Positions 1 through 64,000 of a stretch of DNA of 64,000 nt are shown one piece after another. A program made the translations under genes and the position numbers. The notes beneath the pieces were generated by a model that was not told the origin of the DNA, made no database searches, and saw only the letters and a program-made list of their open reading frames with translations. Position 1 is the stretch's first letter; each line of letters opens with the position of its first letter. This DNA comes from a virus. The stretch is taken from IMG/VR virus record IMGVR_UViG_3300031963_000102, positions 5,732 through 69,731 of that record; one strand, given 5' to 3'.

Positions 1-1
1 C

Positions 2-2917
2 GGGTCTGTCACGTTTCAGTTTCAGATTTACACGCCAGCACAAGCTAACTCAAACCAGATAGTCCTTCAGAAGCTTCAGGATGTTGGTTCAAGCAACCAA
101 CATGGCTTCGGTTGTTTCTTGTCGTCGAGCACAAGCACGTCGACAGCACAGCTGAGTTTCTTCGTGTGCTCTGGTTCTGCTGCAAGCATGTCAGCGTCGA
201 TAACCTTGAACAAGGGTATGTGGACACCTGTCACTTTCACATGGGACAGGACCAGCGGTGTAAACCAAATCCTAGGTTATGTGAGTGGGTCGCTTGTGGC
301 GTCGAGCAGTCAGGTTGTCATAGGCAATCTCAACTTCGCCACAGCTTCCTTGTATATCGGAACAGGTAGCAACATAACAGCTCCAGTTTTCGTTCCTGTT
401 ACGACTTTCTCTGGTGCGCTCGACGAACTGAGATACTACAAGAGAACACTCACAACTGGTGAGATGGTTACCAACCAGAGCTCATCAATCTATTCGGAAC
501 CAGACCTAGGTCTGTACTTCAAGTTCAATGAACCATCTGGCTCTGCGTCTTCTCTTGTTGTTGATAGTTCCGGACAAGGGATGCACGGCACACTCAACAG
601 CTACGCACTCAACACTCTGCTTGTTAGGAACGTTGCAACCGGTTCGCTGTTTGGCTCTTCGCCCATGGCAAACGAAGACGTTAGGCTGTGTCCAGTTCTC
701 TTCCCAGACCAGCCAGAAGTGCAAGCACTGAAGACAACCCTGTTGTCCGATGCTGAGAGCTATGACAACGACAACCCGAACACCATAATCAAACTTGTTC
801 CAAAGCAGTTCTTCTTGTACGGACAGCTGCTCAACAGCTTTCCAACAGAAGAGGGAAGCTTGAACACGCTAGAGTATGGTACTGAGCCCAACACAGTTAG
901 CTTGGGAAGCACCCAGACCATCTTGAGTCTGCTGTACATGTGGGCTAGCTTCTTCGATGAAATCAAGTTGTACCTTGATGCGTTCTCTACCCTGAGACAC
1001 GTTGACTATGACAGCACGGACACTGTTCCTGATGCCTTTCTGACTCAGTTGGCTGAGCACTACGGTTTCGAGTTGCCACCGCTGTTCATTGGTTCAACCA
1101 TTGACCAGTTCGTCAACGGCAACAACGTCACTCCAACCATTGTGAACTCGGAGTATACCATGCAGTATCTCCAGAACCAAATCTGGAGACGTATTCTTAT
1201 CAACGCCAACGACATCTTGAAGAGCAAGGGTACTGTGTACAGCATCAAGGCTCTTCTCAGGGCTGTTGGAATTGATGGTGACAACATCTTCAGGTTCAAG
1301 GAGTACGGTGGACCTGTTCAGCAGTCACTAACTGCCTTGAGAGAAACAAGGAATGAAGTTGGTGCAGCCTTGAACTTCAGAACCGGTGGATACTTTCAGT
1401 CCAGCTTCTTGTCAAGCAGCAGAGTTGAACCGGGACTGCCACAGCCGGTTGGCTCGTTCGTGTTTTCTGGTGGAAGGGCCATCGGAACAACCAACACCAA
1501 CGATGCTCTTCTAACTTCTGGCTCATGGACTTATGAAGGCATTTACTCATGGCCCGGTACTGAGTCGACCAGTTCCGTGCAGAGCCTTGTACGACTAGTC
1601 ACAACAAGCTCTGCTAACACGGAGAACGTGATAGCTAACCTCTACGCCACTTCAGGTTCCGGTGTCACTCTGTACTTCCAACCCAACTTCGCTGTGGGTG
1701 CCAGCGCTCTTACCATGAGCATCACTGCGCCTCACATCATGGATGGGCAAGCCTGGAACGTTTCCTTCGGCAGAACTCGTGGAGATATGCAAGGAAACGT
1801 TTCCTCTTCGTACTTCTTGAGACTTGGAAGGAACAACCTTGGTACCATTGTTGAGGAGTACACCACTGGGAGTTACTACGACGACAACTGGAACGGGAAC
1901 TACAACATGAACCTGCTGCAGATGACCTCTGCAAGCTACAGTGCTTCTGGTTCCTTTATCTCTATTGGTAGCGGCTCTGTGAACAAGATTCCTGTCAATG
2001 ACAACTTCGTCAACAGTCACCCCTTGCAGACATTTGATGGCAGAGTTGCTCAAGTGAGGTTCTGGTCGAAGGCACTTACGGTTGACGAGTGGAGAGAACA
2101 CGTACGTGACTACAAGTCTCTTGGTGTGTATGACCCAAGAGTGAACTTCAACTTCGACAACTACAGGTCAGGTTCATTCGAGAAGCTCAGAGCTGACTGG
2201 TCAATGGACCAACCAACAGTAACCACAAATGCTTCTGGCCAAATAACCCTGTTCGACTTCTCCCAGCATGTTTTGCATGCAAGTGGTTCACGGTTCCCTG
2301 TGACCTCAAGCGTTGTTGTGCCACAGCGTTTCTACTACTCGTACATCTCACCGAACTACGACGAAGCCGTAACGAGCAACAAGGTGAGAGTTAGATCGTA
2401 CCAGAACCTAGACAACGTTCTGAACGATGACAGCGCTTATTCTGTTGAAGCTCCTGTTTACGAGATAACACAAGAGCAGATTCCACAGGACAACGGCAAG
2501 TTCAGCATTGACTTCAGTGTTGTTGACGCTCTGAATCAAGACATGATGACAATGTTCTCCAGCCTTGATGTGTTGAACGACATCCTTGGTTCGCCATCGA
2601 TGATGTTTGGCGGTGACTATCCAGACCTTGAGAACTTGAGGAACATCTACTTCAACAGACTTACATCAAAGCTCAACCTCAAGGGCTACTTCGACTTCTA
2701 TAACTGGTTCAACTCCAACATAGGCAAGTTCATCGAACAGCTCATTCCCAGGAAGACCAGATACAACGGAATCAACTATTCCATCCAACAACACATGTTG
2801 GAAAGGTCCAAGGTTGAGTATCACTTCGAGGATGCTTACGTTGAAGAAACTGGGCGCTCTAGAGGCAAGGAAATGCTGTTGCTACAGCTGTTCACAGGAC
2901 TGTTGAGGAAATACTGA
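2..2917 (+). CDS. Baseplate wedge/tail protein with LamG-like domains (5'-truncated by window edge)
   Basis: Frame is open from base 2. LamG-like motifs FSGALDELRYY and FDGRVAQVRFWSKAL. P2 gpI-like segment LTQLAEHYGF...IWRRILIN...KSKGTVYSIKALL. Confidence 0.7.
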   Translation, partial: GSVTFQFQIYTPAQANSNQIVLQKLQDVGSSNQHGFGCFLSSSTSTSTAQLSFFVCSGSAASMSASITLNKGMWTPVTFTWDRTSGVNQILGYVSGSLVASSSQVVIGNLNFATASLYIGTGSNITAPVFVPVTTFSGALDELRYYKRTLTTGEMVTNQSSSIYSEPDLGLYFKFNEPSGSASSLVVDSSGQGMHGTLNSYALNTLLVRNVATGSLFGSSPMANEDVRLCPVLFPDQPEVQALKTTLLSDAESYDNDNPNTIIKLVPKQFFLYGQLLNSFPTEEGSLNTLEYGTEPNTVSLGSTQTILSLLYMWASFFDEIKLYLDAFSTLRHVDYDSTDTVPDAFLTQLAEHYGFELPPLFIGSTIDQFVNGNNVTPTIVNSEYTMQYLQNQIWRRILINANDILKSKGTVYSIKALLRAVGIDGDNIFRFKEYGGPVQQSLTALRETRNEVGAALNFRTGGYFQSSFLSSSRVEPGLPQPVGSFVFSGGRAIGTTNTNDALLTSGSWTYEGIYSWPGTESTSSVQSLVRLVTTSSANTENVIANLYATSGSGVTLYFQPNFAVGASALTMSITAPHIMDGQAWNVSFGRTRGDMQGNVSSSYFLRLGRNNLGTIVEEYTTGSYYDDNWNGNYNMNLLQMTSASYSASGSFISIGSGSVNKIPVNDNFVNSHPLQTFDGRVAQVRFWSKALTVDEWREHVRDYKSLGVYDPRVNFNFDNYRSGSFEKLRADWSMDQPTVTTNASGQITLFDFSQHVLHASGSRFPVTSSVVVPQRFYYSYISPNYDEAVTSNKVRVRSYQNLDNVLNDDSAYSVEAPVYEITQEQIPQDNGKFSIDFSVVDALNQDMMTMFSSLDVLNDILGSPSMMFGGDYPDLENLRNIYFNRLTSKLNLKGYFDFYNWFNSNIGKFIEQLIPRKTRYNGINYSIQQHMLERSKVEYHFEDAYVEETGRSRGKEMLLLQLFTGLLRKY

Positions 2918-3930
2918 TGGCTTACTGGGTAACAACAACCGGTTCTTATAGACCGTTCAACGACAACCAGTTCTACTATGGGAAAGTCTATAGGCCCTCA
3001 GTAACAGGTGGTTTGGACACACGAGACATCAACAACTACAGGGAAGGCATAAACCTCCGAACCCTTGATGACATCTTCACTTCCACACAGATGAAGGTTT
3101 CCTTTGCCGATGGAAACGGCGACCTGACCAACAGACCAAACGGCACGCTTACACACGAAATCACATTCAACGTCCCTGGCCAAGCCGTAAGCCTAGTCCA
3201 GTACACCAACAACAACCTGCTCTATGACAACATCATTGGCGTAGAGGGTACATACTTGTCAGGTTCTACTCGACTGCCCAAGACAGTTCAGTACCTAATC
3301 GACAGCGGCAGAATAGCCGACGGTACACTGAGTGGTTCTACCGTGTTTCCTGTCTATCTCAACGGTGGTCCACAGAACGAAGCAGAAGCCATTATAGAGC
3401 TGCTTCCGATTCCATGGAGGCTTCCTACCAACGAGCCTACAAGAGAGCTCTCCCGAGGCGTATACGCAGAGCTAGGGGCAGGTACACCAGGAGATGAAAG
3501 AGTCTACGGACTTCCTCAACTTGAGCAGCGAGTGTCTAGATATGAGCCTCTTGTTGTTAGACCATATCTTGAACAGGGTTCGCACACGCTTGTGGTTACA
3601 AGCAGTGTTGGTTCGGTTATCAAGGTGATAACGAGCAGGCCCAACGCTGTGCCAGGACCACAGTTCCAACAGATAATCAGGCCATGGTTGGATGAAGATG
3701 ACTCGGCATATCTACCGAAGCTTGTTGGTGCTGAAGACTTGTTGATGCTCAGTGCCAGCTTCAGTGGAACAACAGGGCCGTACTGCAACTTCGGCTATCA
3801 GACCATAGGAACAGAGCTCCAGACAAGGGATATGAAGTCTTGTGCGGCAGGATTTAGCTATTATGGTCCAAATGCAAGCATATACGGTACCGATAGCATA
3901 GCCTTCGGAAACAGGATGAGAGGAAGCTGA
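2917..3930 (+). CDS. Putative virion structural protein
   Basis: 337-aa ORF coupled by TGATG to the upstream baseplate gene; S/T/G-rich. Confidence 0.55.
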   Translation: MAYWVTTTGSYRPFNDNQFYYGKVYRPSVTGGLDTRDINNYREGINLRTLDDIFTSTQMKVSFADGNGDLTNRPNGTLTHEITFNVPGQAVSLVQYTNNNLLYDNIIGVEGTYLSGSTRLPKTVQYLIDSGRIADGTLSGSTVFPVYLNGGPQNEAEAIIELLPIPWRLPTNEPTRELSRGVYAELGAGTPGDERVYGLPQLEQRVSRYEPLVVRPYLEQGSHTLVVTSSVGSVIKVITSRPNAVPGPQFQQIIRPWLDEDDSAYLPKLVGAEDLLMLSASFSGTTGPYCNFGYQTIGTELQTRDMKSCAAGFSYYGPNASIYGTDSIAFGNRMRGS

Positions 3931-3933
3931 CAC

Positions 3934-5604
3934 ATGGCAAGAAGACTCAAGGGGACAAGACTCAGGGGACTGCCTCCAGTTGTAGCTCTGGCTGAACGAG
4001 AGAACGCATCGGGTTCCTTTCCAACTGTTCGTAGGACTAGCTCTGACAACAGAACCGGGCAGTACAACATTTTCTTCGATGACAAGAAGACACAGCAGTA
4101 CGGAGTGAAGAGTGACAATGTGTTCTATCCCATTGTCCTAACCACACCATATCTGTCAGACAGCCTGACTCCTGCCGCCAAACTTGACCTTGTGTCAACG
4201 AAGTCTATCACAACTTCGGGAGCGCTAGCAAGAAACGTATCAGACTCTTTTATCTCGTTCAACAGCCCAGGCCAGACTCTTCAACCATGGTTTGACATTG
4301 CCAACCCAGAGATGGAAGCGAAGCTTCTTGTGTCCAGCGCATTCTGGCTCACCGGCAGCACTGTCGAAGTGGCTGGCCAAGGGTTTCAGCAGCCGCTGTG
4401 GAGCAAGACAAAAGTTGAGATTGACATAACTCCAGCCGCCGTGCATTCGATGAGTCTGTGGCAGACAGCAAGCAACGGGTCTTATCCCATGTGCTACTGG
4501 AACCCAACAACGAAGATGTACGAGGGTATAGGGACAGGCAAGGGGATGGAAGCCAGCTATCCCAACAGTCTGACAGGACTCACTTCGTTCTTGCAAGAGC
4601 AGGTTATTGCTATCGGAGGTTCAACCGACAACGGCTTCGCTAGCGGAAATGCAAACGAAGCTGCCTTGTTCGGAAGACAGATATCGAACTTCGGCTTCCC
4701 CTTCCATCCAAAGTTTCAACCAACCGGTTCTCAACAAATCTCCATGGAGAACTATCTCTCTGAGCCGTTCCTTGTTGAGAAGATAGTGGTTGTGATGTCC
4801 GGTGCTCTGGATACCAGTCTGTACGACGTTACAGTGTTGGGCACGACAGCTATATGGTCCTTCTTCATGACCAACACGAGAACCACTGTTCCTGGCAGAA
4901 CAACCAAGCCTATGAGCGGGACGTTCTATAATGGCTCTGCAACCAACTACGTGACAAGTTCAACAACATCGACAACCTACATGGATGTTGTTGACATAGC
5001 ACAAATCAACTGGGCGACCGCTATTCAGGGGTTCGAGCCGTATGTGAACCGTGAGCTCACAGTTTCTCCTACCTTGTCCATCAACAACAGTTACTTCGTG
5101 GGACAGATGACGATATCGTCTTCAGTGAAGAGTGCTGTTGAGTTCACTGGTGCTTACACTGTGATGTCTGGTGTTACCAACGGTGGCACAGAACCAAGAT
5201 ATAGAGAGAACCTGCTGTCTTCAGGGCGCAACCAACTCATCGACAGCAACGGAAGAGACTGGCGCAACACCTTCGAGAAGGCATCGCCAATCGCAGCCGT
5301 TGACATTGATGGTTTCGGTGTGACAACTTCGATTCCTTCATCGTATTCGAAGGTGAATCCGTATATCTTGTTGCCAACGGACAAGATAACTCTGGGCTGG
5401 CACAACCCACATCCCAAGTTGGGAGGAACCCTTGCTGGTGACCCATACTACTCCCTTATCAGGTTCTTTCCAACCGGTGTCAACAAGGTGATTCTGTACG
5501 GTTCTTCTCTACGCTACAACGAAGAGACAGGCCAGCTTGAAGAGTATCACGACACACTGAACCAGCTACTTACTTCAGAAGCCATTCATGAAGTGATAGG
5601 CTAG
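3934..5604 (+). CDS. Putative virion structural protein
   Basis: 556-aa ORF in the structural operon with many [ST]GS motifs. Confidence 0.55.
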   Translation: MARRLKGTRLRGLPPVVALAERENASGSFPTVRRTSSDNRTGQYNIFFDDKKTQQYGVKSDNVFYPIVLTTPYLSDSLTPAAKLDLVSTKSITTSGALARNVSDSFISFNSPGQTLQPWFDIANPEMEAKLLVSSAFWLTGSTVEVAGQGFQQPLWSKTKVEIDITPAAVHSMSLWQTASNGSYPMCYWNPTTKMYEGIGTGKGMEASYPNSLTGLTSFLQEQVIAIGGSTDNGFASGNANEAALFGRQISNFGFPFHPKFQPTGSQQISMENYLSEPFLVEKIVVVMSGALDTSLYDVTVLGTTAIWSFFMTNTRTTVPGRTTKPMSGTFYNGSATNYVTSSTTSTTYMDVVDIAQINWATAIQGFEPYVNRELTVSPTLSINNSYFVGQMTISSSVKSAVEFTGAYTVMSGVTNGGTEPRYRENLLSSGRNQLIDSNGRDWRNTFEKASPIAAVDIDGFGVTTSIPSSYSKVNPYILLPTDKITLGWHNPHPKLGGTLAGDPYYSLIRFFPTGVNKVILYGSSLRYNEETGQLEEYHDTLNQLLTSEAIHEVIG

Positions 5605-5617
5605 AGAACTACAACCC

Positions 5618-6793
5618 ATGCCAGAGTTCGATCTAGAAGACAGGTTCTCGTTCTACAAGGGAACCACCGACAACTTGATTGTTGGCCCAGCAAAACCATC
5701 CATAGGTTCAAACACATGGCAACGTGGTGTTTCTGGCTCTGCTGTCTCGGGTTCTCAGGAGTTCAAGGCAAGTGTTCTAGCCAGCGACTACCTCTTCAAG
5801 ACAACTAGACCATATGCAAGGTCTGGGAACGTGAAGTTCGTTCGTATAGCCAGTGCTACTCAGACCATTCGAGACAGCGTTCCTCCTAGCATCTTCGCAC
5901 TGTACGTGACCGGCAGCATAGCAACTGCGACAGGATCCTTCATTGCGAACACAGGGTTGAACGAAGTCGGTCTTGAATGTCTGAAGCTTCTGTTCGCCAG
6001 TGATGGTCAGCCTGTGACAGCCAGCGGTGGAACTCAGATCAACAACACAGAGTGGACCTATAGCTTTCCATTCGAGAAGAAGTACGAGAACGTTCCGTAC
6101 TTCACAGACATGAACCTGCCAGTAGAGTCGGGCATAAAAGAAAACGTCAGCAACTTCACTCTCATTGGCAACACCCTCACCATGAGGATGGAACAGTTGG
6201 TTATAGGCACAACGGTTTCCGGTGTACTGTCTGGTGGTCACACAACCAGAATCTACTACTTCTACGACAGCAACGGGTACTACAAGGAAACACCAACGTC
6301 ATTCCAGCAGACAGGGTTCACTGGTTCTTTTGCAAATCCACTTGAAGGTGCGAAGCTTGTGTTCGGAATCAACCCTAAGCCGATGAGTTTCAACGACAGC
6401 CTGCAAGCAGTGCCAGACTTGACTAGATCGTACTGTACGGGCTCAACCATCGAAGGCTGGAGATACGGGCTCTTCAACGGCGTTCCAACCAACTTCACAG
6501 CTGTGTTCCGTAGAGACAAGTACGGACAGATACGAGACATGCTTGAGCCCAGGCTGTTCACCAAGACCTTCAACAACCCAGAAGTGGGTGGGCTGTTCGA
6601 CGCAGAGGGTGGAATCAACTTCATATCTGCTAGCGCGCTGTCCGGTGAGTTCAACGAGTTTCTATCTGCTTCTGTATATGGCAGCACGGATGTCACCAAC
6701 GCATACGTTGTGAATCCCTACGGCTCTGGCATATATGACAAGGAATACCGTGCCTCTCAACCCTGGCACGATGACGACAGAAGGTTGAGGTAA
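5618..6793 (+). CDS. Putative virion structural protein
   Basis: 391-aa ORF in the structural operon. Confidence 0.55.
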   Translation: MPEFDLEDRFSFYKGTTDNLIVGPAKPSIGSNTWQRGVSGSAVSGSQEFKASVLASDYLFKTTRPYARSGNVKFVRIASATQTIRDSVPPSIFALYVTGSIATATGSFIANTGLNEVGLECLKLLFASDGQPVTASGGTQINNTEWTYSFPFEKKYENVPYFTDMNLPVESGIKENVSNFTLIGNTLTMRMEQLVIGTTVSGVLSGGHTTRIYYFYDSNGYYKETPTSFQQTGFTGSFANPLEGAKLVFGINPKPMSFNDSLQAVPDLTRSYCTGSTIEGWRYGLFNGVPTNFTAVFRRDKYGQIRDMLEPRLFTKTFNNPEVGGLFDAEGGINFISASALSGEFNEFLSASVYGSTDVTNAYVVNPYGSGIYDKEYRASQPWHDDDRRLR

Positions 6794-6796
6794 CAC

Positions 6797-7858
6797 ATGG
6801 GGATTCTGCAGCAGTCTCGCATAATGGATACCATCCTAACGGATGAGGGCAAGAGACAGATAGCAACGGGCAAGTTCAAGCCTGCTTTCTATTCCTTCAG
6901 TGATGCGGGCGCTGTGTACTCGGCAGCAGACATGTTCGTGTCAGGTACAGTTCCCAGTTCCAGCATCTCAACGCTCTTGTCTTTTGAAGCGGTGTCTCTT
7001 CCTCAAGACCAAGTGGCATATGAAGCAGATGACGCTGGAGCGTTGATGGTTCATGGCAACAACAATTACTTCCAAGTGCCCGGTGGTGACACTGTGAGGG
7101 TTATAGGAGGCAGGCTCGTCAAGGGATGGGAGAACGGAGCAACAGAGGTTCTCTCTTCCTCTGCTGAGTTCTCTACGCTTGCCAACAGCGTACTCTCAGG
7201 CACCACCGACAACTTCAAGAGGCTGCTCATCCTGAAGAGTCCGGACTTGCTATATCCATCAAGGGATGAGTTCAAGCTGGCTGTCACTGGAGGTGTTGAG
7301 TTCAATGTTTCTGATGACACTCTTCTACCAGGAAACCTAACAGATGGTGTTCTTGAAGCTTCAGACAACTTGTTCTCGGACAGAAGGGTTGGACATATTG
7401 ACAACTTCAGCTTCTTGCCGCCAGTGAACAAGGGCAAGCTATCAAGTCCTATAGGCGATTACAACTCGGCAATCAACGGAAACAGACAGATTCAGACTTT
7501 TGAAGACTTGAGAGCTGAGTTCCAGAACGTTGTTGTTCAGTCCGGTAGTGTGCAGCTCAGAAGCTTGGTTCAGAACCACACAGTAAGGTTCAGCGAAACC
7601 ACGTTGACCAACCGTGTGATGTCTCAAATGTTCGAAGTGTCGGCGGGCAAGCTAACGAAGCTTGACGTTGTTGACTTCGGAGTGTTTGTTGTCAGGAAGA
7701 CTGACCCAGCACTGTTCCCCAACGCAGTGCCGCAGCCGTTGAACGTTGACCTTGTGAGCGCCACAACCAAAGTCCATGTGTTCTTCGTTGGCAAAGTGTT
7801 CTTGGATTCGACCAACAACCACAAGTTCATAAACATGTTCACACTTGTTTGGCAGTAG
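6797..7858 (+). CDS. Putative baseplate/tail-collar related protein
   Basis: N-terminus DTILTDEGKRQIATG resembles 15823 (DAIVTDLGRQKLAQG) and the N-termini of tail-collar fibre proteins. Confidence 0.55.
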   Translation: MGILQQSRIMDTILTDEGKRQIATGKFKPAFYSFSDAGAVYSAADMFVSGTVPSSSISTLLSFEAVSLPQDQVAYEADDAGALMVHGNNNYFQVPGGDTVRVIGGRLVKGWENGATEVLSSSAEFSTLANSVLSGTTDNFKRLLILKSPDLLYPSRDEFKLAVTGGVEFNVSDDTLLPGNLTDGVLEASDNLFSDRRVGHIDNFSFLPPVNKGKLSSPIGDYNSAINGNRQIQTFEDLRAEFQNVVVQSGSVQLRSLVQNHTVRFSETTLTNRVMSQMFEVSAGKLTKLDVVDFGVFVVRKTDPALFPNAVPQPLNVDLVSATTKVHVFFVGKVFLDSTNNHKFINMFTLVWQ

Positions 7859-7909
7859 TGTCTATTTCCCCTACATGCTCCAAGTCCATACGTATTCTAA
7901 GAACACCGT

Positions 7910-10330
7910 ATGGAACTCAAGCTGAACAAGTCCCAAGTCATTACCACACAAGATGAGCTCGCAACTCTTGAAGCGGAAAGTGGAGAACACTTCCACTATG
8001 GTTTCAAGTTGTTTGTAAACCGTTCACTTGTTGGGTCGCTGGTTGCAACAGAACTGGTCATCCGTACGTACAAGACAGACCCAAAAGGTGATGTGTCCTT
8101 GTCAGCGTTTGAAGGACTAAAACCATCGAACCAAGCTCTCACGGTGTTGAACCTTGACACCAGGGGTCTCGTTAGGTCCATACAGGCCAGAGCGTCAAGA
8201 ACAATGGCCGCCATAGCTTCTGGCAGAAAAGACGAGCTAGCAGTTCACCGCTTCTCAGTGCCGGGGCTCGTAGAAAAAGCTTCCTCTGGTGTTGGTTATA
8301 CTTCCCTGCAGTCTTCAGCCCAACAAAACGGCACAGCTGTTTATGGTTCACTAAACAGAACTCCGACAGGCAACATGCAGGAGGACAGAACCTCAACCTT
8401 GTTGTCGGATGAGCTGCTGAAGGTATACAACATTGACCCAGCTTCTGTGCTGACAGCAAGATACAGCACAGCTACGCCTGGGGAGGTTTATGGTGGCACC
8501 AGAGCGACAACGCCAACAACAAGTAATCTCCCAGAGCCTGCTGTACAGCTCGTTGAAAAGCTTGTGAGCATGAACGGGCCTCAACAGTCGCAACAAGACT
8601 CAACCGCCAGCAGCGTAACAGCTTACAGTTTGAAGACCGCCGAAGTTGTTCCTGTAACCTTCAGCGTGTCTATTCCGAAGGGTGCTGTGGGTGAAGCTGA
8701 CTTTTATGTGATGCTTACCGTATACGACAACGACAGCAACATCGTTCAAGAACTAGTACGCCAAGTGCAGCACACAAGACTGCTACAAGAGCATCGAGTT
8801 GTGAAGACAGCACCAACCTTGGGAGTTGTAATACTGGGCGAACAAGACAAGCATCTTGTGCAGCTACAGCAACAAGACCCTAATGGTGTTGGTGTCAGGC
8901 TTTACAAAACAGTGTTCAACGAAACAGTCAAACAAGCACCCAGACAGCTGCTTGTTGGAGACTATCTGCTAGCGCCAGGAGAAACCAAAACCGTTCTGCT
9001 GAGCTCTGGTGACATTGGAAAGGTTCTGTACAGGGCGCTGTCCTACGGCAAGAATCAACAACAGGGTGCTGGCTTCAATTCGGTTGTGTTGTGCTGCTAT
9101 CCAAGCACAACCCTAACCTCAACTACGGAACAGAACCCTTTCGCTTACATCGATGCGAAGTACACGGTTGGGGGTTTGAACGTTGTTGTTGGTGATGTTC
9201 CCAATGACACGGCCTTTATCTCCCTGTTCAAGCTAAAGGAAGGTGTGGATGAGGCTGGCGTGCAGCTGGCAACGTTCTTCGTCGGAGGAATGGGAAACAC
9301 AGCGAGATACAACTATCTGGACTCGGACCTTCAGACTTACGGGCAATACTCATACTGGTGCGAGCTCACTGACATCAAGGGCATGCAACGTGTTGGTTCT
9401 GGACTTGTTGAGCTTGTTTACAGGCCCAAGCAACTGGACTATGCAACCGTAACAGTGACAGAGCCAACCATAACCAACACACAGTCACCAAACACAAGCA
9501 AGCAGTTGTTTGATGTAGGTTTCCAGGTGCAGTATTCTATAACAGAAACACTTGAGGACAGCGTAAGGGCATTGTTGGCTAGCCAAGGTTTGACGGAGTT
9601 CTACGGCTCCGACATAACCAGAGAGAGACTTAGACAACTTCTTGTCACCAAGGTGGAGCTTCGAGACAACGATTCAAACGACAAGCTGTTCATGGCTTTT
9701 ACCGGCGATGACTACACGCAGAGCAACACCAAGTTCGGGCTGATAGACAAGCCTGGGTCTTACACGTTTGAGCTTACAACATATGTAAGGAACCCTGCAA
9801 CCCTTCTAGAGAGTGTTGTCCTGACTGGTTCGTCAACAACAAGACAGAACGGTAGTCTGTCGCCTCCGACTTACACTTACCAACCATACATAACAAACAA
9901 CCCGTATGGACTTCAGAATGGGGTTCTGCCAAAATCAGATGGCGATGAGTTTGTGACACAACTGGGGCTGAATCAACTCGAACTCGGCAGCGTTACAAGC
10001 ATAGACTATGTGGACGTGCAACTCACGCCACCACAGCCAACAATAATCAACCCAAGAACAGCACTGGTAAATTCCAAGACTGTAAAGCTTACGTGGTCTG
10101 TAAACGGAAACCAGGACGGCATCAGCCACTTCGTCGTGCGCAGACGCAACCACACAACCAACACAGTTGACATCCTGGGTGCTGCTCATGGTATAAACCA
10201 ACAGAACAACTACGTGTTCTATGACCAAATCAGGCCAACGGAAACAGGTGTGTTCTCGTACGTCTTGACGCTTGTAGGGTTCGATTGGCTCGACAAGTCA
10301 GAAACAACAACTCCCGAGGTAACAGTATAA
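7910..10330 (+). CDS. Putative virion protein with Ig/FN3-like domains
   Basis: VKLTWSV...SHFVVRR...YVFYD...GVFSYVL pattern typical of FN3 beta-sandwiches. Confidence 0.55.
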   Translation: MELKLNKSQVITTQDELATLEAESGEHFHYGFKLFVNRSLVGSLVATELVIRTYKTDPKGDVSLSAFEGLKPSNQALTVLNLDTRGLVRSIQARASRTMAAIASGRKDELAVHRFSVPGLVEKASSGVGYTSLQSSAQQNGTAVYGSLNRTPTGNMQEDRTSTLLSDELLKVYNIDPASVLTARYSTATPGEVYGGTRATTPTTSNLPEPAVQLVEKLVSMNGPQQSQQDSTASSVTAYSLKTAEVVPVTFSVSIPKGAVGEADFYVMLTVYDNDSNIVQELVRQVQHTRLLQEHRVVKTAPTLGVVILGEQDKHLVQLQQQDPNGVGVRLYKTVFNETVKQAPRQLLVGDYLLAPGETKTVLLSSGDIGKVLYRALSYGKNQQQGAGFNSVVLCCYPSTTLTSTTEQNPFAYIDAKYTVGGLNVVVGDVPNDTAFISLFKLKEGVDEAGVQLATFFVGGMGNTARYNYLDSDLQTYGQYSYWCELTDIKGMQRVGSGLVELVYRPKQLDYATVTVTEPTITNTQSPNTSKQLFDVGFQVQYSITETLEDSVRALLASQGLTEFYGSDITRERLRQLLVTKVELRDNDSNDKLFMAFTGDDYTQSNTKFGLIDKPGSYTFELTTYVRNPATLLESVVLTGSSTTRQNGSLSPPTYTYQPYITNNPYGLQNGVLPKSDGDEFVTQLGLNQLELGSVTSIDYVDVQLTPPQPTIINPRTALVNSKTVKLTWSVNGNQDGISHFVVRRRNHTTNTVDILGAAHGINQQNNYVFYDQIRPTETGVFSYVLTLVGFDWLDKSETTTPEVTV

Positions 10331-13300
10331 TGCCAGCATTTAGGAACAGTGTCCCGTTGAACTTCGGTAATGTTGTGGTTCAACCAGTGCCATCTGCGTT
10401 GTCAACAGCGCCAGTATCCAACACAGCTGCCTCAACAGGTCTTGGGCTGTCTATAGCGACAACAACGGCGAACACACCCATTCCAGTCGCTCCCGTTGTT
10501 GGTACGTCAACCATTCAGTCAATAAGCAGCACACAGGGCAGTTTCCAGGCTGGAACGACTGTTGTTGCCAACACGTACTTGTCTCCTATTCGTGTGCTGG
10601 CCGGAATCTCTATTCCCTTCTTGCCTGCTCCTGTGGCTTTCACACCAAGACCGAACCCAGTTAGAAGGCTGACAGAGCAAGACGCACAAGAGGAAACTCT
10701 TTCGTTGGATACCTTCACGGTTCTCAACGGCACACCTGTTCAGACACTCAGTTCGCTGAGATGTGACATTGTGTCCATGGTGAACTTCAATCCCGTGTGG
10801 GACCAGTCAGGGAAGAACCTCACACGCTACGGCACGTACCTAAACGACCTGAACCAGAGCAGCATGGTTCGAGACACCATGCGCAAGTTCATCATTGTAA
10901 ACAAGGCGAGGGAGGACAGCCAACTACCCTCTGTTCTTGCTGCAATAGGAAACAGGATAGCTTCCGACTTGGAGAGCTCTAGGACAACCATGCAGCAGCT
11001 TGATGGTGTACTCCAGAAAGTTGCAGAGATAAACAGTGTGTTGGATGTGAAGACTCAGCTGAACAACAGCTACGTGTTCACAAACCCGTATTCTTCTCTT
11101 CCCAGGTTTTTCTCCTCGAAGATGCTGTTTTCCGAACAAGCGTACAACGTGTTCTCGGACACCAAGGTGCTATACCAGCTCTTGTTTGATGTGACCGGTA
11201 TGCTTGACAAGTGTTCTTTCAACCTGCTTTCTGGATTCACGGACCATGACAGGACAGTGTTTGTTCAGAACCCAAGAACGATCAAGAAGCAGACTGTGCA
11301 GGATGCAGTTACTCTTGACTTGACGTACGGAGACGAGTTGCGCTATAACTCTTCCGTTATCAGAGGCAAGTACGTTACGTCGTTTGTCACATATAACAGC
11401 ATCACAACCACACTGCCGGGACAGCCAGCTGACAGGTTCAAGTTCATTGTGAACTTGCTAAGTCGTGAACTCCGAGTCTCTCACGGGCTTGGAAGATACA
11501 GAATGCCAGAGTCAACCTTCTTCGGTTTTCGCAGCCAAGGAAACCCTTTCGACAACGTTGTGGGTTCTGTGCCTTCTGACATCTTCTCCGAGCCTGCAGG
11601 ACAAAACAGCCTTGCAGCCTTGTTCTACTTGAGAACATCTGCGCAGAACGCCGTTGTTCTTCCGTTTGAGAACAGGCAGGTAGTGTCAGATAATGAAACC
11701 GTGTTTGTTCCTGGTAGTGCTTACTTCTCGGATAGCTTGTTGAAGGGTGACTTCAACACGTACAACGCTTACAGAGAACAGTTCTCTACAAGAGTCACGA
11801 ACGCCAAGACCGTGTTCAACAGATTTCTACTGCAACAACCAACACAGCTAACGCAACTGGACTTGCTGAAAGTTGTTCTTGGGTTGTTCGAGCCTGCTGT
11901 CACGGGCATCAGGGCCATCAACAACGATCCAACGAACATTGCCAGCGTTGCTATGTTTGTTCTTGCTAGCTCGAATCCAATGGTAAAGTTTGAGCTCTAC
12001 AAGTTCTTGTTGCTGTTGTGCCTGTATGACACACGAGCAACAGTGGCGCAGACAACAAACCAAGTGGACAAGTTCAGAGAGCTGTTGCTTGGGGAACTTA
12101 GCGGTCAAACGATTCAGGGGTTCTCCTCAACCATCACAGAGGCTTCCATTCCGGGGTTGATTGCAACTCAGCTGGCAACTCTAAAGAACCTTGTCTTGGA
12201 CAACTTGCCAGAAGACCAAAGCATTACTGCTGCACAAGACACGAACACAACAGCAGATGGCAGAGCACTTACACAGGCCATACAGCTCGGTAGAATAGTT
12301 CCGGAAGCTAGGCCGGAAGTATCCAACCCAAGCAACAACGTGGCACAGGTTCCAGTAAGGCACCTAGAACAGTTGGCCGACAGCCTTAGAACACCAGGAA
12401 ACTTGTTTCGTGCGGTTGTTCAGGCGGCTAAGGCCATGTTTGCTACTGCAGCCGGAGACGGTGATAGCCCTCATCATCTTGTTGAAGGCACTTCAGCTAC
12501 AAGGATGAATGGTGTCACGCTGTCGAGTATGCTACAACTGTCGCTTGAATCGTTCGTTGCCTTGACGGAACTGTATTTGGCACCAAACACAACCATTGCA
12601 GTGTCGGATGGGCAAGGAATCAAGACCAGAAACTCACAGATAGTTCAGGTTGGTTTCGTTGGAAACGTTTTGAACGCAATATCGGACAACCTGCAGAAGC
12701 TTGTTTCCGGTGCTGCTTATTCTGACTCCATCCTAGAAGACTTCGAGACGAAGCTAAAGGATGAGGACACACAGATAACCAACGTTCTGATGTTCCTTGA
12801 CAGGCTGAACCAACAGCTGAGCAACGTCGTTGCACCCTCTACCGAAGAGCTGCAAGTTGTTTTGGAACAACGTAACGCCTCCGTGTCCACCACACTGGGA
12901 AGTACAAGAACTGCGAAGGGCATCCTCAAGGCCATCGAAGACAAGCAAGCTAGTGTAAACCCAACAGGGAACAAAACACTAGACTTTTATCTGCCTGCAG
13001 GTAAGGTTGTCTCGGACCAAGACTACGCTGCGTTGTTGGCGGCTACCAAGTCCAGCTTGTTTGTTGGAGGCAAGAAGAAGATTGCAACGGTCGGCATACC
13101 TGCAGGTTTCGTAAACGCTGCTCTAGGTGCTGGCCTGAACAAAAACGACTCATACACAGGCAAGCTCCAGGAAGCTGCCACAGATGTTGTCCGTGTGAAC
13201 ATGTTCAAGCTAGGAAAAAACGACGAAGGCGTGCTCTATAAACCACAGTCTTGGCTGTTCGACCTGTCCTTGTTTCCAAAAGGTTTCTCAAACACAGAGC

Positions 13301-13971
13301 TAAACGGGAACACAGCAACCATGGACAGCTTGCACGAACTGTTCCAGTTCTATGACTTCGATGAAGATGAACCATATTCTCAAACCACAGCTAAGACGGT
13401 AGGGTCTCTGTCGAACACAGACGTTTATTACAGCCAGTCTAGAGAGCGTCAAGTCCTAGCCTCAACAGTGACGAAGAACCTGCTAGTAAGCTTCCTGGTC
13501 AATCTGTATACCCATCTAGTGACAGGGCTGAACCTGTCGGAAGAAACGTTCATCAACTACACTCCCAGAGAGACGAGCAGGTTTACTAAAGAGCTTTTGG
13601 CCATGAGTAAGGGTGAAAGTTTTGAACCAACCATGGTAAAGCTCATGTCTCCGGAATATGGAGAGCTGTTGAGCAGGTTCTTGAGCAATCCTGACGAACT
13701 GAAGCTTATGCTAACCATGTGCAACGACATTCGGTCAACAGTGTTCAGAGGTAAGGAATACGACAGGGTTGTTCATGTGTTGTTCGATGCTGACAAGTTT
13801 CCTGTTGACGTGCTAGCGATGAATAGCACTGAAGAAGGCAGGGCGGCGCTTGGCTTGCTGCATAGCACTGGCATGCTGTATGAGGACAGCAGCACAGGCG
13901 AGACATATAGAGTTGGTACCGACTTCACTCTTGACCAGTATTTTATCACCGTGGAGCTAGAACAACAATGA
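10330..13971 (+). CDS. Large hypothetical virion protein
   Basis: Long ORF; start moved to ATG 10330 (TAATG overlap); P/T/S-rich N-terminus. Confidence 0.55.
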   Translation: MPAFRNSVPLNFGNVVVQPVPSALSTAPVSNTAASTGLGLSIATTTANTPIPVAPVVGTSTIQSISSTQGSFQAGTTVVANTYLSPIRVLAGISIPFLPAPVAFTPRPNPVRRLTEQDAQEETLSLDTFTVLNGTPVQTLSSLRCDIVSMVNFNPVWDQSGKNLTRYGTYLNDLNQSSMVRDTMRKFIIVNKAREDSQLPSVLAAIGNRIASDLESSRTTMQQLDGVLQKVAEINSVLDVKTQLNNSYVFTNPYSSLPRFFSSKMLFSEQAYNVFSDTKVLYQLLFDVTGMLDKCSFNLLSGFTDHDRTVFVQNPRTIKKQTVQDAVTLDLTYGDELRYNSSVIRGKYVTSFVTYNSITTTLPGQPADRFKFIVNLLSRELRVSHGLGRYRMPESTFFGFRSQGNPFDNVVGSVPSDIFSEPAGQNSLAALFYLRTSAQNAVVLPFENRQVVSDNETVFVPGSAYFSDSLLKGDFNTYNAYREQFSTRVTNAKTVFNRFLLQQPTQLTQLDLLKVVLGLFEPAVTGIRAINNDPTNIASVAMFVLASSNPMVKFELYKFLLLLCLYDTRATVAQTTNQVDKFRELLLGELSGQTIQGFSSTITEASIPGLIATQLATLKNLVLDNLPEDQSITAAQDTNTTADGRALTQAIQLGRIVPEARPEVSNPSNNVAQVPVRHLEQLADSLRTPGNLFRAVVQAAKAMFATAAGDGDSPHHLVEGTSATRMNGVTLSSMLQLSLESFVALTELYLAPNTTIAVSDGQGIKTRNSQIVQVGFVGNVLNAISDNLQKLVSGAAYSDSILEDFETKLKDEDTQITNVLMFLDRLNQQLSNVVAPSTEELQVVLEQRNASVSTTLGSTRTAKGILKAIEDKQASVNPTGNKTLDFYLPAGKVVSDQDYAALLAATKSSLFVGGKKKIATVGIPAGFVNAALGAGLNKNDSYTGKLQEAATDVVRVNMFKLGKNDEGVLYKPQSWLFDLSLFPKGFSNTELNGNTATMDSLHELFQFYDFDEDEPYSQTTAKTVGSLSNTDVYYSQSRERQVLASTVTKNLLVSFLVNLYTHLVTGLNLSEETFINYTPRETSRFTKELLAMSKGESFEPTMVKLMSPEYGELLSRFLSNPDELKLMLTMCNDIRSTVFRGKEYDRVVHVLFDADKFPVDVLAMNSTEEGRAALGLLHSTGMLYEDSSTGETYRVGTDFTLDQYFITVELEQQ

Positions 13972-15773
13972 CACTGGGAAGTTCTGTGCCGTCGCTGCCG
14001 GTCGCAGCTGTAGATGTGCCTGAGATATCGAGGTTCACGGCGACGTTTACCTACAACAGATTCACGCCAGACGAGCTAACGACCCCTGGAAAAAGGGTCA
14101 CGTCACCATTTGGCACCGTGGAGTTCTCCAGAACGGTACCTAGGTTCATCACACTGAACTGGAACAAGGTTCATGTTAGTTCTACCGGCAAGCTCAACAA
14201 GCCAATGCTCGATATTCAGTTGAAAGACTATCCCAACTCCATCGTTGATGAAGAACTTCTTTCACTGAAGAACTACAGCTACTTTCAGCAGCAAGAGACA
14301 GAGCTTGTTGCTCAGACACAGGTGTATCTGGACAAGCTGTACAAGCAGCTGAACTACAACACAACAAACGCTTCCTTGTCGGATGCCATTCGAGCTCTGC
14401 ACGAATCCACGCCCGAAGGTGTCTCTGGAGAGTTCCTGTCTAAGTACCTGTCTGTTGCGCTCAGCAAAACGCTGAAGATGCAAAGAAGAGATAACACAGC
14501 AACCAACTCCATAGAGCAACTCACAACCGTTGCACCGGTGTCGCACAAAGTGTTTGGTACCGTTCTTCATGAGAAGTTGCTGAATGACACTCTTACACCC
14601 ATAGACAAAGGGCTTACTTCCGGACTGCAGGGTACTTTTGACACGCAAGCCAGCGTGCGCCAGTACAGCAACAGGTTGAACGGCTCTCAGTACGACTTGA
14701 CGCTAGCCGATCCTGTTGTTGTCTCTACAACAGAACAGACGGTTGACACAGGACTAGTATACCAGTCGACAGGCTACACAATCGACAGATACAGAGTTGC
14801 ATCAACAGGAGGTCTTGTTGACAAGACCACTTTCTATGTTGAGCTTCCTGACACTGTGGAGTTTATCGACACAGAAGTGGTATACGGTCAGCGATACGTG
14901 TATGACATAAGGGTAGTCACGGCCATACAGACAATGAGCTTTAGCGCTGAAGAGAAAGTCAACGTAACAGCAACGTATCTTGTGGCAAGTAAGCCAGTCA
15001 GGCAATCCATAGAAACGGTTGACAACACACCAGCGGAACCACCAACGGACTTCTTCGTGCGCTGGGACTATGGCTCAAGGAAACCTGTTCTCACCTGGAA
15101 CTATCCCATTGACCCCCGAAGGCACATCAAGTATTTCCAAGTGTTCAGAAGGAAGAACGTAGGCAGACAGCGCCCAGTTCAACAGCCCTTCGAGCTTGTA
15201 AGGATGTACGATGTCAACGACCTTCAGAATGGTGAAGGTACGTACTACAGCAACAACGGAGAACTGTTCTCGTTTGTGCAGGGCGAAGGAAGCATCGACA
15301 GCAGCCTTGTTGTGAAGGTAAGCTCAACAAGAAACACGGAAGTCTTCACACCCACAAGCTATGTTGACGAAGAGTTCAACCCTGAAGACTACTACATTTA
15401 CGCAGTAGCAGCAGTGGATGCTCACGGCATAACAACGAACCTGTCAAACCAAATAGGTGTCAAGTTCAACGGGCAGAGAAACACCATAGACCGTGTTGAC
15501 ATATCTCAGCCAAATGCCCCCAAGCCATATCCGAACCTGTATATCAACCGTGATACTTTTATCGATACAATGAAGACCGAAGGTTATAGTCAAGTCACTG
15601 TTGTGTTCAACCCAGAATACTTGACTCTTCACAACGCTAGCGGAGACAACATGAACTTGCTAGCTATGGGTCCGGACAACTTCTACCGGCTACAACTCAT
15701 CAACACGGACCTTCAAGAAGATGCCATGGTGGATATCAAGATAACAGACAACAGAACGAACCCAACAAGGTAA
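13968..15773 (+). CDS. Putative virion protein with FN3-like domains
   Basis: EFIDTEVVYGQRYVYDIRVV; PVLTWNYP...KYFQVFRR...YYIYAVAAVDAHG. Confidence 0.6.
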   Translation: MTLGSSVPSLPVAAVDVPEISRFTATFTYNRFTPDELTTPGKRVTSPFGTVEFSRTVPRFITLNWNKVHVSSTGKLNKPMLDIQLKDYPNSIVDEELLSLKNYSYFQQQETELVAQTQVYLDKLYKQLNYNTTNASLSDAIRALHESTPEGVSGEFLSKYLSVALSKTLKMQRRDNTATNSIEQLTTVAPVSHKVFGTVLHEKLLNDTLTPIDKGLTSGLQGTFDTQASVRQYSNRLNGSQYDLTLADPVVVSTTEQTVDTGLVYQSTGYTIDRYRVASTGGLVDKTTFYVELPDTVEFIDTEVVYGQRYVYDIRVVTAIQTMSFSAEEKVNVTATYLVASKPVRQSIETVDNTPAEPPTDFFVRWDYGSRKPVLTWNYPIDPRRHIKYFQVFRRKNVGRQRPVQQPFELVRMYDVNDLQNGEGTYYSNNGELFSFVQGEGSIDSSLVVKVSSTRNTEVFTPTSYVDEEFNPEDYYIYAVAAVDAHGITTNLSNQIGVKFNGQRNTIDRVDISQPNAPKPYPNLYINRDTFIDTMKTEGYSQVTVVFNPEYLTLHNASGDNMNLLAMGPDNFYRLQLINTDLQEDAMVDIKITDNRTNPTR

Positions 15774-15822
15774 GAACTGGTTTTGCTACAAGAGCTAGTT
15801 ACACAGAGAAGAAAGACGGATT

Positions 15823-16524
15823 ATGGGATTCCTACAACCTGACACCTCAAACATATTCATGGATGCGATTGTGACCGACCTTGGCAGGCAGAAGCTAGCT
15901 CAAGGTACCTTCAACATCGTGAAGTTTGCTCTGGGCGACGATGAAGTTGACTACGGCATGATTACTCGGTATGGAAGGACCGTTGGTTCAGAACGCATTG
16001 AAAAGAACACACCTGTGTTTGAAGCTGTCATGAACAACAAGCTTGCCTTGGTGCATCCGTTGGTTTCTATCCCAGACCCAAACCGATATACCATGCCGAA
16101 GCTGTCCATAACAGCAACATCAGGCTTGACAGGAACAACCCTTGCTCTTGGCACAGGAGCAACCAACAAGCAGACGGTCATCATTCAACAGACTCTTACT
16201 GGCGGCGAACAAATCCCACAAGAGCTTGTTGACAATCAGTTCATGGTCACATGTGACGACAGGTTCCTGAGAATCATCGGAAGCACACCAACCGTGGACA
16301 GAAACCGTCAAGCCAGTTACATCGTGACAAGAGATGGTTCCTTGAGCTCGCAAGGTGGTTCAACTGTGAGCGTGCCTGTGAACGCCAAGGCAATCACTGA
16401 CGCACAGTTCTTGATGTTCGGGCAGCCAACAGACAAGACGGTTATCAGAACTGTCGTTCGTGTAACTGGCATGAGCACAGGTACAGTTGTTGAGTTCGTA
16501 GCACAAATCACCAAGAACGCCTGA
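15823..16524 (+). CDS. Putative baseplate/tail structural protein
   Basis: DAIVTDLGRQKLAQG..IVKFALGDDEVDY, a motif recognised from large-phage structural proteins. Confidence 0.6.
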   Translation: MGFLQPDTSNIFMDAIVTDLGRQKLAQGTFNIVKFALGDDEVDYGMITRYGRTVGSERIEKNTPVFEAVMNNKLALVHPLVSIPDPNRYTMPKLSITATSGLTGTTLALGTGATNKQTVIIQQTLTGGEQIPQELVDNQFMVTCDDRFLRIIGSTPTVDRNRQASYIVTRDGSLSSQGGSTVSVPVNAKAITDAQFLMFGQPTDKTVIRTVVRVTGMSTGTVVEFVAQITKNA

Positions 16525-16563
16525 GTTCTCGGAACTAAGCACTAAAAAGAGGAAACACACAGC

Positions 16564-17745
16564 ATGGCAACATTTCAGTTCTTCGACCTTCAAACAGACA
16601 AGCGTGTCCAGGGAGACGTGCTGGAACAGGTTCTTGACGTTATCGGCAATGATGTGTCGAGCTCAACTTCAAGGAGAAAGGCCCTTGTGTGGGTTACTGG
16701 TTCAGGCACAGGAACCGGTGTCACCTCTTCGTACGTGCAGACGGTGTTCGACCAGGACTACACCCTGCAGACGGCCAACCCTGTGTTCGACATCACGGTT
16801 GGACTGCACACAAGCTCACTTCTTGTTTCCAGGACAACAACCTCTTACGACAGCACGAACGACCAATACTACTTCCCATCGTCCTCGATGATGATGAGGG
16901 AGAAGATTGACCTTTATCGCACGTTCTCCCAACAGCTGCTTGGTTCGAAGAACAAGGCGTTCACATTTATCTCTGGTGCGTTGAACGGTACCGAGATCAA
17001 GGAAGCCGTGTTCGTGAGCTTCAAGAGACTGTTCTTCCGTGATCAGCTCAAGAGAGAGACGTTCGCTCTCAGGATGTTCTATAGCGGCTCTGCATACACA
17101 GCATCGCTCATCGCTCCTGGAACCAACGAGAAAATCTACACAGACCTTGGTTCCACATCGAATGTGAACTACAGCTTCCCCGGTGGTTCCGTTGGCACCC
17201 TTGTCGACACAGCAACAACCAGCTCTGTTGGACTCGTGTGGCACGATCAGGGTATCATCATCCTAGATGCCTCTAGAGTGTTCGATGCCACACAGAGCAT
17301 CAACGGCACAATCAAGAGCATCACAACAACAGCACAGCCCTTCTCGGGTTCGCTGTTGTCAAGTTCTGTCTATGGATACAACAGCCTGTTCTACAGCGCA
17401 TCGGTTGACGACATTCTGGATCACTTGTGTTCGACAAGGTTCACAGGCTCGGATGCAACGGTCATGGCTTTCGCCAACCAGACCAACATCAACTCGACTG
17501 TGTACTTCTGCAGACTTGCTGCAGACAGGTTCAACTACAGCAGCAACCCAACCTACACAGACAGCAACGGCAGGATTGTGGTGATTGATCCAGGACAAGA
17601 GGATATTCAGCGAGGCTTCACCTTCTTCACAACGATCGGGTTGTACGACGCAGACAACAACCTGTTGGCAGTGGGAAAGACATCAAGGCCCGTGTTCAAG
17701 TCTGTTCAAAGGGACTATCCGATCAAAGTTCGTCTAGACGTGTGA
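16564..17745 (+). CDS. Putative baseplate/tail structural protein
   Basis: C-terminal FNYSSNPTY...FTTIGLYDADNNLLAVGKTSRPVFK...VRLD. Confidence 0.6.
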   Translation: MATFQFFDLQTDKRVQGDVLEQVLDVIGNDVSSSTSRRKALVWVTGSGTGTGVTSSYVQTVFDQDYTLQTANPVFDITVGLHTSSLLVSRTTTSYDSTNDQYYFPSSSMMMREKIDLYRTFSQQLLGSKNKAFTFISGALNGTEIKEAVFVSFKRLFFRDQLKRETFALRMFYSGSAYTASLIAPGTNEKIYTDLGSTSNVNYSFPGGSVGTLVDTATTSSVGLVWHDQGIIILDASRVFDATQSINGTIKSITTTAQPFSGSLLSSSVYGYNSLFYSASVDDILDHLCSTRFTGSDATVMAFANQTNINSTVYFCRLAADRFNYSSNPTYTDSNGRIVVIDPGQEDIQRGFTFFTTIGLYDADNNLLAVGKTSRPVFKSVQRDYPIKVRLDV

Positions 17746-17746
17746 T

Positions 17747-20176
17747 ATGTCAATCCAGAGGTTCGATCCAGAAGACATTGAAGTATTCTCTATTGAGACA
17801 GCTCCCAGAACAGTTTTTGTTTCTGGTAGCTGGGGTACGTCTGGTTCTGCCTACATCTATCCCAGGCGTTCAACAGCCATAAAAGAGTACGATGTCAACT
17901 GGACCGTTGCTGAAGGCACACCGTCTGGTGCTTTTGCTCAGATCAACAACCTTGATGACGTTCTGAACCTTGCAAGACTGTCGCCGTCAACAACCGACAA
18001 GACTTCGTACATGAGGGAGTACCTCAACCGTGTTGGTTCACAACCTCAGAATTTGAGGAACGCTCAGAAGAAGAACATCGAGCGTTCAACTCCAGGAGTC
18101 AACCTTGATTCTGACATGACAAGGAAGTTCACCATCACGAATGCAGTGATGCCGTACTACGCCAACTTCGGAACGAACTACAACTTCGGATTCACCAATT
18201 ACAACTGCCTGAACTTCTTCACAGCAAGCTCTGTGCCTTCCAACACAGCCCTGCTGTATCCGATGTCAAGCTCTGCTGGTGCAGCAGGTAGCATTGTTAC
18301 GGCTTCGTATATTCCTTCTGGAGCGTTCAGCTTCGACTTCTGGATCAATCCCAAGTACACGACCGATAGTTCAGCTGCACAGTTCAAGGCTGGAACCCTG
18401 TTTCATGTTTCTGGGGCTTACGCTCTCAGCTTGATATCAGGTTCTTCAAGAGACACCAATGGTTTCGTCAACGGCTATAGACTGCTTCTGCAGCTGAGCT
18501 CAAGCACCACAACCAAGCCGTCCGCTATCAACCCCGCATCTCTTGCAGGGAACTCTTTCGTTTCCTCAGACAATGCACTGTCCAGAAACACATGGCATCA
18601 TGTGACTGTCAGATGGGGAACGAACAGCTATAACTTCGGTAGCGGAAGCTTCCTTGTTGATGGCGTTGAAGCTGGAACGTTCTACGTTCCTTCAGCCTCA
18701 ATAGCCCCAAGGTATGAGTCCGGGGTTGCTAACCCTGATATGCTGTGTGTTGGGAACTTCTTCGAAGGACCGAACGCTGGTGCTTCCTTGTCTGCTTATT
18801 TCTTCTCTGAAGCTGCACAGACAAGATATGGTGTGCCTGTCACCGGTTCTGCCTTCATCTCAAGCACGACTCAGGATGAACCAACTTCATATGCACTAGA
18901 GCATCCACTGAACGCTGAAGTGCATGAGCTCAAGCTCTATGAGCGGTTCCTTCCTGATGGTGAAGTGCTTTCGAGAAGCGCTGCTGGTGCTTCGCTGTCT
19001 GATACTACCTTGTTGTTCTATGTTCCACCTCTGTTCACGAGAGAGTCTCCGTCAAGAAGCGTTGATACCAACGGTGGAGTTGGTGGAGTCCTTGCTCATC
19101 CCTTCCAAGCGGTAGACGGGACAACAACTCATCCGTTCAACGTAGACCTTAGCTTCGACACAGGTGGACACTACATCAACCTGGAGAACTATTCAAGGGA
19201 ATTTGTTCAGGGCAACTATCCTAGGCTTATCAACCTGACCGGCTCAGCTATAACGGGGAACTCTAGACAGCTGACCGCCAATGGTTTCCTGTATGCCTCT
19301 GGATCGAATAGAAAGGCATCTCTAACCGTTCTGCCATGTGACAACGGACAGTTCGTGCCAAGTTACTATGAGCTCCTCAGAACGCTCAATACGAGCTCGT
19401 TCATAACAGATAAAGGCAACACGGCTCTCAACCTTGTCACACTCAAGAACATGTACTCACTGGATAGCATATATGACCTTGTGCCTCCTGTGAGTGGTTC
19501 TGATACCCTGAACACCGAAGGTTCTGGAAGTACCAGCATCATTGCTGCACTCTCCGGCTTCGACAGCACCAGTTCTTTCGGTACACTCAACCCTCAACGC
19601 ACACCAACCATCCTGCAACGTACACAAGAGAACGGTTCCCTCCAGACCGTCATGTTCAACGCAAGTAGCTTGTTCTACGGCAACAGGATAAAGCCAGGAA
19701 CGCTGTCCATAACTGATTGCAATATATCCAACAGTGCTGGAAAAGTTGGCATGACCCTCCGAGATGATGGATACGGTTCTCTCTACAGAGCAGATGGCAC
19801 AGGTAGCCACGCAACATGGAACTCCGTAGGTAACGTGTTCTATGACAACGGTATCGTTCTCCTCAAGAACCCAAGCCTGTACTTCTTCGGTGAGACAGGT
19901 TTCTCTTGTTCCTTCCAAGGCGAACGTAACATCCATGTCCTCAAGTTGGATATGTACGCCAACCCTCTTGAACTTGTTAGCTCAAGCAATCCCAGCTGGT
20001 CTTCAGCCCTGAGCGCCAGCTTGAACACGTCTGACTTCGATAACCGATATGTCTACATCACAGACCTGTATGTGCATGACGATAACCTCAACGTCATCAT
20101 GAAGACCAAGATGGCTCAACCGGTACTGAAGAGAACGGGTGAGAAGCTGAAGTTCTCTACCAAGCTGGACTGGTAA
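17747..20176 (+). CDS. Baseplate/tail protein with LamG-like domain
   Basis: FSFDFWINP, NTWHHVTVRW; C-terminus paralogous to 16564 (SSNPSW...YITDLYVHDDNLNVIMKTKMAQPVLK..KLDW). Confidence 0.6.
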   Translation: MSIQRFDPEDIEVFSIETAPRTVFVSGSWGTSGSAYIYPRRSTAIKEYDVNWTVAEGTPSGAFAQINNLDDVLNLARLSPSTTDKTSYMREYLNRVGSQPQNLRNAQKKNIERSTPGVNLDSDMTRKFTITNAVMPYYANFGTNYNFGFTNYNCLNFFTASSVPSNTALLYPMSSSAGAAGSIVTASYIPSGAFSFDFWINPKYTTDSSAAQFKAGTLFHVSGAYALSLISGSSRDTNGFVNGYRLLLQLSSSTTTKPSAINPASLAGNSFVSSDNALSRNTWHHVTVRWGTNSYNFGSGSFLVDGVEAGTFYVPSASIAPRYESGVANPDMLCVGNFFEGPNAGASLSAYFFSEAAQTRYGVPVTGSAFISSTTQDEPTSYALEHPLNAEVHELKLYERFLPDGEVLSRSAAGASLSDTTLLFYVPPLFTRESPSRSVDTNGGVGGVLAHPFQAVDGTTTHPFNVDLSFDTGGHYINLENYSREFVQGNYPRLINLTGSAITGNSRQLTANGFLYASGSNRKASLTVLPCDNGQFVPSYYELLRTLNTSSFITDKGNTALNLVTLKNMYSLDSIYDLVPPVSGSDTLNTEGSGSTSIIAALSGFDSTSSFGTLNPQRTPTILQRTQENGSLQTVMFNASSLFYGNRIKPGTLSITDCNISNSAGKVGMTLRDDGYGSLYRADGTGSHATWNSVGNVFYDNGIVLLKNPSLYFFGETGFSCSFQGERNIHVLKLDMYANPLELVSSSNPSWSSALSASLNTSDFDNRYVYITDLYVHDDNLNVIMKTKMAQPVLKRTGEKLKFSTKLDW

Positions 20177-20251
20177 CCTTCAGCTATCCCTACTCTCTAT
20201 AACCCTACTACTATTCCCATTATCTGTTACTATCCCAACCCCCTGAGAGTA

Positions 20252-20278
20252 CCTCTCTGGTAATGTTCCACTGGCTAG
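20252..20278 (+). repeat. 27-bp inverted repeat, left copy (CCTCTCTGGTAATGTTCCACTGGCTAG)
   Basis: Exact reverse complement of 46060-46086; the flanking CCCAACCCC is also shared. Confidence 0.95.
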
Positions 20279-20300
20279 GTAGAATACAGGAGAGAATCAT

Positions 20301-20786
20301 ATGACCCGTACTACAACAGTGACACGTAAGCGAAGGATAAAGGGTATAAAGGGTAGGAAGCGTAGGAGGAAGAAGCACTACCACACAGGAACACACCACT
20401 CACCCAAGTGTGCTACTCCTGTTGAGTACCGTTCAGGTTGGGAGAAGACGGTTGCTAAGTACCTTGACAACGATGCTTCGGTTGACAGGTACGAATATGA
20501 GAGCATCACCATCCCTTATGTGGTAAGAGGGAAAAACCGTTTATACTACCCAGACTTCCTGATATGGTACAAGGGACAACCTGGACCTGTGCTTGTCGAA
20601 GTAAAGCGGCAAGACAAGCTCACGGACCCTGTTGTCATAGCAAAAGCGAAAGCAGCACGAGAATGGGCACAGAAGAACGGAGCAACATATCAGATATGGA
20701 CGGACAAGCTGATTCAGAGCATAACTCTGCTGCTGGAAGCACAAGCAGTGTCGAAGAAGCAAAGTCAGGCGAAGGGGAACCCCTAA
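20301..20786 (+). CDS. TnsA-like PD-(D/E)XK endonuclease / T4 gp4-like head completion nuclease
   Basis: YRSGWEK..AKYLD...YEYESITIPY...YYPDFLI...VEVK; K/R-rich N-terminus. Confidence 0.8.
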   Translation: MTRTTTVTRKRRIKGIKGRKRRRKKHYHTGTHHSPKCATPVEYRSGWEKTVAKYLDNDASVDRYEYESITIPYVVRGKNRLYYPDFLIWYKGQPGPVLVEVKRQDKLTDPVVIAKAKAAREWAQKNGATYQIWTDKLIQSITLLLEAQAVSKKQSQAKGNP

Positions 20787-21028
20787 CTGTAGGGCAACTC
20801 TACACAGCGAGAACCATAGACTTTCGAAACTGTTCCTTTTCAGGTTTTGGATGGACACCAGGACCAAATGGCTTCGAAGAAATTGTGCAGTCCGTAGTCC
20901 TGTTGTCGATGTACCGTGACACGTATGTCACTCCAATCGACAGCTACATGGCGTGGCACTGTCAGTGTCTAAAGTCCGACGGAACAACAGGCGTGTTTAT
21001 GGCATCGGATCTCTATGCAAACCGATAG
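20696..21028 (+). CDS. Small hypothetical protein, probable SH3/Tudor-like family member
   Basis: LTVGQLY...CLKSDGTTG; start uncertain because it overlaps the nuclease gene. Confidence 0.4.
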   Translation: MDGQADSEHNSAAGSTSSVEEAKSGEGEPLTVGQLYTARTIDFRNCSFSGFGWTPGPNGFEEIVQSVVLLSMYRDTYVTPIDSYMAWHCQCLKSDGTTGVFMASDLYANR

Positions 21029-21221
21029 TAACACAGTTCTGAAGCCTGGAGACTTGTGTTATTTCTCCGGGAATGTTGGAGTGCCATGCGTATATTTGGG
21101 CATTGCTACGGTTCCTCTGTTTCTTGGAATGGACCATACTTTCCTGGACGAACACGGACACGTTTGTTACACGGTTTATGGAAACCTAAAACCATGGAAG
21201 GATGATGTGGCTCAGTGTTGA
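21015..21221 (+). CDS. Small PG-L family protein
   Basis: LKPGDLCYF...PCVYLG...LKPW. Confidence 0.6.
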   Translation: MQTDSNTVLKPGDLCYFSGNVGVPCVYLGIATVPLFLGMDHTFLDEHGHVCYTVYGNLKPWKDDVAQC

Positions 21222-21385
21222 AACCAGGAGAACTGTGTTACTGGGTTCCATACCCATATGAACCCTGTGTCTATCTAGGTTTGACAGCAGATGGCTGTAG
21301 ACACAGGTTCTTTATGGAAGGCATCGTGTGTGTGACTTCCGACTTCAGATTGTTGAGACCATGGAAGAAAATAACAACAACTTGA
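21215..21385 (+). CDS. Small PG-L family protein (56 aa, below ORF-track cutoff)
   Basis: GTG start; LKPGELCYW..PCVYLG...LRPW, paralog of 21015. Confidence 0.6.
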   Translation: MLKPGELCYWVPYPYEPCVYLGLTADGCRHRFFMEGIVCVTSDFRLLRPWKKITTT

Positions 21386-21555
21386 CTCTGAAACCAGGAG
21401 ACTTGTTCCTTGACACGGTTGGGGACTTGGTGATGATTCTGATTGTCAATGAACACCACATTCGATACTGTGCAATCGGTGACATTGGCACTCACAGATA
21501 TTGGATCACAACGGTGCAAGTCATAGCTGCATTCTGGAAGAAGGTATCCGAATGA
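21361..21555 (+). CDS. Small PG-L family protein
   Basis: LKPGDLFL...FWKKVSE. Confidence 0.55.
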   Translation: MEENNNNLTLKPGDLFLDTVGDLVMILIVNEHHIRYCAIGDIGTHRYWITTVQVIAAFWKKVSE

Positions 21556-21731
21556 AAGGGAAAGACATAAAGCCGGGAGAACTGTACAGAACCAAGGCAG
21601 GATTCTTGCGCTTTATCCTTTCTGTCGAACCGGCGAAGTCAGGAACACACTTCATCTTCTTTATGGAAGCTGATGGAGAGACATACTGGGTTGGTTGTGT
21701 CGCAGCTAGCGACTGGACCAAGCTCTCATGA
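21552..21731 (+). CDS. Small PG-LY family protein
   Basis: IKPGELYRT...EADGET...DWTKLS; ATGA-coupled. Confidence 0.6.
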   Translation: MKGKDIKPGELYRTKAGFLRFILSVEPAKSGTHFIFFMEADGETYWVGCVAASDWTKLS

Positions 21732-21855
21732 CACATACCGCCAGAACGCTCTATACGGTTATCTACGGCGTTGCAACAACAACGTCATACAAGCTTAGGT
21801 TCGAGACAAGGGAAGCCTCTAATAAGGCTTGCAGGAAGACAGAAGGGTAATCTAG

Positions 21856-22428
21856 ATGACAACAACAGCAGGCACCATCATTCTCGGTCTTGACATAAGC
21901 ACATCGGTTGTTGGTGTGTGTTTGCTGGATGCTTCAACTGGAGTTCTTGTTGACCTTCAGCCCATAAGGCTTACAAGTTCGAAGCTGCTTACTATGTGGG
22001 ACAAGGCTGATGCTGCTATAGCTGGCATCAAATCCATAGTAGGACAGCATACAGTGATGAAGGTGTATGTGGAAGCAAACGCCAAGATGTTCTCTGTAGG
22101 ATTCTCCAGCGCTGACACCTTGATGACTCTTGCCAAGTTCAACGGCATTGTGTCTTATCTGTGTCACAAGGCATTCGCTGCTCCCATAGTCGATGTCAAC
22201 GTGTCTTCGGCAAGGAAAGCTGTGGGATTCAAGAACACCAAAACAGACAAGAGACCTGTGAAAGAGAAAGTGTTCGAGTTCGTAACAACGCTTCATCCAG
22301 AGTTTCCATGGAAGAAGCATGTTGCGAAGACCGGAAAGTCACAAGGGCAAGAAGTGTTCGATTCAGACATGAAGGACTGCTCGGACGCTTGGGTCATTGC
22401 AGCGGGCGGCAAGAACCTGTGCTTGTGA
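21856..22428 (+). CDS. RuvC-like Holliday junction resolvase
   Basis: ILGLDISTSVVG, VYVE, LAKFNGIV, ARKAVG...KEKV, DCSDAWVIA catalytic pattern. Confidence 0.85.
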   Translation: MTTTAGTIILGLDISTSVVGVCLLDASTGVLVDLQPIRLTSSKLLTMWDKADAAIAGIKSIVGQHTVMKVYVEANAKMFSVGFSSADTLMTLAKFNGIVSYLCHKAFAAPIVDVNVSSARKAVGFKNTKTDKRPVKEKVFEFVTTLHPEFPWKKHVAKTGKSQGQEVFDSDMKDCSDAWVIAAGGKNLCL

Positions 22429-22433
22429 CGGTC

Positions 22434-22440
22434 TAGTTAT
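22434..22440 (+). promoter_or_regulatory. Putative late promoter motif TAGTTAT-N5-ATG
   Basis: Same motif and spacing at 23975, 43544 and (as TATCTAT) 30651 on the minus strand. Confidence 0.55.
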
Positions 22441-22445
22441 CAGGC

Positions 22446-23966
22446 ATGAATGACAAGCTACGTTCTCAGCTGAGAACCATCATCCTTGCTGAGATAACAA
22501 AGTATCAGAAAGTAATGGGACAAGAGTTTCCTCGTTGGAAAGACCAGCTTGCGAAGCATGTCGACCAAGGAAACTTCGTGACTTTCACGGACATACCTGA
22601 GTTGAGCTTGAACCCTGTAAACAGCTATAGCACACCAACAGGCATCTACTGCTACGAACTAGCGACAGGTAAGATGTCAGGTTTCGGTACAACCAGACCA
22701 TATGCTATCGTGTTCAGACCAAAGCCAGGGTTGAACATTCTGAAGCTCGGGGAATACTCGGAAGCACAGTTCGATGCTGACGCCAAGAAGTTGGAGACAG
22801 CTTTCACAGATGAAGACCTAGGTCCAACAGGGCCAACAAGACGCATGTACAAGCGCATGGCTTCCGAGAATCCAGGAAGAGCGATATGGCATTTGACCGA
22901 ATCATACTCTGAAAAGATACAACACGACAAGTATTACAAGTCATTGAACAATCCACGCAAGACTACTCCGGATGTTAGGAACGTGCCTCAGTCTGGAGAG
23001 AACGAGTGGACAAAGCTTTTTCTGAACGTGTTGGGATACCATGGAGTTATTGACCCAGGACTGTCCATCATTCACGAGAACGAACCAGCACAAGCTGTGT
23101 TTTGGCACGCAGGGCTGCTTCAAGTTGTTGAATTTGTTCAGAAGAGCAGGAAGGGCTGGTCAGCCGACCACCAGAACGAAAAGAACCCAACCCAGCAGAA
23201 CCTCACGGCTTTCAAACAAGCCATAAATAGCGGAACAGTTGAAGGGTTGACATGGCCCGAGTTGTTGCCGTTCGACAACAAAACAGTCAAGAACGTCAAC
23301 TTCAAGCACAGCGTGTTCACACCGAAGTCTATGGCTGGCTCAACCTTCGAGAACGTGTCCTTCATCGACACGGCGTTCTGGGCGTTCGGCTCGAAGGGTG
23401 CAGAGAACTGCACATTCAAGAATGTCAGAGCGGCATCAAGCGATCCGGATTCCTTCTTGAAGTTCTTGGGAAGACAAATAACCAACTGCACCTTCATTGA
23501 TGTGCATGCGACTGGGTTTGCTCCGGGCAAGATCGTTGGGTCCAAGATAACCAACATGTCATTCTCAAACGTCGCCAGTCCCAGGTCGGATGTTGTGACT
23601 TACGGTCTAGACACTATCAACGGTTTGCTGTTCTCCAAGTGTTTGTCCTCGAAGTTGAGGATGCAGTTCTCGGAAGGCTTAGCGAAGAACGTTGTGTTTG
23701 AAGGGTGCGAGCTCGGAGAGCTCTACATTTCTGAACAAGGGTTGTTCGACGCAGCGTTCAAGGACACCACAATCAAGAACGTGTACTTGCACGGAGAACT
23801 ACAGCTCAACAACGTTGACTTCACAGGGTTGAAGGTGTTGGGTAAGTTCTCTATGATTGTTGGAAACGACTCGGTCATCAACAACGTCAAGCTCACAAGA
23901 GAGCTCTATGACAAGTTGGAAGCGGCAGAACCTATCAAGGCTAGACTCACCGTTGTTGATGGATGA
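22446..23966 (+). CDS. Paralog 1: putative ART-like domain + pentapeptide-repeat beta-helix; probable internal head protein
   Basis: TPTGIYCY...LGYHGVID...HENEPAQAVF; C-half with [NG]xxF repeats at 5-aa spacing; leader LRTIILAEI. Confidence 0.6.
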   Translation: MNDKLRSQLRTIILAEITKYQKVMGQEFPRWKDQLAKHVDQGNFVTFTDIPELSLNPVNSYSTPTGIYCYELATGKMSGFGTTRPYAIVFRPKPGLNILKLGEYSEAQFDADAKKLETAFTDEDLGPTGPTRRMYKRMASENPGRAIWHLTESYSEKIQHDKYYKSLNNPRKTTPDVRNVPQSGENEWTKLFLNVLGYHGVIDPGLSIIHENEPAQAVFWHAGLLQVVEFVQKSRKGWSADHQNEKNPTQQNLTAFKQAINSGTVEGLTWPELLPFDNKTVKNVNFKHSVFTPKSMAGSTFENVSFIDTAFWAFGSKGAENCTFKNVRAASSDPDSFLKFLGRQITNCTFIDVHATGFAPGKIVGSKITNMSFSNVASPRSDVVTYGLDTINGLLFSKCLSSKLRMQFSEGLAKNVVFEGCELGELYISEQGLFDAAFKDTTIKNVYLHGELQLNNVDFTGLKVLGKFSMIVGNDSVINNVKLTRELYDKLEAAEPIKARLTVVDG

Positions 23967-23974
23967 CAGAGCTC

Positions 23975-23981
23975 TAGTTAT
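23975..23981 (+). promoter_or_regulatory. Putative late promoter motif TAGTTAT-N5-ATG
   Basis: ctagttatcaggcATGaatga, identical to 22433. Confidence 0.55.
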
Positions 23982-23986
23982 CAGGC

Positions 23987-25576
23987 ATGAATGAATCTCA
24001 ACGCCTTCAACTGAAGGCCATCATACTTGCTGAAATCAACAAGTACCAGAGGGTCACGGGTCAACGGTTTCCTCGCTGGAAGACCAAACTCAACCAGTAC
24101 GTTGACAAGGGATACTTTGTCACGTTCACCTCTGTTCCAGAACTCAGTTTGAATCCTGTCAACGACTACAACACTCCAACAGGCATCTACAGCTATCAGT
24201 TGGCAACAGGAAACAAAGTTGCTGACTTCGCAACGAACAGACAGTATGCTATCGTGTTCAAGCCGAAACCAGGGTTGAACCTGTTGAACCTTCAGAAGTA
24301 CAACCTAGGACAGTACGATGCTGACAAGCAGAAGCTGTTGAAGCTTTTGCCCGATCCAATGGTTGCTGGGTTCATTGAGGAAGCAGAAGAGAATGCCAAG
24401 GTTCAGAGCTACGGCGGTTATCTCTGGTACGTTACTCGTGCGATAGCCAACCAGCTAGAAAAGCACAAGGAAACCGCCAGAAGGAACAACACGGGCGAGA
24501 TGTCGGTAAAGGACAAGAAAAAGGCTGTGTGGAATGACACTTCTCATTTGCAGCGTGTCATTCCGATAGATGCGGCGAACGAGTGGACAAAGATACTCCG
24601 AAACACTCTGGGATACCATGGGGTAATCGATGAAGGTGACGGAATCATTCACTCGCACGAACCCGCTCAAGCCGTGTTCTGGGAGTCCAGGTACCTTGCC
24701 ACAGTCGAGATGATTGAGAAGGAAAAGACCGAGTGGAGCCCAGACACACACTATGAACAGAACGACACCGAAGAGACACTAACAGCCTTCCGAATGCAGC
24801 TGAAGGCCGGAACAGTTGAAGGTCTCACATGGCCTTCGGACATACCATTCAAGGGCAAGACTTTGAAGAACGTGACTCTTCGAAACGCTGCGTTCAGGCC
24901 GTCAACGATGGAAGGTGCTACTGTGCAGAACGTAAGGTTCATGAACAGTAAGTTCGGAGTTGCCAACGCCTACGAAGGCTTGTACAAGGCTACACTGAGC
25001 AACGTGTCCGTTCAACTCGACAAGGCATCGTCTTCCAACCCGATGCTCGGGGACAGGGTGGATACATGCAAGCTAGAAAACATCCATGGCAAAGGGACAG
25101 CTCCCATGGGTAGGATATATCAAACAACCATCAACAACTTGTCTGTTGAAGACTTCTATCTACAATCCCGATTGATCTGCACGCTTCACAAGTGCAACGT
25201 CGACGGGTACATGATGAAGGGATGTAGCTCCATGTCCTATAACTTGGAGTTCGAGGCGTCCACAATAGAAAACCTTGTGATAGACGACTGCAAGCTTGGA
25301 ACGGTACACTTTGACACGTCGTACCTTACCGACGCAGTGTTCAAGGACACAAGGCTCGACTTCTTGGTGCTGGTAGCTACTAATCTTACCAATGTCGACC
25401 TGACAGGACTAACAGTAATTCATGCGCTTCGTGCTTTGCGCTATAATGCCGCATCAGTTGCCAAAATCCACAACGTCAAGGTCACAAGAGAACTGTTCAA
25501 CAAGATAGACGGTCCCGAAGAGTTCAAGAGCAAGCTTACCGTCGTCGATGCTCCTGCCACTTCGCCTGCAGTCTAG
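23987..25576 (+). CDS. Paralog 2: putative ART-like domain + pentapeptide repeats
   Basis: TPTGIYSY...LGYHGVID...HSHEPAQAVF; leader LKAIILAEI. Confidence 0.6.
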   Translation: MNESQRLQLKAIILAEINKYQRVTGQRFPRWKTKLNQYVDKGYFVTFTSVPELSLNPVNDYNTPTGIYSYQLATGNKVADFATNRQYAIVFKPKPGLNLLNLQKYNLGQYDADKQKLLKLLPDPMVAGFIEEAEENAKVQSYGGYLWYVTRAIANQLEKHKETARRNNTGEMSVKDKKKAVWNDTSHLQRVIPIDAANEWTKILRNTLGYHGVIDEGDGIIHSHEPAQAVFWESRYLATVEMIEKEKTEWSPDTHYEQNDTEETLTAFRMQLKAGTVEGLTWPSDIPFKGKTLKNVTLRNAAFRPSTMEGATVQNVRFMNSKFGVANAYEGLYKATLSNVSVQLDKASSSNPMLGDRVDTCKLENIHGKGTAPMGRIYQTTINNLSVEDFYLQSRLICTLHKCNVDGYMMKGCSSMSYNLEFEASTIENLVIDDCKLGTVHFDTSYLTDAVFKDTRLDFLVLVATNLTNVDLTGLTVIHALRALRYNAASVAKIHNVKVTRELFNKIDGPEEFKSKLTVVDAPATSPAV

Positions 25577-25617
25577 GATACCCGTTCCTGCCCCTATACG
25601 CCCCAACAGAGCCATCC

Positions 25618-27282
25618 ATGAACAAGAACAACCTAACCCTCAAGCAAGCACTGAAGTCGATTGTACTGGCAGAGATAACCCGCTACAAGAAAGAGATGGG
25701 AGTGCAGCCACCGAACTGGTCAGCAAGACTGAATGTCTATGCCAACCAGCCCGGATACTTCATGACCTTCGTTTCCATTCCGAAGCTGGGCATCAACCCT
25801 GTGAACACGTATGGAACTCCTACCGGCATCTACGCTTACCCTATCCTTCAAGGAACGGACAGCGATTTTGCCAGAGAGAAGAAGTACGTCATCGTGTTCA
25901 AGCCCAAACCAGGAGTGAAGCTGTTGAGTATGCAGGAGTACACAGAAGAACAGCTGACGGCTGACATCAACACACTCTGGAGCAAGTATGCCAAGGTGTT
26001 CTCGGAAGAAATGGCTATGCCAAGCATTTCTCATGTGCTGGCCAGAGCAAAAAAGGATGCAATTGTTGTGGCCAAGAAGGCTCAGAGCATAAGCTATCTG
26101 TGGTTCGTGACAAGGTGGTTGGCCATCTCAACGAACAAGCTCAAGTACGGCAAGAAAGCAAAAGAGAAGGCGGGAAGCGATGACGGCTGGAACGACAACT
26201 GGCAAGAAGAGAACCCAAGGAAGATTGAAGCCGTAGCTCCAAACGAGTGGGCAAGAATACTTCGTAATGACTTGGGCTATCAGGGTGTTGTTGACATGGG
26301 CTATGGATTGATTCATGAGAGCGAACGCTATCAAGCCGTGTTCTTCTCTGCATCTACCCTGGACACTGTTGAGCTCATTCAGAAGCCGTCAGAAGAGGAC
26401 AAGCCAGGAACGCCAACATACATCGTTCCTGGCGAAGAAACGAAGCAGCTTCACGCCATGGTTGCCGCAGGACAAGACTTGAAGGAATTCCCTGTAAACT
26501 TCAAGGTGAGCGTCCAGAACTTCTCAGGCAAGACCCTGAAGGGGCTCACAACCACAGATAAAGATGGCTTTATCTACGGCAACACGTTCCAGGGTTCGAG
26601 CCTTGTTGGTTGGAGATTCAAGAGCGGAACCTTCGCCGCCAACAACCTGCGAAGCGCCAAACTCAAGAACGTAATCTTCGGTGGCCAGGAACAAGGTCAG
26701 GGCATGAAGCTCTACAGAAACAAGTTCATCAACACAACGATGGATGGTATATCTCTTCATCACGTCAACGTGAACTCTGACACGTATGGAGGCTCTGCTA
26801 TATCCAACTTGGGCGTTATGGGTTCGTACTTTTCAAACGCCAACATCAGAGGTGCAAAAATCAACAGCTTCACCGTAAGCGAAACAACCTTCGGTGCTTG
26901 CGACATTGAGTTGTCAACATTTAGCAACGGTGAGTTCTTTACTTGCCAGTTCAGAGATATGTCGGCAGGCTCAACACATGATGCAACCAACGGCATCAAC
27001 TGCTCGGACGTAAAGTTCAAAAACACCAGCTTTGGCGACTGCTACTTCAGATTCTTGTCGGCAACGAACGTTGTGTTCGAAGGGTGTATTTTCAGTGGAG
27101 GCAGCCTTGTGTTCAACGGCGACGTGTCAACCGTCAAGCTCTCGAACGTTGCTTTTATCAACAAAGTGTCAATGCACCAAGACACATACGACAAGCTGTT
27201 GGCTAACAATCCCGAGCTGGAAGAGGCTAAGGCCGAGAAGGGCATTGTAACGTACAGCCTAAAGGCTAAAGCAACTGGTTGA
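25618..27282 (+). CDS. Paralog 3: putative ART-like domain + pentapeptide repeats
   Basis: TPTGIYAY...LGYQGVVD...HESERYQAVF; NNLRSAKLKNVIF, FSNANIRGAKI repeats; leader LKSIVLAEI. Confidence 0.6.
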   Translation: MNKNNLTLKQALKSIVLAEITRYKKEMGVQPPNWSARLNVYANQPGYFMTFVSIPKLGINPVNTYGTPTGIYAYPILQGTDSDFAREKKYVIVFKPKPGVKLLSMQEYTEEQLTADINTLWSKYAKVFSEEMAMPSISHVLARAKKDAIVVAKKAQSISYLWFVTRWLAISTNKLKYGKKAKEKAGSDDGWNDNWQEENPRKIEAVAPNEWARILRNDLGYQGVVDMGYGLIHESERYQAVFFSASTLDTVELIQKPSEEDKPGTPTYIVPGEETKQLHAMVAAGQDLKEFPVNFKVSVQNFSGKTLKGLTTTDKDGFIYGNTFQGSSLVGWRFKSGTFAANNLRSAKLKNVIFGGQEQGQGMKLYRNKFINTTMDGISLHHVNVNSDTYGGSAISNLGVMGSYFSNANIRGAKINSFTVSETTFGACDIELSTFSNGEFFTCQFRDMSAGSTHDATNGINCSDVKFKNTSFGDCYFRFLSATNVVFEGCIFSGGSLVFNGDVSTVKLSNVAFINKVSMHQDTYDKLLANNPELEEAKAEKGIVTYSLKAKATG

Positions 27283-27991
27283 GAGAGTCTTCGAAGCCAA
27301 CCTTCTTGCTGAACCTGCTCTCTTCAATGACTCCTGGCAAGTAGAACCCTGTGATGGCAACAGGACCGAAGCTCATCACTTCGTACTCTTTCCAGCCTTC
27401 TGTTTCGTTCTCGTGCCCCAACAGCACAGCAAGAGATGGGTTGCCAAAGAGCTTGTTGCTCTTGTTTGAAGTCTCGGCGGTGAAGATAACAGGAACAACG
27501 CCGGTAATAGGGGCGTTCTGCTTGTATGCATACACTCTGGCAAACTCAACAGCAACTTTCGGAGACGTAGTCCAACTCTGAATGGGAGAGCCTGCTTCGC
27601 CTTTCGGCGTCAACTTACCAACCAGGGAAACCTTTCTTGGTTGTGACCTGTTCTCAGAAGCATACCAGTCATCCAGAGACGGAACACCTGCCTTCTCTAG
27701 CATGGGTGCCAGCTGAGCAACATCAATACGTATGCCCCTGTAGATAACGACACCTTCAGGTGGTCCCAGAAACCTCTTGTAGTTGCCTAGCTTTACTTGT
27801 TTCAGAATGTCTGGTACCTGTTGGACCAACGGCATGTCACGACGAGAGCTGTTGTAGTGGCCATCCAAGGCCGTATACAAGTCATCTTCTTTCTTCGTGT
27901 TCGGTTCATCCGGAAGGCCCTCTTCCTTTCGAACAGGAGCAAACAGGTATTGCCCGAAGATATCATCTGGTTTTGCTTCCGGAGATGTCAT
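27266..27991 (-). CDS. Putative R-S-E class ADP-ribosyltransferase (paralog C)
   Basis: IYRG...QSWTTSPKVA..F...EYEV. Confidence 0.6.
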   Translation of the reverse strand: MTSPEAKPDDIFGQYLFAPVRKEEGLPDEPNTKKEDDLYTALDGHYNSSRRDMPLVQQVPDILKQVKLGNYKRFLGPPEGVVIYRGIRIDVAQLAPMLEKAGVPSLDDWYASENRSQPRKVSLVGKLTPKGEAGSPIQSWTTSPKVAVEFARVYAYKQNAPITGVVPVIFTAETSNKSNKLFGNPSLAVLLGHENETEGWKEYEVMSFGPVAITGFYLPGVIEESRFSKKVGFEDSLNQLL

Positions 27992-28689
27992 TCTAGCCCC
28001 AGCACTCTCAAGTCAGAAACATCGAACTTGTACATGCTATAGCCGCCAGCGTTGACAACGGGAGCTATCACAATCTTGTCGTAGATGACCGTTCCGTAGC
28101 TCAGCGTTTCTCTTTCGTCATCGATGTCTGGGTTCAGTGTGTCGTATACCTTCGGATTCCCGAGGAACATGTTCCCTCGCCTCGCAGGGTTAGCAATGAA
28201 CAACACAGGAATAGTGTCGCTTGACCAAGCTGTCCAACCTGAGAACGTAATAGCGATTTCCGGACTCATGGACCAACCCTGAAGAGGAGACTTCACAGGT
28301 TCCATCTTGCCCGGACCAACGATGATTCGTGCTGGTGTTTCATCTCCTGTCAGCTTGAACTGTTGTTGCAGCGTAGGCAGCTTCTTCTTTTTCAGCAAGG
28401 CGTCAATCTTCGTCCTGCCAATGTTCAAGCCTCTGTATACCATCATCTTGGGTGGAGCCAACAGGGGCTTGTACTTCCCAGCTTTCAACAACGCAAACAA
28501 CTCAGGCATCCGTTTCGCCAACGCCGGTTTCTTGTTGTCTTCGTAGTATTCAATGAAGTCGCCGCCAACACTGTCTTCTTCAGCCGTGTTGTCTTCCACA
28601 GCCTTGATGTCCTTCCTGTCATTTGCAAACAGGTATTGACCGAAGATGTCGGTCGGTAACGCTTCTGGTTTTGGTGTTGTCTTTGCCAT
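27988..28689 (-). CDS. Putative R-S-E class ADP-ribosyltransferase (paralog B)
   Basis: VYRG...QGWSMSPEIA..F...ERET; shared PEA.P.DIFGQYLF N-terminus. Confidence 0.6.
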   Translation of the reverse strand: MAKTTPKPEALPTDIFGQYLFANDRKDIKAVEDNTAEEDSVGGDFIEYYEDNKKPALAKRMPELFALLKAGKYKPLLAPPKMMVYRGLNIGRTKIDALLKKKKLPTLQQQFKLTGDETPARIIVGPGKMEPVKSPLQGWSMSPEIAITFSGWTAWSSDTIPVLFIANPARRGNMFLGNPKVYDTLNPDIDDERETLSYGTVIYDKIVIAPVVNAGGYSMYKFDVSDLRVLGLE

Positions 28690-28705
28690 GATGACTGTGT
28701 TTCCT

Positions 28706-29413
28706 TCAGAGTTGCTGGGCTAGCTTTACGAGCTCATCTGTATCCATTGATGAAAAATTAGCAAAACTCGGCTCGTAGACGTACGTTCGAGGCAACAGAA
28801 ACCCGTCAATCTCAACGTTCCCATAGCTCAAGACTTCTTGCTCATTTGCAACGGCGGGAGAAATCGTTTTTGTGAGCACAGGGTTTCCGAAGAACTGGTT
28901 TCCTTGTGCGTTGGTTCTAGCAACGAAGATAACTGGCGTGCGATCTCGCCCGCTCTGCGGGATTCCCACGCCCGAGCTAAACGTCATCGCTATACCCATG
29001 GAAAGTGTCCAACCCTGAATCAATGATGTCGTTGGTCTTAGTTTCCCTGGAATGTCGATGGCCATGTACTTTTTTGCTTGTCCGGAATTCCTGTACTGGT
29101 CAATGGTCTTGTACCCGTACTTGACCAGAATCTTGTCAAGCATGGACTTCTGAACATTGAGCCCTCTGTAGACGATAGCATCAGGAGGAGCCAGCAGCGC
29201 TTGATAGTTCCCGGCTTCGATTTGCTTGAGAACATCCGGAACCATGGCCTGAACTTGAAGCTTGCTGTTGTTTTCGTAATAGTTCTTCAAGGCATCCCTT
29301 AGTTTCCATTCCGGCTCTGTGTCCAGTTCCTTCACCTTGCTGAGCTCTCGACGGTTTCTCGGAAACAAATACTGTCCGAAGATGTCATCTGGTTTTGCTT
29401 CTGGAGTTGGCAT
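28706..29413 (-). CDS. Putative R-S-E class ADP-ribosyltransferase (paralog A)
   Basis: VYRG...QGWTLSMGIA..F...EQEV. Confidence 0.6.
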   Translation of the reverse strand: MPTPEAKPDDIFGQYLFPRNRRELSKVKELDTEPEWKLRDALKNYYENNSKLQVQAMVPDVLKQIEAGNYQALLAPPDAIVYRGLNVQKSMLDKILVKYGYKTIDQYRNSGQAKKYMAIDIPGKLRPTTSLIQGWTLSMGIAMTFSSGVGIPQSGRDRTPVIFVARTNAQGNQFFGNPVLTKTISPAVANEQEVLSYGNVEIDGFLLPRTYVYEPSFANFSSMDTDELVKLAQQL

Positions 29414-29428
29414 GATGTCCCAGCTTTC

Positions 29429-30106
29429 TCACTTCACTGCTTTTGTGACTTTTTGAACGAAGCCACCAAGAGACTGGTTGAATGCCTGAAGCATGTTGAT
29501 GTCTTGCTTTCTGCGCAGTGCCTTAGCAAGAGCACGAAGGGACTCAATGGTCTGGTCAGCTTCTTTCGTCGCTTGATCCAACTTCGCTGAGTTGTGCATC
29601 TCAACATCCCCACGATCGTAGTCCTCTTTCAACGCTTCCGCAACACACTCTTGAATGAGCTTGACGAGTTCAGACTTCTTCATGTTCAACTCCTGTAGTC
29701 CTTTTTGTTTTAGCTCCCATGTGGGCACACGAAGCCCGAGAGCATTAGCTATATTCACACGGCCTCTGCCGTCACCGATGGTTGTTATGTCTGAGGTGGT
29801 GACAACAACAACAGGAGGAATGGATCCTTGTGCAATCCATTGTGCTGCTCGCTGAGCCCACGCCTTTCCTCTGAAGGTATTCAAGGCGTTCAACTTTTCT
29901 GTTGTGTCCATACCTTCGAAGCCAGCTGAATCCAAGTCCAACCACGCATCAATGTCATCGTATTGACGGAGGTCATCCACCGACAGAACACCAAGAAAGC
30001 TCAGGTTGAAATCTCTTAGGGCTAACGGCTGGTCGCTGAAGTCAGAAACGTGTTCGATAGCATCTTGCAAATCACGAGCTGACGGTTTTTGTGTGTCATC
30101 GCTCAT
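29429..30106 (-). CDS. ParB/Sulfiredoxin-like domain protein with coiled-coil C-terminus
   Basis: IPPVVVV...IGDGRGRVNIA..LG matches the ParB-N pattern; internal SELVKLIQECVAEAL. Confidence 0.5.
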   Translation of the reverse strand: MSDDTQKPSARDLQDAIEHVSDFSDQPLALRDFNLSFLGVLSVDDLRQYDDIDAWLDLDSAGFEGMDTTEKLNALNTFRGKAWAQRAAQWIAQGSIPPVVVVTTSDITTIGDGRGRVNIANALGLRVPTWELKQKGLQELNMKKSELVKLIQECVAEALKEDYDRGDVEMHNSAKLDQATKEADQTIESLRALAKALRRKQDINMLQAFNQSLGGFVQKVTKAVK

Positions 30107-30639
30107 TGCTCTTTCCCTGTTGTAGCTGCCACCTTCGACTTCCGCTGTTGAACGACGGCTTGCTGCAGCAGGTACACATGGCTCTCGTGTGTATCGAGGA
30201 TTCCAGCTATCATGTTCTCAAGTCCTGGAGACTTGTTCCCAAGGGAACCAACCAGTTCTTTTCCTAGTTCGAGGTATACCTTCTCTGCAAGCAGAGATAC
30301 CACGAGATAGGACAGTCCAGGCTTGGTTACCTTTTCCATGAACTTCTTGACAGCTGCTACCCTTGCGAAGTAGTTGGTGAGTTTCGGATCGTTGGACAGT
30401 CCGATGAGCTTCTCTCCAACAAGGTCAACCTCTGGAGCTATTCCCTCATATAGCCTCTGAAACAGAAGGTGGTTGCCATAAAACTCATGACCGGCTGTCT
30501 GCCAGTGATGGCTGTGATGGATCATCTGGAGTGCCTCTGTAACGGCCAAGAAGGCGGCAAGAGGCGACCATTCAGAGTTGCCAAACAGTTGGGAGCATTC
30601 CTTCAGTGAAGGCGCTGCAGAGTGTCCTGGGGTGTGCAT
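30103..30639 (-). CDS. Dps/ferritin-like protein
   Basis: HHWQTAGHEFYGNHLLFQRLYE...VDLVGEK...HESHVYLL. Confidence 0.8.
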   Translation of the reverse strand: MHTPGHSAAPSLKECSQLFGNSEWSPLAAFLAVTEALQMIHHSHHWQTAGHEFYGNHLLFQRLYEGIAPEVDLVGEKLIGLSNDPKLTNYFARVAAVKKFMEKVTKPGLSYLVVSLLAEKVYLELGKELVGSLGNKSPGLENMIAGILDTHESHVYLLQQAVVQQRKSKVAATTGKEQ

Positions 30640-30644
30640 GTCAT

Positions 30645-30651
30645 ATAGATA
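30645..30651 (-). promoter_or_regulatory. Putative late promoter motif variant TATCTAT-N5-ATG
   Basis: Same spacing to the ATG as the TAGTTAT copies. Confidence 0.45.
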
Positions 30652-30666
30652 TGCACAGACGAAGCC

Positions 30667-31200
30667 TTATAGTTCTTGGGACTGAAGGTGAGCAGCACGA
30701 TTCATCCATGCTTGCACAACGAAGCCAAGTTCAAGGCCAAACATAACAGCATTGAAGATTGCTCCCATGTGTTCCTTCACTTTCTTCATGTGAATGACGG
30801 GCTTGTTCTTCTGGGTTGTGTCGTTTATCATGGACACGATTGCAGATGTAAGCAGCAGGTATTCATCGAGCTCAATGTCGTGTGCCACAAGACGTTCTCT
30901 GATTTCCCTTGCTGGCTTGAACACGTCAACACCGATGTGAATGACAGGAGCCAGAGGCTTGTCTTCAACAGCGTTGTCATTCTCCGGCTTGTTGCCGCCA
31001 AGCTTCTTTATCCCTTTCACCTTGTTGGAAGGAACAGGCTTGCCTTCAAGGACAGCTCTCGAAGCTGTCAAGTCTTTTGAGATGCTGGAGATGCACTCGA
31101 TGTGTTGGTTGAGTTCATGTAGGCTCATCTTGGAAAGCTCTGTGATGAACTTACGAGTGTGCGTTGCTGCCTTGAGCAGTTCTGTCGTCTTGTCGTCCAT
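30667..31200 (-). CDS. Hypothetical protein
   Basis: 177-aa helical ORF, ATG start, same strand as neighbours. Confidence 0.55.
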   Translation of the reverse strand: MDDKTTELLKAATHTRKFITELSKMSLHELNQHIECISSISKDLTASRAVLEGKPVPSNKVKGIKKLGGNKPENDNAVEDKPLAPVIHIGVDVFKPAREIRERLVAHDIELDEYLLLTSAIVSMINDTTQKNKPVIHMKKVKEHMGAIFNAVMFGLELGFVVQAWMNRAAHLQSQEL

Positions 31201-31221
31201 GGTACCTTGTTGGGTGCGGGT

Positions 31222-31542
31222 TCAGTCTCGAATAAGACCAGATTGGCGTAGTGCCTTGTCCTGGCTAGATTCTAGCATAGTCTTTACCCACTGTGGAGTG
31301 TTTTCTTTTATCTGTAACATCACCACAGCGCCCCCAACAACAGCTGCGTGGTTGTTCGCATCTTCCCTCCACCGATATACGCTGCGCACCTTTGTGCCTT
31401 CAAGAACCAGAAAGACTTCATCGCCCTTCGGTTGAGGCTGCCCATAACTTCGGTACTGCGTTGGGGACACGGTTCTGTTGTCGTTGCTCGGTCGATGGTG
31501 ATATCGTCCGCTGTTGTTTCGTTTTGAGTCGTTGTTCGTCAT
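31222..31542 (-). CDS. Hypothetical protein
   Basis: 106-aa ORF, ATG start. Confidence 0.55.
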   Translation of the reverse strand: MTNNDSKRNNSGRYHHRPSNDNRTVSPTQYRSYGQPQPKGDEVFLVLEGTKVRSVYRWREDANNHAAVVGGAVVMLQIKENTPQWVKTMLESSQDKALRQSGLIRD

Positions 31543-31550
31543 TTATGATT

Positions 31551-31874
31551 CTATGTGTTGGTTTCCGAAGTGGAATGCACTTGCTCAACCCGCAAGCCGG
31601 GTGTGACAATAATCAGACCAGTATGGCCCGCTGGCAAAAGCACTTCCATGAACGTTGTCGATGCGTCGGAAGGATTCGAAACGCCGCCAAGATATCCCGT
31701 TCTGTATGACACAAGCACAAGAACATCTCCAGGTTCGAACATCCCAACGGTTGTGCCCATCCATGACTTCACAGCCCATATGGGTGCCGCATGCCCGACG
31801 TTCCTAACTAGCTGTCCAGGTACAGGACTGCCAGCTGTAGGAGGCTCTGCATATGGAAGCGTGGAGGTTGTCAT
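31551..31874 (-). CDS. SH3b-like small family protein
   Basis: PVPGQLVR...FEPGDVLVLV...EVLLPAGHTGLI. Confidence 0.55.
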   Translation of the reverse strand: MTTSTLPYAEPPTAGSPVPGQLVRNVGHAAPIWAVKSWMGTTVGMFEPGDVLVLVSYRTGYLGGVSNPSDASTTFMEVLLPAGHTGLIIVTPGLRVEQVHSTSETNT

Positions 31875-31911
31875 GGTCTTATGTGTATACTGTGTAGGTA
31901 GATTATGTCGT

Positions 31912-32109
31912 TTATCCATCATTATCTGTCTCAACCTCTTCCCATACTCGACGGTCGAAGCCCCAGCAAGACCAGTATACGCCGTCGTGTCCCAAAAATG
32001 AATAGTGGTCGACGCCCACTTCTGGGCGGTACGCCACGATAAAGCGAAGTATGCTTCGATTATCGACAAAAGCGTACAGCTTCCCAAGCTTCAGCGGTTC
32101 CTTATTCAC
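31912..32109 (-). CDS. Small array family protein
   Basis: LKLGKLYAF...DG..WEEVE. Confidence 0.65.
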   Translation of the reverse strand: MNKEPLKLGKLYAFVDNRSILRFIVAYRPEVGVDHYSFLGHDGVYWSCWGFDRRVWEEVETDNDG

Positions 32110-32311
32110 GGAGCTCCTCCCATTCATCAACGTACAGAACGCTCTTATGAATGGTTCCAGCGCTGGTTTGCAAGTACACACACGGACAAGCAAAACCGCC
32201 GCCATGTACGCTCAGAACTACTAGTGCAGCCTCGGGATACATTCTGCTCCTGTATAGCTTTCCAGGCTGAAGCCCACCTTCACGCCGAACCATCATGACA
32301 CCTTCCGCCAT
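32102..32311 (-). CDS. Small array family protein
   Basis: LQPGKLYR...WEELRE. Confidence 0.7.
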   Translation of the reverse strand: MAEGVMMVRREGGLQPGKLYRSRMYPEAALVVLSVHGGGFACPCVYLQTSAGTIHKSVLYVDEWEELRE

Positions 32312-32336
32312 TCACCATGGTACATGAACTTGTCGT

Positions 32337-32543
32337 TCACAGTTCCTCCCAGTCGTCATACCACAAGAACAACTCATATACTTCGCCCATGTTGTCGACA
32401 ACCCGGCAGTCCGAGTATGTCGGAGCTACCTGATTCACTCTCAACATCAGAAAGAGTTTGCCTATTCTATCTCGTGCCGATGGAGCTTCCTGCTTTATCC
32501 TGTACAGCTTGCCTGGAATGTAACGTTTGACATTTGCCTTCAT
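32337..32543 (-). CDS. Small array family protein
   Basis: YIPGKLYR...DWEEL. Confidence 0.7.
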   Translation of the reverse strand: MKANVKRYIPGKLYRIKQEAPSARDRIGKLFLMLRVNQVAPTYSDCRVVDNMGEVYELFLWYDDWEEL

Positions 32544-32545
32544 GG

Positions 32546-32770
32546 CTATTCCTCGACTTCTGCCCAACTGAAGTCATACAGGAAGAACGAACACACGTTT
32601 CCCCAGGCATCCAAAAACTCACAATAGGTTCTGCAACTTATGTCGTGGTCTACTGGACTCTGCCATGCGGGGTCATGGCTTATCACACATAGAACAAGAA
32701 TCGGATAGTCTCCCATATGAACACTTGGTTTCGTAAACCGGTAAAGCTTTCCTGGAACGAACCGACTCAT
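32546..32770 (-). CDS. Small array family protein
   Basis: FVPGKLYR...WAEVEE. Confidence 0.7.
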   Translation of the reverse strand: MSRFVPGKLYRFTKPSVHMGDYPILVLCVISHDPAWQSPVDHDISCRTYCEFLDAWGNVCSFFLYDFSWAEVEE

Positions 32771-32964
32771 GTTGGTAGCTCCGTCCAGTCTTCAAGCCAC
32801 ATGGATATGGAAGCGATTCTGCCGCTTGGACCAATAGTGAGACACCGGTGATTTTCGTTGTCAACACTACCACACAACACTTTCAGAACCATGACGAACG
32901 CTGGCGTCGTGTAGCCCACCGGCTTATAGAGCTTGCCAGGAACAAACGTTGTAAACGCTTTCAT
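32767..32964 (-). CDS. Small array family protein
   Basis: FVPGKLYK...DWTELPT. Confidence 0.7.
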   Translation of the reverse strand: MKAFTTFVPGKLYKPVGYTTPAFVMVLKVLCGSVDNENHRCLTIGPSGRIASISMWLEDWTELPT

Positions 32965-33143
32965 GGGTTTATCTCTTTCCAGTCTGCAGCCCACATGACG
33001 CTCTCGACGATTCTGCCGCTATTAGTGACAACAAGGCAGCGGAAACGCTCAACCCCCGCCTCTAGCACCTGCAGAACCATGGCAGAGTAGGTGTTCGAAT
33101 ATCGATACAGCCTACCAGGAACAAAATGTGTTACCATTCTCAT
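32961..33143 (-). CDS. Small array family protein
   Basis: FVPGRLYR...DWKEINP. Confidence 0.7.
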   Translation of the reverse strand: MRMVTHFVPGRLYRYSNTYSAMVLQVLEAGVERFRCLVVTNSGRIVESVMWAADWKEINP

Positions 33144-33382
33144 TTGAGTTCCTGCCAATCGGCGCACAAGATTGTCCAATCGTCATGCCACATTGTTATG
33201 GTGCTCACACCGCCGGTTTCTGGGCAAAAGGTTTTGCAACCTGCAGTGTAGATGCTGGGGCCAATATTATGAGTTATTCCATCGATGGACAACAGCAGGC
33301 GTACGCTCTTGAGCAAGCTATGTTGGTAAAGCCTGCCAGGAACAAGAAAGCCCTGATGATGCAGCTGCGTGTGGTTTTGCAC
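33140..33382 (-). CDS. Small array family protein
   Basis: LVPGRLYQ...DWQELK. Confidence 0.7.
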   Translation of the reverse strand: MQNHTQLHHQGFLVPGRLYQHSLLKSVRLLLSIDGITHNIGPSIYTAGCKTFCPETGGVSTITMWHDDWTILCADWQELK

Positions 33383-33390
33383 TTGTCCTG

Positions 33391-33594
33391 CTACTTTTCT
33401 GATTCGAGTTCAACCCAATATTTTGGAGTCAATACAATCCTACGCTCTATCAGCCCGGTACAGCTCAACACCGTTACTTCAACATCAACGCCATAGCGGC
33501 TAGGGTCTGAGTCCACCTGAACAACAAAGATAAGATATCCAGGGTTGGTTCTTGGCTGATACAACCTTCCAGGCTTGAAGGTCATGTTCTTCAT
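33391..33594 (-). CDS. Small array family protein
   Basis: FKPGRLYQ...WVELE. Confidence 0.7.
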   Translation of the reverse strand: MKNMTFKPGRLYQPRTNPGYLIFVVQVDSDPSRYGVDVEVTVLSCTGLIERRIVLTPKYWVELESEK

Positions 33595-33788
33595 GGTGTT
33601 TCCAGCTCTTCCCACTCGTCATCGCTCCAGATTGGCTGGGGCACAACTCTTCCAATACTGGGAAAGAATGCCAGCACCGACTTCACGCCGTTGCTGTCGG
33701 CCTGAAGAATCTCAATCATCATGAAAACCGCCAGCTTGTTGTTTTTGCACTGGTACATCTTACCCACTTCGAAAGCCTTGACGCTCAT
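33591..33788 (-). CDS. Small array family protein
   Basis: FEVGKMYQ...EWEELE. Confidence 0.7.
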   Translation of the reverse strand: MSVKAFEVGKMYQCKNNKLAVFMMIEILQADSNGVKSVLAFFPSIGRVVPQPIWSDDEWEELETP

Positions 33789-33795
33789 GGTTCCC

Positions 33796-34002
33796 TCACA
33801 GCTTCTTCCAGCGCGCATCCTCAACATACAGGTCTAGAGTTTCGCATTCTCCTGTGGTCAGCAATACCTTGCAGCGTTGGTAAGCGTATGTTGACTTAGG
33901 AGGATACTGGTAAGGCGGAAGCACTTCTAGAATCATGATGGGCGAACGTCCTGGCAGGAGGCCCTCTTTGTGGTAAAGTTTGCCTACTTCGAAGTAATTC
34001 AC
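33796..34002 (-). CDS. Small array family protein
   Basis: FEVGKLYH...RWKKL. Confidence 0.7.
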   Translation of the reverse strand: MNYFEVGKLYHKEGLLPGRSPIMILEVLPPYQYPPKSTYAYQRCKVLLTTGECETLDLYVEDARWKKL

Positions 34003-34202
34003 AGCTCCTCCATGTCCTCCAAGTCAGAGCACCATATCGATATACGCTCAACGATGCCACGGCTGGGAAAGAACGCATGACAGCCATTGACATATGGCTT
34101 GTTTAGACTGTCATGACCTGCCAGCGCACCCAGCGATATGAGAACGAAACAGATGGAATGGTTGTTTTTGCTCCTGTAGAGCTTCCCTGGTTCTAGCTTC
34201 AC
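33999..34202 (-). CDS. Small array family protein
   Basis: LEPGKLYR; AFFPS.G shared with 33591. Confidence 0.7.
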   Translation of the reverse strand: MKLEPGKLYRSKNNHSICFVLISLGALAGHDSLNKPYVNGCHAFFPSRGIVERISIWCSDLEDMEEL

Positions 34203-34213
34203 GTTCTGTGTCT

Positions 34214-34242
34214 AGTATATCAGCTGCAGCCGTGATTATCAA
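34214..34242 (-). promoter_or_regulatory. sigma70-like promoter TTGATA-17-TATACT
   Basis: AATAATGG upstream element; 17-bp spacer. Confidence 0.75.
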
Positions 34243-34250
34243 CCATTATT

Positions 34251-34511
34251 TCATGAGCAAACAACCAACTTGAACACGCTGCTGAGTTCGTGCTCGTAAT
34301 ATCCCCACGTTCGAACAACACCATCACTTTCAAGGAAGTAGTATATGTTGCAACCAAGGCTGCTCTTCCATGGTTCCGAACGCAAGTATACTGAAAACAC
34401 TTGTGCGTCTGTGTTCCAGTACAGCTTTCCAGGCACAAGCGTATGTCCATGTTGAATACGGACTATTCGAACACCTGGAGCTGTGTGTGCTGTCTTCGAA
34501 GACTTCTTCAT
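34251..34511 (-). CDS. Small array family protein
   Basis: LVPGKLYW...LESDG; ATGA-coupled. Confidence 0.6.
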   Translation of the reverse strand: MKKSSKTAHTAPGVRIVRIQHGHTLVPGKLYWNTDAQVFSVYLRSEPWKSSLGCNIYYFLESDGVVRTWGYYEHELSSVFKLVVCS

Positions 34512-34714
34512 GAGATGAGCAACCAGTTCTGAGGAACCATGATTTCTAGTTTTGTCGTTCCATCTGTGGCTAGGAAACGGACACACTCAACAACTATAGT
34601 TTCTGGTGGGAGACTTACCTCTAGAATGAATATGGTTTCTCCACTCGGGTTGTTTTCTCCAAGATAGTTTTCTCGGTAAAGCCTCCCTGGAATGAACGTT
34701 GGTTTTCTTCTCAC
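34508..34714 (-). CDS. Small array family protein
   Basis: FIPGRLYR...ATDG..NW. Confidence 0.7.
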   Translation of the reverse strand: MRRKPTFIPGRLYRENYLGENNPSGETIFILEVSLPPETIVVECVRFLATDGTTKLEIMVPQNWLLIS

Positions 34715-34941
34715 GGTATCTCTGCTTCCACCCAGTGCTCTGGGTATGCTACGTACGGATAGACACCAGGGCCACCCTGGAGCTCATCAATGGTCAACAC
34801 TTGCATGAAGTATCTTGCCGAGTAAGGGTCATACTTTGCCGCCGTTACGTTCTCTATGGTGATGGGAACAATCAGCCTGCATGCCATTCCTGGCAGAATG
34901 CACCGGTAAAGCTTACCCACAACAAATGATTCGATGCTCAT
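34711..34941 (-). CDS. Small array family protein
   Basis: FVVGKLYR...HWVE. Confidence 0.7.
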   Translation of the reverse strand: MSIESFVVGKLYRCILPGMACRLIVPITIENVTAAKYDPYSARYFMQVLTIDELQGGPGVYPYVAYPEHWVEAEIP

Positions 34942-35180
34942 AGTTCGACCCAGTCTTCGAGGTAAAGTTGCAGTGCAAATATTTCCCCGTACTGGTTTAT
35001 GACTTCAACCACACGCCATCCTCGGTTACTAGGGAACGGATCGTCACTCTTACTCACACTCAAAACGCACACAACCCATTCATAACGCACTGACTCGTAC
35101 AGCTTCCCTGGGATGAACTCTTTGGCGATGCTTGTGTGTATGTTTGTGTGTTCATGTGATTCGTCTCCACAGAGTTTCAT
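34938..35180 (-). CDS. Small array family protein (start ambiguous)
   Basis: FIPGKLYE...DWVEL; the coupled ATG at 35155 is out of frame. Confidence 0.6.
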   Translation of the reverse strand: MKLCGDESHEHTNIHTSIAKEFIPGKLYESVRYEWVVCVLSVSKSDDPFPSNRGWRVVEVINQYGEIFALQLYLEDWVEL

Positions 35181-35337
35181 AAGCAAATGCTCTTTGTGCT
35201 GTGCTTCCATCTTCCCACAGTATATCCACATATGCCCCATTCGGGGAATCGGACGGCCCACTCTTCAGAACAAACATTACAAAAGGCTGTCCACTTATGG
35301 GCACATACACATGTCCTGGAATGAACTTCGTCTTCAT
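35152..35337 (-). CDS. Small array family protein
   Basis: MKTKFIPGHVY...LWRRIT. Confidence 0.7.
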   Translation of the reverse strand: MKTKFIPGHVYVPISGQPFVMFVLKSGPSDSPNGAYVDILWEDGSTAQRAFAYETLWRRIT

Positions 35338-35525
35338 ACAACCTCAACCCATATCAAGTTGGTAAGAGCAACCCCACGTTCGATCGTAGCGTCGCTAGTA
35401 CAACAGATAACATCAACCTCGGTAGAGCCGTCGTCATACTGACATTCAACCCTTAGCACGAGAATCATGAATTCCTCTTCATCCTTCGGGTGATACAACC
35501 GTCCTGGAATGAACTTCGTCTTCAT
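35334..35525 (-). CDS. Small array family protein (recent duplicate of 35522)
   Basis: FIPGRLYHPKDEEEF...LTNLIWVEVV. Confidence 0.75.
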   Translation of the reverse strand: MKTKFIPGRLYHPKDEEEFMILVLRVECQYDDGSTEVDVICCTSDATIERGVALTNLIWVEVV

Positions 35526-35713
35526 ACAACCTCAACCCATAACAAGTTGGTAAGAGAAACACCCCATTCGACGTAAGCGTCGGAACAGTAGATAACATCA
35601 ACCTCGGTTGTGCCAGAGTCATCTTCGGGAGAAACCACTCTGAGCACAAGAATCAGAAATTCATCTTCATCCTTCGGGTGATACAACTGACCTGGAACGA
35701 ACTGAGTTGTCAT
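35522..35713 (-). CDS. Small array family protein
   Basis: FVPGQLYHPKDEDEF...LTNLLWVEVV. Confidence 0.75.
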   Translation of the reverse strand: MTTQFVPGQLYHPKDEDEFLILVLRVVSPEDDSGTTEVDVIYCSDAYVEWGVSLTNLLWVEVV

Positions 35714-35928
35714 ACAACAAACTCCCACTGTGCCGGATTCACCGAACAACGAATTTCAATCTTGCCGTTAGCTAGCAACACATCGGCGTAAACTAGTCTC
35801 GCCCGCCGTGGCTGTGGCGTTCCATCCACAGCGAGGACAAATATTCTGAAGCCACCAGTTTCGGGGCACTCACCTTCCTGTGGCGTCAATCGGTATATAT
35901 GTCCTGGAACGAGTTGATTCGTCTTCAT
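35710..35928 (-). CDS. Small array family protein
   Basis: LVPGHIYR...QWEFVV. Confidence 0.7.
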   Translation of the reverse strand: MKTNQLVPGHIYRLTPQEGECPETGGFRIFVLAVDGTPQPRRARLVYADVLLANGKIEIRCSVNPAQWEFVV

Positions 35929-36137
35929 ACTACTAGTCTCCACAAGCATATTGAAAGCCTTGCTCTGTGTTCTATTCCGCCGTGCTCTCGCAGTACGTCA
36001 ACAACAGCTAATCCGTTGTCGTCGACGGGCGAAAGTACCCGGAGAATGAAGACCCTAACAGGCTGCACGAAGATGTTCGACGAGAACAGCGTGTATATGT
36101 GTCCTGGAGTGAACTCTTCTGGTATGCCACGCATCAT
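35925..36137 (-). CDS. Small array family protein
   Basis: FTPGHIY...LWRLVV. Confidence 0.7.
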   Translation of the reverse strand: MMRGIPEEFTPGHIYTLFSSNIFVQPVRVFILRVLSPVDDNGLAVVDVLREHGGIEHRARLSICLWRLVV

Positions 36138-36352
36138 CCTTCTACCTCTTCCCAGTCTTCATAGAACAGTGGCTCTTCGTCCTGAACTCCATCGCTTCCA
36201 AGAAACGTGACAACTGCATGCGAAGCGCTACCGGGCGGATACTGATGCTTGCTTACACCGAGCACGTATATCATCACCCACGTTTCGAAGTAGTCTTGAA
36301 GACGCCCAGGCATTATCTTGTAGAGTTTTCCTGGAACGAACTCGGTGACCAT
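36134..36352 (-). CDS. Small array family protein
   Basis: FVPGKLYK...DWEEVE. Confidence 0.7.
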   Translation of the reverse strand: MVTEFVPGKLYKIMPGRLQDYFETWVMIYVLGVSKHQYPPGSASHAVVTFLGSDGVQDEEPLFYEDWEEVEG

Positions 36353-36354
36353 GG

Positions 36355-36585
36355 CTACACTGGCTTCCAGTAGAAGTTCGTGATGTAATGTCTGAGAACA
36401 TGACGAATCGTGCCGTCTGGCAACAGAACCTTCCGGTAGTTGGAATCAGCTAGCTCTAGAACATAAACAGAATGGAGAACCACGAGTCTGTTGGGTTCGC
36501 TAAACTGTGGATGAATCACAAGAAGCTGAATTCCGGATTCAACAATCGCTGTGTGCAGCCCTTTGTTGCATTCTTCGTCGCTCAT
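36355..36585 (-). CDS. Small protein, divergent array member
   Basis: VYVLE...VLLPDGT...YWKPV. Confidence 0.55.
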   Translation of the reverse strand: MSDEECNKGLHTAIVESGIQLLVIHPQFSEPNRLVVLHSVYVLELADSNYRKVLLPDGTIRHVLRHYITNFYWKPV

Positions 36586-36797
36586 GACTCGCTCAACTCA
36601 TTCCACATGCATCGCCTAATATACACCGTCTTGACAAGACCTTGTGCAACCAGGAGGTACCTACACTGGTATTGTATGTGTTCGGGGTTTGACGTATCCC
36701 TTGGTGTGTAAACATGCAAAACGTTCAGAACGAAGATAACAACGTCGTGATTCCTGAGCTTGTAGAGTTTCCCCGGAACAAACTGTTCTATGGCCAT
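36582..36797 (-). CDS. Small array family protein
   Basis: FVPGKLYK...WNELSE. Confidence 0.7.
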   Translation of the reverse strand: MAIEQFVPGKLYKLRNHDVVIFVLNVLHVYTPRDTSNPEHIQYQCRYLLVAQGLVKTVYIRRCMWNELSES

Positions 36798-36982
36798 AGG
36801 TCAGAAATCCGAATCCACTGCCAGCCAAAGTGGGTGGTGGAGTATGTTTTTCCGTTCTCGTCCAGGACATCATACCCTCCCAGGGCATTGAACGACAGAA
36901 TCATTCGAATTTGTGATGTGTTGTAGCTGTTCTGATAGACAGCACCAACAACAAGGAAATCTTTCACGTCGAATCCTTTCAC
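36788..36982 (-). CDS. Small array family protein
   Basis: LVVGAVY...LDENG..W; GTGA-coupled. Confidence 0.6.
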   Translation of the reverse strand: MKGFDVKDFLVVGAVYQNSYNTSQIRMILSFNALGGYDVLDENGKTYSTTHFGWQWIRISDLWP

Positions 36983-37176
36983 GTCGCAAGCTCTTCCCAG
37001 AACTTCCGGACCATTTGTATCTTCATCATCTCGCCCTTGTCGTTGATAACCCAGCACATCGGCAGCCCAGGATTGGAGTATGCAGGGATTATCTCCAGCA
37101 CAAGGACCGTCCAGGGAAACTCGGTGTTGCCGTAGAGCTTCCCAACCTCGATGCCGGAGTGAGACTGAACCTTCAT
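36979..37176 (-). CDS. Small array family protein
   Basis: IEVGKLY...FWEEL; ATG 6 nt after the -10 box. Confidence 0.7.
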   Translation of the reverse strand: MKVQSHSGIEVGKLYGNTEFPWTVLVLEIIPAYSNPGLPMCWVINDKGEMMKIQMVRKFWEELAT

Positions 37177-37182
37177 GAACAC

Positions 37183-37211
37183 AGTATATCAGTTGTGGGG
37201 GCGAATATCAA
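37183..37211 (-). promoter_or_regulatory. sigma70-like leaderless promoter TTGATA-17-TATACT-6-ATG
   Basis: GAATAATGG upstream; ATG at 37176. Confidence 0.8.
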
Positions 37212-37214
37212 CCA

Positions 37215-37463
37215 TTATTCCACCTTGACCCAAACCAGCGGGTGTATTTCCCAAACCCAACCCACTCGTCCATCAGGAAGTAGAACCTTCGGTGACACAC
37301 GTCTCCCATTGCTGATATAGGAACACTCCAGCAGAAACAGCTGTTTTATCAACACAACTTCCTCCGAGTAGGGTTTCGAAAGGCTGAAGGACACATGAGT
37401 ATTCCGGCCACCTGCCAGCGTCATGTAGGTTGAGCGAACCACATACAAGCCGGGAGTCAACAC
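37215..37463 (-). CDS. Small array family protein
   Basis: LTPGLY...LLPDGRVGWV...WVKVE. Confidence 0.65.
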   Translation of the reverse strand: MLTPGLYVVRSTYMTLAGGRNTHVSFSLSKPYSEEVVLIKQLFLLECSYISNGRRVSPKVLLPDGRVGWVWEIHPLVWVKVE

Positions 37464-37471
37464 AATGCCTC

Positions 37472-37693
37472 CTACTCTGCCTTGTCCCAGTCAACGTAAT
37501 ACAAGGCCATTCTGGTCACGTTGCCTAGGTGTGTAATGACGCAGCAAACGCTATAGTTTGCTGCGTGGTCCCTGGCGTTGCTGGTTTTTTCTACGGACAA
37601 CACCATCAGCTTGTTGTGGGTAGGCAGTACGTGAACAGAACCTATGTTGTTCGTCTTGTACAGCTTCCCAGATTCGAACCTCTCGTCCTTCAT
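37472..37693 (-). CDS. Small array family protein
   Basis: FESGKLYK...DWDKAE. Confidence 0.7.
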   Translation of the reverse strand: MKDERFESGKLYKTNNIGSVHVLPTHNKLMVLSVEKTSNARDHAANYSVCCVITHLGNVTRMALYYVDWDKAE

Positions 37694-37697
37694 GAAC

Positions 37698-37904
37698 TCA
37701 TGTCTCCTGCACAACAGTATAACAGTTCAGGACGTTGTTCATGAGGGTAATGACTTCTTCACCGCAATCGTCCAACAGAACAGCCGCCATCAACGAACTC
37801 GGTGATCTACGACCGATACGAGCGCGCAGAAACACGTAGAGCTTCTTGTTGTCGTTGTTCCTGATAAGCATACCAGGCTGTATCCCTTGCATTCTCGGTC
37901 GCAT
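37698..37904 (-). CDS. Small array family protein
   Basis: IQPGMLIR...LDDCG. Confidence 0.65.
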   Translation of the reverse strand: MRPRMQGIQPGMLIRNNDNKKLYVFLRARIGRRSPSSLMAAVLLDDCGEEVITLMNNVLNCYTVVQET

Positions 37905-37906
37905 GC

Positions 37907-38161
37907 TCACTGGTCCTTCACTCGCTTGCACTGGTGTAAGTTCATGAGGTATGGAGAAATCTGGCCGTCAGAATCCATCACCTTACACGTATAGGTCGTG
38001 TACTTCAGCAAAGTGTGAAGCTCTTCCCAGTGCCTTGGGATGTCATCCAAAACCTTCAAGATGATGAACAGTTCTCGGGACTGCACCACAGTGCCGTTAG
38101 GACCGATTGTAGAGCCTCTCCATTCCCACAACTCTCCGGGTATGGGTGCTTGCTTACTCAT
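37907..38161 (-). CDS. Small array family protein
   Basis: PIPGELWEW...MDSDG. Confidence 0.65.
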   Translation of the reverse strand: MSKQAPIPGELWEWRGSTIGPNGTVVQSRELFIILKVLDDIPRHWEELHTLLKYTTYTCKVMDSDGQISPYLMNLHQCKRVKDQ

Positions 38162-38384
38162 TCTGTTCCCTCACCGCTTCGGAAACAAGACTACAACAGC
38201 CGATCCCGGTACCAACTTCTATGGAGAAAACTCCAACCCTGCCTGCGAGTGTGAGGATTTTGCACCGATAGCGGCCCCATTCTTCCACCTTCAATTCCAA
38301 GACAAGAAAGATGAAGGTGGTTTCGCCGTCTTCATCTTCGAACCATTTCCACAGTTCTCCTGGTTCTGGCTTCGTGGCACTCAT
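38154..38384 (-). CDS. Small array family protein
   Basis: PEPGELWKW...LAGRVG. Confidence 0.65.
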   Translation of the reverse strand: MSATKPEPGELWKWFEDEDGETTFIFLVLELKVEEWGRYRCKILTLAGRVGVFSIEVGTGIGCCSLVSEAVREQNE

Positions 38385-39334
38385 CGCCCAAACACTTCAA
38401 CTTCCGCAAGGTTGAGCACTCGGTCATCAGCTCCGAGCCTTCCCATTCTCAGGAGATTGATTCGAACATATCGAGCAGTTCCAGAGACTTCGTGAGTGCT
38501 GGGATACACAGGAGGGTCGACGTTTTCCGCAACCCTGGTCCACACCACACCATCAAGCGACACTTCGACAACATAGTTCTCGTTGGAATATGAGAACCGC
38601 AAGGGACGGACAGGCCAGCCAACACGGTTCCACACGTTGACCCTTGTGATGGTTCTCTCGGAGCCTAGGTCAACACGAACCCAGGGAGCAATATCATCTC
38701 CACCCCGAGCCGTCTCGATCCAGTTGGTTCGAACACCATCGAACGCAAGGTTTGCAGGGTACAGATCAAACGTTCCACCGTTGCAAGTCACGTCCGGACG
38801 AGCACTTTCCGAACACGAGCTCAGCAAGGCCGGTCTTCCTCGGCTCAACAGCACCGAAGCAGGAGTTGCATCGACCGCAACCACATCGGGAGAAGCATCC
38901 GAAGAAGCTTCCGGCGCTGCATCCACAACAGCAACCGAGCCTTCGTCGGTTGCCACATCCGTTGCAGCGTCACGGCCACCTTCAGCAGCAGCCTCCACAT
39001 CGAACACAGAGGCGTCAGGAGAGGAAGCGTCGCCAGCGTCGACCATCGCATCGACAACATCGACGGAAGCCTCTGCCGTGTCTCCTGGAACGTCCTGAGC
39101 GGTGTCTTGAGTCACCACGTCAGCAGGAACGGGAGTGCCGGTGTCGGGAGCAGCTTCGGGCGAAGCATCCCGAACGACGGGAACGCTGGTCTCGTTGCCA
39201 CCGTCGGCAACAACGGGAGCGCTGTCTTGATCGATGGTTGGGCGAGCATCCTCGAAAGGCGGTTCCATCTCTGTGCCACAACCCACCATGAGGGCCGTGA
39301 GAACCAGGAAAGAAAAGCGAGTTCGGAGGTTCAT
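38381..39334 (-). CDS. Lipoprotein with Asp/Ala-rich linker and C-terminal F5/8 type C (discoidin/fucolectin-like) domain
   Basis: Signal II ...LTALMVGC; many DA repeats; ANLAFDG...PWVRVDLG...VWNR...ARYVRI...LNLAEVEVFG. Confidence 0.8.
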   Translation of the reverse strand: MNLRTRFSFLVLTALMVGCGTEMEPPFEDARPTIDQDSAPVVADGGNETSVPVVRDASPEAAPDTGTPVPADVVTQDTAQDVPGDTAEASVDVVDAMVDAGDASSPDASVFDVEAAAEGGRDAATDVATDEGSVAVVDAAPEASSDASPDVVAVDATPASVLLSRGRPALLSSCSESARPDVTCNGGTFDLYPANLAFDGVRTNWIETARGGDDIAPWVRVDLGSERTITRVNVWNRVGWPVRPLRFSYSNENYVVEVSLDGVVWTRVAENVDPPVYPSTHEVSGTARYVRINLLRMGRLGADDRVLNLAEVEVFGR

Positions 39335-39384
39335 GTCTGTGTTTCCTTTTGGACTGTGTTCTTCTGTGTCTCAGCTACAGATAC

Positions 39385-39413
39385 AGTATACCAAAACCGG
39401 CCTGCAAACACAA
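39385..39413 (-). promoter_or_regulatory. sigma70-like promoter TTGTGT-17-TATACT for the lipoprotein
   Basis: ATATTCC upstream element, TGG before the -10 box. Confidence 0.7.
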
Positions 39414-39428
39414 GGAATATTCTATCTG

Positions 39429-39641
39429 CTAGATTCCAGGCAGAACCTCATCGAACTCATTGTAATGCACCAACCACCAAGCCCTTCTGCCGGTTCCGTC
39501 CACGTAATGCAGCCATACTTTATCTATGTTCGGTCCATCGTCGTAAAACCCATCATGAGGAGGCTCTGTTGCAAGTAGGAACACAACCAAGCTTGTTTCC
39601 TTGTGCTGATAGAGTTTCCCTGGAACGAAAGAGTTAGCCAT
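39429..39641 (-). CDS. Small array family protein
   Basis: FVPGKLYQ...FDEV. Confidence 0.7.
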   Translation of the reverse strand: MANSFVPGKLYQHKETSLVVFLLATEPPHDGFYDDGPNIDKVWLHYVDGTGRRAWWLVHYNEFDEVLPGI

Positions 39642-39849
39642 CGAGTTTCTTCCAGTAATCGTTTCTCAGAATGTTGTCGAAGACATAGCCATCCTGGCTG
39701 AGAACCCGAATCCCAGTTTCGCAAGTGTAACCGTTATAGGGGCGGGTAACCTCAAGAACAAGTATTCTTATGAAAGGTATTTGGTGATGCACGTACAAGC
39801 ACCCAGGCTCGAACATGTCGATGATATAGCTTGACTTGCTGTTATTCAC
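39634..39849 (-). CDS. Small array family protein
   Basis: FEPGCLY...QDG..YWKKL. Confidence 0.65.
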   Translation of the reverse strand: MNNSKSSYIIDMFEPGCLYVHHQIPFIRILVLEVTRPYNGYTCETGIRVLSQDGYVFDNILRNDYWKKLDG

Positions 39850-40072
39850 TGCATTCTTCCCAGTTGTGTGCATAGGCGGTGTATTTGCTGACGTGGCCCA
39901 GATGGTCCATGACCCTCAGCGTGTACGCAACAGCTCCGAATTCAAGGCTGCCGCTCGTTGCAACGTGAGTGCTGAGCACTTCCAAAACAAAAAAGAAGTG
40001 CTGCGAAACAAACTCTCGTCTATAAAGCTTTCCCGCCTCAAACTTATCAGCTCGACGCTTTCTGTTATTCAC
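39842..40072 (-). CDS. Small array family protein
   Basis: FEAGKLYR...NWEECSE. Confidence 0.7.
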   Translation of the reverse strand: MNNRKRRADKFEAGKLYRREFVSQHFFFVLEVLSTHVATSGSLEFGAVAYTLRVMDHLGHVSKYTAYAHNWEECSE

Positions 40073-40283
40073 CGACTTCAACCCAGTCTTTCATGGCTAG
40101 CGCTCTGTAGAACATCCGTCCATCAGATGCTAGCACCTTCACTGTAGCACACCAATCTCCATTTCCCGCCCAGTATTCGTAATCGAACCCATAAACGTAG
40201 ATAATCTCGGTGTCCCATACGGGAGTGACACTCAGATACAGTTTTCCTGGAATGAACTTAGAGACTGGCTTGCCTTTACTCAC
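40065..40283 (-). CDS. Small array family protein
   Basis: FIPGKLY...DWVEVGE. Confidence 0.7.
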   Translation of the reverse strand: MSKGKPVSKFIPGKLYLSVTPVWDTEIIYVYGFDYEYWAGNGDWCATVKVLASDGRMFYRALAMKDWVEVGE

Positions 40284-40497
40284 TGCACTCCTCCCACTCT
40301 GCACAGTACACTGTCCATAGTTGTATGCGACCACTAGCATCCAACACTCGAATGGTTGTGTGCTGGTGGTGATGCCATTCTATCCCCAAGACCATGCCTA
40401 CAGAACGCTGTGGCAGTCTAGACCATGGACGAACGCACCTATACAACTTTCCTACTTGAAAAACCGGTGACTGTTGTTGTTTGCTGTTCGGGTCCAT
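40276..40497 (-). CDS. Small array family protein
   Basis: FQVGKLYR...EWEECSE. Confidence 0.7.
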   Translation of the reverse strand: MDPNSKQQQSPVFQVGKLYRCVRPWSRLPQRSVGMVLGIEWHHHQHTTIRVLDASGRIQLWTVYCAEWEECSE

Positions 40498-40499
40498 GA

Positions 40500-40559
40500 C
40501 TATGCCACTTCTATCCAACTTGATGGCCTGAAGAGCTTTCCTGGCTGGAGCTCTTCCAT
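40500..40559 (-). pseudogene. 19-aa internally deleted array member MEELQPGKLFRPSSWIEVA
   Basis: Only the N-motif and the C-terminal W-motif remain; TGATG-coupled to the upstream gene. Confidence 0.65.
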
Positions 40560-40756
40560 CACTCCACCAACATCCAGTCGCTATGTAAAACAGTTCCAGT
40601 GTGGAAAACACCATAGCAATCTATGCAACGTACAAGGGTTGTGAGCCGTCCGTCGCTCCGAAGACTGCTAACATGCGCAGAGAGAATGATAATAAGCTCA
40701 CCACCATCTGAGAGTTTCTTGTAGAGCTTTCCTGCCTCGAACTGTTCAACATTCAT
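40559..40756 (-). CDS. Small array family protein
   Basis: FEAGKLYK...DWMLVE. Confidence 0.7.
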   Translation of the reverse strand: MNVEQFEAGKLYKKLSDGGELIIILSAHVSSLRSDGRLTTLVRCIDCYGVFHTGTVLHSDWMLVE

Positions 40757-40974
40757 GACGTTTCCACAAGCTCCCAGTTGTGCAATGTCAAGTAAGACCA
40801 ACGGACAGTGCTATCTGGCAGGACTACCTGGGCCATCCAAACTGAGCTATCTTGATATGTTCGTGTGTCCACCGCCAAAACCATGTAGATGACATGACCC
40901 GTGTTCTTGTACACGTCATGGTTATCGATAACCAGTCTGTAAAGCTTTCCTACCTCAAACCGTTCAACGCTCAT
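40753..40974 (-). CDS. Small array family protein
   Basis: FEVGKLYR...NWELVE. Confidence 0.7.
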   Translation of the reverse strand: MSVERFEVGKLYRLVIDNHDVYKNTGHVIYMVLAVDTRTYQDSSVWMAQVVLPDSTVRWSYLTLHNWELVETS

Positions 40975-41183
40975 TTTGCTACTCTCCAGTGCATCCTGTC
41001 GAAGTAAGCTTCCTCCACTGTGCCATCCTCCCAGAGAACTCGACAGAGCCAATATGTTCTGGTTCCATCGTTGTAACTTGACAACGCCTCCAGAAGCACA
41101 AACAGCCCGGTCCTGTAACCTCCCCTAACAGTTGGTTCAGACTTGTATGCGCTCCCAACCTTGAAAGGGCACGACTTGCTCAT
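40971..41183 (-). CDS. Small array family protein
   Basis: FKVGSAYK...WEDG..HW. Confidence 0.7.
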   Translation of the reverse strand: MSKSCPFKVGSAYKSEPTVRGGYRTGLFVLLEALSSYNDGTRTYWLCRVLWEDGTVEEAYFDRMHWRVAK

Positions 41184-41371
41184 TCCAGTGCCATCCAATA
41201 AGGTGCCATCATATACCGGCGCTGCACAACACACTCCTCATCCAGAAGGTGACAGTCCCACGCTACACCTAAGCCGAACTCGATGTAGTTCGTGTTCACA
41301 GACAACACCAAAACAACTTGTTTGTTGTTTGTGTACAGTTTTCCCTCTTCGAAAGGGCACTCGACACTCAT
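41180..41371 (-). CDS. Small array family protein
   Basis: FEEGKLY...YWMALE. Confidence 0.7.
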   Translation of the reverse strand: MSVECPFEEGKLYTNNKQVVLVLSVNTNYIEFGLGVAWDCHLLDEECVVQRRYMMAPYWMALE

Positions 41372-41559
41372 GATAGTTTCTCAAAGGCAGCTTTTCGGAG
41401 TGCCCAGTTCTTCACTTCGCCATCTTGATGCAGAAACACCACAGCGCTGTGAGTTTCGTCATTTTCATAGTCGTGTTCCTGAATCTCCAGAACGAACACA
41501 ACAGCTCCGTTGTAGATGGAACGATACGCTTGCCCGACTTCGAACTTTTCAACTGCCAC
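41368..41559 (-). CDS. Small array family protein
   Basis: FEVGQAYR...HQDG. Confidence 0.65.
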   Translation of the reverse strand: MAVEKFEVGQAYRSIYNGAVVFVLEIQEHDYENDETHSAVVFLHQDGEVKNWALRKAAFEKLS

Positions 41560-41740
41560 TGACAATCTCCCAGCGGTCTGAAACAATTCCTATCGTGTGA
41601 ACTTCAGCATCCGGGTATATCACGACGCATGTACGCCCTGATATGGCCCCGTCAAACACATATGATTGGTGGTGTATCTTCAACAACACAACTGTGAGCC
41701 CCGGCACAGCCTTGCACCGCAAAAGGTCTCCTGGCTTCAT
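41549..41740 (-). CDS. Small array family protein
   Basis: MKPGDLLR...RWEIV. Confidence 0.7.
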   Translation of the reverse strand: MKPGDLLRCKAVPGLTVVLLKIHHQSYVFDGAISGRTCVVIYPDAEVHTIGIVSDRWEIVSGS

Positions 41741-42060
41741 GTTGGTTCACAACGCACCCAACGAGCGTTTCGAAGAATCATGGATTTAGGCTTGTTGGTT
41801 GCCATGTCGTCAACATCGCAAGCAATCACTTCTGTGACTTGCTTATAGCCATACTTGTCGTGAGATGGCACGGTTTCGTATAGGTCGTAGTAGCCGTTGT
41901 TGCCACCGCCGTCCCACCTACTATACTTGACCGACGAGCGTAGGTCGTGGTTTGTTGCCTTCACTTCCACAACGAAGATGATGGTACCAGCCAGTATGTT
42001 TCTGGTTTCGCTGGCAACACAGCGATAGATTTTTCCAGCTTCAAACTCAGTGTACATCAT
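41737..42060 (-). CDS. Small array family protein with insertion
   Basis: FEAGKIYR...RWVR. Confidence 0.65.
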   Translation of the reverse strand: MMYTEFEAGKIYRCVASETRNILAGTIIFVVEVKATNHDLRSSVKYSRWDGGGNNGYYDLYETVPSHDKYGYKQVTEVIACDVDDMATNKPKSMILRNARWVRCEPT

Positions 42061-42072
42061 AGTGTCATGCCG

Positions 42073-42165
42073 TCAGTAGTTGCAGTACAAGAACAACAGG
42101 GTTTCGATTCTGACTCTCTTGGCTTTTCTGTACTTGTAGCGTTCGAGTGCTCTTCTGGATGTCAC
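42073..42165 (-). CDS. Possible 30-aa basic peptide
   Basis: GTGA-coupled to the amidoligase stop; fills the gap; MTSRRALERYKYRKAKRVRIETLLFLYCNY. Confidence 0.35.
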   Translation of the reverse strand: MTSRRALERYKYRKAKRVRIETLLFLYCNY

Positions 42166-43205
42166 GGGTTCAACTCCTGGATACGTTCTGCATAGAACGA
42201 TTGAAGGGGTTCAGAGATTCCTCTCCACATGCTGTCTTTCGGCATCAAGGTTTGTCCTGGCTGCCCGATGTTGTCAACGTCGATATGCTGCCCTCTTCTT
42301 GCACGCTTTCCAACCATGAGCACAGGGGCGCAAGGCTTGGCGTTGGAAAGCGCCCGCAAGTGCTTCAACACCGTTGACTCGGCGAGTTGGCAGCGCTCCG
42401 CACACAACCGCACGTTGATGATGGCCATGAGCGGCTGCTCGTTGATGTAGTTGATGACCCCAGCCATTCCGGGCGTTGCACGAAGAGAAGGCTTCACCTT
42501 CTTGTGCTTCTTGGGCTGCTTGACTTTCGAAGCTTCCACGAACTGAGTCACGAACAGAACCCAGTTGATGATGGTCTGGGAGTTGATGGTGCCTTGGTGC
42601 TGGCGAAACTCGATGGTCCCGTGTGTGTGCAGGGATTGCAAGTTCACCTTGAAGTATCGGTAATTGTCGGCGCTGTATGACGAACGCCTTGGGATAAGCT
42701 CTTCTTTGGTCTCGGCTTCCGGATTCCAGATAAGCGTGCCGAGCGCTTGACAGAACTCGTTTACGTCACCCCTTCTGTTGGGTGTGAACATCTTGTCGAT
42801 CTTGTCTTCGAACTCTTCGTAACGGCGGAAAACTCTCTTCACGTCTTCAACCGTGAGTTCGCTGGCATCCACATGCACATGGAAACCACAGGTAGGGTTC
42901 ACCCTGCATCCAAGGGCCTGCAAGGCGAGAGCAATCCTACGAACGGTCTTGATGTCTTCAGGGTTGGTAGTGTCCAGAATGGGGGACACAAGCTCGTAGT
43001 CATAGAACTGGTCAGACACGTAGTCGGTTGGGTCAGCATCGGGCTCATAGTTGATTGAGCCGTCTTCGGTAAGCCTCCAATAAGGCTTAGCCTTGCACTT
43101 GGGCTCGCCAGGACGAACATCGAAGCCTTGCGCCTTCAATGCGTTGCATAGCTGTGCGTTATGCAGCCTGTCCGAGTAGAACTCCAGTTCGATGCCGAAT
43201 CTCAT
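42162..43205 (-). CDS. Putative amidoligase (COOH-NH2 ligase, Amidoligase_2-like)
   Basis: FGIELEF, EDGSI, ELVSPIL, TCGFHVHV, RYFKVN, GTIEFRQHQGT; start set at ATG 43205 from the promoter position. Confidence 0.85.
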   Translation of the reverse strand: MRFGIELEFYSDRLHNAQLCNALKAQGFDVRPGEPKCKAKPYWRLTEDGSINYEPDADPTDYVSDQFYDYELVSPILDTTNPEDIKTVRRIALALQALGCRVNPTCGFHVHVDASELTVEDVKRVFRRYEEFEDKIDKMFTPNRRGDVNEFCQALGTLIWNPEAETKEELIPRRSSYSADNYRYFKVNLQSLHTHGTIEFRQHQGTINSQTIINWVLFVTQFVEASKVKQPKKHKKVKPSLRATPGMAGVINYINEQPLMAIINVRLCAERCQLAESTVLKHLRALSNAKPCAPVLMVGKRARRGQHIDVDNIGQPGQTLMPKDSMWRGISEPLQSFYAERIQELNP

Positions 43206-43211
43206 GCAACC

Positions 43212-43240
43212 AGTATACCATCGCAGCTCAGCAATTTCAA
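43212..43240 (-). promoter_or_regulatory. sigma70-like leaderless promoter TTGAAA-17-TATACT-6-ATG
   Basis: GAATAACCG upstream, TGG before the -10 box. Confidence 0.8.
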
Positions 43241-43263
43241 CGGTTATTCCGTGTGCAAGAACC

Positions 43264-43539
43264 CTATGGATTATCGCAGGGGTCAGCACTAACAGGCTTG
43301 AGGATGCACTCAACGTTCTCCCAGTCCCATACATCCAAGTAACCAATGAACGCATTCGCCGTCAACAGCCTCACGGTGCTATAACGGATGCCCGTTTCAA
43401 CAACAACGTGCTCTAGAAGAAGCACTTGTTCTCCAACGCCAACCCACACTCTACACTCGTCCAAGACGTTCCCGCTGGTTCTGTACAGGCTTATACCTTG
43501 GGTTGTTTCACACAGTGTGCCGCTGGATATCATGAGCAT
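43264..43539 (-). CDS. SH3b-like small family protein
   Basis: GEQVLLLE...VRLLTANAFIGYL..W; ATG 6 nt after TATAAC. Confidence 0.55.
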   Translation of the reverse strand: MLMISSGTLCETTQGISLYRTSGNVLDECRVWVGVGEQVLLLEHVVVETGIRYSTVRLLTANAFIGYLDVWDWENVECILKPVSADPCDNP

Positions 43540-43543
43540 TTGA

Positions 43544-43575
43544 TAGTTATACAGCATGGCTGTTCCCAACGTCAA
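43544..43575. promoter_or_regulatory. Overlapping divergent promoters: late-type TAGTTAT (+) and TTGACG-18-TATAAC (-)
   Basis: Only 16 bp separate the divergent ATGs at 43539 and 43556. Confidence 0.5.
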
Positions 43576-44038
43576 AACCACAGTAAAAAGCATTGGCGTT
43601 GTAGAAGCGCCGGACAACGAAAACGAATCCCCAACGCTGTTCGTTGTCGAGGTTGGGTCAAGGTTCGAGAACGCTGCAACGTTCAATGGTGTGTCAACCT
43701 TCAACGGCAACGCAACGTTCAATGCTGCTTCAGTGTTCAGTGGGAGCATCAACGGTCGGTTGAGTCCTGTGTTCTTGACAGGGAGTTATAGCATCCCTTC
43801 GGGTTCCGTCAACAACTACGTGTACTTCGTGTCAGCTTCAAGCACCACAACAATAACACTGAGTTCTGGCAGTCATGGAGACCACTGCTATATCAAGAGG
43901 ATTGATGGCAGCGGGAACACGTTGACGCTTTCTGGTGCTGCAGGGTACTTGATTGACAGGCAGACAACGCAACCAATAAACACAGAGAACACCAGCGTTC
44001 ATGTGTCGTTCTTCGCTGGAGGATGGTGGATCATATGA
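43556..44038 (+). CDS. Putative tail-fibre-associated virion protein
   Basis: TFNG repeats x3; TITL...YIKRIDGSGNTLTL...IDR...W.II domain common in phage fibres. Confidence 0.6.
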   Translation: MAVPNVKTTVKSIGVVEAPDNENESPTLFVVEVGSRFENAATFNGVSTFNGNATFNAASVFSGSINGRLSPVFLTGSYSIPSGSVNNYVYFVSASSTTTITLSSGSHGDHCYIKRIDGSGNTLTLSGAAGYLIDRQTTQPINTENTSVHVSFFAGGWWII

Positions 44039-46026
44039 CGTACATAGCAAATAAAGTGGGTCCAACCGAAGCTTCGGCATCCCTGTCGGTTATCGGCACA
44101 ATCAAGTTCGACACAGGGAACACCAACACTGGCTCACTCACGGCCAACACAGCATGGACAGGCAGCTGGACAGACACAGCGGGATACGCACAGATTGTCA
44201 CGTCCTTCAAGGCCGATCAAGTTGGTAAGTTCAGGATGCAGTTCTCCACAGACTCCAGCACTGTTGACCGTGATATTGGACCATATGTGCTGGCGGCAAA
44301 TACTGACTCTCCACAGCCGCTTGTTCCCATCCGAAGGTACTACCGGGCCTTGTTCGAGAACAGCTCTAGTAATGCCTCCACGCTCCGTATAGAGACTGTT
44401 CTGAGACACACTCCAGGCTTGTTCCAGACAAGGGTCACAGACACGGTAACCAACCTAAGCACAACCACGCTCAACCGTTCTGTGCTGTTCGGTTCAGAAG
44501 ACAATGGTGTGACGTACAACAACGTGGGTGTTGATGAAGACAAGCACCTGCGCATAGCCATACCAGAGACAGCCTTCAATGAGATGTTGGTTGGAAGTCT
44601 AACGCCCGTTATTCAGATAGCAGCTCCATATGGACTGTTGTCAACAGATGTTGAGACATTCACTTCAGGCAGCAGCTCAACAGCCACAGCCAGCGGAAGC
44701 ATGTTCAACTGCACGGTGGGAACCGGTGTTGGAGACTACTCTGTTATTCGTTCGAAGAGACTGTTGTCGTACAAGGCCGGGAATGGTATTCGTGGAAGAC
44801 TAACCGCCATGTTTCCTTCTGGTCCTGTTGCCAACTCTCTTCAAGCTGCAGGTATGTTCACCAACCTTGACGGGTTGTTCTTCGGGTATAACGGCGACGG
44901 TTTTGGTATCACAAGGCGTATTGCTGGTGCTTGCAAGATTGTCCGTCTGACGCTTACAAACGGGGCAACAGCGAGCGAGACACTCACCGTCAAGCTCAAT
45001 GACATCAACTACTCAGTGGCCGTTGTGTCGGGTACCTCGGGCTCTGTAGCTAATCAAATAGCTGCTTCGTCTTCTGTGTTCACAGCATGGAGCGGTTCAA
45101 ATGGTCCAACCTCGAACCTTGCTTCGCTAACCTTCGTGCAAGCAACACCAGCACAAGCTACAGGTGTGTTCTCAATAACCTCAACGGGAACAACAACTGG
45201 CTCTTTCACTGTGCTATCAGAGGGAGCGGCCAACAACAACACCAGCGGCTATGTCTCGCAGAGCTCTTGGAACGTTGACAGGATGGACGGAACATACACG
45301 GCATACAACCCTTCAGGTATGTTGCTTGACCCAACCAAGCTGAACATATATGAAATCGTGTACCCCTACCTCGGAGCAGGAACTATCCAGTTCCGTATCA
45401 TGACGAACAGCGGAAGCTTCACAACCGTTCACAAGATCGAATATCCCAACAACAACACAATCCCTTCTCAACAGAACCCATGCTTCAGGTTGGGTTGGTT
45501 CGCTGCTTCACTCGGAAGCACAACAGCCATGACTGTCAAGGGCGCAAGTGCTGGTGGGTTCATTGAAGGTGAAGAGAAGAGCCTTCGCAACCCATATGCC
45601 ATTGACACTACCTTTACAGCAACGACCTCAGAGCAAGTAGCACTGGCCATACGTGTTCGTTCGGAATTCCAGGGCAAAAACTGTCTTCGTGAAGTCCTTG
45701 GTTCTCTGTTGTCGTGCGCAACGGAAACGGCCAACAGAGTCGTTCGTGTGAGGATCTACAGCAACCCATCTCTTGCTGGTTCTCCTGTGTGGCAGTACGT
45801 TGACCAAAACAACAGCTGTGTGGAGTATGCCTCAACTGCAGGCGTAACCATCGCAGCTGGAAGTAGAATCCTTGCAAGCATCTCTGTTCCTTCAGGAGCT
45901 CCTGGCTCTATTGACCTTGAGAAGCTCGACATGAGAGTACCACCAGGACAACTGATGGTCATATCCGTGCAGGCTGCCTCTAACACGGCTGTGTGCGTAA
46001 TATCGAAGAACTGGGTTGAGCTGTAA
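44035..46026 (+). CDS. Putative virion/tail protein
   Basis: ATGA-coupled; S/T-rich beta protein; GLFFGY...QSSWNVDRMDG...YLGAG. Confidence 0.55.
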   Translation: MTYIANKVGPTEASASLSVIGTIKFDTGNTNTGSLTANTAWTGSWTDTAGYAQIVTSFKADQVGKFRMQFSTDSSTVDRDIGPYVLAANTDSPQPLVPIRRYYRALFENSSSNASTLRIETVLRHTPGLFQTRVTDTVTNLSTTTLNRSVLFGSEDNGVTYNNVGVDEDKHLRIAIPETAFNEMLVGSLTPVIQIAAPYGLLSTDVETFTSGSSSTATASGSMFNCTVGTGVGDYSVIRSKRLLSYKAGNGIRGRLTAMFPSGPVANSLQAAGMFTNLDGLFFGYNGDGFGITRRIAGACKIVRLTLTNGATASETLTVKLNDINYSVAVVSGTSGSVANQIAASSSVFTAWSGSNGPTSNLASLTFVQATPAQATGVFSITSTGTTTGSFTVLSEGAANNNTSGYVSQSSWNVDRMDGTYTAYNPSGMLLDPTKLNIYEIVYPYLGAGTIQFRIMTNSGSFTTVHKIEYPNNNTIPSQQNPCFRLGWFAASLGSTTAMTVKGASAGGFIEGEEKSLRNPYAIDTTFTATTSEQVALAIRVRSEFQGKNCLREVLGSLLSCATETANRVVRVRIYSNPSLAGSPVWQYVDQNNSCVEYASTAGVTIAAGSRILASISVPSGAPGSIDLEKLDMRVPPGQLMVISVQAASNTAVCVISKNWVEL

Positions 46027-46059
46027 TAGGCACCCTTGTTGGTTCATCCTGGGAATCTG

Positions 46060-46086
46060 CTAGCCAGTGGAACATTACCAGAGAGG
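46060..46086 (-). repeat. 27-bp inverted repeat, right copy
   Basis: CTAGCCAGTGGAACATTACCAGAGAGG = reverse complement of 20252-20278. Confidence 0.95.
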
Positions 46087-46141
46087 GGTTTGCTGAGGGG
46101 TTGGGGTAAGGTAATATAAGAGCACTCATAGCGCATATACC

Positions 46142-46170
46142 TTGATTATAGAGGGAAGGTATGGTAGAGT
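46142..46170 (+). promoter_or_regulatory. sigma70-like leaderless promoter TTGATT-17-TAGAGT-6-ATG
   Basis: TGG before the -10 box; ATG at 46177. Confidence 0.6.
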
Positions 46171-46176
46171 TGCTCT

Positions 46177-46584
46177 ATGAGTTCAACGTCAAGCACAGAA
46201 CAGCATGAATCATCAGGAGGCATCTCCATGCAATCGGATGAAAGCCTACAAGAGATTATGAAGAGGTATCGGTCTTTACACGGGAAGCTGTATGACCTTA
46301 CGGGTAGGAAGCTGGTATACCTTTACCAAAGCCAAGGCAACTCTCTGTCAAGTACGTACCATGGAACATATCCAATCGCCGGAGCATACGGCGAGGGACT
46401 TGTTGTGCTTGTGCGTACCGAGTTGGTTTCTGTTACTACTGGAGGCTACGTTGTTGGGATGGTCTTCCTGGACTCGAACGGACATCTAACACATTCGTTT
46501 ATAGTACCCCACTCTTCGTATCTGCTTGACAAGCTTGAAGTGTGCGTTCATGGGGAAGCACTAGAATCATGCATGATATCATGA
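46177..46584 (+). CDS. Hypothetical protein (possible distant array member)
   Basis: HGKLY...LVVLV...FLDSNG. Confidence 0.5.
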   Translation: MSSTSSTEQHESSGGISMQSDESLQEIMKRYRSLHGKLYDLTGRKLVYLYQSQGNSLSSTYHGTYPIAGAYGEGLVVLVRTELVSVTTGGYVVGMVFLDSNGHLTHSFIVPHSSYLLDKLEVCVHGEALESCMIS

Positions 46585-46943
46585 CGGCTGGAGCAGAAAC
46601 GATACCTCTTGGTTGGAAGGGGTCTTATTACGCCAACATTCAGAAGTATGTTGTGGGACAGCCTGTGAGGTTGGAAGTATGCAGTGCGTACAAGGCCCAT
46701 GAGTGTTTGTTGCATGCTCTCGCATGGAGAACGGAGGTACTGCATCTGACCCGTGCTCACGGGCGCTATCTCTTGTTGAATGCTGGAGTGTACTTGGTTG
46801 TGGACGTTCATCCTGTGGAGAAACTAACCAGTGATGATGGGATGTACCGAGTGACGTTGCTGAGCGGTTCTGGGGAATTGTATTACCGGTTCATGACCGG
46901 CTGGGAGTTGAACGTTTCGAACGTTGTGAAAGATAATCCTTGA
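46581..46943 (+). CDS. Hypothetical protein (possible distant array member)
   Basis: ATGA-coupled; YVVGQ...YLVV...LLSGSG. Confidence 0.5.
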   Translation: MTAGAETIPLGWKGSYYANIQKYVVGQPVRLEVCSAYKAHECLLHALAWRTEVLHLTRAHGRYLLLNAGVYLVVDVHPVEKLTSDDGMYRVTLLSGSGELYYRFMTGWELNVSNVVKDNP

Positions 46944-46968
46944 CTTCAGGATATTCCAGCGGTAAAAC
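46940..46968 (+). promoter_or_regulatory. sigma70-like promoter TTGACT-17-TAAAAC-6-ATG
   Basis: ATAATCC upstream element; ATG at 46975. Confidence 0.55.
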
Positions 46969-46974
46969 ATATCC

Positions 46975-47067
46975 ATGGCACTGATACCTTTGATGATTCT
47001 GGTGTTCTGCACGATCATTCTGGTTCGGAAGGATCTTGCCGTTGAACCTTTCTACACCCGCCACTAG
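46975..47067 (+). CDS. 30-aa single-TM membrane peptide
   Basis: MALIPLMILVFCTIILVRKDLAVEPFYTRH; directly after a promoter. Confidence 0.5.
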   Translation: MALIPLMILVFCTIILVRKDLAVEPFYTRH

Positions 47068-47080
47068 GAGACACTCTCAC

Positions 47081-47587
47081 ATGACCGACCATCCGTTTGC
47101 AAGGCCACAAGCATCGCTTCGAACGTTCTTTCTGTTGTACCTTCCTCAATTGTTGAAGTTCTGGAAGCTGTGGGTTGCTGCGTTTACGAGACAGCCCTTC
47201 AAGATGAGACTAGATGACAAGGGCACGGTCTTCTTGCTTTCCGGTGTTGACTTGCTGTTGGAAGCGGTCATCAACACGATGTATGTGTTTGTGCTTGCCG
47301 ACATGGCAGCTGCGTTGTATTCAGGAGCGTGGTGGGTGTTGATTGTTGGCCCGCTTGTTGTTATCTCGACGTTGAGAGTCCAGTTCAAGGACTATGAGGA
47401 TGCTCTAGAGTTCGCATACCGTCAGTACGTGAGCAGCTCTGTGGTGAAACCAACGCTCATGACAACGAAAGAGGCAGAAGAGATTCATACTGTTGTGTGT
47501 CCTCCAGGGTATTGGGTCAGTCATACTTACCCAGCAGCAGAACAGCTTCCACCAGAAGACAGTTCTACGCCCGAACCCAAGGAGTAA
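47081..47587 (+). CDS. Membrane protein
   Basis: Several hydrophobic segments; AGGAG upstream of ATG 47081. Confidence 0.6.
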   Translation: MTDHPFARPQASLRTFFLLYLPQLLKFWKLWVAAFTRQPFKMRLDDKGTVFLLSGVDLLLEAVINTMYVFVLADMAAALYSGAWWVLIVGPLVVISTLRVQFKDYEDALEFAYRQYVSSSVVKPTLMTTKEAEEIHTVVCPPGYWVSHTYPAAEQLPPEDSSTPEPKE

Positions 47588-47593
47588 TACATC

Positions 47594-47845
47594 ATGTCAC
47601 ACAAGGGTATAGCGGCACACTACAAGTGTGCCCGTTGTTCGAACAAGTTCTCTATCGAGGCAGGCAGCTTCCACAACCCAAGGTGTACCTTGTGCGAAAG
47701 CGTGTATGTGGAATGGCTGAACTTCGAGCAGTATGTGAAGCAGTGGGGTCCAAGCAACCTTCCAGGAGTTCACAAGAACACCTTCATCACAGTTCAACCA
47801 ACGCTAATGTCTGATGGGAATATCGCAGATAGAAAGCATTCCTGA
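47594..47845 (+). CDS. Zinc-ribbon protein
   Basis: YKCARC...PRCTLC. Confidence 0.6.
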   Translation: MSHKGIAAHYKCARCSNKFSIEAGSFHNPRCTLCESVYVEWLNFEQYVKQWGPSNLPGVHKNTFITVQPTLMSDGNIADRKHS

Positions 47846-48133
47846 GTCAAACTCCCAGTGACAGTTCCTGCACAGCACAAGGACGTTGTCTGGATGGTTT
47901 ACTTCTTTCACCGCTGTCTCTAGAGGGAACTCACAGATGGCTTGCAAGTGAGCCAACTCAACATGTTTGTCATAGCCACAGTTCTGGCAAGGAAGCGAAC
48001 ACAACCTCTTGTTCCACTGTCTGTTTAGCTCTCTCACTTTGTCTCCAACAGACTTAGGTCTTAGAGAACCCTTCAGTCTAAGACTGTACTCCAGCGATGA
48101 TAGAGTCATGTGTTCGTAGTCTTGCCGCTTCAT
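47804..48133 (-). CDS. HNH endonuclease
   Basis: CQNCG...VELAHL...NHPDNVLVLCRNCHWEFD. Confidence 0.8.
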   Translation of the reverse strand: MKRQDYEHMTLSSLEYSLRLKGSLRPKSVGDKVRELNRQWNKRLCSLPCQNCGYDKHVELAHLQAICEFPLETAVKEVNHPDNVLVLCRNCHWEFDSGMLSICDIPIRH

Positions 48134-48161
48134 GATGACATCTACATAACACCAGAGAACA

Positions 48162-48503
48162 ATGAAGTCTAAGAGTTCAAGTCCCAAGAAGCAGAAGAAC
48201 AGATACACTCTCATTGTGTGTTCTCACGTTGTTACCGAACAACACGACCCGCTGCTGTATCGATATGCTTCAACATACACACAAGCACAGCAGGTTGTGA
48301 AAGAACACGGAATCCCACAGACCTTCGTGTTTGACTGGGTTGATGACGAACTCGTGAAGTTCGTTCTGTGGCTGGCGGCAGAACACCTTGATGGAAGGAT
48401 AAAGGGCAACCCACCTTCAACATGGTCGTTCAACGGCAACAACACACCAACAACACAGAAGGCGGCCAAACGCTTGGAAGCGTGGATTTCTCTCGTGTCT
48501 TGA
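48162..48503 (+). CDS. Hypothetical protein
   Basis: 113-aa ORF, ATG start. Confidence 0.5.
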   Translation: MKSKSSSPKKQKNRYTLIVCSHVVTEQHDPLLYRYASTYTQAQQVVKEHGIPQTFVFDWVDDELVKFVLWLAAEHLDGRIKGNPPSTWSFNGNNTPTTQKAAKRLEAWISLVS

Positions 48504-48531
48504 TAGCTATGAAGCAGAGGCTTCGTATATC

Positions 48532-48825
48532 TTGAAGTTCGGAAAGCTTCACACGCTGAAAGAAAGTGCTCTCCTGTGGTCTGGCATGCCCACAACAGAA
48601 TCCTTCAGTGGCTACGATATCATTCTTGCCCTTGAAACAGGCACTCTTCTGCTCGTTCTTGAAAAACATCTCGGCGTGCATGAAGATATGTGGTTTAGAG
48701 TTGTCACTCCCGATGCTATAGTAGGGTTCGTTTACTCGCCTATATGGCATAGCGAACTCACAGTGTTCGAAGAACTAGGAGAACAACAAACCAATGACAA
48801 CCACAACAACACAGAACCCACATGA
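48532..48825 (+). CDS. SH3b-like small family protein
   Basis: FGKL...ETGTLLLVLE...WFRVVTPDAIVGFV. Confidence 0.55.
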   Translation: MKFGKLHTLKESALLWSGMPTTESFSGYDIILALETGTLLLVLEKHLGVHEDMWFRVVTPDAIVGFVYSPIWHSELTVFEELGEQQTNDNHNNTEPT

Positions 48826-49795
48826 CGCAGAATATCTAAAGCTCCTGGAAGACGTTCTAGAGAACGGAGAGTATCAGACGACCAGAGCTGTGCTCAAGTC
48901 AACAGGACGCCCTGTTGGAGCGTATACGGTCTTTGGGAGGCAATCTAGATTCAATCTCAGGAAGGGCTTTCCTATCCTGACAACCAAGCAAGTTCCATTC
49001 CGACTTGTGGCTTCCGAACTCTTATGGTTCCTTTCTGGAAGCAGCGATGTGAAGAAGCTGCAAGAACAGAACAACCACATCTGGGATGAATGGGCCACAA
49101 AAGAACAGTGTGCGAAGTTCGGAAGGGAAGAGGGAGACCTTGGACCCGTCTATGGCCCGTTGTGGAGGAAGTGGGATACAGGCAAACCACAATACAGAAA
49201 TCCTCAAAACTTTGTCTTCGAGCCAGGAAGCGCAACGCTTGTAACTGACATGACAGAAGAAGAAGTTGAAAGGTTGGAAAAATCCAATGAATTCATGCAG
49301 TCGCCATGGACAATCGACCAAATCGCCAACGTTATTCAGCAGATAAAGACCAGTCCAACATCGAGGAGACTGATTGTCTCGGGCTGGAATCCTGCAACCT
49401 GCGATAAGGTCAGTCTTCCTCCATGCCACACGATGTTCCAGTTCAAGGTAACACACGACAACACAAGGTTGAGCTGTCAGCTGTATCAGAGGAGCGGGGA
49501 TATTTTCCTAGGAATTCCGTTCAACATAGCGAGCTATGCCTTGCTGACGCACATGGTTGCTCAGGCAGCAGGTCTTGAAGTTGGAGAGTTCATTCACACC
49601 TTCGGAGACCTGCACGTTTATGAAAACCATGTCGAGCAAGCAAAAGAACAGTTGAGCAGAGCATCATCATCATTCTCGCCGCCAACACTCGTGCTTGACC
49701 CAACCATCAAGAACATTGACGACTTCAAGCTGGAACACTTGAAACTCCAGGACTATCAATCACACCCAGCAATCAAGGGAGAAGTAGCAGTATGA
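48794..49795 (+). CDS. thyA: Thymidylate synthase
   Basis: ELLWFLSG, IWDEWA, LGPVYG, SRRLIV, LPPCH, LYQRSGDIFLGIPFNIASY, HVYENH, ..VAV. Confidence 0.97.
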   Translation: MTTTTTQNPHDAEYLKLLEDVLENGEYQTTRAVLKSTGRPVGAYTVFGRQSRFNLRKGFPILTTKQVPFRLVASELLWFLSGSSDVKKLQEQNNHIWDEWATKEQCAKFGREEGDLGPVYGPLWRKWDTGKPQYRNPQNFVFEPGSATLVTDMTEEEVERLEKSNEFMQSPWTIDQIANVIQQIKTSPTSRRLIVSGWNPATCDKVSLPPCHTMFQFKVTHDNTRLSCQLYQRSGDIFLGIPFNIASYALLTHMVAQAAGLEVGEFIHTFGDLHVYENHVEQAKEQLSRASSSFSPPTLVLDPTIKNIDDFKLEHLKLQDYQSHPAIKGEVAV

Positions 49796-50079
49796 AACCA
49801 GAATATCTCAAGCTGTTTGACTTTCTAATGGAAATTATGCTCCAAGAGTGTGGAGATGGCGACGCTTGGGTGTACTGCAAATATACCGACGTTGATGATA
49901 TGGCGGCTGCATTCGAGAAGTACCTTGCAGAAAACATAAGACCCCATAATTTGAGCCGCTATCCTTCACGGAAAGAAGGTGAATACCTGTTTTCCGATGG
50001 TTGCAACGAAAATGTCGTGTTCACGAAACACTTGGACGACCCTTGTCCTACTTGGGTGTCAGTGAAGGTTGTGTTGTGA
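49792..50079 (+). CDS. Hypothetical protein
   Basis: ATGA-coupled to thyA. Confidence 0.6.
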   Translation: MKPEYLKLFDFLMEIMLQECGDGDAWVYCKYTDVDDMAAAFEKYLAENIRPHNLSRYPSRKEGEYLFSDGCNENVVFTKHLDDPCPTWVSVKVVL

Positions 50080-50112
50080 CAAATGCACGAGTAGCGGTCT
50101 AGCAAATATTCC

Positions 50113-50141
50113 TTGGCTTCGAATATTCTCCATGGTAAGGT
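50113..50141 (+). promoter_or_regulatory. sigma70-like promoter TTGGCT-17-TAAGGT
   Basis: AATATTCC upstream, TGG before the -10 box. Confidence 0.55.
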
Positions 50142-50189
50142 GATTGCAGTCAACGCAACTCCTAACTCAGGAAGAGACACACACAAGCG

Positions 50190-50465
50190 ATGTCAAGCAC
50201 ACTAACTAACAAGCTCAGAGCTCTGAAGGCCATGTATCAACTGGCAAGAACAGCCTTGGTTGCACCAGAACAGAAGCCGCTGGCAGAACCAAAGTCAACG
50301 GATCAGTGTTGGGTTTCCGATTGCGAAGACTGTCAAAAGCTCCGGAGACCATGCTGTTCTTATCATGACTTGCCTTGTCATGAGTGCAGAGCACAAGCGA
50401 AGCCGTGTTCGTACGTGTACGGTTGTTCAACCCTTGCAGACAAGGACTGCGGAGAGCCTCAGTGA
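50190..50465 (+). CDS. Cys-rich hypothetical protein
   Basis: CWVSDCEDC...CC..H..CHEC...C...C. Confidence 0.55.
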   Translation: MSSTLTNKLRALKAMYQLARTALVAPEQKPLAEPKSTDQCWVSDCEDCQKLRRPCCSYHDLPCHECRAQAKPCSYVYGCSTLADKDCGEPQ

Positions 50466-50716
50466 CTCAACGTGCCAAGAAGGCCGTCAAACCCGGAATG
50501 CTCATAATCCATCACAAGTGGGCAGAAAAGGGTTACGTTCCTGTGTTTGTGTTGTCGGCCAAGGCATATGACAGTGCGCATGGGCCTACAGTTGCAACCT
50601 ATGAAGGCCATAGCTGTGATTTCTGGACGTACCAGCTATACGTTGATAAAACCGGTACCATTCATATCAGGGACGCTTACTGGTGCAGTTGTTGCCTCGA
50701 TGTGTTGGGTGAGTAA
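50462..50716 (+). CDS. Array protein, CxCC subfamily
   Basis: VKPGMLI...WCSCCLDVL. Confidence 0.7.
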   Translation: MTQRAKKAVKPGMLIIHHKWAEKGYVPVFVLSAKAYDSAHGPTVATYEGHSCDFWTYQLYVDKTGTIHIRDAYWCSCCLDVLGE

Positions 50717-50719
50717 GTC

Positions 50720-50941
50720 ATGAATGCAAAGAAGAACATCACTCCTGGAATGCTTGTACGCTTGATAACTGGCAGACACGATGTCAAAAACATGGTGCTG
50801 TTCGTTGTGGAAGCACACCCTTTTGTATGCATCGATGCAGCACCTCATAGCCCCGATGTGGAAATTGTAGTCGTTCGTCCAGATGGTACAGCAATAGGTG
50901 GGAACGCTTGTTCTTGTTGCATCGAAGTGTTGAATGACTAA
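50720..50941 (+). CDS. Array protein, CxCC subfamily
   Basis: ITPGMLVR...ACSCCIEVL. Confidence 0.7.
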   Translation: MNAKKNITPGMLVRLITGRHDVKNMVLFVVEAHPFVCIDAAPHSPDVEIVVVRPDGTAIGGNACSCCIEVLND

Positions 50942-50944
50942 GTC

Positions 50945-51178
50945 ATGAAGAAGCTGAAGCAGAACATCCAACCAGGAATGCTTATACGTCATCGTACGCA
51001 GGATCCGACCGTTCTGCCGACCGTTCTGCTTGTCTTGGAGATTGTGCCCCGACGGCACCATGCGGCCCACCGCCTACACGACTGTGACGCACTCATACAT
51101 TACATGTATGCTGGGGAAGACGTCACCAGCCTCGATGATGGCTACATCTGCACCTGCTGCTACGAAGTGTTGAGGTAG
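50945..51178 (+). CDS. Array protein, CxCC subfamily
   Basis: IQPGMLIRHR...ICTCCYEVL. Confidence 0.7.
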   Translation: MKKLKQNIQPGMLIRHRTQDPTVLPTVLLVLEIVPRRHHAAHRLHDCDALIHYMYAGEDVTSLDDGYICTCCYEVLR

Positions 51179-51184
51179 TAAAGA

Positions 51185-51409
51185 ATGGACATGAAACAGA
51201 ACCTCAAAGCAGGGATGCTTATACGCCACCGTGTGTATCGCCACCTGTCCGTTTTGCTTCTTGTGAAGATTGAGAATCGACGAAACCATTCGTCCCAACA
51301 CCCACACACCGCCGATGCTTGGGTCCAATACATGTACGCTGGGGACGATGGAGTGAACATCTACGACAGTTACATCTGCACCTGTTGCTATGAAGTGTTG
51401 AGCGAGTAA
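51185..51409 (+). CDS. Array protein, CxCC subfamily
   Basis: LKAGMLIRHR...ICTCCYEVL. Confidence 0.7.
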   Translation: MDMKQNLKAGMLIRHRVYRHLSVLLLVKIENRRNHSSQHPHTADAWVQYMYAGDDGVNIYDSYICTCCYEVLSE

Positions 51410-51414
51410 ATAAG

Positions 51415-51639
51415 ATGAAAAGAAAACCGAGTTTCAAGCCTGGAATGCTTGTCCGATACATTGGAAGAACGCCGACTTCGATTACAGGCATGCTTCTAGA
51501 AGTAAGAGACTACATTGCCGACGACTACTCGTCCAAACACTTCTCGGACGTATACGTGCATATCCTTGACCGTAACGGTAACGTGCTTGATGGCTGCTCA
51601 TGTTCTTGTTCTAGTTGCTGGGAAACTGTAGCAGAATAA
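51415..51639 (+). CDS. Array protein, Cys-tailed
   Basis: FKPGMLVR...CSCSCSSCWE. Confidence 0.7.
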   Translation: MKRKPSFKPGMLVRYIGRTPTSITGMLLEVRDYIADDYSSKHFSDVYVHILDRNGNVLDGCSCSCSSCWETVAE

Positions 51640-51643
51640 CAAC

Positions 51644-51901
51644 ATGAAAAAAGACTTCGTTGTAACACCAGGAATGGTGCTCAGGGTTCGCAGGAAACCC
51701 TACTACAGAGCCTTGATGTTCGACGCCAATGGTACACATATCAGGCGTTTGGATGACGGCGAATTGGTCACCGTTCTTCGGTATGTCGAGCGTGGCAGGG
51801 CACAGAGCCATATAGCTGTGATTGCCAGCGATTGTTCTGTTGGTTTTCTGTGGTGGGAACGAGAAGCTTTCGAAGCGTCGGAATATTCCTTGACACCCTA
51901 A
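51644..51901 (+). CDS. Array protein, SH3b-like
   Basis: VTPGMVLR...DGELVTVL...VGFL. Confidence 0.65.
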   Translation: MKKDFVVTPGMVLRVRRKPYYRALMFDANGTHIRRLDDGELVTVLRYVERGRAQSHIAVIASDCSVGFLWWEREAFEASEYSLTP

Positions 51902-51918
51902 ATCCTGACTGATAGGAT
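51890..51918 (+). promoter_or_regulatory. sigma70-like leaderless promoter TTGACA-17-TAGGAT-6-ATG
   Basis: GAATATTCC upstream; ATG at 51925. Confidence 0.8.
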
Positions 51919-51924
51919 GCTAGC

Positions 51925-52209
51925 ATGGAATACACTGGAGCTCTGAAGCTGGGCGCTCTGTACAGACGGACCGGTCGAGACAGCTTGCTGTTGTTCGATT
52001 ATGCGTCCAACCTGAACCAACAAGAAAATCACTTGCAATGTAGCCTAAGACAAAAGCTTTCGCACGGCACTGTTGTGGTGGTTTTCTATGTGGAGGAAGT
52101 GAGTGGTTCAAACTCGTTCAAGGTGTCGTTGCTGTTGCCTGACGGCACGCTTGGAACGTTGTGGCAAACCTACCTCAAGAGAGACGACTGGGAACAGGTT
52201 GGAGAATAG
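51925..52209 (+). CDS. Array protein (LFD[YF] subfamily)
   Basis: LGALYR...LFDY...LLPDGTLGTLW..DWEQV. Confidence 0.7.
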   Translation: MEYTGALKLGALYRRTGRDSLLLFDYASNLNQQENHLQCSLRQKLSHGTVVVVFYVEEVSGSNSFKVSLLLPDGTLGTLWQTYLKRDDWEQVGE

Positions 52210-52212
52210 CTG

Positions 52213-52476
52213 GTGAAAACCTCAGAGTTACAGCCCGGTTCGATGTATCGATACACTGGCCCGATCAGTTTCATTCATACAATACGCACACAGTCAATAC
52301 CCACGTCTATAAGTGCCGTAGTTAGCGCAGGAGAGTTCGGAACACTTCACAAGGGTGATGTTGTGCTGGTTCTGGAGCTTCAAGCGACTGAACTGGTCGG
52401 AGTGAGAATTCTCAGTGCGGAAGGAATCTCGTCTTGGGTGTGGCATGAGTGTGACTGGGAGCAAGTATCGACATGA
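52213..52476 (+). CDS. Array protein, SH3b-like
   Basis: LQPGSMYR...KGDVVLVLE...DWEQV. Confidence 0.7.
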   Translation: MKTSELQPGSMYRYTGPISFIHTIRTQSIPTSISAVVSAGEFGTLHKGDVVLVLELQATELVGVRILSAEGISSWVWHECDWEQVST

Positions 52477-52757
52477 TTACAAGCTTCGTTCCGGGGAAAC
52501 TATACAAGCTAAACGACGATGGAATAACCCTTTTTGACTTCTACGTCAACATGAACAAGACCGCCACTGTGCTTGAATGCATGTTGAAACGCAGGATACG
52601 GAAAACAGAAGTGGTTGCGTGTGTCCGAGTAGAACCGGTTACAAACCATGATGGGGAAATATATGACAAGTTGTCATTCCTGCTGGGAGATGGTGTGCTT
52701 GGAACGCTGTGGAACTTGGGACAGGTTTGTTACTTGTTTGAAGAAGTAGAGGAGTAA
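52473..52757 (+). CDS. Array protein (LFD[YF] subfamily)
   Basis: FVPGKLYK...LFDF...GDGVLGTLW. Confidence 0.7.
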   Translation: MITSFVPGKLYKLNDDGITLFDFYVNMNKTATVLECMLKRRIRKTEVVACVRVEPVTNHDGEIYDKLSFLLGDGVLGTLWNLGQVCYLFEEVEE

Positions 52758-52761
52758 GACA

Positions 52762-53064
52762 ATGACGGACATACAACTAGTTCCGATGGTTTTCCCTGTT
52801 GTGGGAAAGTTGTATCGATACAAGCGTGGCGGCACTGCGCTGTTTGACTATGTTTCAAACCAAAACAGTACCATGAGGCATGCTCTAAGCAACCCACTTG
52901 ATTACAGTCCGGCTCCGGGTGACATTGTGCTGTGTGTGAGGCTTGCAACGGAAGAGAGTGTATTTGGCGCAGAAACTCGTGTGTCGTTTTTGTGTGGGAA
53001 TGGTGTGTGGGGAACACGGTGGGTAAACTCTGACTTTTTCCAAATCTACGAGTTAGTGGAATGA
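52762..53064 (+). CDS. Array protein (LFD[YF] subfamily)
   Basis: PVVGKLYR...LFDY...GNGVWGTRW. Confidence 0.7.
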   Translation: MTDIQLVPMVFPVVGKLYRYKRGGTALFDYVSNQNSTMRHALSNPLDYSPAPGDIVLCVRLATEESVFGAETRVSFLCGNGVWGTRWVNSDFFQIYELVE

Positions 53065-53067
53065 TTC

Positions 53068-53322
53068 ATGAAACACGTTCCCTTTCTGGAGTTGCAACCT
53101 GGGATGGTTCTTCGGTTTTTGCCCGACCATATTCGGAGAAACTACTGGCGCTATGATGGCGAACAGAAGTTCGCAGAGTGCCGCCCGTATAAGGGCGAGC
53201 TAGTTGTTGTTATGCCACAAACGAGAAGTCTAGGCGGCAGCCAGATTTGTGTCATCAGCAGTCATTGCATCCCGGTTCGAGTCGACTACTACAGCTTCGA
53301 ATGGGAACTGGCAGAGGAGTAA
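53068..53322 (+). CDS. Array protein
   Basis: LQPGMVLR...KGELVVV...EWEL. Confidence 0.7.
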   Translation: MKHVPFLELQPGMVLRFLPDHIRRNYWRYDGEQKFAECRPYKGELVVVMPQTRSLGGSQICVISSHCIPVRVDYYSFEWELAEE

Positions 53323-53328
53323 GGCGCT

Positions 53329-53568
53329 ATGGATCCACGAGACTGCACGATCGGTTCGCTCTTGGTCCGCACGGAATGGTACACAAGGTATCTCCGAGTT
53401 GAAACCGACTATATGTCTGACCAACTGCTAGAAGTTTGGAAAAACGACGTGGTGATGATTCTTCGGTTCTCAGATGAAGACTGCACCAGCAACACACTTG
53501 TGCTTCATCACTCGGGCGTTGTGGGCTGGATATCGTTCTACTCCGAAGAGTGGAGAAAGCTGAGCTAG
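53329..53568 (+). CDS. Array protein
   Basis: IGSLL...HSGVVGWI..EWRKL. Confidence 0.7.
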   Translation: MDPRDCTIGSLLVRTEWYTRYLRVETDYMSDQLLEVWKNDVVMILRFSDEDCTSNTLVLHHSGVVGWISFYSEEWRKLS

Positions 53569-53570
53569 TC

Positions 53571-53807
53571 ATGACATATTCGTTGATTCCGCCAGAAACG
53601 CTGATTCCCGGAAAGCTTCTGAAGTACAAGACAAACAAAACGACGTTTCTCTTTGGGACGACCTTCCCAGGAGGTTACAGGCACGTTTGCGCCGGTGAAG
53701 TTTTCTTACTCGTTCGCCTTGAAGGTTACTCGATTGAGTTGCTGTCACCTGACGGCCACATGGGCTATATGGGATGGGATTCACGGTGCTGGGAGATTAT
53801 TCCTTGA
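53571..53807 (+). CDS. Array protein
   Basis: LIPGKLL...AGEVFLLV...PDGHMGY..CWEII. Confidence 0.7.
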   Translation: MTYSLIPPETLIPGKLLKYKTNKTTFLFGTTFPGGYRHVCAGEVFLLVRLEGYSIELLSPDGHMGYMGWDSRCWEIIP

Positions 53808-53832
53808 AATAGACCACGCCAACTGCTATACT
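53804..53832 (+). promoter_or_regulatory. sigma70-like leaderless promoter TTGAAA-17-TATACT-7-ATG
   Basis: ATTATTCC upstream; ATG at 53840. Confidence 0.8.
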
Positions 53833-53839
53833 GTGGTCT

Positions 53840-54082
53840 ATGAGCAAAGGTCCGTCAACTCCTGAGCCTGGAACAGTGCTGCGCTACGTGTACAGTGACC
53901 TGTACTCAACCTATGTGCATTTGCTAGCAAACTCACGACCGGTTTACAGTGGTGAACTTGTCTTTGTTTTGGCGGGGGTTTATAACAATGACAAGAGTGT
54001 GTTGTGCAAGTGTGCTCTGGCCGACGGAACTGTTGGGTCATTCTGGTATGACGCTTCCGAATGGGAAAAAATTGAGCAATGA
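53840..54082 (+). CDS. Array protein
   Basis: PEPGTVLR...SGELVFVL...ADGTVG..EWEKI. Confidence 0.7.
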   Translation: MSKGPSTPEPGTVLRYVYSDLYSTYVHLLANSRPVYSGELVFVLAGVYNNDKSVLCKCALADGTVGSFWYDASEWEKIEQ

Positions 54083-54321
54083 ACGAGCACATGGTTGAGT
54101 CTGTTGTTGGCACGCTCATGCGTCGAACAGAAGAATGTACAAGAACCCTTCGAGCAGGGCCGTCACACTATTACAAGGGAGATGTGGTTGTGAGACAAGG
54201 TGATGTTGTTATGCTTGTAGGCAACCCACACGTACTTTCCAGATATGTTCGAGTCGTGCATGCGTCTGGAGCTGTTGGGTATGTGTATTTCGCTGCTAAC
54301 GAATGGGAGTTGGTACCATGA
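54079..54321 (+). CDS. Array protein, clearest SH3b (SH3_3-like) match
   Basis: LRAGPSHYY...QGDVVMLV...YVRVVHASGAVGYV. Confidence 0.7.
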   Translation: MNEHMVESVVGTLMRRTEECTRTLRAGPSHYYKGDVVVRQGDVVMLVGNPHVLSRYVRVVHASGAVGYVYFAANEWELVP

Positions 54322-54602
54322 ACAGAATGCCGTTGAAGCGAGCCATGACCGTCCAGGCAGGCACCGTGCTCGTGCTTGTGGTTCCATACAGCCTCACGTT
54401 TTTCTCGCATCGTGCATTGTACGGCCAGGACTACAAAGACAGGAATCGACGAATACACAGTAAAGACACGGTGGTTCTGCTGGAAGAACACCGGTTCGAA
54501 AGTACAGCGCCCATCATGCCGACACGAGTTCATGTGCTTCATCAGTCGGGTGATATGGGGTTCATCGTGCTAAGCCCAAACGAATGGGAGATGATCCAGT
54601 GA
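54318..54602 (+). CDS. Array protein
   Basis: VQAGTVL...HQSGDMGFI..EWEM. Confidence 0.7.
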   Translation: MNRMPLKRAMTVQAGTVLVLVVPYSLTFFSHRALYGQDYKDRNRRIHSKDTVVLLEEHRFESTAPIMPTRVHVLHQSGDMGFIVLSPNEWEMIQ

Positions 54603-54913
54603 GCGAACAACTTCAAGACATAACGGCAAAACTTGACATGCAAAAGCTTTGTCAGGGCGACATGATTCAGAACTCCCACCAGCAATATAGCTGGCCATTG
54701 CATGAAGTTGACCCAACGTCACACAATGGCGAATATCTTCTGCAAATGAGAAACACGGAGCTAGCTCGACCTGGAGACGTGGTATTGTTGTTGCGTAAGT
54801 TTTTTTATGCGACCCGCACCCGAGAATCAGACATGTGGTATGTTCTGACATGCCATGGAGATGTCGGCATCATGCATGTGAACCCAAACTGGTGGAAGCT
54901 GGTGGAGTCATGA
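54599..54913 (+). CDS. Array protein
   Basis: PGDVVLLL...CHGDVGI..WWKLVE. Confidence 0.65.
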   Translation: MSEQLQDITAKLDMQKLCQGDMIQNSHQQYSWPLHEVDPTSHNGEYLLQMRNTELARPGDVVLLLRKFFYATRTRESDMWYVLTCHGDVGIMHVNPNWWKLVES

Positions 54914-55161
54914 AGGAATTCAAGCCTGGAGACTTGGTGGTAAAGACAGCCGAGAACTCACAATGGCTATGGACCATAGATGGTCACAACACACTGTCCC
55001 AGGAAAGATTGCAAGCAGGCGTCGTAGCACTCTTGTTGTCGAAGATGGACAGCAGTGATTCCCCAGCGAGCCTGTATGATTGGTTGTGCCTGACTTCAAC
55101 GGGTATTGTCGGGGTAATTGCTGTAAGATATGATTGTTGGAAGGCAGCGTCTTCGACATGA
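54910..55161 (+). CDS. Array protein
   Basis: FKPGDLV...STGIVGV..CWK. Confidence 0.7.
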   Translation: MKEFKPGDLVVKTAENSQWLWTIDGHNTLSQERLQAGVVALLLSKMDSSDSPASLYDWLCLTSTGIVGVIAVRYDCWKAASST

Positions 55162-55484
55162 GCAATGATCCACCGGCACGGTTCCAGCCCGGAAAGTTGC
55201 TGGCACGAAGCAGGAAGTTTCCTGGAAGGCTTCGTTACGTTCACAACGTGTCGGAATCACCCGGAGCATTCAGTTCAGCGCCTCTGTTTGAAGGCGATGT
55301 TGTTTTTGTCATCGGTGATGCCAGAGCGTATGAAGGCAGGAATGGAGATGGCGTGTATGGCAGCTATCGAGCAACCATTCTGTTTCCTGAGACTGGAACT
55401 GTAGGCGAAGTGAACATGTATCTGGAAGAGTGGGACGACGTACCGTCGGAATGCCTGGATATATCCACGCAGAATAATGGTTGA
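55158..55484 (+). CDS. Array protein
   Basis: FQPGKLL...EGDVVFVI...ETGTVG..EWDDV. Confidence 0.7.
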   Translation: MSNDPPARFQPGKLLARSRKFPGRLRYVHNVSESPGAFSSAPLFEGDVVFVIGDARAYEGRNGDGVYGSYRATILFPETGTVGEVNMYLEEWDDVPSECLDISTQNNG

Positions 55485-55509
55485 GATTCAGCCCTGTCCA
55501 TGGTATTCT
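55481..55509 (+). promoter_or_regulatory. sigma70-like leaderless promoter TTGAGA-17-TATTCT-6-ATG
   Basis: GAATAATGG upstream; ATG at 55516. Confidence 0.75.
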
Positions 55510-55515
55510 AGTAAC

Positions 55516-55818
55516 ATGAAGAGCGAAACGGAAGACGGGTCGGTGGACTTCTCGATGTTCGAGAGCGACCCTGTGTTTCATGAGAGGCTCGAACAGTCTC
55601 GGGAAGACACCCTCAAGGCGATGGAAGCCATGGAGCAAGAGCCCGTTCGTTGCTGGAGCCTCTTCTGCTCGAAGACCATCCTGAAGGGTGAAGCCGTGCA
55701 GGCTGAAGGTTCAACCATGCTTACGGATCATCGATTCTTCTGCTCGAAGGATTGTGTTCATCGCTGGGAAGAACACATGCAGGATGTGTCCGAAGACTTT
55801 TCCGCCGACTACGAGTGA
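55516..55818 (+). CDS. Acidic protein with TRASH/MYM-like zinc finger
   Basis: CWSLFC...FFCSKDC. Confidence 0.55.
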   Translation: MKSETEDGSVDFSMFESDPVFHERLEQSREDTLKAMEAMEQEPVRCWSLFCSKTILKGEAVQAEGSTMLTDHRFFCSKDCVHRWEEHMQDVSEDFSADYE

Positions 55819-55846
55819 CATAACTAACCCTGAAAGGGTGAGCGTC

Positions 55847-56131
55847 ATGTCCGGTTCAACCATCAACAAGCTGATCGACAAGGGCATCAACAGGCTGTTG
55901 GATCGAAGGATTGCGAAGGCTGTTGTTTCTCCGTCGTTTTCGGTCGTCAACCTCATGGTTGGGTTCAGCGTGCTTGCGGCAGCGGACTATGTTCGCTGGA
56001 GAATCGGCGAAAGTCAGTCTATGGTTCCCCTCGATATGGCCATCGAAACAACCGTAACGAAGGTGCTCGATACCGCTGACGTTGTGCGCATGACCGTCAA
56101 CAAGGTCGTAAGCCGACCGAAAGGCCAGTAA
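55847..56131 (+). CDS. Hypothetical protein
   Basis: ATG after GAAAGGGTG; one hydrophobic stretch. Confidence 0.55.
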   Translation: MSGSTINKLIDKGINRLLDRRIAKAVVSPSFSVVNLMVGFSVLAAADYVRWRIGESQSMVPLDMAIETTVTKVLDTADVVRMTVNKVVSRPKGQ

Positions 56132-56132
56132 C

Positions 56133-56453
56133 ATGTCAGTTATGGACATCGAACGGGCAAAGAACAAGTACGAGGGCAAGCTGCTCCGGAAGGTTCGGCT
56201 CGACAACAACAGGATTCCACTTGTTACCCTTTGGCTCACGGAGCGCAACCAAAAACTTTGGAACTCCGGCGCTCTGGCAATTGAACCGAGCGATCTAGAA
56301 GAGGTTGACGAAATCTACACAGATGAAATTGTTCTGTGTTTGTCCATCTGTGATAAAAACGGCAATTGCAACATGGCATGTGTGAGTCCTAGGGGACAAC
56401 GAGGCTTTGCAACATTCTCCGGTCTCATGTGGGAAGTGGTGAAAGGCCAGTAA
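56133..56453 (+). CDS. Array protein (duplicate pair, copy 1)
   Basis: MSVMDIERAKNKYEGK...CVSPRGQRGF...MWEVV. Confidence 0.75.
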   Translation: MSVMDIERAKNKYEGKLLRKVRLDNNRIPLVTLWLTERNQKLWNSGALAIEPSDLEEVDEIYTDEIVLCLSICDKNGNCNMACVSPRGQRGFATFSGLMWEVVKGQ

Positions 56454-56454
56454 C

Positions 56455-56733
56455 ATGTCAGTCATGGATATCGAGCGGGCAAAGAACAAGTACGAAGGCA
56501 AGATGCTTCGAAAGGTTCGGCTCGACAACAACAGAATTCCGTTTATCAGGCTCTTTAGTACAGACTCCCTTGACGATGAGCTTGACCGAATCAACACAGG
56601 TGAAATTGTTCTGAGCTTGTCCATCTCTGATATCAGAGGATACTGGCACATGGAGTGTGTGAGTCCCGGTGGACGAAGAGGCTTCATGGGGTTTTCTACC
56701 TTCATGTGGGAAGTGGTGGAAGAGTCATGCTGA
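56455..56733 (+). CDS. Array protein (duplicate pair, copy 2)
   Basis: MSVMDIERAKNKYEGK...CVSPGGRRGF...MWEVV. Confidence 0.75.
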   Translation: MSVMDIERAKNKYEGKMLRKVRLDNNRIPFIRLFSTDSLDDELDRINTGEIVLSLSISDIRGYWHMECVSPGGRRGFMGFSTFMWEVVEESC

Positions 56734-56996
56734 CCGACACATGCCCCGAGTGCGTTGGAAAGCTGTTGAAGCACCTGTCTTTTTCTAGAAACGCATACGC
56801 ACAACTGCTGTTCGATGGCGTCAGGCACAAGCAAAGCGGGATGTACCTCGGCCATATCCCGCCACACGGAGTTGTTGTCTGTTTGGGTTTTGTTGGAGAT
56901 ATCTCCGGATCCTTCATGAAGGTCATGACCGCCAATGGCAGCGTGGGTTATGTGCATTTCGATGCAAGCGACTGGGAGTTGGTGGAAAGACAATGA
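56727..56996 (+). CDS. Array protein
   Basis: VGKLLK...VVCLGFVG...ANGSVGYV..DWELVE. Confidence 0.7.
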   Translation: MLTDTCPECVGKLLKHLSFSRNAYAQLLFDGVRHKQSGMYLGHIPPHGVVVCLGFVGDISGSFMKVMTANGSVGYVHFDASDWELVERQ

Positions 56997-57313
56997 AGCC
57001 AGAACCGAAACACAGGAGATTGGAGCCCGGTAAGCTATACAGAACCAATCGGCTTCTTGGCCTGCGCTCAAAGCTTGTGCTTGATAGCCGTCTCGGCATT
57101 TATCGCCTTACGGGCGATCTCATCCAACACCATGAAGACGGCGTCGTTTTCCTCCTGGATATTATCAAACTCAACGCCAAAAACCACAAGGGCGGCGAGC
57201 AGTATTTCTTGAGACTGCTTGGTCCGACCGGTAGAGTCTGGTACTGTCAACATGCTTACCCTGGCACACAAGCTTCCCGTGGCTTCGATGACTGTTGGGA
57301 CGAAGTGCAATGA
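56993..57313 (+). CDS. Array protein
   Basis: LEPGKLYR...PTGRV..CWDEV. Confidence 0.7.
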   Translation: MKPEPKHRRLEPGKLYRTNRLLGLRSKLVLDSRLGIYRLTGDLIQHHEDGVVFLLDIIKLNAKNHKGGEQYFLRLLGPTGRVWYCQHAYPGTQASRGFDDCWDEVQ

Positions 57314-57567
57314 CGGTAAAGTGGGCGACAGAACCTCGGCGTTTGAAGCCTGGACAGCTCGTGTGTTTCTTCGGCGAGTTCACATTCAATCCTGACTTCT
57401 GGGCATCAGATGACCCGACCATGTACAAGACGCATCGATGTGCTCGACCAAGGGAATTGTTCCTGGTTCTCTCCACAAGAGGAACGGCGCGCTTTCAGGT
57501 TGTCGATTCCCAGGGTGTCGTGGGCTTTCTTTCGTATGCGCTTTGGGATTGGAAGGTAATCACATGA
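57310..57567 (+). CDS. Array protein (VD..G.VGF subfamily)
   Basis: LKPGQLV...VVDSQGVVGF..WKVIT. Confidence 0.7.
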   Translation: MTVKWATEPRRLKPGQLVCFFGEFTFNPDFWASDDPTMYKTHRCARPRELFLVLSTRGTARFQVVDSQGVVGFLSYALWDWKVIT

Positions 57568-57788
57568 CAACACCGCTCAAACCCGGAGCTCTTGTGGAAG
57601 CTTCCACCCAGTTTTTTGGCATGCTGTTCTATCCACTAGCGCCCGGTTCGTCGGATCGGGTGGTTGTAACTGGCGAACTGTTCTTGGTTCTGCAGATTCG
57701 TGTCAATGGGGATTTGTGCGTTATTGATTCAAAAGGCGTTTCGGGCTTTCTTGCATCTGAAGCCTTGTGTTGGAGGGTGGTCACATGA
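57564..57788 (+). CDS. Array protein (VD..G.VGF subfamily)
   Basis: MTTPLKPGALV...IDSKGVSGF..WRVVT. Confidence 0.7.
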   Translation: MTTPLKPGALVEASTQFFGMLFYPLAPGSSDRVVVTGELFLVLQIRVNGDLCVIDSKGVSGFLASEALCWRVVT

Positions 57789-58048
57789 CAATCACATTCA
57801 TGCCTGGGCAGCTTTTGCGGCGAAGCTCCCACGACGATGAGCTCGAATTGGAGTTCTGGCACTCAGATGACCGGAACGATTGGAGAAGCCATGGCACCGT
57901 TCGACATGGCGACATTGTGTATGTTGTGGGACAGAGTTGCAGAACCACTCATGAATTTAGGCCCATGCCACTTATGCAAATCATCGATATCAACGGAAAG
58001 GTCGGGTTCGTTTCGAACAGCTCTCAACACTGGACAGTCATCACATGA
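57785..58048 (+). CDS. Array protein (VD..G.VGF subfamily)
   Basis: FMPGQLL...IDINGKVGFV..WTVIT. Confidence 0.7.
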   Translation: MTITFMPGQLLRRSSHDDELELEFWHSDDRNDWRSHGTVRHGDIVYVVGQSCRTTHEFRPMPLMQIIDINGKVGFVSNSSQHWTVIT

Positions 58049-58305
58049 CAACACCGTTCAAACCTGGCACTCTTGTGAAAGCCACGGAGCGTGCTGGCGG
58101 CAGTTCATTCTGGAAGACACCAAACATCAACGATCCCCGTAGACACGGAAGAGTTCGAGCTGGTGACGTGTTCTTGGTTCTGGAGGACGTTTCCAGCGGC
58201 GACCTGTTGCATGTTGTTGACCGAGCTGGTAATGTTGGGTTTGTTCCCGATTCTGCTGGCGGAGGGAGCACGCATGGGTCCGAATTTTGGAAGGCAATCA
58301 CATGA
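58045..58305 (+). CDS. Array protein (VD..G.VGF subfamily)
   Basis: FKPGTLV..FWKT...VVDRAGNVGFV..WKAIT. Confidence 0.7.
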   Translation: MTTPFKPGTLVKATERAGGSSFWKTPNINDPRRHGRVRAGDVFLVLEDVSSGDLLHVVDRAGNVGFVPDSAGGGSTHGSEFWKAIT

Positions 58306-58550
58306 CAGTTTCATTCAAACCTGGGGCTCTTGTGATTGCGCTGCAGCGTGTTGAAGGCGGACCGTTCTGGAAGACGGCTGATATCAACGATACTAGCAGG
58401 CACAGAGCCGTGGCAGAAGGAGAGGTGTTTGTTGTTCTGTCCTGTGATGAACAGGCCAACCAACTGCATGTTGTTGACTCTGCGGGCCTTGTCGGGTACG
58501 TACCCACCGCCCAAGGCCGAGAAAACTCAAACTGGATGCAAGTGAGCTAA
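58302..58550 (+). CDS. Array protein (VD..G.VGF subfamily)
   Basis: FKPGALV..FWKT...VVDSAGLVGYV. Confidence 0.7.
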   Translation: MTVSFKPGALVIALQRVEGGPFWKTADINDTSRHRAVAEGEVFVVLSCDEQANQLHVVDSAGLVGYVPTAQGRENSNWMQVS

Positions 58551-58554
58551 GCGT

Positions 58555-58857
58555 ATGTCAGCAAGGAAGCAACTAAGACTATTTCCGTTGAAGGCTTCGG
58601 AGATCCCGGAAGGCGGCAAAGAGATTGCGGGCGGAAGTTGGTATAGACTTCGCTATGGCTTGTCAGGGCTGAAGTTCCGGAAGCTGTTTGCTCGGTGTTT
58701 GCTTGTCAATCCGACCGAAAAGGTAGCGTGGAAGCCGGTAGAGATTCTCGACATGAGCTATGCGCAGTGCCAACTCAACGTGATCACACAGGAAGGAAGA
58801 CTTCTTCAGTGCTTTCTGGTTTCAGGCAACATTGTGTTTCTACTGGATGAGTCATGA
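58555..58857 (+). CDS. Hypothetical protein (possible divergent member)
   Basis: 100-aa ORF within the array; ITQEG turn. Confidence 0.5.
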   Translation: MSARKQLRLFPLKASEIPEGGKEIAGGSWYRLRYGLSGLKFRKLFARCLLVNPTEKVAWKPVEILDMSYAQCQLNVITQEGRLLQCFLVSGNIVFLLDES

Positions 58858-59129
58858 ACAACAACAAACCTAGTGGGTGCCACGAACAACTAGTTGGAAA
58901 GCTGCTAAAAAAGCTGCACGGCAGCAGTGGCATGTGGGAAGACACATACCAGACCAGCGATGGAACCACTTACGGGTCTATCTGGAGTGGGGTTATTTGC
59001 GAGGGTGACCTTGTTGTGTGTGTAGGCTTCGTTGGCGTCCCAAAAAAGGAATGGATGATGAAGTTTATTACCAGCGATGGTGATGCAAGGTTTATGCATT
59101 TTGCTTATTCAGATTGGAAGTTGTTGTGA
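58854..59129 (+). CDS. Array protein
   Basis: VGKLLK...VVCVGFVG..DWKL, paralog of 56727. Confidence 0.7.
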   Translation: MNNNKPSGCHEQLVGKLLKKLHGSSGMWEDTYQTSDGTTYGSIWSGVICEGDLVVCVGFVGVPKKEWMMKFITSDGDARFMHFAYSDWKLL

Positions 59130-59353
59130 AACCAGGAACGGTCTTGAAGCCGCTCTACCGACTTACAGGCGGGTGGAATCGGCATGATAGCCGGGAAGTT
59201 ACGCTCCAGCAGGGAGAGTTGGTTCTTGTCTTGCACTGGGCAACTCGTTCTTTGTTGAGTGCCGAGGGTGAGCTGTTTCGCTTTCCGCTCAGTTGGGTGG
59301 GGTCCACGGACTTTTTGGTTGTGTGTGAACCAAAAGAGGATACAACCACATGA
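59126..59353 (+). CDS. Array protein
   Basis: KPGTVL...QGELVLVL...SAEG. Confidence 0.65.
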   Translation: MKPGTVLKPLYRLTGGWNRHDSREVTLQQGELVLVLHWATRSLLSAEGELFRFPLSWVGSTDFLVVCEPKEDTTT

Positions 59354-59595
59354 GTTTCACAGCAGGAGACATTGTGAGGTTCGAAGGCGCAACAACATCC
59401 CGTATTATATTCTGGAAGAACGACAACCCAAGCGACTTCGGAATGCACCGGAATCTTGAACATGGAGATGTCTTCGTCGTTCTTGCCGATGCCACAAATG
59501 ACATGACCTTTTTCAAGGTTGTTGATTCGAGTGGAGCCGTGGGCTCCCTTCCAAGCCCAAACTCGGAAGCCTACTGGAAGGTAGTGAAGCCATGA
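59350..59595 (+). CDS. Array protein (VD..G.VG subfamily)
   Basis: FTAGDIV..FWK...VVDSSGAVG..YWKVV. Confidence 0.7.
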   Translation: MSFTAGDIVRFEGATTSRIIFWKNDNPSDFGMHRNLEHGDVFVVLADATNDMTFFKVVDSSGAVGSLPSPNSEAYWKVVKP

Positions 59596-60008
59596 CAATC
59601 ATCGATCTAGATATTGACAGGATCAGGTACACTGGAAAGCTACACGTAGGAGAGATGAGGGACATGCCAACCCTCCAACTATCCGACTTGGACAGCGACC
59701 TTGTGTTTCCGGGACTGTATCGAACGAGGGATCAGCTGTCATTGTTTCCTTCGCTTGAACGTGTTTCTAAGATAGATTCTACACCGTCCAATAAGTTGGA
59801 GTTCGACAAGGTAGCTTGTGGCCAGCTTGTAAGCATTCCGAGCGGGCTTGCTGTCAAAGTACACGGGCTTTTACTGGTACAAGTGATTCCACCATCCGGC
59901 CACTCTGGATGGTTGGTCTTCCACTTTCATGACACTTGCAACGGCATGCCTCCTCCGAAATTCGCCGTTGCCTTCCAGTTCAGCAGTTGGTTTGACAGGG
60001 TAGCATGA
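59592..60008 (+). CDS. Hypothetical protein, extended array-like member
   Basis: FPGLYR...PSGHSGWL. Confidence 0.55.
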   Translation: MTIIDLDIDRIRYTGKLHVGEMRDMPTLQLSDLDSDLVFPGLYRTRDQLSLFPSLERVSKIDSTPSNKLEFDKVACGQLVSIPSGLAVKVHGLLLVQVIPPSGHSGWLVFHFHDTCNGMPPPKFAVAFQFSSWFDRVA

Positions 60009-60403
60009 AACACATTCTATCAGAGCAAGACCCAACGATCGTCACACCTGCTTGGTATAGGCTGTTGGACAAGTTTCACCCGCTATACAACACGCTGGAA
60101 CCAGACAGCTATGATTCACTGAATCCCATAAGCGCAGGAACCAACTTCATAGTAGATCCTGACAGCGATGGCCTGCACAGGCTTTACATTCCAACAGGAG
60201 AGATACACTGGACGCCGAAGAACAGCGAGCTCATGAGCTCTAGAGCCCGCTGGGCCATGATAATGTGTGTCACTCCAGCCGGAGAAGTTGGATGGCTGTC
60301 CATCGGCTATGCTCTTCATGATGACATAAAGACTCTGACGAAAGCTGACATAAGCGTGTCGTTCTATCGTCACTTCAAGGCTCTACCCTCACATAATCCT
60401 TGA
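60005..60403 (+). CDS. Hypothetical protein, extended array-like member
   Basis: PAWYR...TPAGEVGWL. Confidence 0.55.
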   Translation: MKHILSEQDPTIVTPAWYRLLDKFHPLYNTLEPDSYDSLNPISAGTNFIVDPDSDGLHRLYIPTGEIHWTPKNSELMSSRARWAMIMCVTPAGEVGWLSIGYALHDDIKTLTKADISVSFYRHFKALPSHNP

Positions 60404-60428
60404 TATATGAATGTGGTTGTGATAGAAT
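60400..60428 (+). promoter_or_regulatory. sigma70-like leaderless promoter TTGATA-17-TAGAAT-6-ATG
   Basis: ATAATCC upstream; ATG at 60435. Confidence 0.75.
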
Positions 60429-60434
60429 GAGGCT

Positions 60435-60776
60435 ATGACACACTGGCTCACACAGGGACATTCCGAGATTGACCTTCGAGAAACCATGCATCGTTGTGGG
60501 TTTCGAAAGCCTGGACTGTACCGGGTCACCAGAGCAGGAAATAGAACCATGGTGTTCCACTGGGTTGGCGGTGTCTGGAGATGGAAAAGTGAAGCTCTCA
60601 ATCATAATGACTTACTTTTCTTTCTTCGGGCTGAATACGTGAGCACCACCGACAATCGCATCATTTTGGTGTTTCTAGCCAGTGATGGTGCTGAATGCAG
60701 GTGCCATGCCGACCATCCTTTCAGCGAGGACAGACACTCTAGGCTCAAGGATTCCTTCGAGCCCGTAACCGAATAA
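60435..60776 (+). CDS. Array-like protein
   Basis: KPGLYR...FLASDG. Confidence 0.6.
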   Translation: MTHWLTQGHSEIDLRETMHRCGFRKPGLYRVTRAGNRTMVFHWVGGVWRWKSEALNHNDLLFFLRAEYVSTTDNRIILVFLASDGAECRCHADHPFSEDRHSRLKDSFEPVTE

Positions 60777-60795
60777 CAGAACAGGAAACTCAATC

Positions 60796-61932
60796 ATGCG
60801 AACACTATACACACGAGACAGTCTAGGAAACTTGCGTTCATGGAGAATGGAAGTTGACGGCAACCGTTATCGAACCATCTCTGGTCTTGTTGACGGAGAA
60901 CAAGTCAGCTCTGAGTGGACCGTGATCCATGAGGGCAAGAACATAGGCCGTAGCAACGCTACAACGGCCCAAGAGCAGGCTCAGAGGGAAGTTGAAGCCC
61001 GATACACGAAGCAACTGAAGACGGGCTACACAGAGGCTCCTGATGGCAGCAACGGGGTAGCCACATATGTTGAGCCCATGCTTGCGAAGAGTTACGAAGA
61101 CTATCGAGGCAAGCTTGACTTCTCCAACGGAGACTGGTTGTTGAACATCAAGTACAACGGCTTGCGGGCTGTTGCAACGAAGGGCGGTCTTCACACAAGG
61201 AAGGGAGAGCGTTTTGTTTCTGTTCCTCACATCGAGCGTTCTCTGAAGAAGTTCTTCGACAAGCATCCAGACGCTGTTCTGGACGGTGAGCTGTTCAACG
61301 AGAACTATCGCCAACAGCTGAATGAGATTGTGAAGCTTGCAAGGAAGACCAAGAACGTCACGCAGAAGGACTTGGAGAGTTCGGAGAAGCTTATCGAGTT
61401 CTATGTGTATGACGGTTATGGTTTTGACGGCATGACGGAATCAACACCATACGAGACAAGGTTTGACTGGATTTCAAACGAGCTGTTTGGGATGTATGAA
61501 CACATCGGGTTTGTCCCGCACTGGAAGTTTTACTCTCCAGAACAGATGGACAAGCTCTACACAGATATTGTTTCGAAGGGGCACGAGGGAGCCATTCTCA
61601 GGTATGCCAAGATGCCTTACGAGCACAAGCGCAGCAAAAACCTGTTGAAGCTCAAGCCTGTTGACGATGCTGAGTTTGTTGTTGTGGATATCAACGAAGG
61701 CACAGGAAACTGGAGCGGCAAAGCCAAGATTATCTCGCTTCGCTCTCTTGACGGCAAGCTCACGTTCGATGCTTCTTTCAAGGGCACCATGGAGCAAGCA
61801 GAACAGGTGTTGAAGGACAAGGATAAATGGCTTGACAAGGTTGTGACCATCTGCTATAATGGTCTGACAGGACTGGGAACACCACAGTTCGCTCAGTTCG
61901 ACATCAACAACTGTATCAAGGGAGACAGGTAA
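60796..61932 (+). CDS. ATP-dependent DNA ligase with N-terminal WGR-like domain
   Basis: PMLA, KYNGLR (motif I), LDGEL, FYVYD, EGAILR, YEHKRS..LLKLK. Confidence 0.92.
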   Translation: MRTLYTRDSLGNLRSWRMEVDGNRYRTISGLVDGEQVSSEWTVIHEGKNIGRSNATTAQEQAQREVEARYTKQLKTGYTEAPDGSNGVATYVEPMLAKSYEDYRGKLDFSNGDWLLNIKYNGLRAVATKGGLHTRKGERFVSVPHIERSLKKFFDKHPDAVLDGELFNENYRQQLNEIVKLARKTKNVTQKDLESSEKLIEFYVYDGYGFDGMTESTPYETRFDWISNELFGMYEHIGFVPHWKFYSPEQMDKLYTDIVSKGHEGAILRYAKMPYEHKRSKNLLKLKPVDDAEFVVVDINEGTGNWSGKAKIISLRSLDGKLTFDASFKGTMEQAEQVLKDKDKWLDKVVTICYNGLTGLGTPQFAQFDINNCIKGDR

Positions 61933-61948
61933 GCCCTTCGGAGACACC

Positions 61949-62191
61949 ATGAAGAAGCCGAAACCAGATGTGGGACCAGAGTTCGTTGTTGGAGGAATCT
62001 ATGTGGACACACATCCCAGAGGAAGAGGCGTGTTCTTCGTGTTGTCTGTTGACCGTGACACAAAATACAACGGACATTACCATGTGCGAGCGCTGTTCTG
62101 CACTAGCGATATTTTCGCTTCAGGAGACGTGGGCAAGTTCGCCTTCACCGAAGGTTCGGCGTTCCACACTGACTGCGTGAGGATTGTATGA
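61949..62191 (+). CDS. Array protein, G-x-x-x-H subfamily
   Basis: FVVGGIY...GSAFH. Confidence 0.7.
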   Translation: MKKPKPDVGPEFVVGGIYVDTHPRGRGVFFVLSVDRDTKYNGHYHVRALFCTSDIFASGDVGKFAFTEGSAFHTDCVRIV

Positions 62192-62382
62192 ACACCAGAG
62201 TTGAACCTGTAACGTTGGTCGCCGGAGGTTTGTACCTGAGAAATGGGCTGTTCGTTGTCCTGTCGCTCGAATTCATAGTAGGCATGTTTTATGTTACATG
62301 CTTGTTCAGCACTGGCGTGGTAGACACACTCAGGTTCGAGTGGGGCAGTCAATTCCATTACAGCGTGCAGAGGATAGCGTGA
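62188..62382 (+). CDS. Array protein, G-x-x-x-H subfamily
   Basis: LVAGGLY...GSQFH..RIA. Confidence 0.7.
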   Translation: MNTRVEPVTLVAGGLYLRNGLFVVLSLEFIVGMFYVTCLFSTGVVDTLRFEWGSQFHYSVQRIA

Positions 62383-62576
62383 AGACTGCTGAAGGGTTTG
62401 TTGTAGGAGGCATATACCAGGACCATCGTGGATTGTTCATGGTGTTGGAAACCGGCATAAACTCAGAATATCCTCGCTATCTGATGCCGTTGGTGCTACG
62501 TTCCGATGGCGGCATTGTCATGCTAGACTTCATGATCGGTGGACCATACCATCATTCTATCAAGAGGATAGCATGA
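62379..62576 (+). CDS. Array protein, G-x-x-x-H subfamily
   Basis: FVVGGIY...GGPYH..RIA. Confidence 0.7.
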   Translation: MKTAEGFVVGGIYQDHRGLFMVLETGINSEYPRYLMPLVLRSDGGIVMLDFMIGGPYHHSIKRIA

Positions 62577-62770
62577 AAGATTTCGTCGAGCTGGCCGTTG
62601 GGGGCTTGTACACAGGAAAGTTCGAGGGGACTTTCCTGATTCTAGAAGTGCGTGAACGAAGTGACAGTCGAAGCATGCAACTAGTTGTGTTACATGCCAG
62701 CGGACGAGTCGAAACATTTTCTTTTCTGCAGTACGGACCATTTCACAACTCGTGTACAAGGTTAGCATAG
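62573..62770 (+). CDS. Array protein, G-x-x-x-H subfamily
   Basis: LAVGGLY...YGPFH..RLA. Confidence 0.7.
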   Translation: MKDFVELAVGGLYTGKFEGTFLILEVRERSDSRSMQLVVLHASGRVETFSFLQYGPFHNSCTRLA

Positions 62771-62774
62771 TCCA

Positions 62775-63050
62775 ATGTCGGTATTCCCTTCATCTTCAAG
62801 GAATCCAAACCTAGTGGTTCTCCAAGCGGGAAAGCTGTATAGAGTGCCTCCGGATCCATATAGCTATAGCGTTCGCCGTATGCTTGACTGGGACGAACTG
62901 GACGGCGATAACCTTGTGTTCGTGTGCAGCGTCGTTGGGATGGGACATGTGCAAGAGGTTGTCCTTATCGATTCAAGGGGCGTTGTATGGAAAGGACATA
63001 TGGACCACGGTAGCTACTATCACAAGAGATTTTGGGAGATAGACACATGA
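62775..63050 (+). CDS. Array protein, G-x-x-x-H subfamily
   Basis: LQAGKLYR...GSYYH. Confidence 0.7.
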   Translation: MSVFPSSSRNPNLVVLQAGKLYRVPPDPYSYSVRRMLDWDELDGDNLVFVCSVVGMGHVQEVVLIDSRGVVWKGHMDHGSYYHKRFWEIDT

Positions 63051-63304
63051 GCTTGGTTAGACCACCCCTGGTACGAAACCTAGTTGTGGGAGAGCTATAC
63101 ACGCTATCACTGGAACATGAGCCAAAGTTACTCATGATTCTGGCCTCAAGACTAGAGGAAGGTAGTTTTCCGAGAGGAACAACAGGTAAGCATGTTATGA
63201 TTTTTTATATCACCTACTTGAACGAAGAGGGACAGCTGTGTGAGGATTGCTTTGGATGGGGCTCTCCGCTTCACAAAGGACTTGTTCATGTCAGAGCTGG
63301 TTGA
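63047..63304 (+). CDS. Array protein, G-x-x-x-H subfamily
   Basis: LVVGELY...GSPLH. Confidence 0.7.
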   Translation: MSLVRPPLVRNLVVGELYTLSLEHEPKLLMILASRLEEGSFPRGTTGKHVMIFYITYLNEEGQLCEDCFGWGSPLHKGLVHVRAG

Positions 63305-63566
63305 TATCGTTCCTGGGCAGCTGTATGTTCTCATTGGAAGAGGGGAGGATTGGCCAGCGTTTATCAACTGGACAGAACAGCGCTATGACACCTTGGTGTT
63401 CGTGACATCTTTCAAGTCATGGACTGACACCGTTGCTGTTTTCTCGACTACCGGTTCATTCAAGGACCGGTACATACTCAGGTGCATCGACAGCACTGGG
63501 GAAGAACGTTCCTTGCCACTGTTTCGAATCGGAAGCGACTTGCACAAAAGGTTCAGACATGTCTAG
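63288..63566 (+). CDS. Array protein, G-x-x-x-H subfamily
   Basis: IVPGQLY...GSDLH. Confidence 0.7.
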   Translation: MSELVDIVPGQLYVLIGRGEDWPAFINWTEQRYDTLVFVTSFKSWTDTVAVFSTTGSFKDRYILRCIDSTGEERSLPLFRIGSDLHKRFRHV

Positions 63567-63816
63567 CGAAGTAGAACCGGTCAAGCTTGTTGTCGGAAAC
63601 CTTTATCGGGTTGTGCCAACGCATCCGAATGGAACAAATATATTTGTCAACGGTCCTCGCTGGTATGAGCTCGATGAGCCCGTCATGCTGCTCCGAAAAG
63701 AGAACAACACCACCACACAAGTGGTCTTGACTGTGTTTATGGTTGCAACAGGACAAGTCCAGAAAACAACATGTCATTTAGGGTATTCCATTCACTGTAC
63801 TTTGAGGGACATGTGA
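63559..63816 (+). CDS. Array protein, G-x-x-x-H subfamily
   Basis: LVVGNLYR...GYSIH. Confidence 0.7.
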   Translation: MSSEVEPVKLVVGNLYRVVPTHPNGTNIFVNGPRWYELDEPVMLLRKENNTTTQVVLTVFMVATGQVQKTTCHLGYSIHCTLRDM

Positions 63817-63817
63817 T

Positions 63818-64000
63818 ATGAACGACCGAGGCATAGACCTGATTCCTGGTAAGCTGTATAGGCTGGAAAGAGGCCATGACCGATATGCTCAAGAACACTG
63901 GTATATGAGTGAGCAACCGGTGATGTTGCTATCTGTTACAGATGTACATACACACCAACACAACCTCTTGGTGCGTGTGCTGGATGTTTGTGGTGCTATC
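63818..64000 (+). CDS. Array protein (3'-truncated by window edge)
   Basis: MNDRGIDLIPGKLYR...PVMLL. Confidence 0.65.
   Translation, partial: MNDRGIDLIPGKLYRLERGHDRYAQEHWYMSEQPVMLLSVTDVHTHQHNLLVRVLDVCGAI

What the first reader, a model, noticed from the sequence alone, without database searches (positions are those of the whole stretch)
31551..64000. Massive tandem repertoire of ~85-90 small, hypervariable SH3/Tudor-like genes
Seen: two long arrays (31.9-42.1 kb minus, 50.5-64 kb plus) plus outliers at 20.7-21.7, 31.5, 43.3 and 48.5 kb. They encode mostly 55-110 aa proteins sharing a scaffold: N-terminal [FL]-x-[PV]-G-x-L-Y, a hydrophobic strand, an xxG turn and a C-terminal W-[EK]-[EK]-[VL]. 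The loops between these are unrelated. Genes are chained by ATGA/GTGA/TGATG overlaps. Established: 54079 (LRAGPSHYY...GDVV.L...VRV..SG.VGYV) fits the bacterial SH3b pattern, and the shorter members fit a Tudor/KOW-type barrel. No signal peptides are visible. Inference: more than a third of this window is an early-expressed library of fixed-scaffold, variable-surface binding proteins, possibly anti-defence or host-takeover binders. I know of no described system of this size, and this is my lead candidate for a new system.
Basis: partly seen in the sequence, partly recalled or inferred. Interest (0 to 1): 0.88.

Follow-up and report, generated by a model that had tools for sequence, protein, structure and literature searches.

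The report
Giant SH3-like gene family in phage
A fragment of a large uncultured freshwater phage gives more than a quarter of 64 kb to about 80 diverged copies of one small SH3-type barrel protein, an unusually large viral gene family whose binding targets are still unknown.

Summary
Two head-to-tail gene chains (31.5-42.1 kb, minus strand; 50.5-64 kb, plus strand) hold 93 ORFs. Of these, 76 match one profile (71 of 76 when each is left out of the model; 0 of 930 shuffled controls). They cover 28% of the window.

Two AlphaFold models (pLDDT 89.5 and 85.2) give SH3-like barrels. The longer type best matches bacterial SH3b domains (Z 9.0). No window member reaches a Pfam, PHROG or NCBIfam family.

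Conserved residues form the strands. The RT and n-Src loops vary in sequence and length.

The copies are old: median identity is 25%. They are not hypervariable within the population. Thirty-four external proteins are one-to-one orthologues (50-98% identity). Contigs from four freshwater studies are mostly at least 99% identical. dN/dS of the closest pairs is 0.30-0.53.

A second lineage (35% GC, ligase 58% identical) has the same array-ligase-array layout, with 26 members in 20 kb and no shared orthologues.

Seven sigma-70-like promoters lie 6-12 nt before array or amidoligase start codons (one lies 88 nt upstream), which suggests early transcription.

My reading is a repertoire of cytoplasmic binders. 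This is inferred, not tested. It is a new variant of a known kind, at unusual scale.

The parts
39429..42060 (-). Minus array, upstream block: 12 chained genes, all 12 profile-positive. Includes 40559-40756 and 40276-40497 (frames corrected).
31551..38384 (-). Minus array, downstream block: 31 chained genes, 30 profile-positive. 37698-37904 is a probable divergent member. Mostly short forms (median 70.5 aa on the minus strand).
   Evidence: model of 32546-32770, pLDDT 89.5
50462..51639 (+). Plus array, block A: 5 genes of a subfamily whose C-terminus carries C-x-C-C in place of the W-E-E-V motif. 2 are profile-positive and 3 are tied in by BLAST.
   Evidence: a 468-nt two-unit deletion variant in run X7
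51644..55484 (+). Plus array, block B: 14 genes, all profile-positive. These are long forms with an RT-loop segment. Includes 54079-54321.
   Evidence: model of 54079-54321, pLDDT 85.2, best matches SH3b
56133..59595 (+). Plus array, block C: 13 genes, 11 profile-positive. 58555-58857 and 59114-59353 are negative.
59592..60776 (+). Three longer ORFs (113-138 aa) that are profile-negative. They carry family-like motifs by eye, so they are possible divergent members.
   Evidence: sequences shown; membership not shown
61949..64000 (+). Plus array, block E, downstream of the ligase: 8 genes (7 profile-positive) plus a member cut by the contig end (63818-64000). This subfamily has an F/Y-H...R-I C-terminus.
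60796..61932 (+). ATP-dependent DNA ligase embedded in the plus array. It is the synteny anchor shared with the second lineage.
   Evidence: phrog_114, 5.4e-61; 58% identical to the ligase inside the L004 array
38381..39334 (-). Non-member that interrupts the minus array: a lipoprotein-like protein with an F5/8 type C domain.
   Evidence: PF22633 8.8e-13, PF00754 2.8e-12; N-terminal hydrophobic segment
34214..34242 (-). Sigma-70-like promoter with extended -10, 12 nt before the start of 33999-34202.
37183..37211 (-). Sigma-70-like promoter with extended -10, 6 nt before the start of 36979-37176 (leaderless layout). An 80%-identical 40-nt copy of the 34214 promoter region.
   Evidence: (D11)
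43212..43240 (-). Same promoter type, 6 nt before the amidoligase gene 42162-43205 that heads the minus-strand unit.
51890..51918 (+). Same promoter type, 6 nt before the start of 51925-52209.
53804..53832 (+). Same promoter type, 7 nt before the start of 53840-54082.
60400..60428 (+). Same promoter type, 6 nt before the start of 60435-60776.
61832..61860 (+). Perfect 12/12 sigma-70 consensus with TG, inside the 3' end of the ligase gene and 88 nt before 61949-62191.
21483..21728 (+). Outlier member outside the arrays (E 2.4e-7).
48403..48822 (+). Outlier ORF with a weak family match (E 2.2e-4), upstream of thymidylate synthase.
20501..21025 (+). Outlier: a larger ORF with a weak C-terminal family match (E 2.7e-4).
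40500..40559 (-). 19-codon mini-ORF that keeps only the N-terminal and C-terminal family motifs. It is a remnant of a unit with its core deleted in frame.

Best explanation
This is a lineage-specific, anciently expanded family of stand-alone SH3-type (SH3b-like) barrel proteins in a large uncultured freshwater phage.

Shown:
- At least 71-76 copies in two translationally coupled gene chains share one five-strand barrel scaffold.
- The two loops that set ligand specificity in SH3 domains (RT and n-Src) differ completely in sequence and length between copies.
- Each copy, loops included, is conserved in related phages and across freshwater samples.
- New units arise by local tandem duplication. 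Units are lost, gained or replaced one at a time between relatives.

Inferred:
- The chains are transcribed early by the host sigma-70 polymerase, from repeated extended -10 promoters placed so close to the start codon that the first mRNAs are leaderless.
- The proteins stay in the cytoplasm.
- Each acts as a small single-domain binder with its own fixed target. Together they form a repertoire that binds host, or possibly phage, macromolecules for host takeover or counter-defence.

The targets are unknown.
For: Family and count.

Fold:
- Short form: pLDDT 89.5, five strands. All top matches are SH3-like small barrels: EF-P domain I Z 6.2, KOW, UvrD Tudor, PWWP, a designed SH3.
- Long form 54079: pLDDT 85.2. 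Best matches are the phiSM101 endolysin SH3b (Z 9.0, rmsd 2.5, 67 aligned), the 2evr SH3b (Z 8.8) and LytB (7.8), then eukaryotic SH3 domains.

Sequence link to SH3:
- The window profile matches the external profile at hhalign probability 98.5%, E 1.6e-15.
- 7 of 36 external members hit Pfam SH3_3. P0110 scores 27.9 bits against a cut-off of 27.0.
- The external profile hits the Pex13 SH3 domain in the PDB at E 0.005.

Scaffold against loops: column analysis.

Real genes under constraint:
- dN/dS is 0.30-0.53 in the six closest paralogue pairs.
- 34 external one-to-one orthologues are 50-98% identical, while the next-best paralogue is about 25-35%.
- Between orthologues, scaffold positions differ by 8-16% and loops by only 16-22%.
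- Contigs of 4 runs from 4 studies are mostly at least 99% identical, with no indels.

Tandem origin and turnover:
- The nearest paralogue is the immediate neighbour in 15 of 79 cases, against 2.0 expected.
- Array and lineage labels cluster on the tree.
- One run carries a two-unit deletion.
- L005 has three extra units and one replaced unit relative to L004.
- A mini-ORF remnant survives at 40500-40559.

Early and cytoplasmic:
- Seven promoter sites lie on the coding strand in the rare gaps, against 0 in shuffles. The motif was defined post hoc.
- Neighbours on the same strand are thymidylate synthase and DNA ligase.
- Members show no signal-like N-termini.
Against: - No direct evidence of expression. 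No RNA data were obtained.
- No partner was identified, and no fused form gives a functional hint.
- The promoter motif is a consensus match in a phage of unknown host. The overall promoter-like counts are not clearly above shuffles (13 against 11.6 +/- 4.3, and 25 against 15.8 +/- 4.1).
- The best structural matches of the long form are peptidoglycan-binding SH3b domains, which argues for a cell-wall role rather than a cytoplasmic one.
- The best matches of the short form include RNA- and RNAP-binding barrels.
- Fold matches are middling (Z 6-9) and show no function.
- dN/dS below 1 and conserved loops fit any conserved function, not binders specifically.
- Only 19% of the genome is in hand.
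Confidence: 0.5

Rival explanations
1. The proteins are nucleic-acid-directed or transcription/translation-directed small barrels of the LSm, KOW or Tudor type. [quoted passage not shown]
For: - The short-form model matches EF-P domain I, Spt5/NusG KOW domains and the RNAP-binding UvrD/PcrA Tudor domain (Z 5.0-6.2).
- Its best viral match is a T4 13.8-kDa protein of the motB-dexA region (E 5.5e-3, TM 0.63). This fits MotB.1 of PMC12152347, where the abstract and passages give a 13.8 kDa monomer.
- Both sets are early and lie in dispensable or plastic regions.
Against: - There is no sequence relation to T4 MotB.1 (hhalign probability 2.8%) or GoF (0.08%).
- Only 11 of 76 members are basic (pI>8) and 32 are acidic.
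- Eighty different RNA or RNAP binders are harder to explain than eighty protein binders.
- The long form matches SH3b and SH3 domains, not LSm.
Confidence: 0.2
2. The proteins are cell-wall-targeting or envelope-targeting SH3b modules, like those of endolysins and NlpC/P60 hydrolases. They would be released at lysis, or act with lytic enzymes or the virion.
For: - The two best structural matches of the 54079 model are SH3b domains of a phage endolysin and of a cyanobacterial gamma-D-glutamyl-L-diamino-acid endopeptidase (Z 9.0 and 8.8).
- An external relative passes the Pfam SH3_3 cut-off.
Against: - There are no signal peptides or membrane anchors.
- There is no fused or adjacent hydrolase domain, and no longer fused forms were found (weak evidence).
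- The promoters are sigma-70-like rather than of the kind seen near structural genes. The neighbours are nucleotide-metabolism genes.
- About 80 copies with unrelated loops do not fit one wall ligand.
Confidence: 0.1
3. The barrels bind each other. Neighbouring, translationally coupled units would assemble into hetero-oligomers or a bead-like scaffold, either structural or a compartment component, rather than acting as independent binders.
For: - Tight translational coupling: 37 of 91 junctions are 4-nt overlaps.
- In a relative, two adjacent units are fused into one 160-aa two-domain protein seen on 4 contigs (P0105).
Against: - Compact phage genomes couple unrelated genes too.
- Unit gain, loss and replacement between close relatives is not expected for an obligate multi-subunit assembly.
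- No interaction was tested here.
Confidence: 0.1
4. The arrays are functionally dispensable selfish or neutral duplications, acting as genome filler in a jumbo phage.
For: - Tandem duplication signature.
- A decayed mini-ORF.
- Unit-level deletions exist in the population.
Against: - dN/dS is 0.30-0.53.
- One-to-one orthologues keep their loops.
- The arrays are stable across four studies.
- The same array-ligase-array layout is kept in a lineage whose ligase is only 58% identical.
Confidence: 0.05

Closest known systems
Bacterial SH3 domains (Pfam SH3_3, PF08239; SH3b of endolysins and NlpC/P60 hydrolases)
   Same: - Same fold. The best structural matches are 4krt_B (Z 9.0) and 2evr_A (Z 8.8).
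- Same motif order: a hydrophobic strand after a G-D/E turn, then a D-G-x-V/I-G turn.
- An external family member passes the SH3_3 cut-off.
   Different: - 0 of 73 window members reach SH3_3 even at E 0.1.
- They are stand-alone proteins, not appended to an enzyme.
- They have no export signal.
- They have their own conserved N-terminal F-x-P-G-K-L-Y and C-terminal W-E-E-V motifs.
- There are about 80 copies in one genome fragment.
[quoted passage not shown]
   Same: - Small early phage proteins with an SH3-topology barrel, non-essential in the laboratory, function unknown.
- The best BFVD match of the short-form model fits MotB.1.
   Different: - T4 has three members scattered in the genome. 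Here there are at least 71-76 in two arrays.
- No detectable sequence relation.
- The T4 proteins carry extra C-terminal domains according to the paper.
Lineage-specific expansion of about 35 zinc-ribbon proteins in Bacillus phage G (PMC7824862; passage read)
   Same: A very large paralogous family of tiny single-domain proteins in a jumbo phage, with a proposed regulatory or binding role.
   Different: A different fold (zinc ribbon). It has about half the copy number found here in a fragment that is only 19% of a genome.
Hyperplastic regions and PeSL cassettes of T4-type phages (PMC2839356, PMC4122927; listing and start of abstracts only)
   Same: - Blocks of small, variable, early genes between conserved modules.
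- Repeated early promoters.
- Unit-wise insertion, deletion and replacement between relatives.
   Different: - Here nearly all units are homologues of one family.
- I did not find a conserved promoter-plus-stem-loop cassette at every junction. Most junctions are 4-nt overlaps.
Smaller tandem arrays of SH3-like barrel genes noted earlier in this scan (e1-5800606, e1-3261463, e1-124123 and others; AI notes, unchecked)
   Same: The same kind of thing: chained small SH3/KOW-like paralogues in phage accessory regions, with unit-level turnover.
   Different: Those have 5-13 copies. This one has about 80 and a second lineage with at least 26 in 20 kb. No sequence comparison with them was made.
Multigene families of large eukaryotic DNA viruses (ASFV MGF360/505, poxvirus ankyrin and Bcl-2-like families; recalled, not checked here)
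   Same: Dozens of tandem paralogues of one small binding scaffold near genome plasticity zones. They are used against host defences and for host range.
   Different: Different viruses, hosts and folds. This is an analogy only.

Membership tests
SH3 superfamily / bacterial SH3b (Pfam SH3_3, PF08239) | Significant match to the Pfam SH3_3 model | tested here: not met
   - Window members: 0 of 73 at E<=0.1. One weak SH3_2 hit (0.0038) and one weak SH3_4 hit (0.069).
- External relatives: 7 of 36 at E<=0.1. Only P0110 is shown to pass the cut-off (27.9 bits against 27.0).
- The link to the window family is indirect, by hhalign at 98.5%.
SH3 superfamily / bacterial SH3b (Pfam SH3_3, PF08239) | Five-strand SH3 barrel with RT, n-Src and distal loops | tested here: met
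   - Two predicted models: pLDDT 89.5 and 85.2.
- The top rows are dominated by SH3b and SH3 domains (Z up to 9.0).
- One search lists SH3-like small barrels.
- These are predicted structures, not solved ones.
SH3 superfamily / bacterial SH3b (Pfam SH3_3, PF08239) | Context typical of SH3b: fused to, or next to, a cell-wall hydrolase, and exported | tested here: not met
   - The proteins are stand-alone, 59-123 aa.
- No signal-like N-termini by hydropathy.
- No longer fused forms found (weak evidence).
T4 GoF / MotB.1 / Frd.2 LSm-like family | Detectable homology to GoF or MotB.1 | tested here: not met
   hhalign of A1 against T4 MotB.1 gives probability 2.8%, and against GoF 0.08%. Only a fold-level resemblance remains.
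Diversity-generating retroelement target family (programmed hypervariation) | Reverse transcriptase and template/variable repeat pair; variation within populations | tested here: not met
   - RVT_1 has 0 matches in the 69.7-kb contig, which is a fragment only.
- Direct repeats are only the short motif-coding stretches and recent duplicates.
- Contigs from 4 studies are mostly at least 99% identical.
PeSL-type mobile early cassettes (T4-type hyperplastic regions) | A conserved early promoter plus stem-loop flanking each exchanged unit | tested here: inconclusive
   - A repeated promoter occurs at 7 sites, two of them 80%-identical 40-nt copies.
- 78 of 91 junctions have at most 10 nt between genes, so there is no room for a cassette.
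- Stem-loops were not examined specifically.
PHROGs / NCBIfam catalogued phage families | A match to any existing family model | tested here: not met
   - PHROGs: 0 of 73 at E<=0.01.
- NCBIfam: 0 of 73.
- tblastn of two members against 50,697 GenBank phage records: no match.

The most novel reading that the evidence does not exclude
A clade of large freshwater phages keeps a heritable 'binder library'. It consists of dozens to perhaps more than a hundred stand-alone SH3 modules. Each has fixed, specific RT and n-Src loops aimed at a different host factor or defence protein. The modules are produced together, immediately after infection, from leaderless early transcripts. Lineages rebuild the repertoire independently by birth and death of units as hosts change. 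This would be the bacteriophage counterpart of the host-range and immune-evasion multigene families of giant eukaryotic DNA viruses, and a natural source of minimal protein binders.
Probability: 0.25. Interest if true: 0.85.

Novelty: new variant of a known kind. Interest (0 to 1): 0.66.

Why it matters
- Paralogue families of this size are very rare in phages. The largest case I found in print is about 35 copies, and it was called unprecedented (PMC7824862, passage read).
- At least 71-76 copies of one uncatalogued SH3-type protein fill 28% of a 64-kb fragment. The genome is estimated at only 19% complete.
- A second lineage with a different GC content keeps the same layout with a different set of copies.
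- That pattern is a constant scaffold, copy-specific but conserved loops, and lineage-specific birth and death of units. It is what one expects of a repertoire matched to many host targets.
- If so, it gives a tractable set of about 80 small natural binders with which to find host factors or defence systems in uncultured freshwater bacteria.
- It would also be a phage parallel to the multigene families of large eukaryotic viruses.
- Even if the function is different, the family deserves a database model. No Pfam, PHROG or NCBIfam model recognises it.

Tried and rejected
Relatives and context.
- megablast of both arrays against GenBank phages found no match.
- tblastn of two members against the same collection found no match.
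- IMG/VR scans with a member, the ligase and an external sub-alignment found no true relative. The one locus returned (L003) has no family member by my HMM or by the genome search, so I dropped it as spurious.
- The first metagenome scan, with A4, found nothing.
- A scan of GTDB genomes with the P0043 group found nothing.
- The 485-kb uncultured phage LR745208.1, which shares a virion protein, has 0 family matches. The positive control on the own contig gave 23.
I could not fetch the 287,776-base contig that encodes a member, or the orthologue DNA. So there is no codon-level test between orthologues and no count for a full genome.

Expression.
- No RNA holder was listed among the 22 runs. This says nothing about expression.

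Function leads.
- The ESM Atlas returned only unnamed viral clusters.
- A search for longer fused forms found none (weak evidence).
- Of the four long hits of the representative search, Pfam assigns two to other repeat folds: P0001 to Peptidase A4 plus a lectin, and P0067 to RCC1. P0015 was not scanned; I judge it spurious from its length and 10 short stretches. P0058 is a separate tandem-barrel protein. I set all four aside. That leaves 79 small external hits out of 83.
- The A1 profile gave 0 hits against PDB sequences.
- Foldseek against the PDB and BFVD gave no row at E<=1e-3 for either model.

Ideas rejected.
- Programmed hypervariation (DGR): see the membership test.
- T4-type late promoters: TATAAATA has 0 matches.
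- Homology to T4 MotB.1 or GoF.
- Complex prediction was not used. I make no claim that would rest on it.

Population differences.
- Only 40 of the 75 differences were shown. Among the 35 codons they change, 17 changes are synonymous and 18 are not. The sample is too small, and partly from contig ends, to test selection.

Caveats on my own analyses.
- The tree has 81 columns for 102 rows, and most forks are unresolved. Clustering of lineage labels could partly reflect amino-acid composition (35% against 49% GC).
- The promoter pattern was written from the sites it then found.
- Paper supplements were closed. Tables S4 and S5 of PMC12152347 and the supplements of PMC7824862 could bear on the comparisons.

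Full report
WHAT THE WINDOW IS

The 64-kb window is bases 5732-69731 of a 69,731-base IMG/VR virus record that CheckV rates 19% complete. It is therefore a fragment of a much larger phage genome.

It has no near relative in 50,697 GenBank phage records. A 663-aa virion protein at 44035-46026 is 29-33% identical to virion proteins of T4-like Synechococcus phages and of a 485-kb uncultured phage.

Contigs nearly identical to the plus array occur in runs labelled freshwater metagenome. I laid four runs from four studies, and most pieces were at least 99% identical.

CHECKING THE OBSERVATION

Gene chains. A strand-constrained chain of ORFs gives 93 genes in 31.2-42.1 kb (minus) and 49.8-63.8 kb (plus). 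A six-frame profile scan showed that three of my frames were wrong. The true genes are 35152-35337, 40559-40756 and 40276-40497.

Family membership.
- BLASTP alone (E<=1e-3) joins 35 genes in one cluster and 24 more in six small ones.
- An iterated HMM reached 73 members. None of 930 shuffled sequences scored E<10.
- On the corrected set, 76 of 93 genes score E<=1e-3.
- Because members score against a model that contains them, I repeated the test leaving each one out. 71 of 76 stay at E<=1e-3, 75 of 76 at E<=0.01, and one (36355-36585) is lost.
- A profile made only of sequences from elsewhere (A6) finds 23 places in the contig, all within 32.3-64.0 kb of the window: 22 in the two arrays and one at the 48.5 kb outlier.

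Size and layout.
- Members are 59-123 aa and cover 18,150 nt, or 28% of the window.
- Nine profile-negative ORFs look like divergent members by eye. Three of them, in the C-x-C-C subfamily at 50462-51409, are tied in by BLAST.
- Junctions are as described: 37 of 91 are 4-nt overlaps, 56 overlap, and 78 leave a gap of at most 10 nt.

Non-members inside the arrays.
- A lipoprotein-like gene with an F5/8 type C domain (38381-39334).
- An ATP-dependent DNA ligase (60796-61932).
- A few small ORFs: 49792, 50190, 55477 and 55847.

FOLD AND FAMILY

No window member reaches a catalogued family.
- Pfam gives one weak SH3_2 hit and one weak SH3_4 hit among 73 members.
- PHROGs gives 0 of 73 and NCBIfam 0 of 73.
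- The profile finds nothing among PDB sequences.

Short form. AlphaFold2 on a short minus-strand member (32546-32770), with the paralogue alignment, gives pLDDT 89.5 and five strands. Structure search returns only SH3-like small barrels: EF-P domain I (Z 6.2, rmsd 2.6, 59 aligned), KOW domains, the UvrD/PcrA Tudor domain, PWWP and a designed SH3. These Z values are middling. They show the fold class, not function.

Long form. Its best matches are bacterial SH3b domains: the phiSM101 endolysin (Z 9.0, rmsd 2.5, 67 aligned), the Nostoc NlpC/P60 endopeptidase 2evr (Z 8.8) and LytB (7.8). Many eukaryotic SH3 domains follow.

Sequence evidence.
- The window profile and the external profile are homologous (hhalign 98.5%, E 1.6e-15).
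- 7 of 36 external members hit Pfam SH3_3. One passes the curated cut-off (27.9 bits against 27.0).
- The external profile hits the Pex13 SH3 domain at E 0.005, with the canonical register.

I therefore call these remote, stand-alone members of the SH3 superfamily, closest to SH3b. They are not members of Pfam SH3_3 as defined.

SCAFFOLD AGAINST LOOPS

I aligned the 76 members to the HMM.

Conserved columns:
- the N-terminal F-x-P-G-K-L-Y (G in 75 of 76);
- the hydrophobic second strand, preceded by G-D/E;
- the third strand;
- the D-G-x-V turn (G in 67 of 76);
- the C-terminal W (58 of 66) with a following V or L.

Variable stretches, all with near-zero information:
- States 20-28, plus an insertion of up to 35 aa (mean 7.8). 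This is the RT-loop position.
- States 38-48, plus an insertion of up to 30 aa. This is the n-Src position.
- States 59-67.

That these two loops set ligand specificity in SH3 domains is textbook knowledge that I recall. I did not test it here. The minus array holds mostly short forms (median 70.5 aa). The plus array holds long forms with an RT-loop segment (median 85.5 aa).

AGE, SELECTION AND TURNOVER

Age. Paralogues are old: median identity is 25%, the 5-95% range is 18-34%, and the maximum is 71%.

Origin by tandem duplication.
- The nearest paralogue is the immediate neighbour in 15 of 79 cases, against 2.0 expected (maximum 10 in 1000 permutations).
- Minus and plus labels cluster on a weakly resolved tree: 9 changes against about 30 in shuffles.

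Constraint.
- The six closest pairs have dN/dS of 0.30-0.53.
- The search of 1.84 billion representatives found only 91 proteins at E<=1e-3. Eight are the window's own. Of the four long ones, Pfam assigns two to other repeat folds.
- Of the rest, 34 are one-to-one orthologues of particular window members: 50-98% identical over the full length, with the next-best paralogue at about 25-35%.
- Between these orthologues the scaffold differs at 8-16% of positions and the loops at 16-22%. So the loops are unrelated between paralogues but well kept within each orthologous line.

Stability in the population.
- Across four freshwater runs the 14-kb plus array is covered by contigs that are mostly at least 99% identical, with no indels.
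- One contig joins 50923 to 51392 and removes exactly two units of the C-x-C-C subfamily at their conserved 3' ends.

So 'hypervariable' is true between copies only. I found no reverse transcriptase. The only repeats are the short stretches that encode the conserved motifs, plus recent duplicates.

A SECOND LINEAGE

A metagenome scan with an abundant external member returned three contigs of 33-35% GC. The window is about 49% GC.

- The family HMM finds 26 members in 20 kb of the 72-kb contig (L004), 15 in a 7.5-kb contig (L005) and 5 in a 1.4-kb contig.
- In L004 an ATP-dependent DNA ligase sits inside the array. It is 58% identical to the window's ligase. The array-ligase-array layout is therefore shared.
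- No L004 member has a clear orthologue in the window. Best matches are about 20-35% identical over most of the length, at E 1e-3 to 1e-6. L004 members cluster together on the tree: 6 label changes against 23 in shuffles.
- I read this as independent birth and death of units in each lineage. The caveat is that composition bias and poor resolution could add to the clustering.
- Between the close relatives L004 and L005, 9 of 15 units are 75-100% identical and in the same order. L005 also has three extra units in a row and one replaced unit.
- In another relative, two adjacent units are fused into one 160-aa protein seen on four contigs.

TRANSCRIPTION SIGNALS

The best sigma-70-like matches (at least 10 of 12, 17-nt spacer, TG extended -10) fall on the coding strand. 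Most lie in the few intergenic gaps: 34214-34242, 37183-37211 and 43212-43240 (minus), and 51890-51918, 53804-53832 and 60400-60428 (plus). A perfect consensus lies at 61832-61860, inside the 3' end of the ligase gene.

- In six of the seven the -10 ends 6-12 nt before the start codon. That implies leaderless or near-leaderless first genes.
- A pattern written from these sites occurs 7 times, against 0 in shuffles, and nowhere in the structural half of the window. This is post hoc.
- The total promoter-like counts are not clearly above shuffles.
- The plus array follows thymidylate synthase (48794-49795) and contains the ligase. The minus unit starts with an amidoligase gene.

This fits early or middle transcription by the host polymerase. 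It is inference only. No RNA run was listed.

HOW IT MOST LIKELY WORKS

Shown:
- one SH3-type scaffold;
- about 71-76 or more copies;
- copy-specific loops that are conserved among relatives;
- tandem origin with unit-level turnover;
- tight translational coupling;
- no export signals by a crude test.

Inferred:
- early co-expression in the cytoplasm;
- each copy acting as a small binder with its own target, so that the arrays form a repertoire for host takeover or counter-defence.

I give this 0.5. The rivals, with my confidence in each:
- RNA-directed, RNAP-directed or ribosome-directed LSm/KOW/Tudor-like regulators (0.2);
- wall-binding SH3b modules (0.1);
- barrels that assemble with one another (0.1);
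- functionless filler (0.05).

COMPARISON WITH WHAT IS KNOWN

- T4 early proteins. [quoted passage not shown] The best viral structural match of my short-form model is a 13.8-kDa T4 protein of the motB-dexA region, which fits MotB.1. Profile comparison shows no sequence relation.
- Largest phage expansion in print. The largest I found is about 35 zinc-ribbon genes in Bacillus phage G, called unprecedented (PMC7824862, passage).
- T4-type hyperplastic regions. Those with PeSL cassettes resemble the organisation (PMC2839356, PMC4122927; listing and start of abstracts only).
- Earlier notes of this scan. They describe arrays of 5-13 SH3-like genes in other phages (unchecked). So the scan has met this kind of feature before on other DNA, at much smaller scale.
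- Literature searches. My searches found no description of this family or of an array of this size. Absence from those searches is not proof.

VERDICT

It is a new variant of a known kind: tandem small SH3-like accessory genes and lineage-specific expansion in large phages. What is unusual is the scale, the uncatalogued family and the second lineage. Interest is 0.66.

Noticed in passing
34214-34242, 37183-37211, 43212-43240 (-); 51890-51918, 53804-53832, 60400-60428, 61832-61860 (+): A shared promoter form, TTGAnA-N14-TGnTAnnnT. In six of the seven sites it ends 6-12 nt before the start codon, so the transcripts would be leaderless. None occurs in the structural half (1-31 kb).
   Followed up: partly
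40500-40559 (-): A 19-codon mini-ORF. It is coupled by TGATG upstream and ends 2 nt before the next ATG. It keeps only the P-G-K-L-F start and the W-I-E-V end of a family unit.
   Followed up: yes
50462-51639 (+): A five-gene subfamily in which the C-terminal W-E-E-V is replaced by C-[ST]-C-C-x-[ED]-V-L, with histidines upstream. It may be a zinc-binding variant. One freshwater run has a form lacking exactly two of these units (468 nt, 50923->51392).
   Followed up: partly
56133-56453 and 56455-56733 (+): These neighbouring paralogues are 65% identical overall, but their first 29 residues differ at a single position and the DNA there is 92% identical (D5). This suggests recent gene conversion or a partial duplication.
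   Followed up: no
53925-54008 (+), gene 53840-54082: One contig of run X18 carries 15 differences in 84 nt. They change 8 of 10 affected codons non-synonymously, all in the n-Src loop region (residues 45-57). It is a single contig, near its end, at depth 4.9, so it may be a recombinant or an artefact.
   Followed up: partly
protein P0105 (external, 160 aa; orthologue of 37472-37693 plus a second unit): In a relative, two adjacent family units are fused into one two-domain protein. It was seen on 4 contigs.
   Followed up: partly
38381-39334 (-): A lipoprotein-like gene with an acidic, alanine-, valine- and proline-rich linker and an F5/8 type C (galactose-binding-like) domain. It interrupts the minus array, has its own promoter-like site and, unlike the array promoters, a long leader.
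   Followed up: partly
L004:8382-9545 and window 60796-61932: ATP-dependent DNA ligases that are 58% identical sit inside the arrays of both lineages. The L004 neighbourhood also has GIY-YIG, DUF559/Vsr-like and ParB-HTH genes between array blocks.
   Followed up: partly
50190-50465 (+): A 91-aa ORF rich in cysteine, about 13 of them in C-x-x-C-like pairs. It lies at the head of the plus array and is not a family member.
   Followed up: no
42162-43205 (-): An Amidoligase_2 gene (2.6e-31) heads the minus-strand unit that runs into the array. Further downstream on the same strand lie six 150-240-aa genes (27266-31200), which another note reads as ADP-ribosyltransferases. I did not check that.
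   Followed up: no
44035-46026 (+): A virion structural protein that is 29-33% identical to proteins of T4-like Synechococcus phages and of the 485-kb uncultured phage LR745208.1. The latter has no member of the SH3-like family.
   Followed up: partly
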